Position numbers and translations under genes: made by a program | Source: Eledone cirrhosa | Lineage: Eukaryota | Length of the DNA: 64,000 bases | NCBI GenBank assembly: GCA_964016885.1 | Contig: OZ024744.1 | Coordinates: 44,330,001-44,394,000, forward strand | Direction: 5' to 3' | The notes under the pieces: model-generated | What the model was told of the DNA's origin: nothing | The model's database searches: none | Seen by the model: the letters and a program-made list of their open reading frames with translations, nothing else | Part shown: piece by piece, positions 1 through 64,000 of the stretch | Layout of the letters: every line of letters starts with the position of its first letter | Numbering within the stretch: position 1 is the first letter of the stretch

Positions 1-79
1 TGTGCATGTGGATGTATGTATTGTGTGTGCGTGTGTGTGTGTGTGTATGTATGTGTGTATGTGTATGTATATATATGTT

Positions 80-136
<57 letters not shown>

Positions 137-199
137 ATGTGTATATATGTGTGTGTGTGTATGTGTGTGTATATGTATGTGTGTGTGTATGTATGTGTG

Positions 200-264
<65 letters not shown>

Positions 265-312
265 GTATATGTATATGTATGTATGTGTGGATGAAGGTAT
301 GTGTGTATATAT
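1..312. repeat. Compound (TG)n/(TA)n microsatellite (one of dozens in the window)
   Basis: Directly visible dinucleotide repeats; the overlapping ORFs are YI/VC/HT repeat translations. Confidence 0.95.
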
Positions 313-630
313 AGGTGTAAGTGCACTAAATCCCTTTCTATCACGCTCCACTCTCCTACCCACCACAGGAAGATATGTGTATGTATATTGCTTCCACCCC
401 CTCAATGACCAGCAGCTGGCCAGTTGGCGATTGCTAAATCTGACCTTTATAAAATAACCCACACCCCAAATAACTTCTCATTCACTACCAGAAAGGGACA
501 CAGCAGTCAACCTGTTGTTGCTACCTAGATGAAAACTGCTATGAAATCCCACAATAAATTTTATACTTGAATTTTCAAATCTCAAATTTTAACTCTTCGT
601 ATTATTAATTTTTCTTAATATTAATCAACA

Positions 631-672
631 TTTGAAAAGATGGCTTTTGTAGACCCATCGAAACCGGTCATT
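631..672 (+). ncRNA. Degenerate minimal hammerhead ribozyme remnant
   Basis: ttgaaaaga-tgg...cca-tc-GAAA-ccgg-TC. The 3' half is canonical (GAAA, palindromic CCGG, UC), but the CUGANGA box is decayed. Confidence 0.4.
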
Positions 673-811
673 TTTTATACCCTTTATTATTTCCTTACCT
701 TATAAAATTACGTTTTTTCACAAAAAAGTATTCTGTCTCTTATATATTCCATGTGCCATTACCAACCTCAATTTTCTCTATAACCTTCGTTTTGTGTAGA
801 AAATTACACTG

Positions 812-864
<53 letters not shown>

Positions 865-921
865 CAACGGTCAATTTTTAAAGGGGTACATCAATGTCTA
901 TTTATAAAACTGTTATATATT

Positions 922-988
922 GTATTTTGTCTGATGAAGGCATACCATAACGTAACTTGGTATCCTTGAAATATATTATAATGAAATA
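922..988 (+). ncRNA. Minimal type-I hammerhead ribozyme
   Basis: ttgt-CTGATGA-aggcatacca..tggtatcctt-GAAA-tata-TT-ataa, followed by AATAAA. Stems I and II pair; loop III palindrome is TATA. Confidence 0.75.
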
Positions 989-1027
989 AATATGGTTTTA
1001 TAAATATAGTTTCCATTTATTAATATC

Positions 1028-1067
<40 letters not shown>

Positions 1068-1071
<4 letters not shown>

Positions 1072-1258
1072 CGAAGGAATTGTGGTAAGGAACCAGATGG
1101 ACCATAACGCACCAAAGTACTCAATACTTAGAGTAGTAGAGTGGGTAATAGGAACAAGTATGACCCCAACGGCAGAGCTCAAGCCGTTTCGACGGCTATT
1201 TCTGAAATAACCGTCGAAACGGCTTGAGCTCTGCCGCCGGGGTCATACTTGTTCTTAT
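1068..1258 (-). mobile_element. Short fold-back element (probable extreme 3' end of a PLE-type retroelement), second copy at 46561-46751
   Basis: About 50-bp inverted arms centred near 1203; flanked by (TA)n; 1068-1150 is the near-exact reverse complement of ~46660-46751. Confidence 0.65.
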
Positions 1259-1632
1259 ATATATATATATATCTGTATGAAGTAATTCCGTCGGAAACGT
1301 CCAGGAAAAAAGAGTGCTCTATGTAGGTTACAGGGCTTATTAGTTATGTAATAAACGACATAAGATAATTATTTCATTTACCAGTGGTTTCTTGAACGCA
1401 AACAAAATTTGCTTTCAGTCATCAGAATGAAAAAATCCTGGTGTATTTATTGACAGTGGATTTTAAAAACAAAAATATAATATATATGAAAGTGAGGCTG
1501 GAAAAGGAAGAAGGAAAGGAAAAAAATATATAAAAGTAGATAAACACACACTCACACATACACACACATACACACACACATACATACAGACATATATATA
1601 TATATATATATACATACACATACATATATACA

Positions 1633-1691
<59 letters not shown>

Positions 1692-2109
1692 ATACATACA
1701 CATACACATAAATACACAAACACACACATATATACACACACACATATATATATATATATATACACATACATACACACGCATACATACACACATATATACA
1801 CGCATACATACGCACACACATATATAGATGTATATACACACCTACATACGCACACACAATTAATTATAATAAAAAATAAAAAACCATGAACAACCATATA
1901 ATGCAATAGGCCGTCACATACAAATAAAAAATATCAAATAAGACTGAAGAAAATAAGAATTATTATTAAGTTGACAGCGATACAGGAAAGGACACAAATA
2001 AATAAACAAACACACGTGGTAAGCAATACACACATATATACACATACACATACATACATATAAATATATACATACACACACACATATACACTCACATATA
2101 CACACACAG

Positions 2110-2163
<54 letters not shown>

Positions 2164-2170
<7 letters not shown>

Positions 2171-2862
2171 AGCCCTCTGCCACACATATCGGATATTGTT
2201 TATCGTTAATTCGTGAGCTGTTTTTCCGATTCTCGATTATACTCCAATTTAGCTCTAGACCTTAGCTATTGACCAGTTAATTTTATTGATTATTTTTTTG
2301 TCGATCTTATTGACTGATGAACAGCTCTTGTTAATTTTAACACGTCTGTTGAGCACTCTGATTCGATATGTGATATTTTGTATTCTTACATAATTTGCAC
2401 ATCACCGAAATCTTTCGCTAATGTAGAGGTTATCTCCCTTGCTGGGTAACATGTGCGTTTCTGGCTAAGGGTCCCATCTTTATTTTCGGACGGATCCCGT
2501 TGAGAGAGCTCTTCCGCGTCCAGTCCTTCTCTAGAAATCTTATATATTTTTTATGTGGGCTGATAGTGAATGGATTAAGGAATTGTAGAAACCCAAGAAG
2601 CTAGATTTAACACCCTTCAAGCGGGTCCGGGTGAGTTTTTTACATTCATTTAATTTATTGATTTATTGATATTTTATTTGAGTGACCCGAATCTTCCTGG
2701 TCGTTCCTTTTCGGCTGTACGGGTGATTTTAGGCATAATCTCTATGTGTTGGTAATTTAAGGATGGTTGTAGCTCTGATTTATCCAAATTATTGAGCCCT
2801 CTGCCACACATATCGGATATTGTTTATCGTTAATTCGTGAGTTGTTTTTCCGATTTTCGATT
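2164..2862 (+). mobile_element. Non-coding element with ~75-bp terminal direct repeats between (TA)n tracts
   Basis: attattgagccctctgccacacatatcggatattg... occurs at ~2164 and ~2788; motifs agaaacccaa and gggtccgggt recur at ~45870-45915. Confidence 0.6.
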
Positions 2863-2866
2863 ATTC

Positions 2867-3012
<146 letters not shown>

Positions 3013-3079
3013 TTATAAATATTTATATATATTTATATATATTCATATATAATTATATATATATATATTTATATATATT

Positions 3080-3110
<31 letters not shown>

Positions 3111-3253
3111 ATAGAAATTGGAATAAATGCTCTGAAATAGCGATATATATGTGAATATAGACATAGAATATTCGAAAATATTCTGTATGTTTATAATAAA
3201 CATTTTGAAGACCTAATCGCTATAGAATAGAATACGTCACGTATTACAATTAG

Positions 3254-3342
3254 ATTCTCGATAAAAGCAAGGGAAGTAATCTACGCGTTTCATTCTCGTT
3301 AGAAATCATCAGGACTACATATCCAGTGCTTTTATCGAGAAT
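3254..3342 (-). ncRNA. Type-I hammerhead ribozyme (repeated at +310 intervals: 3564, 3874, 4184, 4494)
   Basis: Reverse complement of the motif described at 4946-5034. Confidence 0.9.
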
Positions 3343-4945
3343 GACACAGCTAGAGACTTATAGAATACTTAGCTGTGTACAGGAACTGGTTTGAAAGAGC
3401 GGTTGCCGGTCCGGCAGAAATTAGAAATTGGAATGAATGCTCTGAAATAGCGATATATATGTGAATATAGACATAGAATATTCGAAAATATTCTGTATGT
3501 TTATAATAAACATTTTGAAGACCTAATCGCTATAGAATAGAATACGTCACGTATTACAATTAGATTCTCGATAAAAGCAAGGGAAGTAATCTACGCGTTT
3601 CATTCTCGTTAGAAATCATCAGGACTACATATCCAGTGCTTTTATCGAGAATGACACAGCTAGAGACTTATAGAATACTTAGCTGTGTACAGGAACTGGT
3701 TTGAAAGAGCGGTTGCCGGTCCGGCAGAAATTAGAAATTGGAATAAATGCTCTGAAATAGCGATATATATGTGAATATAGACATAGAATATTCGAAAATA
3801 TTCTGTATGTTTATAATAAACATTTTGAAGACCTAATCGCTATAGAATAGAATACGTCACGTATTACAATTAGATTCTCGATAAAAGCAAGGGAAGTAAT
3901 CTACGCGTTTCATTCTCGTTAGAAATCATCAGGACTACATATCCAGTGCTTTTATCGAGAATGACACAGCTAGAGACTTATAGAATACTTAGCTGTGTAC
4001 AGGAACTGGTTTGAAAGAGCGGTTGCCGGTCCGGCAGAAATTAGAAATTGGAATAAATGCTCTGAAATAGCGATATATATGTGAATATAGACATAGAATA
4101 TTCGAAAATATTCTGTATGTTTATAATAAACATTTTGAAGACCTAATCGCTATAGAATAGAATACGTCACGTATTACAATTAGATTCTCGATAAAAGCAA
4201 GGGAAGTAATCTACGCGTTTCATTCTCGTTAGAAATCATCAGGACTACATATCCAGTGCTTTTATCGAGAATGACACAGCTAGAGACTTATAGAATACTT
4301 AGCTGTGTACAGGAACTGGTTTGAAAGAGCGGTTGCCGGTCCGGCAGAAATTAGAAATTGGAATAAATGCTCTGAAATAGCGATATATATGTGAATATAG
4401 ACATAGAATATTCGAAAATATTCTGTATGTTTATAATAAACATTTTGAAGACCTAATCGCTATAGAATAGAATACGTCACGTATTACAATTAGATTCTCG
4501 ATAAAAGCAAGGGAAGTAATCTACGCGTTTCATTCTCGTTAGAAATCATCAGGACTACATATCCAGTGCTTTTATCGAGAATGACACAGCTAGAGACTTA
4601 TAGAATACTTAGCTGTGTACAGGAACTGGTTTGAAAGAGCGGTTGCCGGTCCGGCAGAAATTAGAAATTGGAATAAATGCTCTGAAATAGCGATATATAT
4701 GTGAATATAGACATAGAATATTCGAAAATATTCTGTATGTTTATAATAAACATTTTGAAGACCTAATCGCTATAGAATAGAATACGTCACGTATTACAAT
4801 TAGATTCTCGATAAAAGCAAGGGAAGTAATCTACGCGCTATTTCAGAGCATTTATTCCAATTTCTAATTTCTGCCGGACCGGCAACCGCTCTTTCAAACC
4901 AGTTCCTGTACACAGCTAAGTATTCTATAAGTCTCTAGCTGTGTC

Positions 4946-5034
4946 ATTCTCGATAAAAGCACTGGATATGTAGTCCTGATGATTTCTAACGAGAATGAAA
5001 CGCGTAGATTACTTCCCTTGCTTTTATCGAGAAT
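4946..5034 (+). ncRNA. Type-I hammerhead ribozyme (second + copy 5256-5344)
   Basis: gtagtc-CTGATGA-t-ttct-aacg-agaa-t-GAAA-cgcg-TA-gattac. Stem I is extended beyond an internal loop by the perfect 16-bp pair attctcgataaaagca/tgcttttatcgagaat. Confidence 0.9.
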
Positions 5035-5520
5035 CTAATTGTAATACGTGACGTATTCTATTCTATAGCGATTAGGTCTTCAAAATGTTTATTATAAACA
5101 TACAGAATATTTTCGAATATTCTATGTCTATATTCACATATATATCGCTATTTCAGAGCATTTATTCCAATTTCTAATTTCTGCCGGACCGGCAACCGCT
5201 CTTTCAAACCAGTTCCTGTACACAGCTAAGTATTCTATAAGTCTCTAGCTGTGTCATTCTCGATAAAAGCACTGGATATGTAGTCCTGATGATTTCTAAC
5301 GAGAATGAAACGCGTAGATTACTTCCCTTGCTTTTATCGAGAATCTAATTGTAATACGTGACGTATTCTATTCTATAGCGATTAGGTCTTCAAAATGTTT
5401 ATTATAAACATACAGAATATTTTCATATATATATATATTTATATATATTTATATATATATATATATTTATATATATTTATATATATTTATATATATATAT
5501 ATTTATATATATATATATAT

Positions 5521-5574
5521 ATAATAAACGTCGGCTAAACTGATGCGTGCATGTATGTATGTGTACCTGTATGC

Positions 5575-5655
<81 letters not shown>

Positions 5656-6560
5656 TGCTACTGTACGTCTGTATACATATATGTATGTACGTATACATAC
5701 ATACTTACATTTAAGTAAGTGCCATACTAAGAGTGAGAAATGAAATTTCGTTTTCATTTTTTTTCAACTTGTCGTTTTCGGTATGCCTGACCGATTTAAC
5801 TCCCTCAATATGCAAATTAGGCTGCTCAGCCGTTAATTTTCATAAGGAAAGTATATACTTTCGAACGTTCAACTATCTGGCAGATGGGTAAACGGTGCTG
5901 ATGATAGCTAACAAGCTTGAAACTAGTACATCGTTCCTGTGTCAGTGTTGAACAAAGAGGTGACGTGGTTGCCTTAACACCGTATGGCATAAATTCAGGC
6001 TGTTCGGTTTGTTGACAAACAAGCGAACAAAGCTGCGTTATAATAAACGTCGGCTAAACTGATGCGTGCATGTATGTATGTGTACCTGTATGCATATGTG
6101 TGTATATATATATATATATGCATGCTACTGTACGTCTGTATACATATATGTATGTACGTATACATACATACTTACATTTAAGTAAGTGCCATACTAAGAG
6201 TGAGAAATGAAATTTCGTTTTCATTTTTTTTCAACTTGTCGTTTTCGGTATGCCTGACCGATTTAACTTACTCAATATGCAAATTAGGCTGCTCAGCCGT
6301 TAATTTTCATAAGGAAAGTATATACTTTCGAACGTTCAACTATCTGACAGATGGGTAAACGGTGCTGATGATAGCTAACAAGCTTGAAACTAGTACATCG
6401 TTCCTGTGTCAGTGTTGAACAAAAAAGTGACGTGGTTGCCTTAACACCGTATGGCATAAATTCAGGCTGTTAGGTTTGTTGACAAACAAGCGAACAAAGC
6501 TGCGTTATAATAAACGTCGGCTAAACTGATGCGTGTATGTATGTATGTGTACCTGTATGC

Positions 6561-6599
<39 letters not shown>

Positions 6600-7037
6600 T
6601 CCTACTGTACGTCTGTATACATATATGTATGTACGTATACATACATACTTACATTTAAGTAAATGCCATACTAAGAGTGAGAAATGAAATTTCGTTTTCA
6701 TTTTTTTTCAACTTGTTGTTTTCGGTATGCCTGACCGATTTAACTCACTCAATATGCAAATTAGGCTGCTCAGCCGTTAATTTTCATAAGGAAAGTATAT
6801 ACTTTCGAACGTTCAACTATCTGGCAGATGGGTAAACGGTGCTGATGATAGCTAACAAGCTTGGAACTAGTACATCGTTCCTGTGTCAGTGTTGAACAAA
6901 AAGGTGACGTGGTTGCCTTAACACCGTATGGCATAAATTCAGGCTGTTCGGTTTGTTGACAAACAAGCGAACAAAGCTGCGTTATAATAAACGTCGGCTA
7001 AACTGATGCGTGCATGTATGTATGTGTACCTGTATGC

Positions 7038-7080
<43 letters not shown>

Positions 7081-7193
7081 TGCTACTGTACGTCTGTATA
7101 CATATATGTATGTACGTATACATACATACTTACATTTAAGTAAGTGCCTTACTAAGAGTGAGAAATGAAATTTCGTTTTCATTTTTTTTCAAC
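5521..7193 (+). repeat. ~470-520-bp tandem array (~3.4 units) with one hammerhead per unit and an internal variable (TA)n
   Basis: ataataaacgtcggctaaactgatgcg recurs at ~5521, 6040, 6507 and 6984. Confidence 0.95.
5891..5935 (+). ncRNA. Type-I hammerhead ribozyme (copies at ~6358-6402 intact and ~6835-6879 with GAAA>GGAA)
   Basis: aacggtg-CTGATGA-t-agct-aaca-agct-t-GAAA-ctag-TA-catcgtt; all stems pair. Confidence 0.9.
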
Positions 7194-7244
7194 TATATAT
7201 ATATATATTTATATATATATATTTATATATATATATATTTATAT

Positions 7245-7720
7245 ATTTCGTTTCTGAATTTGTTTAGCAAGATTATTTATCTGAAAACGTGTGTTGAAAC
7301 CGACATTGTTATACTTTGGGAGGGTCATGTTGCCAATAAGAAACACACGCACCAGTTGTTTCACTTCAATTTATTATAATAAATTTATAAATTTAGGAAT
7401 TTATAAATTTCCGGTTGGTTGGTTGGTTTCACAACCAGATGATTGTTTATATATTGTCAAAGTTCTTTCGTCACACATTCTGTGACCTCTTCAGAGACTG
7501 GGATTATTTTCTTTGTTTTTCTGCCTCTCCTACGCCATCTTGTTTTTGTGTGTGTTGTGTGCTAAGTTTGCGCATGTGTTACATCCGGGTGTCTGTGTGT
7601 GTTTATATTTGTTTATTTATTTGTTTATTTACATGTTACTGGTTGGTTGTTTGTTCTATGTGCGTGTGTGTTTTCATTTTGTCCTTAATTGTAAGTTGTG
7701 ATGTTGCTGTTCCATTCATG
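7245..7720 (-). mobile_element. 3' end (last codons, 3'UTR, HHR at 7455-7499) of PLE family B
   Basis: Strong similarity to 11105-11590, including the stop-codon region of the 11558-12115 ORF. Confidence 0.85.
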
Positions 7721-7747
7721 AATGGAACAGCAACATCACAATTTTGA

Positions 7748-9405
7748 TTGGTCGGTATCCCCAAAGTACATAAAAGCGAATTAATAAGTAAGGCATGCAA
7801 GGCAGCCACAGACATAGTCATCAATGTCCCTTCACCCAATGATCTCAAATTAAGACCTATAATAGCAGGCCCTGCTTGCGAAACCCACCGCCTCAGCAAC
7901 TTCATTGATGCCCTTCTCAAGCCTTTTCTCAAACACATCAAAAGCTATATAAGGGACGACCTAGATATGCTCAATCACCTCCCTAATATGCCACTTTCTG
8001 AACAAACCCTACTAGTGACGTTCGATGTAGTCAACCTATACTCCAACATCCCCCACAACCTAGGAATAGAAGCTATCCAATTCTGGCTGGATAATTACCA
8101 CAATGAACTCCCACAACGCATCAAAAAAGAATTCGTGATAGAGGGACTCAAATTTATCTTGGAGAACAATTACTTCGTTTTCAATAACAAACCCTACGGG
8201 CAGAAATCTGGGACCGCTATGGGAACGAAAACAGCCCCCACTTATGCCAACCTAGTCATGGGATACCTGGAAATCACCCTCTACACTAAAGTCCTAAACA
8301 AATTTGGAAACACTCTCCACTTACACATAGAAAGGAACTGGAAGCGATATCTAGATGACTGCTTCATCCTTTGGCACGAAAACATCTAGAAACCTAAAGA
8401 ATTTCACACCCTTATAAATGGGCTCAACACGAATATTAACTTCACGATGGAATACAGCCATCAACAACTCCCCTTCCTCGACATCCTCATTAAGATCCAT
8501 AACAAAAAAATAGAAACAGACATATACTACAAGCCCACAGACTCCAATATCTTCCTTTCAACTCTTGCCACCCGGGACACGTTAAAATTAATATTCCCTA
8601 CAACTTAGCCAAGAGAATCTGTGCTATAGTCTCCAATAAAAACACCTGCAACTTACGGCTACAAGAACTAAAGGACACACTCATAGGCAGGGAATACCCT
8701 GCATCACTAATTGACAATGGAATCCAACGTGCCCTAAAACTTAGTACCCAGGACCTTAGACACCCTAAAGTAAATCAACCGAAACTAAAAGCTCTTCCAT
8801 ACATCTCCACACACAACCACCTCAACAATGAGGCCTTTGACACCATCCTCCAGAACATCCCTGTGTTGAAAAAGGACCATAGAATGAACCAAATCCTACG
8901 AACACACGATATCATAAAGAGCAAAAGACAATCTAAGTCAATGAAAAACATCCTAACACATGCCAAAGTACTGCCAACCACAACAACGAAACCCACAGTA
9001 AAAAAATGCGATAGACCCAACTGTGGCATCTGCATCAACCTAATAGAGGGTTCGGAATTCTATTTCAAAGAAGGACAACGTTTTATAGTAAAACACAATT
9101 TCACATGCGCATCAGAAAATCTAATATATGTATTAACTTGCTCAGGTTGTCGAGAACAATACATAGGCCAGACCAAAAACAGCCTCCGCCAACGTATGAC
9201 TGTCCATAGATCCCAAATTAAAATACGGGAATACAGGAAAATACCACTGAGTGAACACATTGATACCTGTGCCGCCCAAAATCAACCCAACTTCAGAATC
9301 TTTCCCCTCTACAAATTTAAAGATAATGCCACCCACACCCAGCGCATCAGCAAGGAATCTTATTTTATTAACAAATACGGACCCCGTCTAAACACTTCTC
9401 CCTAA
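7748..9405 (+). pseudogene. Penelope-like element family A, RT + GIY-YIG endonuclease (Neptune-like Cys linker), 5'-truncated
   Basis: PKVHK, LRPII, FDVVNLYSNIP, GTAMG and RYLDD motifs; C-terminal CDRPNCGIC, IYVLTC..C..QYIGQT..LRQR...H. In-frame TAG at 8387 and a frameshift near 8550. Confidence 0.92.
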
Positions 9406-10095
9406 GACGAACCCACAACATACACACGTCAACATACATACCTACATCAGGATACATCTCTACCCACATATAAACACAATGACATACGTAAACACACATG
9501 TTCTATGGTGCAACACAAATATACACAAATTTGCATACCTTTTGATGTCTATAGATATAAACGTGCCGACACACACACATACATAAATGCACACATGCAT
9601 TGCACACTGATGCGCACATAATATTTGTGCACAGGTATTCCAATACGGCAAGGCCTAATGAATTCCCCTTGCAGTACGTACAATCTGGACACACTCCAGA
9701 TATATATTTGTGCACAGGTATACAATTTCTGGACACACTCCAGATAGATATTTGTGCACAGGTATACAATTTCTGGACACACTCCAGATACATATTTGTG
9801 CACAGGTATTCCAATACGGCAAGGCCTAATGGATCCCCCTTGCAGTACGTACAATCTGGAAACACTCTCACACACACCTTGGTATTATGCCAATACTATA
9901 TATCATTTCACACCTTTTATTATTAAGGTTTTTGATGTTCTATTGAGAGAATCAATTTTACTGAAAATATCGAATAATATACACCATTTTAACAGAAATA
10001 AATACTAATCCACCCACCCACACACACACACATTCTCTCTCACACACACACATATATACACACACATATACACACGCGTACATTGACATACAAAG

Positions 10096-10175
<80 letters not shown>

Positions 10176-10259
10176 CTCCGTATAAGACAAGAGCTGAACA
10201 AATATCTTTTAACATGTTAAAATATCCCCCACACACTTAGAGACACACTAACATACAAA

Positions 10260-10297
<38 letters not shown>

Positions 10298-10410
10298 CAC
10301 TTCTCCGTATAAGACAAGAGCTGAAAAAATATCTTTTAACATGTTAAAATATCCCCCACACAATTACAGACACATTCCTACTGACCATCCCTCTACCACG
10401 AATTACTCTG

Positions 10411-10471
<61 letters not shown>

Positions 10472-10563
10472 TCTTAATAGGCATTTGAACTGTCAACAGG
10501 CTGCGGTTTCGTACACACATCCCTGCTGACCATTATCACAAAAAACGAACCTCTTTACTACTA

Positions 10564-10643
<80 letters not shown>

Positions 10644-10890
10644 TTGTTGTGAAATACTTATTTCTCAGTTAGCCGACACAAAGCTACATTTGGCGCAAAA
10701 TCAATTTTTTACATTCACATGACCTCTACCGACCAATCAAAATTGTTTTGACCACAATAATTTTGGCAACACGAATTGGCGCAAAACTTATTTTAATACC
10801 GCTGGAGCCACTTTTTTAACATAAAAACAGGTAGAATTTCCAAAACTAATCAGATTAGAGCAAACATCACAGACGCTCTATCTCAAAATT

Positions 10891-10929
10891 ATTTTTGAAA
10901 AGCATTAGAAATGCGCAACCGGTAAAACT
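10891..10929 (+). ncRNA. Degenerate hammerhead remnant
   Basis: ttt-TTGAAAA-gcatt-aga-aatgc-GCAA-ccgg-TA-aaa: topology and stem II retained, three core substitutions. Confidence 0.45.
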
Positions 10930-11038
10930 TAAAACCAAAACTGAATACTAACCAATACTATTACTAATTCTCACTTATTCCTAATTAAACTATTTTTCAC
11001 TGTGAACAATCTGGCAGCATTTTCTATTCCGTTTACCA

Positions 11039-11108
<70 letters not shown>

Positions 11109-11312
11109 CGTTTCTGAATTTGTTTAGCAAGATTCTTTATCTGAAATCGTGTGTTGAAACCGATATTGTTATACTTTGGGAGGGTCATGTTGCCAATAAG
11201 AAACACACGCACCAGTTGCTTTCACTTCAATTTATTATATATTTATAAATTTATAAATTTATAAATTTCTGGTTGGTTGGTTGGTTCCACAATCAGATAG
11301 TTGTTTATATAT

Positions 11313-11357
11313 AGTCATAGTTCTTTCGTCACACACTCTGTGACCTCTTCAGTGACT
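11313..11357 (-). ncRNA. Type-I hammerhead ribozyme in PLE-B 3'UTR
   Basis: Reverse complement reads agtca-CTGAAGA-g-gtcaca-gagtg-tgtgac-GAAA-gaac-TA-tgact. Confidence 0.88.
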
Positions 11358-12841
11358 GGGGATTCCTTTCTTTGTTTCTGTGCCTCTGCTTTGTTCTGTC
11401 CTACGCCATTTTGTTTCTGTGTGTGTGTTGTGTGCTCAGTCTGCGCATGCGCCACATCCGGGTGTCTGTGTGTGTTCATGTTCATTTATTTATTTGTTTA
11501 TTTACATATTACTGGTTGGTTGTTTGTTCTATGTGTGTGTGTGTTTTCATTTTGTCCTTAATTGTAAGTTGTGATGTTGCTGTTCCACTCATATTTTCTA
11601 TTTAATTTTGGTTGTAATTCTTTTATGTTTATTGCCTCTGTAATTTGTCTAAACATTGCGTCTTTTCTGTGTGTAGATTCTATTTTTATTTCTATGTTCT
11701 CTAATTTACCCTTGTGTTCTATCTTAGCATGTTGGTAGAGTACAGATGATTCTTTATTATCTTGAAGGTCTCGCCAGTGTTCATTTATCCGTTCCCCTAC
11801 ACTACGAGTTGTCTCACCTATGTACACTATATTTTTGTCTCTACATTGTCCTTCAGTACATCTTATGCTATACACTACATTTCTAGTTTTACAGTTAATA
11901 TGGGGGCTTATTTTACAGGTTATACATTTCTTATCTATACATGAGGGTCTTTGAAAAGGGTATGTCTTGCTAATAAGTGTTTTTACGGAGGTACCTGGTC
12001 TTTCTACTATCTTAATATTGAGTTTATGTTTATTTAGGGCCCTTCTAAATTTGTAAGCTAATTCACCTCTAGGGGTTGTATTGATGAACATTACACTGGT
12101 ATTTATTGCTATCATACCATGAGTTTATTCTATTAGCCTTGTTCCTAGTTCTTTATATTCTATTCCAAAATTTGCTCCTATACAAGAGGCAGGTCCCATT
12201 TATGTCATTATTTACCATTTTTTCCCATTTGGTTCTGGCTCCTCTATACACTCTGATTCTATCTCTCTGATTGTAGCCAGAGAACTGCATACGGTGGATG
12301 TAGTGTTGTATGTGTCTCTAGTTCTTTGGGGTTGCACATGCGGGACACGTTTCTCATCACCCGTACCAAATCCGCAATTAGTATGTTGATTTTGGTATGG
12401 TCCGAAATGGCCAAGTTTCGGTGGATCAGATGTTTGGAAGTCATGGGTTTGGCATAATGGGAATGGAGGATTTGTTTTTTGTTGTTAATGGTATCTAACC
12501 AGAGCTCTGTGTCTAGTACAGGTAATCGATGGTTGGGGTGTTTACTGTGGATGGAGTTTGCTATTTGCTGGATGCTTTCCATTGTGTTTTTCTCTAGTTC
12601 CTGACTGTTCTCTAGTGGGGGTGTCTTAACTACGATGTTTATATCATCTACGTAGCGGGAGTACATTATCATGGTTAAGGGGTCTTCTAATTGTTCTTTA
12701 AGTTTAAGTTTAAGTCTACTGTCCCACCATACCATGAATAAGTTGTGGCGCATGCGCAGACTGAGCACACAACACACACACAGAAACAAAATGGCGTAGG
12801 ACAGAACAAAGAAGAGGCACAGAAACAAAGAAAGGAATCCC

Positions 12842-12886
12842 AGTCACTGAAGAGATCACAGAGTGTGTGACGAAAGAACTATGACT
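12842..12886 (+). ncRNA. Type-I hammerhead ribozyme in the inverted arm of PLE-B
   Basis: agtca-CTGAAGA-gatcacagagtgtgtgac-GAAA-gaac-TA-tgact. Confidence 0.82.
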
Positions 12887-13036
12887 ATATATAAACAACT
12901 ATCTGGTTGTGGAACCAACCAACCAACCAGAAATTTATAAATTTATAAATTTATAAATTTATAAATATATAATAAATTGAAGTGAAAGCAACTGGTGCGT
13001 GTATTTCTTATTGGCAACATGACCCTCCCAAAGTAT

Positions 13037-13097
<61 letters not shown>

Positions 13098-13124
13098 GTT
13101 CTGGTATCTCAAATTAGTACCATC

Positions 13125-14299
13125 GGTGTTGGTGGTGTTAGTGGTGTTGATGGTGTAGGTGGTGGTGTTGGTGGTGGTGGAGTTGGTCTTGGTGGTGGTG
13201 GTGTTGGTGTTGTTGCTGGTGTTGTTGGTAGTGGTGTTGGTGTTGGTGTTGTTGGTAGTGTTGATGGTGTTGTTGGTAGTGGTGTTGATGTTGGTGCTGG
13301 AGGTGTGGTGGTGTTGGTGATGGTGTTAGTAACGGTGGTGTTGCTGTTGGTGTTGGTGGTGGTGTTGGTTGTGGTGTTGGTGGTGTTGATGGTGGTGGTC
13401 TTGGTTTTGGTGTTGGTTTTGTTGGTATTGTTGGTGATGGTGTTGGTGGTAATGTTGGGGTTGGTGGTGGTGTTGGTGGTGGTGTCGGTGGTAGTGGTGT
13501 TGGTGTTGGTGGTGTTGGTGTTGGTGGTAGTGTTGTTGCTGTTGGTGGTTATGGTAGTGGTGTTGATGGTGGAGGTGTTGGTGTTGATGTTGGTGGTGGT
13601 GTTGGTGGTGGTGTTGTTGGTGTTGATGGTGGTGTTGGTGTTGTTGTTGTTGGTGTGTATGTTGGTGTTGTTGGTGGTGGTGTTGGTGTTGGTGTTGTTG
13701 GTGGTATTGGTATTGATGTTAGTGGTGTTGGTGGTGGTGGTGGTGCTGGCGGTGTTGGTGGTGTCGGTGGTGTTGGTGGTGGTGTTGGTGGTGGTGTTGA
13801 TGGAGGCGTTGGTGTTGGTTTTGGTGTTAGTGGTGTTGCTGGTGGTGGTGGTGTTGGTGTTGCTGTTGCTGTTGGTGTTGATAGTGTTGGTGGTGTTGGT
13901 GGTGTTGGTGCTGGTGTTGGTGCTGGTGTTGGTGCTGGTGGTGTTCGTGATAGTGTTGGTGGTAGTGGAGTTGGTGGTGGTGCTGGTTGTGGTGTCGTTG
14001 GTGATGGTTTCGGTGTTGTTGATGGTAGTGGTGGTGGTAGTGGTGTTGGTTGTGCTGGTGTTGGTGGTGGTGGCATTGGTGCTGGTGTTGGTTGTGTTGG
14101 TGGTGTTGGTGGTGTTGGTGGTGGTTCTAGTGGTAGTGGTGTTGGTTTTGGTGGTGGTGGTGTTGGTGTTGTTGGTGTTGTTGTTGACGGTGTTGTTGTT
14201 GGTGGTGGTGTGTTTGTTAGTGGTGGTGGTGGTGGTGGTGGTGGTGGTGGTGGTGGTGTTGGAGGTGGTGATGTTGATGTTGGTGGTGGTGTTGGTGTT
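13125..14299. repeat. Degenerate (GGT/GTT)n trinucleotide low-complexity tract
   Basis: Direct reading; the poly-V, poly-G and PT ORFs are artefacts. Confidence 0.92.
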
Positions 14300-14789
14300 A
14301 AATAATATTATAATAATCCCATTCTACAAATTACACAGCCCAAGTGAAATCAAGAGAAAATCAAAGAAAAAATGTTATTGATAAATTCAAACCCAAGCTA
14401 AATGAACAATAATAATGGGGGATTACTCCTACTATGACTATGACTACGACCATGTCGACTCTGACCACAAACAACAACTACAATAATAATAATAATAAAA
14501 GTGATGTTGATGATGATGATTACTGGAAAATGCTATTTTCATCATTTCTAAAAATAGCAAAACAATTGATGCTTTGGATAGGATCAATTAGTAGTCGTTA
14601 GACATGCTCAACCAACCGTGACGCCTAAACCAATCAACTTTAGTAATCCAGTGAAACTACACACCGATTGGTCGAAATACAGTTTGCAAGATTTAGCATT
14701 CTGGAGCCACTTTTCACTGTATATAAGGCACAACATTTACCTATCCCATTACAGTTGAAAATTGCAAACTTGACTGTCACCACACATTA

Positions 14790-14828
14790 TGAACCTGAAG
14801 ATTGCGAAAGCATGAAAGTACTTGTTCA
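14790..14828 (+). ncRNA. Minimal type-I hammerhead ribozyme (39 nt)
   Basis: tgaac-CTGAAGA-t-tgc-gaaa-gca-t-GAAA-gtac-TT-gttca; GNRA loop II, palindromic GTAC loop III. Confidence 0.85.
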
Positions 14829-15611
14829 ATTAACACTTAACATTTAATATTCTACCATACTATTTCATTCTAATACCATTATAAATTTTAAAGGATTGTA
14901 AATAAAACGAGTAAATCAGACAAAGTTGGAATTCCTTTTATTAATATAATCTTCTATACACAATCATACACACCCGTGTATATTTATCACTCTCTCTCTA
15001 TATATATATTATATGGTGGCTGCCAACTCGTTTTCGAGTACGGCCACTACTTTATATCCATGTAGGAGAATCCCTACCAATGCGCTGAACGAGTGTGACT
15101 TTTTAGTCCAGCCATCGTATTGAAAATTCTGGTACAAACACTACACTTGTGACAATTATTGACACATAGTGCTGGGCCCATGGTACCATGTGACGACAAG
15201 TGCAGAGAAATCTCCAGATATAAAGCAATGCCTGTGCTGTGAAGCTTTTATAGTGAGTAAAGGCACTGCACAAAGCCAGTCCCACTCTCTTAACCAAGAT
15301 GATATTTACCAAAAAGAAGAACAAGTCAACATCATTGGATACCATCAGGGTTGCAGGTGTTATATCAGAGTTTTCCTTCTCCTAGAATTCTGCCTTGACA
15401 AAGGCTAAGGGGTCATCTCTCCCGGTGATTTTGGATGGCCATTGACTCTTAAGAGCTCCTTTGCCCTTTGACAGGTTTTGTTTTTAGTCCTGCAGGATGT
15501 CCAAAGTCACCCTCCTCACCAAGAAACCTTGGTAGGGTTGCCAGTTTAGTCGCCAACGACCCGACCATGAGACAGGTTGTACTGGGATACATGTTACCAG
15601 TAGCACCAGTG

Positions 15612-15681
<70 letters not shown>

Positions 15682-15899
15682 TATACAAATATGTTCCAAA
15701 TATATTATTCCCAATGTTGATTTCTGATATAGACAGTTCAGAAAATTTGATTAAATAAATCCCATTACTGCTACATTATCTTAGTTACTTCGAAGGAATA
15801 TGGTCAAAGTCAAACTTGGTGAGATTTGAACTCATATGAAGATTCAGAACAAATACCACGATGATATTTTATCTGACGGATACTACCTTCTGAGGCTGT

Positions 15900-16382
15900 C
15901 GACTAGTTCCTTAATCACTGTTGAAGTATTTTGATTGGCTAATGTAAACACAATTGATCTCGCTATGTTCCTCTTTCGCAGTTAGAAGTTCAGTGATTTC
16001 TTTGGCTTGAATCTCATTATGTATTCTACCTGTTCCATCCTCCTTTGTGGCCCATACGGCGTGGTTCATGAAGGTTTTAGAGGTGGAATTCGAAATCACT
16101 TTCCGAGTTCTGTTGGAGCTGACCAGCCAATTGCTGTCTCCAAGATGACCTGCGGTGCCAATACAAACAGTATAGGAGAGATTGCACATCCCATTGCTAT
16201 GCCAACCTCTAAATTGATCCAGACTGTTGTGTGCTTTTTGGAGGAGAATCCCATAGAGAACGCACGAAAATACTTCTTTAGCAAATACCGGCTGTTCTTT
16301 GGAACATGATACATCTCGGGAATTAGTTGGATCATTTTTTATGGGACCAAAATCTAGGTACTTTCTAGATCAAGCCACACCA

Positions 16383-16458
<76 letters not shown>

Positions 16459-16680
16459 TCTTTCTCCTTCTCTTTAGCTCTTTGGATTGTCTTCCAAATC
16501 ATTGAGGCATGCTCTATGCAACCGAACACTCCAGGGATGCCTCCATTCAGAATTGACATATCCTTAGATACTTAGTCTCTATGGGGTATCTAGGTAGCCT
16601 AGCTGCCATAACAGAGAAACAATGTTTCCTTCAACATGCAGAGTTGTATTAGAATCATTCTTTCATCACCACTACTAAAC
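15900..16680 (-). pseudogene. Non-LTR retrotransposon RT remnant (resembles RLE/Hero-type), interrupted by (CT)n
   Basis: GIPGVFGCIEHASMIWKTIQRAK and LEVGIAMGCAISPILFVLA are LINE RT-like motifs; multiple frameshifts. The clade is from memory. Confidence 0.7.
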
Positions 16681-17455
16681 GTAATTCATTTGCTTGATAT
16701 TGTTTAGGTCAATATCATCCGTTTGGATACAATAGGTTTCATTAAAGTGAAAAGTCTTGTTAAATCTTCTCTGAGATGTTGTGTAGATTATGCCACTTAA
16801 ACATAGATTATTTCGAATGCTTCAACAATACAAAGATCACAGGATTTTGTTGCTATTATGAGATTGCCAAGTGTTCACAAAGTAACCTGAATCAAATATT
16901 CCTGTATTTCAAACTTGAAATGTAAGCTCAAAATGAAGTTATATTCATTCAAACTAGATTTTGAAATGAATGACTGATCATATAGTAACTTGGTTTAATT
17001 CTAATGGTTGTTACTCCTATATATGGCTTACATATATGCACTATATTGCCATTATATTCCCACAAAATATATAAAATGAAGAAATTGATTGATAAAATGG
17101 TCTGCCACTGATTTAAACGTAAACGATCATTCACAGTCATTTGACATTTTGAAGGTTATCAATTGTATTGATATCACCTCAAAAAGGGTCCCTAAAATTG
17201 TTTAATTGAAATTCGCAGGGAAGCCTTACAGTAGTCAAAATAACAAATTTAAAATCATGTAATGATTTAGCAGAAAATATCTAAAGACATGTTTGTTAAT
17301 TAAAAGTTAATACCTTTACTATTAGATAGACAGTTGTGAAAATTTACAGTAAAATAAAGATGTTATTTTATTTTATATCTTGCTAATGCAGATTCATGAA
17401 AAATTATATTAAGATTGAAATTGTTCTTTCAAATGACAGTTCTTTGATGTAACAC

Positions 17456-17819
17456 TGTTATGGAATGGACCATGGCTAGAAACGAAGTGACTTTGCAAAG
17501 AGTTGTTTAAAGTTTAATCTTAACTCCCAAGGTATCAGGGCTCGAATCTGACCATATATATATAGAGAGAGAGAAAAAAGAAGTTGAATATGTAATTGTA
17601 GCCTTTAAGAAGTTTTATTTTTTTGTAGGAAAAAAAGCCCTGAAAAAAAGCCCTGAAAGTGGACAAGGCGAAATGTCTATAAATGATAACTGAAGTGCAT
17701 GTCAGGTAGATTATGTACGGAGTTTTGTTGGTAGTTCGGAATTACGCCTGGTGAATACTTTGAATTTTACCCTCATTTCGTACACATATACAAAACAAGT
17801 TTGTCACGTCATTATAACA
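17456..17819 (+). mobile_element. 5' LTR of a Ty3/Gypsy element
   Basis: TGTTAT...ATAACA terminal inverted hexamer, immediately followed by g-TGGCGACGAG. Confidence 0.65.
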
Positions 17820-17820
17820 G

Positions 17821-17832
17821 TGGCGACGAGTT
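17821..17832 (+). promoter_or_regulatory. Primer-binding site
   Basis: TGGCGACGAG one base after the LTR-terminal CA and upstream of gag; typical of Mag-type Gypsy elements. Confidence 0.75.
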
Positions 17833-17879
17833 ATTAGAAGTTTACGTTGGACTGATTTATTTTTTGTAAAAAGAAACCT

Positions 17880-19010
17880 CCTTAATATAGAAGATTTACT
17901 AGTCCAAGTGGTACAACAACAACAGTTAATAGAAGTTTGTACACCCCGGATGCTGTGGCGAACTCAATAGAAGAATTCACATATGACCCAAATGAGGGCA
18001 TTACTTTCTCTGCTTACTTTAGAAGACATGAGGAATTCTTCCAAGAAGAATGCAGTAGCTGGGAAGACGAGACAAAAACACTTCTGTTGAGGACGTTGGC
18101 ACCAGTCGAACGTAAAAAATACTATAATTACATACTACCGAAGAAACCAGGTGTGATCTGTTTTGAAGAAACAGTAAATATCCTGTCAAAAAATTTTAAC
18201 GAGAAAAGTTCTTTATTTAACACCCGTTGGCAGTGTTCTCGTGAAAAAGAGGACGTAGATGTTGTCAGGTATGCTGGGATCGTTAACAAGGAACGCGAAA
18301 GATATAAACTTAACGAACTAACCCCAGACATGTTTAAATGCTTAATTTTCGTCCAAGGGTTAACTGCAAAGAAAGATGCGGAACTGTGTACCAGAATTCT
18401 GACAAAATTAAAGCAGAAGCAGAACTTAACATTACAGGAAATATCTGAGGAATGTCAGAGAATCATAAATCTGAGACACGATACGGAAATAATCAAAGAG
18501 AGAGACTGCTCTCATATACACTCTGTGCGACCTAAAGTAACAAAACGAAAAACAAAAAAAAGTAATTCATATTTCAGATGTGGAGGATTACATATTAGAT
18601 ATGATTGTTCTTTTAAAAACTTAAAGTGCTTCGGGTGTGGGAGAATAGGACATAAAAATCACACTGTAAAACAAAACCAAGAAAAAGGTTCAGCAGGAAA
18701 GATTATGTATTGGGGAAAAAAAAAAAAATAACAACACTCAAAGGAAATTTGTGTATGTAAAAATTAACAACATATATGTTAAATTACATTTAGATACAGG
18801 TAGCGACATTACTATAACCAATGAAGACACGTGAAACCTGGAAAATGACATTAAATAAAACCTCGAAGATGGGAAGAAATTATTGTTTAAAGGCAATACC
18901 GTAAAAACTAAATCTTATGAATGAAGAAATACAACAAATATTTTCGGTACTGACTGGATGAAGCTGGGATTGACCCATAAATATTTTTTGTGAAAGTGTA
19001 ACTGGGTCGT
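17880..19010 (+). pseudogene. gag: Gypsy (Mag-like) gag and protease fragment, 3'-truncated
   Basis: Two tandem zinc-knuckle remnants (YFRCGGLH...C, CFGCGRIGH); protease motif LDTGSDIT near 18790 after a frameshift in an A run. Confidence 0.85.
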
Positions 19011-19369
19011 TCGCCAGATCATAGAACTGCTGCAGATGTTGTTGTTGGTGATGTTGATGGATGTAATGGTGATTTGTTCAATGCATTTCATTCTGTTTCC
19101 GGGTAAAATATTTTCCTTATTTATTCTTTACTAGATATAATAACTCTTCTATCAATATCTTTATATCAATACAATGATGCTATTTTCATGTTTATAGAGT
19201 ATAGTTATAATTGATTGAAACATCAATGTTTAAGTGAACAGCAGTGAGATTTGAACTGGAACATAGCTTAACAAATCAATATAATACAGTCTTAAGTCAA
19301 GCACTTTACCATTTCTACCATGTTGCTGCACTTTGACTATGTATATGATAGTAGTGACATCTTAAATTA

Positions 19370-19670
19370 CCCACCACCACCACCATAGCCTCCAGCACCA
19401 CCACTACAACCTCCACAACCACTACAACCTCCACCACCACCACTACAACCTCCACAACCACCACTACAACCTCCACCACCACCACTACAACCTCCACAAC
19501 CACCACTACAACCTCCACAACCACCACTACAACCTCCACAACAACCCCTACAACCTCCACCACCACCACAACTTCCACCACCACCACTACAACCTCCACC
19601 ATCACCACTACAACCTACACCACCATCACCACTACAACCTCCACCACTACCACTACAACCATAACCATCA
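19370..19670. repeat. (CCA/CTA/CAA)n-derived ~21-bp minisatellite
   Basis: ccaccactacaacctccac(a/c)a units repeated. Confidence 0.85.
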
Positions 19671-20299
19671 TAGAGTAACACATTTGTAAGATATAAGATT
19701 AAATCAACATTAGTATATAACTGGTATTAATTTTATTGAACTAAACTTCAAACACTTCAGTGGGGTAAAATAGAGAAATCAATCGATAAATAAAATAAAT
19801 GCCAGAATAAAACGACAAGAAAGAAATCATAATTTACTGATTAATGGCATTAAAATTTCAAAATAATCAAAGCTCAAATTGTTTTAATTAATTGATACAA
19901 TGACTTCGTATTCATTTCTTTTAAAACTAACATACCACCTTCTGTTTGCCCTTCTGTGATTTATTTTTCTGTTACAGGTCTATTTCATTTCTTCTCATTG
20001 ACCTCCACATGTTCTAATTGAAAAGGACGTAGATGGTTACTGAGTCTGTTACCCGAAAGTTCCTGAAGCTAGATATAACTTAATTAATACTTAACATCCT
20101 GTAAACATTTAGCAGAAATTGTCTGAAAGAAAATCTTTTACTTCAAGTATTTATAGTATTTTTACTCATGGATAGATTGTTGTGAAGATTTTTGGTAAAC
20201 TAAAGTAAATAATTTAAATTTTAATGTGGTGCAGTAATAATATTATTTTGTACGTTTCAAGGATATTTTGTAGTGTAGTTTGATACAGTGATGTTGGGA

Positions 20300-20450
20300 A
20301 GGAGTATATCAAATGGATCACTCCTCGGTACTTGACTGGTACTATACTATATGAACCACACATGGATGAAAGATAAATTTGTCATCTCTGGGATCTGAAT
20401 TCAGAACAAATAATAAACAACAAATTGTCCGATGGTCAAGTGATTCTGCT
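20300..20450 (+). mobile_element. Old SINE-like fragment (similar pieces ~15790-15860, ~19695-19745)
   Basis: actggtact...ggatgaaagataaa...gatctgaattcagaac resembles an abundant octopus SINE core as recalled; partial similarity among the three sites. Confidence 0.4.
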
Positions 20451-20829
20451 AATTCTGAATGAATAGGTTCTAGCTTAGGCACAAGACCAGACATTTTAAC
20501 GTAACAAGAAACCTTCATTGGCAGTTATTTGAAAAATACGGTTTTAAAAAAAAGTAAGCCAGTGATATGAGCACAAACCAGAAGACTTCATATAAATGAT
20601 CACATCACAAATCTATGGCACTTTACGGGCCAATGTGACCAGGAAATTAAATATCGCAAACCAGACAGTGTGGTGATCAAGAACGTTTACAAAGAATACA
20701 TACACCTATGTATGAATACCGAGTTAATGCTAGGATCAATAATAAAGATTATAGGAAATAAGAATCAATAGACAGGGCAAACAATGTCAACAGGGTGATT
20801 TATTAAGTACTGCGAGATGAAAAGAAAGA

Positions 20830-21400
20830 GGATAATTGATGTTAATCAGGTTCGACTGTATTATAAAAGAAAGAGTGAAAGGTTCTCTGTGGGCAAGAAG
20901 GAACACTTTCATCTTTAGTGTTAAAGAGACTAATTTTAGAGGTTACTATTTCTAATACTTCTGACAAACAAAGATTACATTTACTTCTACCTCCACTATA
21001 TGTCTTTGCTGAATTAACAAAACTCCATCTCAAAGAGTACTGAATATTATCTTTTTTAGAGACCAGATAAATTTAGTTAAAAGGATAAAATTGCTTAATT
21101 TTTCATACTTGAATGAATTTATATGCACATAGTATCTTGTTTTAAATCTATTACCAGTGGTTCTGATATAATTAAATGATGTATTATTAGTTGGAACGTC
21201 ACATTTTTGCCCTATATTACTTCTAAGGCATTCACTCAAAAACGGGCGTGTGTCGGGGATCCTACAGTTATAACAATTTGGCGGATTTCAGACTCGATTT
21301 CTACATTTATTATTTTCATCATTGTTACCAGGGCTATTTTTCACGTTATTTACAACTTCGGCTAGTTTAGTGATTATTTATCTAGTTTATTTATAATTAT
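20830..21400 (-). pseudogene. Decayed GIY-YIG end of a PLE related to family D
   Basis: NYIRTTGNRFKTRY..HINSFK and WS....AKTY.....KCNLCLSE align by eye with the C-terminus of the 40767 ORF. Confidence 0.8.
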
Positions 21401-21634
21401 TTATCTAGTTGATTTCTACGGACTAAGAAAAAATTACATAGATTTTGTTTTACTATTTTTCAAACCTATGATTATATATATGTATATATATGTATATATG
21501 TATATATATATGTATATATGTATATATGTGTATATATATATGTATATATGTATATATATGTATATATATATATATGTATATATGTATATATGTATATATG
21601 TATATATATGTATATATATGTATATATATGTATA

Positions 21635-21745
<111 letters not shown>

Positions 21746-21864
21746 GTTTGAATATGTATAATAAAGCCAAAACAATGCAGGTATGGACATAGAAAAAAGA
21801 ATGCAATTGCAAAAAAAAGATATTGTTGACAATTCGTCTTTTACCTTAGATTTATTTTAAACGT

Positions 21865-21900
21865 CCTTAATTTTCGAGATAATGTCTCTTCTTCAGAGGG
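21865..21900 (-). ncRNA. Ultra-minimal hammerhead candidate in PLE-C 3'UTR (also 26544-26579 +, 50178-50213 -, mutated 53271-53306 +)
   Basis: cct-CTGAAGA-a-gaga(c/t)attatctc-GAAA-at-TA-agg; stem I is only 3 bp and loop III 2 nt (AATT palindrome). Confidence 0.6.
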
Positions 21901-22297
21901 AAATAAAGGTCTCAAACCAGCGTTCTAAATATCTTGCCAAGCCATGCTGACAGGAAATAGTATAGAGTATCTGTTCTATCTCTAATGTCAAAGAGTTAAA
22001 ATTAGGTGGATAAAGAGTAGTCTCCCTTTAAAAGGGGTTTGTTTAGGGTTTTTTTAATTTTTTTATATACATGCCTGTTTAAGTGTGTGGGAGAATGCAT
22101 GAAGGTGTAAGTATGTGAGTGTGTGTGTGTGAGTGTCAGAAGATAAGTCTATTCGTAAATGTGGGGGATAGGTGTTATCTGGTGTTAGAACTGGTTTTGT
22201 GTGTGTATGTGTGAGAGAGAATAAGTGGAGGTGTAAGCGTGTGTGTGTGTGTGCGTGTGTGTGTATGGGGTGTGTAAATATGGGGCTAGAAGCCCTA

Positions 22298-23845
22298 TCA
22301 GGTTTTAAATTGGGTGTTGAGTTCTAGTCTATTACTGATAGGTGGTTGTGTTTTATCTATAATTAGTGCTTCCTTAATTCTAAGATTGCCGAGGTTTCTT
22401 TCCTTAGTTTCTATCCTAACTGTTATGGTTTTGTCGGTGTTTTTGCATTTAACTAGGTGTTTCTTAAATGAGGAAGCGTTAGTATTGAGGTATTCTTTTA
22501 TTCTTATGTGGAGTGGTCTGGTGGTGCTACCTACGTAGAAGTTGATGCATTTGTCACACTCTAGTCTGTATACGACGTAAGCCTGGTGGCATAGGTCTGT
22601 GTCGTTGATGGGGCAGTTGGCTAGTCTGCAGCAGTTGTCATGTCTGGTGGAGTGTCCTTTGGCTAGCTGTCCGCGCAGAGAAGGACCTGAGTGGGCCAGT
22701 TGGATATCCAGTCCCTCTCGTCTGATGGCTCTGCGGATGGCTGTTGTTGTTTCTTCACTGAAGTGTGGGAGCTTCAGGAAGCAATTGTTAGTGCCTCGGG
22801 TGTGGTGTCCTCTGTTCTCTCTGGCACGGTTTGTGGTGGATGTCGTGTATCCGTTCAGTTTGAGTACTTCCAGGAAATGTGTGGTGTGTGTGTCTCGGTC
22901 TCTAGCGTCGGTGCATTTGTTCCGGATACGTGCCAGTTCGTTCCTTATGTATCCGAACTTGGCACCGAGTGGGAAGGCCGATCTGAAATGTACGAACAGA
23001 TCCCTGCTGGCGACTGTTTTATAGAAGCAGGTGTGGATGTTGCCTTCCTCTGTTACCCTGAGTTGGAAGTCCAGTAGGGATATGGATCCGCGGTCATCGG
23101 GGTGTTCCATGCTGAACTTTATACTGGCGTCCATGGTGGAGAATGTTGTGTATATTTTATCTGCCTCCTCACGGGATGATGTGAGGATGAGTATGTCATC
23201 TACATATCGGGTGAAGAAGGCATGGGAATGGCAGGTGTTGAGGGCTCGGTATTCTAGCTGGTTCATGTAGGTGATGGCCAGCAGGCCCGATAGGCTGGAT
23301 CCCATGGGTAATCCTGTTGTCTGTCTGTATGTGTGGTGGTGGAAGGTGAAGTACGTGTTGTCTACTGTGAAGGACAAAAGCTGGTGTATGTCCGTCGGGT
23401 GGAGGCCGTAGCAGTGGATGTCCTCTGCGACGACGCAGTCCGTCAATAAATCGACAGCTGGATGAGCGGGGACTATAGTGTAGAGTGAGACAACGTCGAG
23501 GCTAAAAGCGTATTTATTTAGTTTAAGTTGTTCTGGCTGGAGTTGGTGTAGTCTACGTATAACTTCGTCGGAGCTACTGACATGCCCGGGAAAGGTGGAG
23601 AGTAGAGGCTTGAGGACCTGGGAGAGGAGCCAGGACATTTTGTATAGGGGTCCTTCTATGCTAGAGACGATGGGTCTTATTTGCGTCTTAGTGCTATTCT
23701 TGTGGGTCTTGATGAGGTGGTAGAAAATGGGCAGGCTGCTATTTCTAGTGATGTAGTTGAGCTTAACTTTATTTGGGAGTTGTCTTCTCCTACAGATATC
23801 GAACCAAATGGAGTTGGTCTGCTTTTCGATCTGGGCTGCAGTCAT
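22298..23845 (-). CDS. PLE-C RT + GIY-YIG ORF, uninterrupted over 515 aa but 5'-truncated
   Basis: LIKTHK, IRPIVS, SLDVVSLYT, GLPMG, RYVDD; VVYRLECDKC..FYVGSTTRPLHIRIKE. Confidence 0.88.
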   Translation of the reverse strand: MTAAQIEKQTNSIWFDICRRRQLPNKVKLNYITRNSSLPIFYHLIKTHKNSTKTQIRPIVSSIEGPLYKMSWLLSQVLKPLLSTFPGHVSSSDEVIRRLHQLQPEQLKLNKYAFSLDVVSLYTIVPAHPAVDLLTDCVVAEDIHCYGLHPTDIHQLLSFTVDNTYFTFHHHTYRQTTGLPMGSSLSGLLAITYMNQLEYRALNTCHSHAFFTRYVDDILILTSSREEADKIYTTFSTMDASIKFSMEHPDDRGSISLLDFQLRVTEEGNIHTCFYKTVASRDLFVHFRSAFPLGAKFGYIRNELARIRNKCTDARDRDTHTTHFLEVLKLNGYTTSTTNRARENRGHHTRGTNNCFLKLPHFSEETTTAIRRAIRREGLDIQLAHSGPSLRGQLAKGHSTRHDNCCRLANCPINDTDLCHQAYVVYRLECDKCINFYVGSTTRPLHIRIKEYLNTNASSFKKHLVKCKNTDKTITVRIETKERNLGNLRIKEALIIDKTQPPISNRLELNTQFKT

Positions 23846-24106
23846 GTCCGGGATCTCTGTGTATAATTCATTGTCGCTTAGGTGTTCAAAGGCTAGGTTA
23901 TTGTATGTGGCTTGAGAGATGACGCAAAACTCTTTACCTTTGTCGGATGGTAAGTATATAAGTTCCTTATTCCGTAGGTTCTTCAGGGCGAGTTGTTGTG
24001 TCCTGGAGAGGTTTGGGGCTATCTTCTTCTGTTTCCGTAAGATGTTAAATACGGAATGTTTTAGTCTCGAGAATCTTTCTTCAAGCTCGCGGTTGGCAGT
24101 CGGTGG

Positions 24107-26150
24107 ACAGACTTGACAGGATCACAGACTTGACAGGATCCCTCTCCCGAGAGGAATTAGACCTCCTCAGCCTGGGTCCCAAGTTCATATTGAAACAGAG
24201 ACTGGACGACAAACTATGGCTCGACATAAAAACGAATTTCTGTCGGGCTGCTTACCAACTAAAATGGATATCGACTCTCGGCAACAACACCACGAAATCT
24301 ATCAAACCCAGATTCCCGATATACCAACTTAATCGCCCACTCTGTCCACCGCCTGCCAACCGCGAGCTTGAAGAAAAACTCTCGAGACTAAAACATTCCG
24401 TATTTAACATCTTACGGAAACAGAAGAAGATAGCCCCAAACCTCTCCAGGACACAACAACTCGCCCTGAAGAACCTACGGAATAGGGAACTTATATACTT
24501 ACCATCCGACAAAGGTAAAGAGTTTTGCGTCATCTCTCAAGCCACATACAATAACCTAACATTTGAACACCTAAGCGACAATGAATTATACACAGAGATC
24601 CCGGACATGACTGCAGCCCAGATCAAAAACAGACCAACTCCATTTGGTTCGATATCTGTAGGAGAAGACAACTCCCAAATAAAGTTAAGCTCAACTACAC
24701 CACTATAAATAGCAGACTTCCCACTTTCTACCACCTCATCAAGACCCACAAGAATAGCACTAAGACGCAAATAAGACCCATCGTCTCTAGTATAGAAGGA
24801 CCCCTATACAAAATGTCCTGGCTCCTCTCCCAGGTCCTCAAGCCTCTACTCTTTACATTTCCCGGGCATGTCAGTAGCTCCGACGAAGTTATACGTAGAC
24901 TACACCAACTCCAGCCAGAACAACTTAAACTAAATAAATGCGCTTTTAGCCTCGACGTTGTCTCACTCTACACTACAGTCCCCGCTCATCCAGCTGTCGA
25001 TTTATTGACGGACTGCGTCGTCGCAGAGGACATCCACTGCTACGGCCTCCACCCGACGGACATACACCAGCTTTTGTCCTTCACAGTAGACAACACGTAC
25101 TTCACCTTCCACCACCACACATACAGACAGACAACAGGATTACCCATGGGATCCAGCCTATAGGGCCTGCTGGCCATCACCTACATGAATCAGCTAGAAT
25201 GCCGAGCCCTCACATACCTGCCATTCCCATGCCTTCTTCACCCGATATGTAGATGACATACTCATCCTCACATCATCCCGTGAGGAGGCAGATAAAATAT
25301 ACACAACATTCTCCACCATGGACGCCAGTATAAAGTTCAGCATGGAACACCCCGATGACCGCGTATCCCTATCCCTACTGGACTTCCAACTCAGGGTAAC
25401 AGAGGAAAGCAACATCCACACCTGCTTCTATAAAAAAGTCGCCAGCAGGGATCTGTTCGTACATTTCAGATCGGCCTTCCCACTCGGTGCCAAGTTCGGA
25501 TACATAAGGAACGAACTGGCACGTATCCGGAACAAATTCACCGACGCTAGAGATCGAGACACACACACCACACATTTCCTGGAAGTACTCAAACTGAACG
25601 GATACACGACATCCACCACAAACCGTGCCAGAAAGAACAGAGGACAACACACCCGAGGCACTAACACTTGCTTCCTAAAGCTCTCACACTTCAGTGAAGA
25701 AACAACAGCCATCCGCAGAGCCATCAGACGAGAACGACTAGATACCAACTGGCCCACTCAGGTCCTTCTCTGCGCGGACAGCTAGCCAAAAGACACTCCA
25801 CCAGACATGACAACTGCTGCAGACTAGCCAACTGCCCCATCAACGACACAGACCTATGCCACCAGCCTTACGTCGTATACAGACTAGAGTGTGACAAATG
25901 CAACAACTTCTACGTAGGTAGCACCACCAGACCACTCCACATAAGAATAAAAGAACACCTCAATACTAACGCTTCCTCATTTAAGAAACACCTAGTTAAA
26001 TGCAATAACACCGACAAAACCATAACAGTTAGGATAGAAACTAAGGAAAGAAACCTCGGCAATCTTAGAATTAAGGAAGCACTAATTATAGATAAAACAC
26101 AACCACCTATCAGTAATAGACTAGAACTCAACACCCAATTTATAACCTGA
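24107..26150 (+). pseudogene. PLE-C RT + GIY-YIG, frameshifted copy extending further 5'
   Basis: LLSLGPKF N-terminal PLE motif, SDKG, and the same RT motifs split over several frames; stop at 25161. Confidence 0.9.
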
Positions 26151-26750
26151 TAGGGCTTCTAGCCCCATATTTACACACCCCATACACACACACGCACACA
26201 CACACACGCTTACACCTCCACTTATTCTCTCTCACACATACACACACAAAACCAGTTCTAACACCAGATAACACATATCCCCACATTTACGAAGAGACTT
26301 ATCTTCTGACACTCACACACACACACTCACATACTTACACCTTCATGCATTCTCCCACACACTTAAACAGGCATGTATATAAAAAATTAAAAAAACCCTA
26401 AACAAACCCCTTTTAAAGGGAGACTACTCTTTATCCACCTAATTTTAACTCTTTGACATTAGAGATAGAACAGATACTCTATACTATTTCCTGTCAGTAT
26501 GGCTTGGCAAGATATTTAGAACGCTGGTTTGAGACATTTATTTCCCTCTGAAGAAGAGATATTATCTCGAAAATTAAGAACGTTTAAAATAAATCTAAGG
26601 TAAAAGACGAATTGTCAACAATATCTTTTGCAATTGCATTCTTTTTTCTATGTCCATACCTGCATTGTTTTGGCTTTATTATACATATTCAAACGTTTAT
26701 ACCTCATTACACAATGCTTCAAGTGAACTATAACCTCCTCCTATATATAA

Positions 26751-26856
<106 letters not shown>

Positions 26857-26900
26857 GTATATATGTATATATATGTTTATATGTATATATATATATATAT

Positions 26901-27105
26901 CTAGGGCGGGTAAAATTCCCGAGATCCATGGACGAGTTCTCTCCAGCGGTCTCTGTCCATAATTATCGCTGCCATGTCCTGCGTCTCCAACAGACCAGTG
27001 TCTGTCCTTAGGCCATCAACATACGTTAACCTTGGTCTTCCTCTTCCAGTGTGTCCATGTAGGGGCTCCCACAGGAGTACTGAGTGCAATGTCAACTCTG
27101 GATGT
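26901..27105 (-). mobile_element. 3' end of an RTE-clade LINE
   Basis: VLLWEPLHG...[15 protein letters not shown].......[10 protein letters not shown] is the typical RTE C-terminus; the stop runs directly into (TA)n. Confidence 0.8.
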
Positions 27106-30100
27106 CCTTAATTGTAAGTTGTGATGTTGCTATTCCATTCATGTTTTCTATTTAATTTTGGTTGGAGTTCATTTATATTTATTGCCTCTGTGATTTGTCT
27201 AAACATTGCGCCTTTTCTATGTTCTCTAATTTACCCTTATGTTCTATTTTAGCATGTTGGCGGAGTACAGATGATTCTTTACTATCTTGAAGCTCGCGCC
27301 AGTGTTCACTTATCCGTTCTCCTATACTACGAGCTGTCTCACGTACGTACATTATATTCTTATCTCTATATTGTCCTTCAGTATATCTTATGCTCTATAC
27401 TACATTTCTAGTTTTACAGTTAATATTGGTGCTTAGTTTTCAGATTATACATTTATTATGTATACAGGGATGTCTTTGAACAGGGTATGTATTACTAATA
27501 AGTGTTTTTATGGAGGTACCTTGTCTTTCTACTATCTTAATATTGAGTTTATGTTTGTCTAGGGCCCTTCTAAATTTGTAAGCTAATTCACCTCTAGGGG
27601 TTGTATTGATGAATATTACACTCTGGTATTTATTGCTATCATACCATGAGTTTATTCTATTAACCTTATTCCTATTTCTTTCTATTCTATTCCAAAATTT
27701 GCTCCTATATAAGGGGCAGGTCCCATTTGTATCATTATTTACCTTTTTTTCCCATTTGGTTCTGGCTCCTCTATATACTCTGATTTTATCTCTCTGTTTG
27801 TAACCAGAGAACTGCATACGGTGGATGAACTGTTGTATGTGTCTCTAGTTCTTTGGGGTTGCACATGCGGGATACGTTTCTCATCACCCGTACCAAATCC
27901 GCGATCAGTATGTTGATTTTGGTATGGTCCGAAACAGCTGAGTTTCGATGGATCAGATATTTGGAAGTCATGGGTTTTGCATAATGGGAATGGAGGATTT
28001 GTTTTTTGTTATTAATAGTTTCTAACCAGAGCTCTGTGTCTAGTACAGGTAATCGATGGTTGGTGTGTTTGTTGGGTAGTCTATAGTAACTCTAATACTC
28101 TGGTGGATGGAGTTAGCTATTTGCTGGATGCTTTCCATGGTGTTTTTCTCTAATTCCTGACTGTTCTCTAGTGGGGGTGTTTTTACTACGATGTTTATAT
28201 CATCAACGCAGCGGGAGTACATTATCAGGGTTAAGAGGTTGCTGTCTTCTAATTGTTCTTTAAGTTTAAGTTTAAGTCTATTGTCCCACCATACCATGAA
28301 TAGGTTAGCTATGTCACCTGCAATGCTAACACCAATGGCTGCTCCCTCCTCTTGGGCCTATGTTTTTCCATTAAATTTGAACATATGTTCCTTAAGGGTT
28401 AATTTTATACTGGCCCCCCACCGCATGTGCAATCATTTTCTTTAGTTCATCGTGGTTTTAGTTCATCTTGGCCATTGAGGTAATAGTAGGTGGTCTGCAT
28501 CTTGCTGGTCCAGTAGGGCACAGGTTGCTAAGGTCATATGTATCTTGATAATCATTACTCTAGGTAAGTTTAAGTAGGAGTCCCAGCTCACTGGTATCAA
28601 TCCCACGGAACTCAACATTGTTCTCACCGATCATTTCTACGCATTTCTCCACAGCAAAATCCACGTCAATGGATGGATATAGGGACACATCATCCATACT
28701 TCCTATTATACAGTTTGTTAGGTCCCTAGGTCGGTTACTTTCGCTGATTCTGCTTTTAACAAACGCACGCAATTGCCGTCGCAGGTCGATGGACAAACAG
28801 AAGCACAATTTAGTATAGCTAGATCTAAACTTACAAATATTATAGAACAGTATAACAAGAAGCAAAATAGAATGGAGGCCCAGCATCTGCGAGAAGAATC
28901 TGTAAATGGCTTGCGTAAGCTCATGCAGCGCTCACGTAATGGAGAGATAGCATGCTTTCCAACAGACAAGTCTGGCAGAATGTCGGTTGACAGTCTGTCA
29001 AACTACATCCAGGCAATGCAACCCACATCATTATAACAAGAGAAGTAACACCACAAGAGCATGAGGATAGGGAGAATTCCCTCAATGCCCATATGATGAT
29101 GTGGACAAACATAATGCAGCCCAATAAAAGGACTGCCAACAACTTCCAGGCCTGGAACAATGACGTGCCAGCGTTGTATGGGCTTCGAAAGGACCATAAA
29201 ACGAGCAGTTACCCTGACACAGGACCACCAACACGGCCAATCTGTGGAGCTAACATTGCTAGTACCACAGACTTTCCTACTTCCTCTCCCTGATCATACG
29301 TCCCATCATGTCCCCAGATATATGTGACAGCACGGAAGACCTCCTCAGAAGAATCAGCGAAAGTAACCGATCTAGGGACCTAACAAACTGTATAATAGGA
29401 AGTATGGATGTTGTGTCCCTATATCCATCCATTGACGTGGATTTTGCTGTGGAGAAATGCGTAGAAATGATTGGTTAGAGCAATGTTTAATTCCGTGGTA
29501 TTGATACCAGTGAGCTGGGGCTCCTACTTAAACTTACCTATAGTAATTATTAACGAGATACATATGACCTTAGCAACCTGTCCCCTATAAGACCAGCAAG
29601 AGGTAGACCACCTACCATTACCCCAATAGCCAAGAAAACCCACACAGATAGATGGAACGGGTGGACAAGAGACATAGGGACCCCCGAAAACCACGATGAA
29701 CTAAAGAAAATGATTGCACATGCGGTGGGGGGCCAGTATAAAATTAACCCTTAAGGAACATATGTTTAAATTTAATGGAAAAACATATGCCCAAGAGGAG
29801 GGAGCAGCTATTGGTGTTAGCATTGCAGGTGACATAGCTAACCTATTCATGGTATGGTAGGACAATAGACTTAAACTTAAACTTAAAGAACAATTAGAAG
29901 ACAGCAACCTCTTAACCCTGATAATGTACTCCCGCTGCGTTGATGATATAAACATCGTAGTAAAAACACCCCCACTAGAGAACAGTCAGGAATTAGAGAA
30001 AAACACCGTGGAAAGCATCCAGCAAATAGCTAACTCCATCCACCAGAGTATTAGAGTTACTATAGACTACCCAAGCAAACACCACAACCATCGATTACCT

Positions 30101-30547
30101 GTACTAGACACAGAGCTCTGGTTAGAAACCATTAATAACAAAAAAACAAATCCTCCATTCCTATTATGCAAAACCCATGACTTCCAAATATCTGATCCAT
30201 CGAAACTCAGCTGTTTCGGACCACACTAAAATCAACATACTGATTGCGGATTTGGTACGGGTGATGAGAAACGTGTCCCGCATGTGCAACCCCAAAGAAC
30301 TAGAGACACATACAACACTACATCCACCGTATGCAGTTCTCTGGTTACAATCAGAGAGATAAAATCAGAGTATATAGAGGAGCCAGAACCAAATGGGGAA
30401 AAATGTTAAATAATGATACAAATGGGACCTGCCCCTTGTATAGGAACAAATTTTGGAATAGAATAGAAAGAACTAGGAATAAGGTTAATAGAATAAACTC
30501 ATGGTATGATAGCAATAAATACCAGAGTGTAATGTTCATCAATACAG
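27106..30547. mobile_element. Penelope-like element family B copy 2, head-to-head inverted dimer, decayed
   Basis: Minus arm 27106-~28760 and plus arm ~28765-30547; ~27600-28755 mirrors ~29345-30545. Motifs TDKSG, LYGLRKDHK, TRPICG, SMD(V)VSLYPSI, RCVDD. Confidence 0.9.
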
Positions 30548-31569
30548 ACCAGACCCCTTCTTCCTCCCGTTAGACCTGTGCGAAATTTCTTCCTTGCTCA
30601 CATTTCAAGCAGGATTGATGGTCTTTATTCTCTCGTTCACGATTTCACCGAATTTAAATTCATAGAAATCTGGGACTTGTCTCTTTCTTCCTCACTTTCT
30701 GTTGCTTCACCATTTTGTTTGTTTACCCTCGCGTCCCCTTTATTTACGTGTCCCAACGACCTTTTTTTAGCCGTTGCTCGCACCAACCGGAGGTATATGG
30801 TCTTTAAAGCGATGAAATGCCTATGATGGTTGGAAGATCACTGATGAAGGACAAACTTTTTTCATATATATATATATATATATACATATGTGGCAAGGGC
30901 CGTAACTCTATGTGTCAAATCATGGTGTCCAACCCTCTACTGATACTGCCAATTCACCTAAAATATAATAAAATATAATACCATGCATATATCACCATCA
31001 ATACATATAATATATTTTGTTCATTTATTATCCAAATTAATTTTAAAAATTCGCTTTATGAAAGCTTTGTTATTCTTAATTTTCATTTATTTCTTAGAAT
31101 CCAACTCTGGTTATATTTACTCTCTATAATTTTATATCATTTAATGAATGGTTATATTTACTTCTGTATTTAATTATTCTGATATATAGTTTCCTTTTAA
31201 TGATAGTCTATGTATTATTAAATTTCATATTTCATATTTAATATGTTTTATCAAGTTAGTCAAAAAGAAATGTTTACGGACAATGTAAACAAAAGGAAGA
31301 TAACTCATTCACGATATACAAGTTTTTATAGTTTATAGGGAATGGCTACTTTCACGTCCGGCGATATTTTAAAAGCCTTAAATTATCTATTGTATATATC
31401 GTAATTGATGCCTAATTAAATATTAAACTATCCTAATCAAAGCATAGGATAAAAAGACCCTTAATGAAATGATTCCATTACAATGTTGAGTGCTTCTAAT
31501 CTATTGTAATATTGTATTCGTTGAGTAATCAAAGAACCATTTTAATCTTTGATTATATACACACACACA

Positions 31570-33761
31570 CACATATATTACCGCCCTCTACCCTCCGATC
31601 CCACCCCCCTCTACCAACAACAAGTCTCCTCCACCATCAAAGACCTTATCGCCTCCTCCCTCCCCCCTCCCACCGCTTCCCACCTCATCGTCCGCACCCC
31701 CCGCACCCCCACCATCTACTTCCTCCCCAAACTCCACAAACCCGACAACCCCGGCCGCCCCATCGTCTCCGCTTGCAACTGCCCCACCGAACTCATCTCC
31801 GCCTTTCTCGACTCCACCCCCCCCCCTTGTCACCACCCTCCCCTCCCACATCTCTGACACCAACCACGCCCTGCGCCTTTTCGACTCCTTCACCTACCTA
31901 CCCGGCCCTCAGCCATTCCTCTTCACCCTAGACATCTAGTCCCTCTATACCGTCATCCCACACGCCGACGGCCTTCGCGCCCTCAAACACTACCTCGACC
32001 TTCGCCCCTCCCCCATTCCCTCCACCCCACCCTCCTTCGCCTCGCCGAGCTGGTCCTCACCCTAAATTGTTTCTCCTTCTCGGGTGAGTTTTACCAACAG
32101 GTCACGGGGGTAGCCATGGGCACAAGAATGGGCCCGAACTATGCCAACCTTTTTGTTGGCCATGTTGAGGCCCAAATCTTTGCCCAGTACACCGGCCCCA
32201 CGCCCGAACTGTACGGTCGTTACATTGACGACTGTATCGGAGCCACGACCCTCACCCGAGTACAGCTCGACTCCTTTCTCTCCTTCTTCTGCTCCTCCCA
32301 CCCCTCCCTCGACTTCACCACCTCTATCTCCACCACCCACGTCCACTTCTTGGACATCTCCGTCGCCTTCGACCCCTCCCACCACTCCCTCATCACCTCC
32401 GCCTTCTTCAAACCCACCGACTCCCACTCTTACCTCGACTTCACCTCTTCCCACCCCACCCACACTAAACTCTCCATTCCCTACTCCCAACTTCTCAAGA
32501 TCCGCCGCCTCTGTAGCCGAGATGCTGACTTCGAGTCCCAGGCCCTTTCCCTAGTCAGCCATTTCATCCGCAGAGGTTACCCCCCCCCCCCTCTCTCGTC
32601 CACACCGCTCTCACCGGCGCCCGTGCTATCCCCCGCTCCACCACCCTCACCCCACGCCACCGCACACCCACCATCTCCCCTTCCCCATCACCTACCACCC
32701 CTCCACCTTACCCCTCCACCGCACCATCCGCCGCCTCTTCCGACGCCTCCAGTCCGACCCCTCCACCTCCCACATCTTCCCAACCCCACCGCTCCCCTCC
32801 TTCAAACGCGCACGCAATCTCCGCACCCTCCTCGTCCACAGCTCCCTACCCCCCAACCCACGCCCTCCGGTTCCTTCCCCTGTTCTAGGCCCCGCTGCAA
32901 CACCTGTCCCCACATCACCAACACCACCACCTTCCAGGGTCCCAACGGCCACCCTCTCTCGGTCCGGCATGCCTTCCGCTGCACCTCCTCCAACCTAGTC
33001 TACGGACTTCGTTGCACGGAGTGCAGCGCGACTTATGTCGGACAGACGGGACGTCGCCTGGCGGACCGAGTCACGGAGCACCTCCGGGATATTCGTCTCG
33101 GGGGCAGTTCCCCCATCGCCCGCCACTTTGGTGGCCCTGGACACTCCGCACGCCATCTCACAGTCTGTGGCCTACTCCAGTGCCACGGAACACCCGCCCA
33201 TCGCCTTACGGTCGAACAACGCACTATCTTCATCTTACAGACCCACACTCCCCCCGGCCTGAACTCCCCACCCTTATTCCTTTAGCGTTCGACCGCCCCC
33301 CTCCCCCCACACTTATCCTCCACTAACACCACTAAAACACCCCTCCTTTTCACCGCCCACCCCACACTAACAATACTAACACCTCCACTCCACCCCTCAT
33401 CTGACCACCCTTCCCCAACTAACATACTAACATCCCTTCCCTCCCCTCTTCTCCTACTCCCCCTCCTTATCACACGCACACACGCACCCACTTACACCAC
33501 CCACCCCACACGCAACTAACATCACTAACACCCTCCAACCCCACGCACACGTACCCACACACCCTCGTACACCACCAACTCTACACACCCTACCCCCACT
33601 CACACATGCATTCCACCCCTCCCCACCTCCCGTATACTAACACCCACTAACACCTCTTCACCAAACTACACACACACCAGTACACCACACTCCCTCCATA
33701 GAACCACACACACCCTTCTCTCCCCGCTCCACACTCACTCATCCCACTAACACCCCTACTA

Positions 33762-33810
<49 letters not shown>

Positions 33811-34775
33811 CCTCACTCCAACTCTCACACCTACCCATCCTCGCCTCCCTACCATTCCGCCGACTGCTGCTATGCCCTTCCGACCACTGTCTCAGCACCA
33901 ACTGACCACAGCACTCCCACTGCTGACCACTTCCCGTTGCGCGCGCACCCCACATCTCTCCTCTTCCGACCACCGCTTCTTGGATTACCCACACGCGATA
34001 TTGACTTCTAACCAAAATCTCCAAACATCCGTGTAACTTACCAACTTTTCAACCATCCTCTTACACCATCACCTATATAACTCACCCACACACACACCCC
34101 CCAAAAAATATTTTTTATCCACACGCCACCCACACCCACAACACGCTTAAACCACACACACGTGCTTCCCACCACATATTCACACCCTCAGCCTCCTGAT
34201 TCCTCTCCCCCACCCCCCTATCCACACACGCACAGACCCTCCGACCCACAAAAACACCCCAACACACACCTTCATGAACATGCAACCCCGTTCTTCCCCC
34301 AACCCTCACTTTCACATACACACACACACACGCACACCTAACCACACACACCACCTTCAGCCCTCCCCGCTCGGACACCCCGTCTCCCTCTCCCACTCCA
34401 CCCGCCACCACCCCTACTCACCCCACAACCTTCCACCACCTGTTTACCCCCCTTTTAATTTCAGTTTATTTTGATCATGCCTTTATTTTTAAATTTTCTC
34501 ATTCCTTGTATTTTGATCATGCTTTAATTTTATTTATTATTTATTATATTTTTGTCTTTATTTGTTAATTTTTCATTCGCACCGTTTCCTTTCGTTATAT
34601 GTCTCTCCACCACTCCCCTACACACCTTTTGAACTCTGTTCCCACACACTTCTCACCTGAAGAAGGGCTTATGCCCGAAACGTCGTCCCCCACCTACCCC
34701 CCACTCTCCTGAGCGTGAATTTAATAAACATTTATCGTACTGCCTCTCTGTTCTGTCCCTGTTCAATTTTTCATT
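31570..34775 (+). mobile_element. Penelope-like element family E (Neptune-like), extremely C-rich, 5'-truncated; coding remnant 31570-33285
   Basis: LPKLHK, GRPIVS, LDI*SLYT, GVAMG, RYIDD, CSRPRCNTC, LVYGLRC..C...YVGQTGRRLADR..EH; frameshifts at C runs; long 3'UTR, HHR, AATAAA, (TA)n. Confidence 0.92.
34655..34686 (+). ncRNA. Minimal hammerhead ribozyme at PLE-E 3' end
   Basis: ac-CTGAAGA-a-gggc-ttat-gccc-GAAA-cg-TC-gt; weak stem I. Confidence 0.75.
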
Positions 34776-34781
34776 ATATAT

Positions 34782-34809
<28 letters not shown>

Positions 34810-34830
<21 letters not shown>

Positions 34831-35672
34831 TATGTATAAGTACATACATATATGTATACAGACATACAGTAGTATGTATATACATACATACATGCACACA
34901 TATATTAATGTACGTATGGGTTTACCGAACATTTATTATAATGCTCGGTTTGTTTGTAAACAAACAGCCCGAATTAAGCCGTACAGTGTTCGGCAACCAT
35001 CGTTGCCCTTCTGTTCAACACTGACAAAGGAACGATGAACTAGTTTCTAGCTTCTTAGCTGTCATCAGCACCGTATACCTTCCTGTCAATCGATTGAACG
35101 TTTGAAACCCATACGTACATATATATATGTGTGCATGTATGTATATACATACTGCTATACGTCTGTATACATATATGTATGTACGAATACATAATTATAT
35201 TTAAGTAACAGCCGTACTAAGAGTGAGAAATGAAATTTCATTTTTTCCATTTATCGTTTTCGGTGCACCTGGCCGACTAATTCACTCGATATGCAAATTA
35301 GGCTGCTCAGCCGTTAATATGCATAATGAAAGTATATACTTTCAAACTTCAATCGATTGACAGGAAGGTATACGGTGCTGATGACAGCTAAGAAGCTAGA
35401 AACTAGTTCATCGTTCCTTTTTCAGTGTTGAACAAATGAGCAACGATGGTTGCCGAACATTGTACGGCTTAATTCGGGCTGTTTGTTTACAAACAAACCG
35501 AACATTATAATAAATGTTCGGTAAACCCATACGTACATATATGTATGTGTGCATGTATGTATTATATACATACTACTGTACGTCTGTATACATATATGTA
35601 TGTACGTATACATACTTATATTTAAGTATCAGCCGTATTAAGAGTGAGAAATGAAATTTCATTTTTTTCCAT
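34810..35672. mobile_element. Diverged relative of the 5521-7193 HHR repeat: inverted partial unit plus ~1.4 direct units (~418-bp period)
   Basis: Shares gagtgagaaatgaaatttc, atatgcaaattaggctgctcagccgttaa and the HHR (35033-35073 -, 35373-35413 +: cggtg-CTGATGA-c-agct-aaga-agct-a-GAAA-ctag-TT-catcg). Confidence 0.88.
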
Positions 35673-35694
35673 TAATATATATATATATATATAT

Positions 35695-38474
35695 TAGGGC
35701 GTTCCAGAATCCCACATTTTATACAAAAGTGTCTTTTTCTTAGCTCCCTGGGCATTTTCTCCTACAATTTTGTATATTATCAATTTATAATGTAATTTTG
35801 ATTATTTCAGACTAATTTAAGCCTCGCCTAATAGTTGCAAATTGACAGAATAATGACGGAAACCAGTGGGCCTAGTTGTAGCTACTCGCTCCGTTGTGAT
35901 GATCGAAAAACATGGCTCCTGGGGCAATATGTTACAGCCTTTTCACCAAACAAAATACCAAGAAAGGGGGATGTTCTAAGATATTTCTTCTACCTGAAAG
36001 ATGGTCCTATGAAACACGAAAAGCATGTGAGCTTCAATGGTGCTATTGCGGATAGGCTTGTGATGGAAGTAGTTAGTCAGTGGGGAAAAGCTGGTGTGGC
36101 GACTCAACGAAAAGACAAAGTGAAACTGAAAATTATGAACATGTACAGTGAATACAGAAATTTACAAAAAAAACAAAGGTTCTAAGTCAAACAATGAAAA
36201 GGAAGCACTATTTATTTCTGAAATGGATTCGTATTTCTACATTGCACATACTGATACAGAAAAGAAAATTTTGAAAGACCGTCTTCGTAATAATGAACAG
36301 AAAATGGAAGATGCTACATTTCTCGAAGCCCTGCGTTGCCAGAAAAAAGTATCTCTGGGTGCTGAAGACAAGGGTTACCAGAAAAAGGTATCTTCAAAGT
36401 TTAAGCGTGATCAGGTTTCTGTGGCTCGTCGAGAGTCAGAGAACCATAGAAAGCGTTTGTCAGGATCTGCAGCAGCACAACTTCCACGTAATGAACTGAG
36501 TGATTGAAGTTCAACCAATGATGAAACTGCAGATGGATAGGATCCTGAAGTTCAGGCCTCAAAGCCACCCAGAGACAGCGCAAAGTCAGACAAGAAACGA
36601 AAACTTCAGCTGGAACACCCAAAGAATCCATTTCAAAATCCAAAACTTTCTCTAATGGCTGATCGTTTAAACCTGACACTGGTCCAGAGAACAGCATTTA
36701 TGGCATCGATTATTTCTGAGGGTGGGACTGACATAGACGCCACAACTCTTTCCAATCGCAGACGTGCAGCTAAGAAGATCAGAACTGTGAGGGCTGAACA
36801 GATAAAGGAACAATTAGCTGTACCAGACTTTGTTACCTTGCATTTGGATGGCAAAATAATTTCTGGTGACCACGAGAGGCTAGGTGTGCTAGTTGCTGGA
36901 ACTCCGGACTTCAGAGAAGGTAAACTCCTCGGTGTTCCCATAATTCCTGATGGCACTGGAACCACCCAAGCCAAAGCATCATTTGATATTGTTAAAGATT
37001 GGAATGTTGATGGGTCTGTGGTGGGCTTGGTCTTCGACAGAACTGCTTCGAATTCTGGATGGAAAAATGGTGCCTGCGTGAAACTAGAAGAGATGCTCAA
37101 CAAAAAGGTGTTTTATTTTGCTTGTCGGCACCATGTCATGGAGCGTATCTTGTGTGCAGTGTGGCAACAAATATTCGGAGCAATGTCCAGTCCAGACACC
37201 CCAGAGTTCAAGGAGTTCAAAAAGGATTGGGTGTCCCTCACAGACAAGACCAACTTTAAAACATTGAACATTGTCGACCGGAGACTCAAGCGTCTGTGTT
37301 CTGAGAACATCAAGTTCCTGCAAGATTTGCTGACATCCGACGATGGGAAAATGAGTTCTCTTCCACGACTACCGAGAATGTGCCGAGTTGATGTTGATCT
37401 TGCTTGGTGTCACTCCTCCTCGTGGAATTCATTGGATGCTGCCTGGTGCACATCATAACGCTCGGTAGATGTCCACAATCATCTATAGTGCAAAGATGTA
37501 TGCATTTGGTGAGCAACTCAATTACGATCAAGCTAAAATGGAAAAGTTGCGCCGGATCTGTATGTTCAATGCTCTGTTCTACGTGCGATACTGGCTGACA
37601 GCAGTCATGTGTGCTGATGCACCATCCAATGACCTTCAATTCTACGTGGAGTTGACATAGTACAGTAAGGTTGACAGAGATCTCTCGCAGGCAGCCACTA
37701 CTGCTCTGAGTAGGCATCTTTGTTACCTGACAGAGGAAGCCATTCTGCTAGCGCTGTTTTCAAGTCGGGTCCAAGAGTCCGAGAAGAAACAAATAGCCCA
37801 ACGTCTTGTCAAAACGAAAACGTCTGGGCCTCCCGACCGTGGTGCTCCAGTATTTCCCGAGTTGAAGTCGTCCACGAAGCTGCCTCATCTAGTTGGGAAG
37901 AAATCAAGGCTTCTGTTCGATCTCCTTGGTCTCTACGATACATGGCTTGAGCTGTCACCTGCAACTTGGTCATCACAAGCGTCATATCAAAATGAAGGTG
38001 CTGTTGTTCACAATATCAAGGTAGTCAACGATCTGGCGGAGAGAGCAGTCAAGTTGATAACTGATTTTGTTGGCATCACCAAGAATGAGGAGGAGAAGCA
38101 GTGTGTTGTTCAAGTAGTCGAAGCTCATCATCGCAAGATTCCGGATCTCAAAAAAGAAACTCTGGAAAAAGTATGACTGGAGTTAACTTAACTGAACTTG
38201 TTTCTTCCTTGTACGCCTTTATATTCAAAGCTGGTTTACTAAACATAATGGATTAGTAAAGTAGACAATTATTGTATGGTCATATTTGGTTTCACATTTT
38301 CATGATTTCAAGCAACATAATCACACTACACACTATAAACACCATGATATAGGCAAGCCTCAAAAGAATTTATTTTATACAAAATATGTTTTATTTTACC
38401 AATTGGGGCATTTATAATGGGAAAATACACAGGGAACATTAGTATTATGACATTGGTTTTTATGGCACACACTA
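35695..38474 (+). mobile_element. hAT-superfamily (hATm-like) DNA transposon with decayed transposase (~35853-38176)
   Basis: Motifs LHLDGK, FDRTASNSG, ACRHH, VVNDLAERAVKLI; imperfect TIR TAGGGCGTTCC / GGCACACACTA (8/11); flanks atatatat / atatacat fit an 8-bp TSD. Confidence 0.8.
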
Positions 38475-38526
38475 ATATACATATATATATATATATGCAT
38501 AATATATATATCCATATATATGTATA

Positions 38527-38646
<120 letters not shown>

Positions 38647-38841
38647 GATAAATCTACCAAAAGTTTACGGTAGTGTCCAATCCGTATGAAGAACTCAATG
38701 TAATCCGGATATCATGAAAAGAAGAGATGCATTCAAAAATCACTTTCGGTGAAAGATAAACGGAATACAGAGTCAAGATAAAATATTAAAAAAATAATGA
38801 ATAAACAAAGAAACAGTTCCTTATATTAAACAAAAAAAATT

Positions 38842-38980
38842 CATTATTTTACGATCGTTTCTAGGACATATATGTGTTAGAATTGGTATGCATATTCAAA
38901 AGATCTATGTACAAAATTATACAAACTATCAAAGAAAATATACATACCTTCACATATATATGCTGTCTTCAGAAATAATG
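38842..38980 (-). ncRNA. Hammerhead ribozyme with ~104-nt stem II domain (mirror copy 45330-45468 + has GAAA>GAAG)
   Basis: cattattt-CTGAAGA-[~104 nt]-GAAA-cgatcg-TA-aaataatg; perfect 8-bp stem I. Confidence 0.8.
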
Positions 38981-39227
38981 ATGCATATTTATTGATAATA
39001 ACTACAATTCAAAATTACAGGTCTGTTTGGGAACAGATTTTAAATAGACCAATGAAATACATAAAAATTCATCAAGAAAATACAGTTAGGTGTGTGTATA
39101 TATGTATGTAAATCCGTTCACAGATGTGCATAAAAATGTATGTACATATGTATACGTATGTTGAAAAAGTGTATGTAAATATAAAAATTTAGGGCTAATG
39201 TATGTGTATGTTTACAATCTACAGACA

Positions 39228-39296
<69 letters not shown>

Positions 39297-39345
39297 TACA
39301 TGCATACACATACATATACATATACATACATATACATACATACAC

Positions 39346-39433
<88 letters not shown>

Positions 39434-39900
39434 GTATATATTATTATTATAACTATATGGATATTGAGGCGCTCACATAAACAAACCCACACACACTTAC
39501 ATTCAGATGCAGAAGTAAAGGAGGTAAGGGAGTAAGTAATTAAAGCAAAGTGTCAATCTCGACATACTTATAAAAATGTATCCATAAAGTTAGAAATAAA
39601 AAAAATTTTTTATAGAAGGAAAAACCTCAAAAAAAAGGGGAACAAAAAAATAGGGGGGGGTACGTACATACACAGACGCGAATGTCTCACAAAAGAAATA
39701 TAAAAAAACATAAAAAAACATAAAAGAGAGACATAAAATATACATGGTTATATACATACGCACATTTACACATCCATACGTTCGATATACATACATACGT
39801 ACAAACACACACATACACATACTTAACCTCACGCATATTAACCTGTTTATATGCATATACATAAAAATAAGTAAAACATATACCCATACATATAAATACA

Positions 39901-39964
<64 letters not shown>

Positions 39965-40136
39965 TATATATACATATATATACACACACATATATATACA
40001 TATATACATATATATATATATATACATATACATACATATATATATATATACACATACACACACACATACCCATGTATATATACACAACCACACACACAGA
40101 ACACACTCAGACATACATATATATAGAGACATACAT

Positions 40137-40191
<55 letters not shown>

Positions 40192-40766
40192 CACTCAGTC
40201 AGACACATATGCACATATATACACATACATACACACATCTCTACAAATACATATACATACACATACATACACATATATATACATATATATATATATATAA
40301 ACTCATACACACATATTTACATGCGCACATATGTATTTTTATACTCACATACAAACACACAAACATACATACACACTTACATACACATACATACATCCAC
40401 GCTTACAAATACAAATAATTATGGGGGGGGGGAAGGGGGATTAAAATTATTAGTGGGAAATAGTAAATATATAGGTTTCAAGGAACATAGAATATTAATC
40501 TGCAGTTAAATCATTATATGTGTTTACATAGTACACACACATATATACATGCGCACATATGTATTTTTATACACACATACAAACACACAAACATACATAC
40601 ACACTTACATACACATCCATACATCCACGCTTACAAATACAAATAATTATTGAGGGGGGGGGGATTAAAATTATTAGTGGGAAATAGTAAATATATAGGT
40701 TTCAAGGAACATAGAATATTAATCTGCAGTTAAATCATAATATGTGTTTACATAGTTGTATCAGTT

Positions 40767-42710
40767 TTGGCATTGAAAAGACCACACTTCAACCTGAAAG
40801 ATCATAAATCAAACTTTAACTCAAATCCTTCTATAAGACTTATATGTCCCTCCAAATCGGATATTGGAATAATTAGCCAAAAAAGTTTGGATAGAGTCAT
40901 CCCACAAATAAGAAAACATGTTAATTTACCACTCTGGGAAAACACTTCCCAGGTAATTAACTGGTTTAATAATATTAGATGTAAATCTTCTGCTTCATTT
41001 CTACAATTTGATATAGATAATTACTATTCTTCTATATCACCTATACTCCTGAACAAAGCTTTGATATTTGCTAAAAATAGATCTAACTTAACTTTGGATG
41101 ACATTAATATTATTACACATGATAGACTAACACTTATTGAATTTCAGAATGAATACTGGACCAGAAACACATATAGTAATCTATTTGATATTACTATGGG
41201 TTCAAGCGATTCTGCCCAAATTACTGATCTTGTGGGCCTCTTTCTTCTTTTTAACATAAATGCTTCCTTTCCCCACCTTAAAGGTGGTTTATATCGTGAT
41301 GACTGTCTTCTTCTTTCTAACAACCTTAGCCTCTCAGGAATAGAAAAAAACAAAAAGCTTATTAGAACTTTCCTTAAAGACTATTATAGTCTTCATATTA
41401 CTTTTGAAAACACAAGTAAAGTAGTTAATTTCCTAGATATAACTTTAGACTTGGCTACGGGTATCTACCAACCTTACCATAAACCCAACCAAAACTTACA
41501 CTACATACACTCACAATCTAATCACCCTAAATCTATCCTTAAAAACCTTGCATATAATATATCACTTAGAATTTCTAACCTTTTGTCTAACCAAGATGTA
41601 TTTGATAAAAATGCGACCTTCTATAACGAAGCTCTAGATAGAAGTGGCCACAAAAATAGATTGGAATATATACCTTCTACTAATAACACTATAAACATAC
41701 AACCTAATATTACCAACAAACACCAAATGAAAAGTACACACCTAAATGCCACTCACACTATACCCCAAAATACCAACATAAAACCAAATTTCTCTAACTC
41801 CTCTAATATAAAGTATAGTAACTCTCAAAAAACTACTCATCATACAACTCTAATAAATGTTAATAATAAAACTCCTAATAAACAAGCTAAAACACCTAAA
41901 TCAATAAATCTAACTAAAAATGTGCGTGGTGAGGTCATTAACATTAATCCTCCTAGTAAACATCAGGATGCATCCTATAAAAGCAATAAACAACATAGAA
42001 ACCGTAATAGACGAGTTACTTGGTATAATGCTCCATTTAATTTACAAATTAAGGATAATATACGTAAAAAAATTTTTAATATCCTAGAGAAAAACTTCCC
42101 GCCAAACCACAAATACCATCAAATCTTAAATAGATCAACAGTTAAATTCTCATACTCAACAACCCAAAACATAAAACAAAATATAAGTGCCTATAATGCA
42201 TATAAATGTAAAAAAACCATAAGTATACCACCAATACATCAAACTAACCATAATATCTCCTCAAATACAGAATTAACGAAAGGTTGTAACTGTAGAAACA
42301 AGGCAAACTGCCCATTAAAAGAAAATTGTCTTGTTAACAACATAGTTTATAAATGTAAAGTTAAAACAAAGTATTCTATTTGCGCATATATAGGAGCTAC
42401 TTCTAACAATTTTAAGGTAAGGTTTAATACCCACAAACATAGTTTTAAAAATGCCGCACTGGCTAATACAACATCTCTAGCAGAAAAAATTAATAGTTAT
42501 AGAAATAAGAATATAGAATATGATATGACCTGGAGTGTGCTCAAAAGAGCCACCCCTTATCAAAATAATAGAAATCAATGTAGATTGTGTTCCCAAGAAC
42601 TATTTGAAATAATGAAATCTAAGGATATCCTATTAAATAAGCGACAGGAATTAATTATATCGTGTAATCATAAACTGAGAAAAACATTTAAATATTATAA
42701 ACCTAATTAA
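40767..42710 (+). CDS. PLE-D RT + GIY-YIG, 647 aa uninterrupted, 5'-truncated at the inversion junction
   Basis: LKDHK, FDIDNYYSSI, ITMG, GLYRDD; CNCR..ANCPL..NC; IVYKC.V.......YIGATSNNFKVRFNTHK; CRLC..E; Asn/Thr/Lys-rich linker. Confidence 0.9.
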   Translation: MALKRPHFNLKDHKSNFNSNPSIRLICPSKSDIGIISQKSLDRVIPQIRKHVNLPLWENTSQVINWFNNIRCKSSASFLQFDIDNYYSSISPILLNKALIFAKNRSNLTLDDINIITHDRLTLIEFQNEYWTRNTYSNLFDITMGSSDSAQITDLVGLFLLFNINASFPHLKGGLYRDDCLLLSNNLSLSGIEKNKKLIRTFLKDYYSLHITFENTSKVVNFLDITLDLATGIYQPYHKPNQNLHYIHSQSNHPKSILKNLAYNISLRISNLLSNQDVFDKNATFYNEALDRSGHKNRLEYIPSTNNTINIQPNITNKHQMKSTHLNATHTIPQNTNIKPNFSNSSNIKYSNSQKTTHHTTLINVNNKTPNKQAKTPKSINLTKNVRGEVININPPSKHQDASYKSNKQHRNRNRRVTWYNAPFNLQIKDNIRKKIFNILEKNFPPNHKYHQILNRSTVKFSYSTTQNIKQNISAYNAYKCKKTISIPPIHQTNHNISSNTELTKGCNCRNKANCPLKENCLVNNIVYKCKVKTKYSICAYIGATSNNFKVRFNTHKHSFKNAALANTTSLAEKINSYRNKNIEYDMTWSVLKRATPYQNNRNQCRLCSQELFEIMKSKDILLNKRQELIISCNHKLRKTFKYYKPN

Positions 42711-43600
42711 TAATATATATTTTAGAAATTAATATATAAATTAATTTTAATGTAGTTAACCTATAATTTTAATTTAATTAAAATTCTACTACAGATGAAA
42801 TTAAAAAATATCGTATAATCATAAACTATGAAAAACATTTAAATATTATTAACATAATTAATATATACTTTGGAAATTAATATATAGATTAATTTTAGTT
42901 TATTTAACCTATTATTAAAATTCTTTTACAGATGAAATACAACAAAATATCGTGTAATTAATAACGGAGAAATACTTTTTAATATTATAAACCTAATTAA
43001 TATACAATTTAGAAATTAATATATAAATTAATTTAAATTTAGTTAACCTATAATTTTAATTTAGTTAGCCTATAATTAAAATTCTAATACAGATGGATTG
43101 CAGAATATCGTGTAATCATAAACTGAGAAAAACTTTTAAATATATACCTAATTAATATACACTTTACAAATTAATATATAGATTAATTTTAATTTAGTTA
43201 ACCTATAATTAAAATTCTACTATAGATAAAATACAAAATGTTGCTTTAATTATTATAAACCTAATTAACATATACTATAGAAATTAATATATAATTTTTA
43301 ATTTAGTTAACCTATAATTAATATTCTACTACCGATGAAATACTTAATTTGGCTTTCCCTATTACAAAATTCATTTCCTAAAATTGATACCATCATGTTA
43401 TTATTTTTAATTTAGTTATGCTATAATTAATACTCTACTACTGTTTAACTTCAAAATTCCGCTTTAAATATTATAAACCTAAGTAGTATACACCTTAGAA
43501 ATTAATATATTAACTATTTTTATTTTAGTTAACCTATAATTAATATTCTACTTATATTAAAATACATAATTTAGCCTTCTTTCTTACAAATACCATTTCC
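42657..43600 (+). repeat. AT-rich ~140-160-bp degenerate tandem repeat spanning the PLE-D stop codon and 3'UTR
   Basis: atatcgt(g/a)taat recurs at ~42657, 42808, 42947 and 43104; ttagttaacctataatt recurs further on. Confidence 0.8.
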
Positions 43601-44166
43601 TAAAACTGATACAACTATGTAAACACATATTATGATTTAACTGCAGATTAATATTCTATGTTCCTTGAAACCTATATATTTACTATTTCCCACTAATAAT
43701 GTTAATCCCCCCCCCCCAATAATTATTTGTATTTGTAAGCGTGGATGTATGGATGTGTATGTAAGTGTGTATGTATGTTTGTGTGTTTGTATGTGTGTAT
43801 AAAAATACATATGTGCGCATGTATATATATGTGTGTATACTATGTAAACACATATAATGATTTAACTGCAGATTAATATTCTATGTTCCTTGAAACCTAT
43901 ATATTTACTATTTCCCACTAATAATTTTAATCCCCCCCCCCCCATAATTATTTGTATTTGTAAGCATGGATGTATGTAAGTGTGTATGTATGTTTGTGTG
44001 TTTGTATGTGAGTATAAAAATACATATGTGCGCATGTAAATGTGTGTGTATGAGTGTATATATATATATATGTATATATATGTGTATGTATGTATGTGTA
44101 TGTATATGTATTTGTAGAGATGTGTGTATGTATGTGTATATATGTGCATATGTGTCTGACTGAGTG

Positions 44167-44245
<79 letters not shown>

Positions 44246-44415
44246 ATGTATGTCTCTATATATATGTATGTCTGAGTGTGTTGTGTGTGTGTGGTTGTGT
44301 ATATATACATGGGTATGTGTGTGTGTGTATGTGTATATATATATATATGTATGTATATGTATATATATATATATGTATATATGTATATATATGTGTGTGT
44401 ATATATATGTATATA

Positions 44416-44455
<40 letters not shown>

Positions 44456-44973
44456 GGTGTGTATTTATATGTATGGGTATATGTTTTACTTATTTTTATG
44501 TATATGCATATAAACAGGTTAATATGCGTGAGGTTAAGTATGTGTATGTGTGTGTTTGTACGTATGTATGTATCGAACGTATGGATGTGTAAATGTGCGT
44601 ATGTATATAAGCATGTATATTTTATGTCTCTCTTTTATGTTTCTTTATGTTTTTTTATATTTCTTTTGTGAGACATTCGCGTCTGTGTATGTACGTACAC
44701 CCCCCCTAATTTTTTGTTCCCCCTTTTTTTTGAGTTTTTTCCTTCTATAAAAAAATTTTTTTATTTCTAACTTTATGGATACATTTTCATAAGTATGTCG
44801 AGATTGACACTTTGCTTTAATTACTTACTCCCTTACCTCCTTTACTTCTGCATCTAAATGTAAGTGTGTGTGGGCTTGTTTATGTGAGCGCCTCAATATC
44901 CATATAGTTATAATAATAATATATACGTATGTGTGTGTGTGTGTGTGTGTATATATGTGTATGTATGTATATG

Positions 44974-45010
<37 letters not shown>

Positions 45011-45029
45011 GTGTATGCATGTATGTATA

Positions 45030-45082
<53 letters not shown>

Positions 45083-46139
45083 TGTCTGTAGATTGTAAAC
45101 ATACAGATACATTAGCCCTAAATTTTTATATTTACATACACTTTTTCAACATACGTATACATATGTACATACATTGTTATGCACATCTGTGAACGGATTT
45201 ACATACATATATACACACACCTAACTGTATTTTCTTGATGGATTTTTATGTATTTCATTGGTCTATTTAAAATCTGTTCCCAAACAGACCTGTAATTTTG
45301 AATTGTAGTTATTATCAATAAATATGCATCATTATTTCTGAAGACAGCATATATATGTGAAGGTATGTATATTCTCTTTGATAGTTTGTATAATTTTGTA
45401 CATAGATCTTTTGAATATGCATACCAATTCTAACACATATATGTCCTAGAAGCGATCGTAAAATAATGAACTTTTTTTGTTTAATATAAGGAACTGTTTC
45501 TTTGTTTATTCATTATTTTTTAAATATTTTATATATATATATATATAAATATTAACCAGTTAATATTTTTTTGCTTTTTAGTTAATTATATTGACTGATT
45601 AATCGCTTAAGTTTATTTTAAAAACAACTCGGTCCAGAGCTTTATTCGTTTTGTGCGGTTTTTGCAAATGTTTGCAATAACTACACATGCTGAATTCACT
45701 GGCCAAAATAGGGGTTTTCTCCCCTTAGAACCTCACATGTGCTTTCATAACCTGTGAGATTCAGGCGCACGAAGAACAAAAACCTGTTGAGAAAGTGATG
45801 CCTTGTTCGATCATTATACCAAAAACTTATTTTTTATAAGCAGACAGTATTATTGATTTAGATGTTGCAGAAACCCAAATTCGGAGTATTCCATCTTCCC
45901 CGAGGGTCCGGGTAACTATTTCAATCATATATTATTTTGTTTGACCCGTTTAGCTTGTTCGCTTTTTTGGTTCTAGTGGTTAATTGCTTCTTAAGCATCG
46001 TCTCAGTTTGTATGACCTTTTTAACTTATGTTTATAGCTTTGATATCTTCATATCCATGGAGCGCTTGTCTACACAATACGGAAGTTGTGTTTCGCTAAT
46101 TTCTACCCGCCGAAATGCGATTCTCGCTAAATTTATATT

Positions 46140-46190
<51 letters not shown>

Positions 46191-46303
46191 TTATATATAC
46201 ATTTATATATACATATATATATATTTTTATACATATATACACATATATATACATATATATACATATATATATATACTTATGTATATATATACATATATAT
46301 ATA

Positions 46304-46389
<86 letters not shown>

Positions 46390-46437
46390 TAAATACTTAT
46401 ATATTTATATACATATATATATACACATATATATACT

Positions 46438-46487
<50 letters not shown>

Positions 46488-46524
46488 TATATACATATAT
46501 ATATACATACATATATACATACTT

Positions 46525-46561
<37 letters not shown>

Positions 46562-46756
46562 GGAACGAGTGGGACCCCGACGGCTGAGCTCAAGCCGTTT
46601 CGACGGCTAATTCTGGACTAAAAAATATGCCGTCGGGGTCCCACTCGTTCTTATTACCCACTCGTTCCTGTTACCCACTCTACTACCCTAAGTATTGAGT
46701 ACTTTGGTGCGTTATGGTCCATCTGGTTCCTTACCACATTTCCTTCGTTATCATAA

Positions 46757-48368
46757 TCTATAAAGCTCAGTGTGTGGTCATGCTCCTTTCTTATAGAAAT
46801 CTACGATATAGAATTTCTTCAATTGAAATTTACAATTCAGTATTCGAAATAGCATCGATTGCGTCTTGGCACATCTAATTTTTTCAATTTCATCCACAAT
46901 TACGCAAAAAATAGATAAAACTCAATATTTTACGATTTTTCTGTCATTTAAACTGCTAAACTCTTTCCACTACCATTCAAAATCTATACAACTTCATACT
47001 TTCTGCTACTTTCTCTTTCCAAGCTTGATGGTGATACTGTCCGTTTTACTCTCTCATATCATCTGCTAACTCTATCTACAACCCACACATTTTGCTACTT
47101 TCTCTTTTATACTTCAAACTTACTGATTTATTTCCAAACGCATACAAACACACACTCACTTCAAATGATAAAAAAACATTTAAAGAGAGGGAGAGAGAAC
47201 GTTTATTATTACATAAAGTACCAGTAATGTACTGGGTAATTGCTGGCCTTGTGCCAAAAAAGTAGAAACAATTATTACATTTCATACGAAACGACAATTA
47301 TTCAAAAGCAACAGATACATTTATTCAACAACAAGCGATAAATCCTTTTTAAAACCTCTTTTCCAAACGCATACAAACACACACTCACTTCAACAACAAC
47401 AACAACAATCTGCCTTTTATAGATAATGATAAACAATAATATCCTCTATGAGGTCACTAAACCTGCTAGAAACAGCAGCTAACTCTCCCCCATACCACAC
47501 CCCTACCTACTGTCTTAAATTTAGAAAACATATCTTCTATGAGGTCACTAAACCTGCTAGAAACAGCAGCTAACTCTCACCCATATCACACCACTCCCTA
47601 CTGTCTTAAATTTAGAAAACACATATCCTCTATGAGGTTACTAAACCTGCTAGAAACAGCAGCTAACTCTCCCCCATATCACACCCCTCCCTACTGTCTT
47701 AAATTTAGAAAACATATCTTCTATGAGGTCACTAAACCTGCTAGAAACAGCAGCTAACTCTCACCCATATCACACCACTCCCTACTGTCTTAAATTTAGA
47801 AAACACATATCCTCTATGAGGTTACTAAACCTGCTAGAAACAGCAGCTAACTCTCCCCCATATCACACCCCTCCCTACTGTCTTAAATTTAGAAAACATA
47901 TCTTCTATGAGGTCACTAAACCTGTTAGAAACAGCAGCTAACTCTCCCCCATATCACACCACTCCCTACTGTCTTAAATTTAGAAAACACATATCCTCTA
48001 TGAGGTCACTAAACCTGCTAGAAACAACAGCTAACTCTCCCTCATATCACAACCCTCCCTACTGTCTTAAATTTAGAAAACACACAGACAACCATGCAGA
48101 ACAACTCCATCGCAGCTCTGTTGTTCGGCCGGCATCGTCTACGCGCGTGTTGCGCAAGTACTGTGAAACAATAAATTTCAACACTTTTTTGCACAGAGAT
48201 AATATCCATAGGCGAAACTACAATTGTCACTGCTGGCGCTGCTCCTGCTTCCAGGTCTGCAATTCATTCACCCAGTGCCTGGCAGACAAAAAAGTGGTGC
48301 CATAAAATGGGTGGTGCAACCTAACTTTGGTAACTTAATGACCCGAGCAACGCCGGGCTTTAATGCTA

Positions 48369-48369
<1 letters not shown>
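46757..48369 (+). mobile_element. Probable non-autonomous Helitron
   Basis: 3' end acccgagcaacgccggg hairpin, short spacer, then CTAG|T. Candidate 5' A|TC at 46757 (or 46751), which is less certain. Confidence 0.65.
47439..48085 (+). repeat. 91/93-bp alternating tandem repeat (7 units, 184-bp higher-order period)
   Basis: atgagg starts at 47448, 47539, 47632, 47723, 47816, 47907 and 48000. Confidence 0.95.
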
Positions 48370-48422
<53 letters not shown>

Positions 48423-49764
48423 CGTTGACAAATATATCAATATGCCCCGACATGCATGATGAATTATAGAACCACACTCAAGGCAATGTGCAGCATTGGA
48501 TATTGAACTCCCGCCGCCCCAGGAGGCGTCACACACAGGAGGGGTCACACCCGACTGTGAATGGATTGCAACCTCCGGAGTCAATAATCTAAACGAAAAC
48601 CACGTGGCGGAAATATAAATAAAATACCTGTCATTGACAGGTTTGGTTGTGAGTTCTCTCTTCTATATATATCTATATATTCTACAGAAATTTGCACTCA
48701 CTATAATAAACCCGTCTATTATTATAACAATATGTTCATTCTGCCACATGTGATTCTGGAAGCGGAGTTTCCTATATACATTTTTTTTCTATATGTAACG
48801 GGATAGCCATCACGATTTGTATTTACTGTGGTACAATTGTATGCGGTGCGATACATTGGTTGAACGCCAACTTGGACATACAGTGAACTTCACCTGGCAC
48901 GTTGGATTGAGCGACCGAACGTGAGGATTTTGGGGAATGCCAGTTTCTGCGGAACTGGCGTGTTTTCAATTTCCTTACATCTGTGCCGACTGTATATGTA
49001 CCATATATTTCTTTAACTCGTCGTACTTTCTTTTACTTTTTATTTTGGATTTTAGGTGTATATCCCAGACCGCCTATGGTGATAAATCCCCTGGGTATAG
49101 CTTTTGGAAAAACAGTGTTATCTCACTTAACGTTCGGAACTGGAACATATCGATGTGGTTCGTAGGGTGCGGATATGATAAGGAGAATCGATCTGTTACA
49201 AGGCGATATAATTGGAGTACACCATCCCTCATATGGACTATCATACATGTAAGGCTACACCACTGCTAACCAACAATTCTTCTCACAGACTCATGCTTGC
49301 AAACTTTATTGATCTGCCTGAACACCCTCTTTTTGCACTGCTTGTGCTTTGATGTATCTATGCTCTGCTTTATCTTATATTTTGGGGAGGTTTCCGGGAT
49401 TTTTGTTCCTTTATTGTTTTGTATTTTTATATTTATCTCTTTTCTTATCCCTGTATTTTTGTACTTTTTTTATTATTTTTTTTATTATTTTCTTATTGTT
49501 TCTGATCATGCTGAGTAATACCCTCACTCATCCCTTGCTACCCTCTCCCAACCTCTTTATCATCTATTGCACCATTTAAGTGATACATTTATGGTGTAAT
49601 TTTAAATTTTTAAATTTTTAAGATATTTTCTGACATTATGTGCATCATGTATTTTGTCTTTTTCCATATAAAGCTGAACTCAGGACCCCCTTGCTGGTCC
49701 TTTAAACTTGTCCTGGTGACGCAGCTCGATGGAGCATGCAACTACTGATATACTCTTGTTTATA

Positions 49765-49812
49765 GGCTCTGATAATTCCTGCCATGGTGTATGGATGAAA
49801 CACTGTTAGCTA
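49765..49812 (+). ncRNA. Degenerate hammerhead at the end of an old PLE-like remnant (~48700-49860)
   Basis: ggct-CTGATAA-ttcc...ggat-GAAA-cactg-TT-agct then AATAAA; an upstream RYIG*T remnant lies near 48850. Confidence 0.5.
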
Positions 49813-50014
49813 ATAAAACAATGTATTTCTAAACACTTTTTGGTTATTCCTATAACTAAATATATATATATATACATATATATGTATATATATACATATA
49901 TATACATATATACACACACACATATATATATATATATATGTGTGTGTGTGTATATATGTATATATATGTATATATACCTATATATATACATATATATATA
50001 TATACATATATATA

Positions 50015-53000
50015 TACGAGGAGGTTATAGTTCACTTGAAGCATTGTGTAATGAGGTATAAACGTTTGTATATGTATAATAAAGCCAAAACAATGCAGGT
50101 ATGGACATAGAAAAAAGATTCCAAATGCAAAAGATATTGTTGACAATTAGTCTTTTACCTTAGATTTATTTAAATATCCTTAATTTTCGAGATAATATCT
50201 CTTCTTCAGAGGGAAGTAAATCTGTTAATCCAGTGTTAAAATAGCTTGCCAAGTCATACTGACAGGAAATAGTATAGAATATCTGTTCTATCATTAATGT
50301 CAAAGAGTTAAGGTGAGGTGGATAAAAAGTAGTCTCCCTTTAAAAGGGGTTTGTTTAGGGTGTTTTTAATTTTATATATAGTGTGAGAAGATATGTCTAT
50401 ATGTAAATGTTGGGGATAGATGTTATCTCGTGTTAGAATTGGTCTTTGTGTGTGTATGTGTGTGTGTGTGAGAGAATAAGTGGATGTGTAAGCGTGTTGT
50501 GTGTGTGTGTGTGTGTGCGTGCGTGTGCGTGTGTGTGTGCGTGCGTGTGTGTGTCCGTGTGTGTGTGTTGGGTGTGTGTAAATATGGGGCTAGAAGCTCT
50601 ATCAAGTTATAAATTGGGTGTTGAGTTCTAGTCTATTATTGATTGGTGGTTGTGTTTTGTCTATAATTAGTGCTTCTTTAATTCTAAGATTGCCGAGGTT
50701 TCTTTCCTTAGTTTCTATCCTAACTGTTATGGTGTTGTCGGTGTTTTTGCATTTAACTAGGTGTTTCTTAAATGAGGAAGCGTTAGCATTGAGGTGTTCT
50801 TTTATTCTTATGTGGAGTGGTCTGGTGGTGCTACCTACGTAGAAGCAGCTTTGTTCAGGCCTAGGGAGTGGGTGGGTTCCGCCAGGTTTGAAATATCTAA
50901 GACTTGCTCTATCTCACTATGGCTCGACATAGAAACGAATTTCTGTCGGGCTGCCTACCAACTAAAATGGATATCGACTCTCGGCAACAACACCACGGAA
51001 TCTAACAAACCCAGATTCCCGATATACCAACTGGATCGCCCACTCTGTCCACCGCCTGCCAACCGCGAGCTTGAAGAAAAACTCTCGAGGCTAAAACATT
51101 CCGTATTTAACATCTTACGTAAGCAGAGTAAGATAGCCCCAAACCTCTCCTGGACACACAACTCGCCCTGAAGAACCTACGGAATAGGGAACATATATAC
51201 TTACCATCCGACAAAGGTAAAGAGTTTTGCGTCATCTCTCAAGCCACATACAACAACCTAGCCTTTGAACACCTAAGCGACAATGAATTATATACAGAGA
51301 TCCCGGACATGACTGCAGCCCAGATCGAAAAACAGACCAACTCCATCTTGTTCGATATCTGTATGAGAAGACAACTCCCAAATAAAGTTAAGCTCAACTA
51401 CACCACTAGAAATAGCAGACTGCCCACTTTCTACCACCTCATCAAGACCCACAAGAATAGTACTAAGACGCAAATAAGAGCCATCGTCTCTAGCATAGAA
51501 GGACCCCTATACAAAATTTCCTGGCAACCTCTCCCAAGTCCTCAAGCCTCTACTCTCCACCTTTCCCGGGCATGTCAGTAGCTCCGACGAAGTTATACGT
51601 AGACTACACCAACTCCAGCCAGAACAACTTAAACTAAATAGATACGCCTTTAGCCTCGACGTTGACTCCCTCTACACTACAGTCCCCGCTCATCCAGCTG
51701 TCGATTTATTGACGGACTGCGTGGTCGCAGAGGACATCCACTGCTACGGACCCCATCCGACGGACATACACCAGCTTTTTCCCTTCACAGTAGACAACAC
51801 GTACTTCACCTTCCACCACCACACATACAGACAGACAACAGGATTACCCATGGGATCCAGCCTATCGGGCCTGCTGGCTATCACCTATATGAACCAACTA
51901 GAATGCCGAGCCCTCAACACCTGCCATTTCCATACCTTCTTCACCCGATATGTAAATGACATACTCATCCTTGCATCATCCCGTGAGGAGGCGGATAAAA
52001 TATACACAACATTCTCCAGCATGGACGCCAGTATAAAGTTCAGCATGGAACCACCGATGACCGCGGATCCCTATCCCTACTGGACTTCCAACTCAGGGTA
52101 ACAGAGGAAGGCAACATCTACACCTGCTTCTATAAAAAAAAGCCGCCAACAGGGACCTGTTCGTACATTTCAGATCGCCCCCCCCCCCCCCAGACGGCGC
52201 TAAGTTCGGATACATAAGGAACGAACTACATGTATCCGGAACAAATGCACCGACGCTAGAGACCGAGACACACACACCACACATTTCATGGAAGTACTCA
52301 AACTGAACGGATACAAGACATCCACCACAAACCGTGCCAGAACGAACAGAGGATAACACACCCGAGGCACTAACACTTGCTTCCTGAAGCTCCAACATTT
52401 CAGTGACGAAACAACAACAGCCATCCGCAGAGCTATCAGACGAGAGGGACTAGATATCCAACTGGCCCACTCAGGTCCTTCTCTACGCGGACAGCTAACC
52501 AAAAGACACTCCACCAGACATGACAACTGCTGCAGGCTAGCCAACTGCCCCATCAACGACAGAAGACCTATGCCACCAGGCTTATGTCGTATACAGACCA
52601 GAGTGTGACAAATGCAGCAACTTCTACGTAGGTAGCACCACCAGACCACTCCACATAAGAATAAAAAAACACCTCAATACTAACGCTTCCTCATTTAAGA
52701 AACACCTAGTTAAATGCAAAAACAGCAACAAAACCATAACTGTTAGGATAGAAACTAAGGAAAGAAACCTCGGCAATCTTAGAATTAAGGAAGCACTAAT
52801 TATAGACAAAACACAACCACCGATCAATAATAGACTAGAACTCAACACCCAATTTATAACTTGATAGAGCTTCTAGCCCCATATTTACACACACCCCACA
52901 CACACACTCGCACACACACATGCATACACACGCACACACACACACAACACGCTTACACCTCCACTTATTCTCTCTCTCTCACACACACACACACAAAGAC

Positions 53001-53429
53001 CAGTTCTAACACGAGATAACATCTATCCCCCACATTTACGTATAGACATATCTTCTCACACTCACACACACACACTCACATACTTACACCTTCATGCATA
53101 CTCCCACACACTTAAACAGGCATGTACAAAAAAAACCTTTTAAAGGGAGACTACTCTTTATCCACCTAACCTTAACTCTTTGACATTAGAGATAGAACAG
53201 ATATTCTATACTATTTCCTGTCAGCATGACTTGGCATGCTATTTAGAACACTAGTTTAACCGCTTTACTTCCCTCCGAAGAGAAGATATTATCTCGAAAA
53301 TTAAGGACTTTTAAATAAATCTAAGGTAAATGACTAATTGTCAACAATATCTTTTGCATTTGCATTCTTTATTCTATGTCCATACCTGCATTGTTTTGGC
53401 TTTATTATACATATACAAACGTTTATACC
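50015..53429 (+). mobile_element. PLE family C copy 2: inverted 3' segment (50015-50845, -) plus decayed body (50915-53429, +)
   Basis: Same protein as 22298-23845 with frameshifts and YVDD>YVND; the 3'UTR is cut ~40 bp short where the satellite starts. Confidence 0.92.
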
Positions 53430-56400
53430 ATTCTTTTAGTTAACAATACCAGTACTACAACATCTGTTACTTACCAATACTAGTATTACACCATGTGTTA
53501 GTTATCAATACTAGTATTACACCATCTGTTAGTTACCAATACTAATACTGCACCATTTGATAGTTACCAATACTAGTATTACACTGTTTGTTAGCTAGAA
53601 TATTAATATTACACCATTTGTTAGTTACCAATACTAGTATTACACCATCTGTTAGTTACCAATATTAGTATAGCACCATATGTTCGTTGCTAATACTAGT
53701 ATTACACCATATGTTAGTTACCAATACTAGCATTACATTATCTGTTAGTTACCAATACTAGTACTACACCATCTGTTAATTACCAATATGTGTACTACAC
53801 CATTTGTTAGTTAACAATACTAGTATTACACCGTCTGTTATTTAGAATACTAGTATTACACCTACTGTTAGGTACCAATAGTAGTATTACACCTTCTGTT
53901 AGTTACCAATGCTAGAATTACATCTGTTAGTTACCAATACTAGTGTTACACCAACTGTTAGTTACCAATATTAGTATTACAGCATCTGTTAGTTACCAAT
54001 ACTATTACTACACTATCCGTTATTTACCAAACTAGTACTACAACATCTGTTAGTTAACAAACTAGTATTACACCATATGTTATTTAGCATACTAATACTA
54101 CACCATATGATATTTACCAATGTTAGTACTACACCATCTGTTAGTTACCAATACTAGTATTACACCATTTGATAGTTACCAATACTAGTATTACACCGTC
54201 TGTTAGCTAGAATACTAGTATTACACCATCTTTTAGTTACCAATATTAGTATTACACCATCTTTTACTTAGGATAATAGTATTACACAATCTGTTAGTTA
54301 CCAATATTAATATTACACCGTTTATTAGTTACCAATACTAGCATTACATCATATGTTAGTTACCAAACCTAGTATTACACCACCTGTTAGTTACCAATAC
54401 AAGTAGTTCACCATCTTATAGTTACCAATACTAGTATTACAGCATCTCTTAGTTAGAATACTAGTACTACACCATCTGTTAGTTACCAATACTAGTACTA
54501 CAGCAAATGTTAGTTACCAATACTAGCATTACATTATCCGTTAGTTACCAATACTAGTACTAAACCATCTGTCAGTTACCAATATTTGTACTACACCATG
54601 TGTTAGTTAACAATATTATTATTTTAACGTCTGTTAGTTAGAATACTAGTATTACACCCTCTGTTAGTTACCAATACTAGCATTACACGATCTTTTTTGT
54701 TACCAATATTAGTATGACGCCATCTGTTAGTAACCAATACTAGTATTACAACATCTGTCATTTTCCAATACTATTATTACACCATCTGTTACTGAGAATA
54801 ATAGTATTACAGCATTTGTTAGTTACCAACATTAATATTACATCGTGTATTAGTTACCAATACTAGTATTACTCCATCTGTTAGTTACTGATATTAGTAT
54901 TACACCATCTGTTAATTGCCAATACTAGTATTACACCATCTGTTAGTTACCAATACTAGCATTACATTATGTTTTAGTTACCAACACTAGTACTACACGA
55001 TATGTTAGTTAGAATACTAGTATTAATCAATATGTTAGTTACCAATACTAGTATTACACCGTTTGTTAGAATATTAGTATTTCACCATCTTTTAGTTACC
55101 AGTACTAGCATTACACCATCTTTTAGTTACGAATATTAATATTACACCATATTTAATTACCAATTCTATTATTACACCATCTGATATTTACAGATACTAG
55201 TATTACCCCATCTGTTAGTTACCAATATTAGTACAACACCATTAGCTAGTTACCAATACTAGTACTAAACTATTTGTTTGTTACCAATACTAGTACTACA
55301 CCATCTGTTAACAATATTAGTACAAGATCATCTGTTGGATAACAATACTAAATTACACCATTTGTTAGTTAGAATACTAGATTACACCATTTGTTAGTTA
55401 GAATACTAGTATTACACCATCTGTTAGTTACCAATATTAGTATTACACCATTTTTTTGTTTCCAATACTAGTATTACAACATCTGTTAGTTATCAATTCT
55501 TGTACTACACCACATGTTAGTTAATGAAACTAGTATTACACCAGCTATTAGTTACCAATACTAGTATTACACCATATGTTAGTTACCAATACTATTAGTA
55601 CACTATCAATTATTTACCAATACTAGAACTACAGCATTTGTTACTTAACAATACTAATATTACACGAACTGTTAGTTACCAATATTAGTATTACACCATC
55701 TGATAGTTACCAATACTAGTACTAAACTATTTGTTTGTTACCAATACTAGTACTACACCATCTGTTAACAATATTAGTACTAGATCATCTGTTGGATAAC
55801 AATACTAAATTACACCATTTGTTAGTTAGAATACTAGATTACACCATTTGTTAGTTAGAATACTAATATTACACCATCTGTTAGTTTCCAATATTTGTAT
55901 TACCCCATCTGTTAGTTACCAATACTAGTATTAAACCTTCTTTAGTTACCAATACTAGTATGACACCATCTGTTATTTACCAATACTAGTATTACACCAT
56001 ATGTTATTTAGCATACTAGTATTACACCATATGATATTTACCAATGCTAGTACTACACAATCTGTTAGTTACCAATACTAGTATTACACCATTTGATAGT
56101 TACCAATACTAGTATTACACCGTCTGTTAGCTAGAATACTAGTATTACACCATCTTTTATTTACCAATATTAGTATTACACCATCCTTTACTTAGAATAC
56201 TAGTATGACACAATCTGTTAGTTACCAATATTAATATTACACCGTTTATTAGTTACCAATACTAGCATTACACCATATGTTAGTTACCAAAACTAGTATT
56301 ACACCACCTGTTAGTTACCAATACAAGTACTGCACCATCTTATAGTTACCAATACTAGTATTACAGCATCTCTTAGTTAGAATACTAGTACAACACCATC

Positions 56401-59400
56401 TGTTAGTTACCATGGTACTACACCATCTGTTACTTAGAATAATATTATTACACCATGTTTTAGTTATCAATATTAATATTACACCTTTTATTAGTTACCA
56501 ATTGCACTATCTGTTAGTTACCAATATTAGTATTACACCACCTTTTAGTTACCAATACTAGTATTACACCATCTGTTAGTTACTACTACTAGCATTACAT
56601 TATGTTTTAGTTACCAATAGTAGTACTACACCATATGTTAATTACCAATACTAGTATTACACCGTTTGTTAGAATACTAATATTTCACGATCTGTTATTT
56701 ACCAGTACTAGCATTACACCATCTTTTAGTTACCAATATTAATATTACACCATCTGTTAGTGACCAGTACTAGTATTACACAATATGATAGTTACAGATA
56801 CGAGTATTACACGATGTGTTAGTTACCAATAATATTACTACACCATTTGTTAGTTAATAATACTAGTAATACACCATCTGATAGTTACCAATACTATTAC
56901 TACACTATCTATTATTTAACAATACTAGAACTACACCATTTGTTAGTTAACAATACTAATATTACACGAATTGTTTGTGACGAATATTAGTATTACACCA
57001 TTCTTTTAGTTAACAATACTAGTACTACAACATCTGATAGTTACCAATACTAGTACTACAGCATCTATTAGTTAGAATACTGGTACTACACCATATGTTA
57101 GTATCCAATACTAGTACTTCACCACCTTTAATTACCAATACTAGTATTACACAATTTGTTAGTTACTAATATTAGTATTTCACCATCTTCTAGTTACCAA
57201 AATGAGTATTACCTCATCTGTTAGTTAGCAATATTTGTATTACACCATTTGCTAGTTACCAATACTAGTACTAAACTATTTGTTTGTTATCAATACTAGT
57301 ACTACAACATCTGTTAGTTACCAAATCTAGAATTACACCATGTGTTAGTTATCAATACTAGTATTACACCATCTGTTAGTTACCAATACTAGTACTGCAC
57401 CATCTGATTGTTACCAATACTACTATTACACAATTTGTTAGTTACTAGTATTAGTATTACACCATCTTTTAGTTACCAAAATTAGTATTACCCCTTCTGA
57501 TAGTTACAAATACTATTACTACACTATCTATTATTTACAATACTAAAACTACACCATTTGTTAGTTAGCTATAATAATATTACAGGAACTGTTAGTGATG
57601 AATAATAGTATTACACCATCTGTTAGTTAGAATACTAGTATTACACCATTCTTTTAGTTATGAATACTAGTATTAAAACATCTGTTAGTTACCAAATCTA
57701 GTATTACACCATGTATTAGTTATCAATACTAGTATTACACCATCTGATTGTTACCAATACTAGTAGTACACAATTCTTTTGTTACTAATACTAGTATTAC
57801 ACCGTATGTTAGTTTGAATACTAGTATTACACCATCTATTAGTTATCAATATTAGTATTACACCATATGTTAGTTACCAATGCTAGTATTACATCATCTG
57901 TTAGTTACTACTACTAGTATTATATTATGTGTTAGTTACCAATACTAGTATTATACCATCTCTTAGTTACCAATATAGTACTACGCATTGGTTAGTTACC
58001 AATACTAGTATTACACCGTCTGTTGTTTAGAATACTGCTATTACACCATCTACTAGTTACCAATACTAGCATTACACCATCTTTTAGTTAGCAAAAGTAG
58101 TATTACACAATCTGTTAGTTACCAATATTAGTACTCCACCATTTCCTAGTTACCAATACTAGTACTAAACTATTTGCTTGTTACCAATATTAGTACAACA
58201 CTATCTGTTTGTTACCAATATTAGTACTCCACCATTTGTTTGTTACCAATACTAGTATTACACCATCTGTTAGTTAGTATACTAGTATTACACCATTTGT
58301 TATTTACCAATATTAGCATTACACCATTTGTTTGTTACCAATTCTAGTATGACAACATACGTTAGTTATCAATACTAGTACTACACCATATGTTAGTTAA
58401 CAAAACAAGTATTACACCATCTATTAGTTACCAATAATAGTATTACACCATCTGTTAGCTACCAATACTAGTTTTACACCATCTGATAGTTACCAATACT
58501 ATTACTACACTATCTATTATTTAACAATACTAGAACTACATCATTTGTTAGTTAACAATACTAATATTACACCAACTGTTTGTGACAAATATTTGTATTA
58601 CACCATCTGTTAGTTAGAATACTAGTATTACACCATTCTTTTAGTTAACAATACTAGTACTACAACATCTGATAGTTACCAATACTAGTATTACAGCATC
58701 TATTAGTTAGAATACTGGTACTACATATGTTAGTATCCAATATTTGTATTACACCATTTGCTAGTTACCAATACTAGTACTAAACTATTTGTTTGTTATC
58801 AATACTAGTACTACAACATCTGTTAGTTACCAAATCTAGTATTACGCCATGTGTTAGTTATCAATACTAGTATTACACCATATGTTTGTTACCAATACTA
58901 GTACTAAACTATTTATTTGTTAATAATACTAGTACTACACCATATGTTAACAATATTAGTACTACATCATTTGTTAGTTAACAAGACAAGATTACAAGAT
59001 CTATTAGTTACTAATACTAGTATTACCCCATCTGTTAGTTAGAATACTAGTATTACAGCATCTCTTAGTTACCAATATTAGTATTACGCCATTTATTTGT
59101 TACCAATACTAGTATTACAACATCTGTTAGTTATCAATACTAGTACTACACCATAAGTTAGTTAACAAAACTAGTATTACACCATCTATTTGTTACCAAT
59201 ACTATTATTACACCATCTGTTAGCTACCAATACTAGTATTACACAATCTGTTACTCGCCAATGTTATTACTACACTATCTATTATTTACCAATACTAGAA
59301 CTACACCATTTGTTAGTTAACAATACTAATATTACACGAACTGTTAGTGACAAATATTAGTATTACACCATCTGTTAGTTAGAATACTAGTATTACACCA

Positions 59401-62400
59401 TTCTTTTAGTTAACAATACTAGTACTACAACATCTGTTAGTTACCAATACTAGTACTGCACCATCTGATAGTTACCAATACTAGTATTACAGCATCTATT
59501 AGTTAGAATACTGGTACTACACCATATGTTAGTTACCAATGCTAGTACTACATCACCTTTTAGTTACCAATACTAGTATTATACAATTTGTTATTTACAA
59601 ATAGGAGTATGACACCATCTGTTAGCTAGAATACTAGTATTATACCATCTTTTAATTACCAATATTAGTATTACACCATTTGTTATTTACCAATACTAGG
59701 ATTACATCATCTGTTAGTTACTACTACTAGCATTATATTATGTTTTAGTTACAAATACTAGTACTATACCATCTCGTAGTTACCAATACTAGTACTACAC
59801 CATATGTTAGTTACAATACTAGTATTACACCGTCTGTTATTTAGAATACATGTATTACTCCAGCTGCTAGTTACCAATGCTAGCATTACACCATCTTTTA
59901 GTTACGAAAATTACAAGATTACAACATCTGTTAGATAGCAATATTAGTATTACACCATATGTTAGTTACCAATACTAGTATTAGACCATTTGTTAGTTAC
60001 CAATTCTAGTATTACACCATCTGTTTGTTAGAATACTTCTATTACGCCATCTGTTATTTACCAAAATTAATATTAGACCATTTGTTATTTTACCAATACA
60101 AGTTTTACATCATCTGTTAGTTACTATTATTAGTATTACACCATCTGTTAGTTACAATATTAATTTTACATCATCTGTTAGTTAATACAACTAGCATTAT
60201 ATTATGTGTTAGTTACCAATACTAGTACTACACCATCTCTTACTTACAAATACTAGTACTACACCATTGGTTAGTTACCAATACTAGTATTACACCGTCT
60301 GTTATTTAGAATACTGGTATTGCAACATATGTTAGTTACCAATACTGCATTACACCATCTTTTAGTTACCCAAATTAGTATTTCACCATATGTTAGTTAC
60401 CAGTACTAGTATTACACCATCTGTTAGTTACCAATACTAGTATTACCCCATCTGTTCGTTAGCAATATTAGTACTACACCATTTGCTAGTTACCAATACT
60501 AGTACTACACCATCTGTTAACAATATTAGTACTAGATCATCTGTTAGTTAACAATACTAGTATTACACCAACTGTTAGTTGCCAAAATTAGAATTACACC
60601 ATTTGTTTGTTACCAATACTAGTATTACAACATCTGTTAGTTATCAATACTAGTACTACACCATCTGTTAGTTAACGATACTAGTATTACACCATCTGTT
60701 AGCTACCAATACTAGTATTACACCATCTGTTAATTACTAATAATAGTATTACACCGTCTGTTAGCTAGAATACTAATATTACACCATATTTTAGTTACCG
60801 ATATTTGTATTACACCATGTGTTAGTTACCAATACTAGTATTACATCATCTGTTAGATACTACTACTAGAATTATATGTGTTACTTACCAATACTAGTAC
60901 TACAACATCTCTTAGTACTACACCATTTGTTAGTTACCAATACTAGTATTACACCGTCCGTTATTTAGCATACTGATATTACACCATCTGTTAGTTACCA
61001 ATACTTACATTACACCAACTTTTACTTACCAAAATTAGTATTACCCCATCTGTTAGTTACCAATATTTGTACTACATCCTTTGCCAGTTACCAATACTAG
61101 TACTAAACTATTTGTTTGTTACCAGTACTATCACTACACCCTCTGTTAACAATATTAGTACTAGATCATCTGTTAGTTAACAATACTAGTATTACACCAT
61201 ATTTTAGTTACCAATATTAGTATTACACCATATTTTATTTACCAATATTAGTATTACACCATTTGTGTTTTACCAATACTAGTATTACACCATATATTAG
61301 TTATCAATACTAGTATTACAATATCTGTGATCTATCAATACTAGAATTACACCATCTGTTAGTTACCAACATTAATATTACATGATTTCTTAATTAGAAT
61401 AATAATATTACACCATCTGTTAGATTCCAATACTAGTATTACACCGTCTGGTTGTTAGAATACTGGCATTAAACTATATGTTAGTTAACATTACTAGTAC
61501 TACACCATTTGTTAGTTATCAATACTAGTACTACACCATCTGTTAGTTAACAATACTAGTATTACATCATCTGTTAGTTACCCAAACTAGCATTACACCA
61601 TAAGTTAGTTACCAAAACTAGTATTACACCATCTGTTAATTAACAATAGTAGCATTACACTATCTGTTAGTTACCATACTAACATTCCACCATATTTTAG
61701 TTAATAATACTAGTATTACACCATCTGTTAGTTACCAATACTGGTAATACAGCATATGTTAACTACAAATACTAGTACTACACCCCCTGTTAGTTACCAA
61801 TACTAGTATTACACCATCTGTTAGTTACATATACTAGTACTAGACCTTCTGTGTGTTACCAAATCTAATACTACACCATCTGTTAGTTATGCTACTTACC
61901 AATACTATTACTACACCATCTGTTAACTACCAAAATTAGTACTACACATTCTGTTAGTTACCAAAGCAAGTACTGCAGCATCTATTAGTTACCACTCCTA
62001 GTAATACAGCATCTGTTAATACCAATCCTAATACTACAGCATCTGTTAGTGACGCAGACTAATAATACCAATACTAATACTACACCATGTGTTAGTTACC
62101 AATACTAGTATTACACCATTTGTTAGTTACCAATACTAGTATAACATCGTCTGTTAGCTAGAATACTTGTATTACATAATCTGTTAGTTACCAATATTAA
62201 TATTACATCATCTGTTACTTAGAACAATAGTATTACACCATCTGTTACTTACCAATATTGTATTACACCATCTGTTAGTTACCAATACTAGTATTACCCC
62301 ATCTATTAGTTACCAATACTAGCATTATATTATCTGTTAATTACAAATACTAGTACTACACCATCTGTTAGTTACCAATACTAACATTACACCACTTCCT

Positions 62401-64000
62401 AATTACCAATATTAATATTACACCATATGTTAGTTAACAATACTAGTATTACACCATCGGTTAGTTAACATAATAGTATTACATTATATGTTGGTTACCA
62501 ATACTAACCTTACACCATCTGTTAGTTACCAATACTATTATTACACAATCTGTTAGTTACCAATACTAGTAATATATCATATATTAACTACAAATAATAG
62601 TACTACACTATCTGTGATTTACCAATACTAGTATTACACCATCTGTGAGTTACAAATACTAGTACTAGACCTTCTGTTTATTAGCAAATCTAATTCTATA
62701 CCATCTGTTAGTTACCACTACTAGTACTACACCATCTCTTAACTACAAAAACTAGTACTACGCATTCTGTTAGTTACCAGAACAAGTACTTCAGCATCTA
62801 TTAGTTACCACTCCTCGTACTATAGCATCTGTTAATACTAGTAATAATACTACACCATCTGTAGTGACTGAAACTAATAATACCAATACTAATACTACAC
62901 CATCTGTTAGTGACCCAAACAAGTGCTAAACATCTGTGCAGTTACCAATAATAGTTTTACACCATTTGTTAACTTCCAAAACTAGTACTAAATCATCTGT
63001 TAATTACCAAAACTAGTACTACACAAATTGGTAACTACCAAAACTAGTATTACACCATCTGTTAGTTACCAACATTAGTACTACACCATTTGTTAACTAC
63101 CAATGCTAGTACTACAACATCGTTTAGTTACCAATAGTAGTACATCGTTTAGCTACATAAACGAGTACTACAACATTTGTTACTTACCCAGACTAGTACT
63201 ACACCCTCTGTTAGTTAACAATACTAATATTACACCGTCTTTTAGCTAGCATACTAGTATTACACCATCTGCTAGTTACCAATATTAATATTACATCATC
63301 TGTTATTTAGAATACTAGTACCAAATCATTTGTTAGTTTCCAATACTAGTATTACACCGTCTGTTAGTTGGAATACTGTCATTGCGCCATCTGTTAGTTA
63401 ACAATAATAGTACTACACCATTTGTTACTTACCAATAGTAGTACTACACCATTTGTTAATTACCACTAGTAGTACTACACCATATGTTAGTTACCATTAC
63501 TAGTTTTACACCATCTGTTAGTTACCAATATTAATATTACATAATCTGTTACATAGAATAATAGTATTACACCATCTGCTACTTACCAATATTAGTATTA
63601 CACCATCTGTTAGTTACCAATACTAGTATTACCCCATCTGTTAGTTACCAATACTAGCATTGCAATATATGCTAATTACAAATACTAGTACTACACCATC
63701 TGTAGGCTACCAATACTATTACTACACCATCCTGTAAATTACCAATACAAGCATTACACTATATGTTAGTTACCAATACTAGTATTACACCGTCTGTTTG
63801 TTAGAATACTGTCATTACACCATCTGTTAGTTAACAATAATAGTACTACACCATTTGTTACTTACCAATACTAGTACTACACCATTTGTTAATTACCACT
63901 AGTGGTACTACACCATCTGTTAGTTACCAATATTAGTATTTCACAATCTGTTAGATAGCAATAATAGCATTACACTATCTGTTAGTTATTAATACTTGTA
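53430..64000. repeat. 31-bp satellite array (>10.5 kb, roughly 340 units, runs off the window)
   Basis: Consensus TTAGTTACCAATACTAGTATTACACCATCTG, containing the 12-bp palindrome AATACTAGTATT. Confidence 0.97.

What the first reader, a model, noticed from the sequence alone, without database searches (positions are those of the whole stretch)
7245..53429. Nearly every PLE insertion has a 5' inverted arm, across unrelated families
Seen: head-to-head inversions in B1 (0.3 kb), C1 (2.4 kb), B2 (~1.2 kb mirrored), D (2 kb), C2 (0.8 kb), both HHR repeat families and the tiny 1068/46561 elements. Where outer ends are intact they are element 3' ends abutting (TA)n. Known: inverted pLTR segments occur in Penelope elements. 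Inference: both strands of a cut in the self-complementary (TA)n target prime reverse transcription from an RNA 3' end, and the cDNAs join at their truncated ends. This would be a double-priming integration mode that seems the rule here.
Basis: partly seen in the sequence, partly recalled or inferred. Interest (0 to 1): 0.75.

Follow-up and report, generated by a model that had tools for sequence, protein, structure and literature searches.

The report
Penelope insertions primed from both ends
About half of the sampled copies of several Penelope-type jumping genes in this animal genome are two shortened copies joined head to head, a known layout, and they almost always pair one long end with one short end, which likely means that both cut DNA ends start copying the element's RNA, each at its own fixed spot.

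Summary
The head-to-head arms are real, but 'nearly every' is too strong. In the window, 9 of about 15 Penelope-like (PLE) or PLE-carried insertions are inverted. Genome-wide, 103 of 196 sampled ends from five families have an inverted arm (roughly 35-46% of insertions), against 0 of 28 for an RTE-like LINE that also ends in TA repeats. The outer ends are not one shared RNA 3' end. Each family has two fixed termini 39-134 nt apart (the known 'tail'). Of 84 inverted insertions with both ends readable, 79 pair one long with one short end; six predictions written beforehand all held. Either arm can be the longer, and arm lengths are uncorrelated. Arms share lineage markers yet differ by about 2%. 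Junctions show microhomology or filler bases. Best reading (0.65): both nicked target ends prime reverse transcription at two internal start sites, and the cDNAs are end-joined. The inverted copy and one-sided tail are published, and a PLE protein cuts and extends both strands in vitro; I found no paper stating the pairing rule or this model. This scan's earlier notes report the same rule in other genomes and in this one.

The parts
863..1028 (+). Family F stub, hammerhead-like core by eye, no inverted arm here (relatives elsewhere occur as head-to-head pairs)
1071..1257 (-). Tiny element: short arm plus long arm with ~90-nt tail, between (TA)n
2164..2870 (-). ~605-bp non-coding tandem-repeat family, 1.15 units, no inverted arm (PLE-carried status not shown)
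3112..5424 (.). 310-bp hammerhead repeat: 5.6 units minus (long end, left) joined at 4836/4837 to 1.9 units plus (short end, 61 nt shorter)
5521..7194 (+). 477-bp hammerhead repeat, tandem of about 3.3 units, long end, no inverted arm
7245..7744 (-). B0: family B 3' fragment (long end at 7245) with a 26-bp snap-back 7719-7744
7753..11040 (+). Family A PLE (RT, GIY-YIG, CX4CxxC linker), 5'-truncated, short end; abuts B0 head to head with no TA between
11105..13042 (.). B1: minus arm with long end (60-nt tail), junction 12744 (1-nt overlap), plus arm of 0.3 kb with short end
21739..26741 (.). C1: minus arm with short end, junction 24111/24122 with a 10-nt locally duplicated filler, plus arm with long end (40-nt tail)
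26903..27102 (-). RTE-like LINE 3' end (used as control family)
27103..30546 (.). B2: head-to-head arms, junction near 28754; both outer ends broken
31578..34775 (+). Family E PLE (RT motifs, CX4CxxC linker, GIY-YIG, hammerhead core at 34657), no inverted arm; absent from the nearby duplicate, whose empty site is (CA)n(TA)n
34821..35676 (.). 477-bp repeat: minus arm with short end, plus arm with long end (50-nt tail)
38644..45532 (.). D (Hydra-type CxCx5C linker): minus arm with long end (134-nt tail), junction near 40766, plus arm with ORF 40734-42710 and short end
46562..46751 (+). Tiny element: short arm plus long arm with tail
50018..53429 (.). C2: 0.8-kb minus arm carrying the tail (long end), 2.5-kb plus arm with short end, abutting the 31-bp satellite

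Best explanation
These are insertions of several endonuclease-bearing Penelope-like families and their hammerhead-repeat passengers in which one long and one short end are paired, likely because the element's protein nicks both strands of the (TA)n target and each 3'-OH end primes its own cDNA on RNA from one donor, one at the upstream and one at the downstream of two fixed internal start sites. Shown: the two termini per family, the long/short pairing, independent arm lengths, shared donor markers, and microhomology or filler at the joint. Inferred: a dimeric or otherwise asymmetric complex assigns one start site to each end; each cDNA stops at its own point; the two 3' ends are joined by template jumping or microhomology-mediated end joining. 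Single-armed copies would be events in which the second end gave little or no cDNA.
For: 79 of 84 inverted insertions with both ends readable are long/short: C 33, B 19, D 11, A 7, 477-bp family 9. Independent choice of termini can give at most 50%. For the four coding families 70 vs 5 gives p=5e-16; without the tail-selected C set, 53 vs 4 gives p=3e-12. 8 of 8 readable window cases agree. Six predictions noted all held. The long-end arm reaches further 5' in 36 cases, the short-end arm in 30, and 3 are within 20 nt; length correlation is -0.12, p=0.32. A tail on the shorter arm cannot be copied from a longer arm that lacks it. Junctions: of 97, 49 are blunt or overlap (28 of these by 2 nt or more, against 16% in simulated joins) and 48 show 1-40 nt of apparent filler, often duplicating nearby arm sequence. 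Arms are closer to each other than to the median other copy in 62 of 71 insertions, and lineage markers agree between arms at 0.39-0.67 against 0.11-0.27 for shuffled arms. Control LINE: 0 of 28 inverted. PMC11167929 (main text read up to the early Methods): a purified PLE protein cuts and extends both strands, starts at two internal sites that bracket the tail, and is predicted to be a dimer.
Against: Four true long/long insertions exist (L017, L187, L232, L244). The one short/short case (L221) has arms of different subfamilies. PMC11167929 saw no difference in start site between top and bottom strands in bulk. Target-site duplications cannot be read in (TA)n, so the cut geometry is untested here. 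Termini at AT-rich motifs fit endonuclease cutting as well as priming. Near-symmetric junctions occur (3 of 43 against 0.9 expected, p=0.065; also snap-backs at L227 and B0). Seven inversions lack the family terminus and look like internal priming or later loss. The partner arm is the single nearest copy in only 18 of 71 insertions, so one RNA versus two RNAs of one donor is unresolved. Some filler calls are artefacts of copy-specific mismatches. About half of the sampled ends have no second arm.
Confidence: 0.65

Rival explanations
1. Self-priming builds a palindromic intermediate, and the GIY-YIG endonuclease resolves it with staggered cuts, leaving the tail on one end before or during integration (the published suggestion).
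For: [quoted passage not shown] It also predicts arms from one donor and a one-sided tail on either arm. Termini lie at AT-rich motifs that the enzyme could cut. A few junctions are near-perfect hairpins.
Against: Only 3 of 43 C and B junctions are within 20 nt of symmetric, and only 28 of 97 have 2 nt or more of homology, which a fold-back primer would need. In vitro the tail is bounded by RT start sites rather than by cut sites (PMC11167929).
Confidence: 0.17
2. One target-primed cDNA folds back on itself and copies itself out to the other flank.
For: Short snap-backs exist: 44 nt at L227, 26 nt at B0, 16 nt at L250. The four long/long cases fit.
Against: In 30 of 69 cases the shorter arm carries a tail that the longer arm lacks. 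The copy stops at a fixed short terminus and does not run into the flank.
Confidence: 0.06
3. Two independent insertions into the same (TA)n tract in opposite orientation, with the TA between them lost.
For: TA tracts are hot spots here. L221 has arms of two subfamilies, and three cross-family head-to-head pairs were seen.
Against: It gives no long/short rule, and arms share donor markers far above shuffled pairs. No C insertion shows an arm distance at the roughly 7% level that separates the two C subfamilies (largest 5.5%).
Confidence: 0.05
4. Assembly or chimeric-read palindromes.
For: Long palindromes are a known long-read artefact (own knowledge). Public short-read contigs did not bridge the window's own junctions.
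Against: Arms differ by about 2% and have unequal, family-fixed ends. A nearby duplicated region also carries C1, C2, D and the 477-bp copy. The control LINE shows none. Head-to-head joints of families B and C appear in one short-read contig each of runs X3 and X5.
Confidence: 0.02

Closest known systems
Endonuclease-positive Penelope-like elements with an inverted 5'-truncated copy and a one-sided tail (PMC3846280; PMC8557442 Fig. 2 legend)
   Same: RT plus C-terminal GIY-YIG, partial tandems, head-to-head inverted copy, tail at one end only, (TA)n targeting.
   Different: The papers describe this as 'often' or 'optionally'. Here it is counted: 79 of 84 long/short, tails of 39-134 nt (beyond the 30-40 nt described), either arm longer, in Neptune-type and Hydra-type families and a non-coding repeat. 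The papers favour self-priming or endonuclease resolution.
Poseidon element PAc of the green anole in vitro (PMC11167929)
   Same: Both strands cut and extended, two internal RT start sites bounding the tail, AT-rich targets, predicted dimer.
   Different: The paper does not link this to inverted insertions and does not test the pairing of start sites on one target molecule.
LINE-1 twin priming (search listing only, e.g. PMC2837659; mechanism from own knowledge)
   Same: Both target strands prime, and two cDNAs are joined head to head with microhomology.
   Different: In L1 the second primer anneals at a variable internal site, so the 3' end is not duplicated. Here both arms carry the 3' region and start at fixed sites. 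Only 7 of 103 inversions here look L1-like.
Animal non-LTR retrozymes (bioRxiv 10.64898/2026.07.22.740005, first two of five parts read)
   Same: The 310-bp and 477-bp units are non-coding tandem repeats with a hammerhead core per unit, linked to PLEs.
   Different: The parts I read do not describe inverted long/short insertion ends.

Membership tests
EN+ Penelope-like elements | RT followed by a C-terminal GIY-YIG endonuclease | tested here: met
   Pfam hits: RT and GIY-YIG for A and C, GIY-YIG for B; weak hits for E (E 0.02-0.07). D has no Pfam hit; its motifs were read by eye.
EN+ Penelope-like elements | Partial-tandem units forming pseudo-LTRs | tested here: met
   L166, L205, L236, L375 and others.
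EN+ Penelope-like elements | Tail extension at one end | tested here: met
   Tails of 40, 60, 134, 39 and 50 nt.
EN+ Penelope-like elements | Hammerhead ribozyme motif near the 3' end | tested here: inconclusive
   A simple core pattern is found in B, C, E and the 310- and 477-bp repeats but not in A or D. Rfam gave no match at gathering score. Cleavage untested.
EN+ Penelope-like elements | RT groups with PLEs and telomerase in a tree | not tested
   No reference set was fetched.
Neptune/Nematis-type PLEs (A, B, E) | CX2-5CxxC linker before GIY-YIG (as defined in PMC8557442) | tested here: met
   CX4CxxC in A, B and E.
Neptune/Nematis-type PLEs (C) | CX2-5CxxC linker before GIY-YIG | tested here: inconclusive
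   C has a Cys-rich linker with different spacing.
Hydra clade (D) | CxCX5C linker, CCHH motif absent | tested here: met
   Translation against PMC8557442 section 11; read by eye.
Hydra clade (D) | N-terminal RWK and DKT motifs; tree position | not tested
   Copies held are 5'-truncated.
L1-type twin priming | Inverted segment begins at a variable internal site; the 3' end is present once | tested here: not met
   84 insertions carry the 3' region twice with fixed termini; 7 fit the L1 pattern.
Non-LTR retrozymes (310- and 477-bp repeats) | Non-coding tandem units, each with a hammerhead core | tested here: met
Non-LTR retrozymes (310- and 477-bp repeats) | Self-cleavage and circular RNA | not testable with these tools
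   No RNA holder was listed for the one stretch searched, which was not these repeats.

The most novel reading that the evidence does not exclude
PLE integration is always an asymmetric double-ended reaction: each half of the complex carries its own RNA and is fixed to one start site. Single-armed copies are events where one half aborted (14-16-nt stubs of the long end sit upstream of two 'single' short-end copies), and RNAs of different families can be written into one break (three cross-family head-to-head pairs, all long/short, one in this window at 7245-11040).
Probability: 0.2. Interest if true: 0.75.

Novelty: new variant of a known kind. Interest (0 to 1): 0.5.

Why it matters
How Penelope-like elements make their inverted, one-tailed insertions is named as open in PMC8557442 and PMC11167929. 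A near-strict long/short pairing across different PLE types and a non-coding passenger ties the two published in vitro facts (both strands extended, two start sites) into one model. The existing in vitro system can test it molecule by molecule. It also explains why these elements seed long palindromes in repeat-rich animal genomes. The architecture itself is known, so the gain is mechanistic.

Tried and rejected
1. I first read the tiny 200-bp element as having a fixed internal hairpin. Rejected: 28 other copies show 23 different inner junctions, so the joint is made per insertion. That sample is biased because the query contained both arms, so it is not in the tally.
2. Apparent donor mismatch between arms in L270 and L360 was clustered in low-complexity sequence and looks like alignment noise.
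3. Target-site duplications could not be read because the flanks are (TA)n.
4. A genome search for the 310-bp repeat found nothing, not even the window's own copy, so that family was not sampled.
5. Rfam gave 0 matches at gathering score.
6. Folding of six terminal regions gave a significant structure only for the 477-bp and 310-bp ends (z -3.3 and -2.0).
7. Public runs: no RNA holder listed; no contig or read bridged the window's B0/A or C1 junction.
8. Cross-family pairs as proof of two RNAs: not accepted. One pair keeps a TA linker, and resection into a neighbouring element could give the others.
9. wrongly skipped D long ends in the flank count, so D and the 477-bp family are left out of the 200 of 216 figure.
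10. Rows dropped before counts: the window's own copies and their duplicates at C28:44.02-44.13 Mb; both-end hits of one insertion were merged.
Full report
Observation. Pfam finds RT and C-terminal GIY-YIG in families A and C and GIY-YIG in B. D has no Pfam hit but a Hydra-type CxCx5C linker by eye. The 310-bp and 477-bp repeats carry a hammerhead core per unit by a simple pattern; Rfam gave nothing. The window also holds insertions without an arm of their own: E (31578-34775), the 477-bp tandem (5521-7194), stub F (863-1028), a ~605-bp repeat (2164-2870), A and B0. So 9 of about 15 are inverted. E is missing from a duplicate of this region about 250 kb away, where the empty site is (CA)n(TA)n.

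Sampling. I searched the 3.0-Gb genome with 3' pieces of C (twice: with and without the tail), B, D, A, the 477-bp repeat, the tiny element and an RTE-like LINE. Each search scored only its best 40 of 392-2184 candidates, so the samples lean to copies like the window's. I fetched flanks and mapped them on real full-length or long copies. After dropping the window's copies and their duplicates and merging double hits, inverted arms were seen in C 41 of 71, B 24 of 39, D 14 of 29 (one separated by 4 kb), A 9 of 29 (a lower bound, short flanks) and the 477-bp family 15 of 28: 103 of 196. An inverted insertion offers two ends to a tail-free query; correcting for this gives about 35-46%. The RTE-like control had 0 of 28 within 1.5 kb of flank; Fisher p=1e-9 against C, B and D. 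Many singles have (TA)n at both ends (43 of 79 near the 5' junction), so they are not all decayed palindromes.

Two termini. Every family ends at one of two fixed positions: tails of 40 nt (C), 60 (B), 134 (D), 39 (A) and 50 (477-bp family). In tandem copies the tail runs directly into the next unit, so both termini are internal to a tandem transcript. Of the 103 inversions, 84 have both outer ends readable: 79 long/short, 4 long/long, 1 short/short. Two ends counted as short stop 7-10 nt early. The other 19 are 11 with a broken or separated end, 7 internal inversions and 1 short hairpin. Independent choice gives at most 50% mixed pairs; p=5e-16 for the four coding families, and 3e-12 without the tail-selected set. 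Six far ends predicted all came out as predicted. In the window all 8 readable cases are long/short. The short/short case has arms 10% apart from two subfamilies.

Arms. Among 69 insertions the long-end arm reaches further 5' in 36, the short-end arm in 30, and 3 are within 20 nt; lengths are uncorrelated. This excludes simple fold-back as the general route. Median arm-to-arm distance is 1.9-3.0% against 4.2-5.3% to other copies (71 insertions), and lineage markers agree between arms well above shuffled pairs. Both arms therefore come from one donor lineage, though one RNA versus two is open, and later gene conversion was not excluded.

Junctions. Of 97 junctions (including four in the window and three neighbouring ones), 10 are blunt, 39 overlap by 1-10 nt and 48 have 1-40 nt of apparent filler, several of them local duplications. 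Overlap of 2 nt or more occurs in 28 of the 49 without filler, against 16% in simulated joins (p=7e-11). This resembles microhomology-mediated end joining or RT template jumping (own knowledge). Some filler calls reflect copy-specific mismatches.

Mechanism. Shown: termini, pairing, independence of lengths, donor sharing, junction type, PLE specificity against one control family. Inferred: both nicked ends prime, one per start site, and the cDNAs are joined. The main rival is a self-primed palindromic intermediate resolved by the endonuclease, which also gives one donor and a one-sided tail but expects hairpin-like junctions. Three cross-family head-to-head pairs (window B0/A; D/B in L241 and L250) and 14-16-nt long-end stubs upstream of two single copies (L215, L355; read by eye) are weak leads toward a two-RNA, always-double reaction.

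Literature. PMC3846280 (parts 1-4 of 5 read) describes inverted pLTRs, the optional tail on one of them, and proposes self-priming. PMC8557442 (passages and sections 11 and 15) describes the inverted 5'-truncated copy, a tail often at one end only, and (TA)n bias, and calls the mechanism open. PMC11167929 (parts 1-2 of 4) shows both strands cut and extended and two start sites bounding the tail. I also saw passages of PMC4209133 and parts 1-2 of the 2026 retrozyme preprint. Six searches found no paper stating the long/short pairing or a double-priming model for PLEs. The library lacks most subscription papers, and no supplements were read. This scan's earlier notes report the same rule and model in shark-like and octopus genomes and in this genome. 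They are unchecked and are not counted as support; one led me to re-examine the tiny elements.

Verdict. Real, known architecture; 'nearly every' and 'same 3' end' are wrong; double priming is likely, in an asymmetric long/short form. Interest 0.5.

Noticed in passing
window 7245-11040; L250; L241: Head-to-head pairs of different PLE families (B/A, D/B, D/B), each long/short; two have a short snap-back linker and no TA between.
   Followed up: partly
G000:C28:44.02-44.13 Mb: A duplicate of part of this window (96-99% identical). It lacks element E and has a rearranged C1 right arm.
   Followed up: partly
window 40766; L278: Family D arms start at the same template position (202-205 of the L282 copy) in the window and in both arms of a 2.4-kb symmetric palindrome in L278: a possible recurrent stop site.
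   Followed up: no
L215, L355: 'Single' short-end copies have 14-16 nt upstream that resemble the reversed long terminus: possibly aborted second arms.
   Followed up: no
C and A samples: Single-armed copies found with tail-free queries are mostly short-ended in C (13 of 15) and A, but mixed in B and D.
   Followed up: no
window 46562-46751; L123-L150: Tiny elements: inner ends cluster within a few bases, and some copies (L130, L141) mirror a private change in both arms.
   Followed up: partly
window 35700-38470: Broken transposase-like reading frames between TA tracts; no Pfam hit at threshold.
   Followed up: no
window 17886-18731: ORF with a DUF7083 hit (E 1e-14).
   Followed up: no
window 53423-64000: 31-bp satellite array of more than 340 units; C2's short end abuts it without (TA)n.
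   Followed up: no
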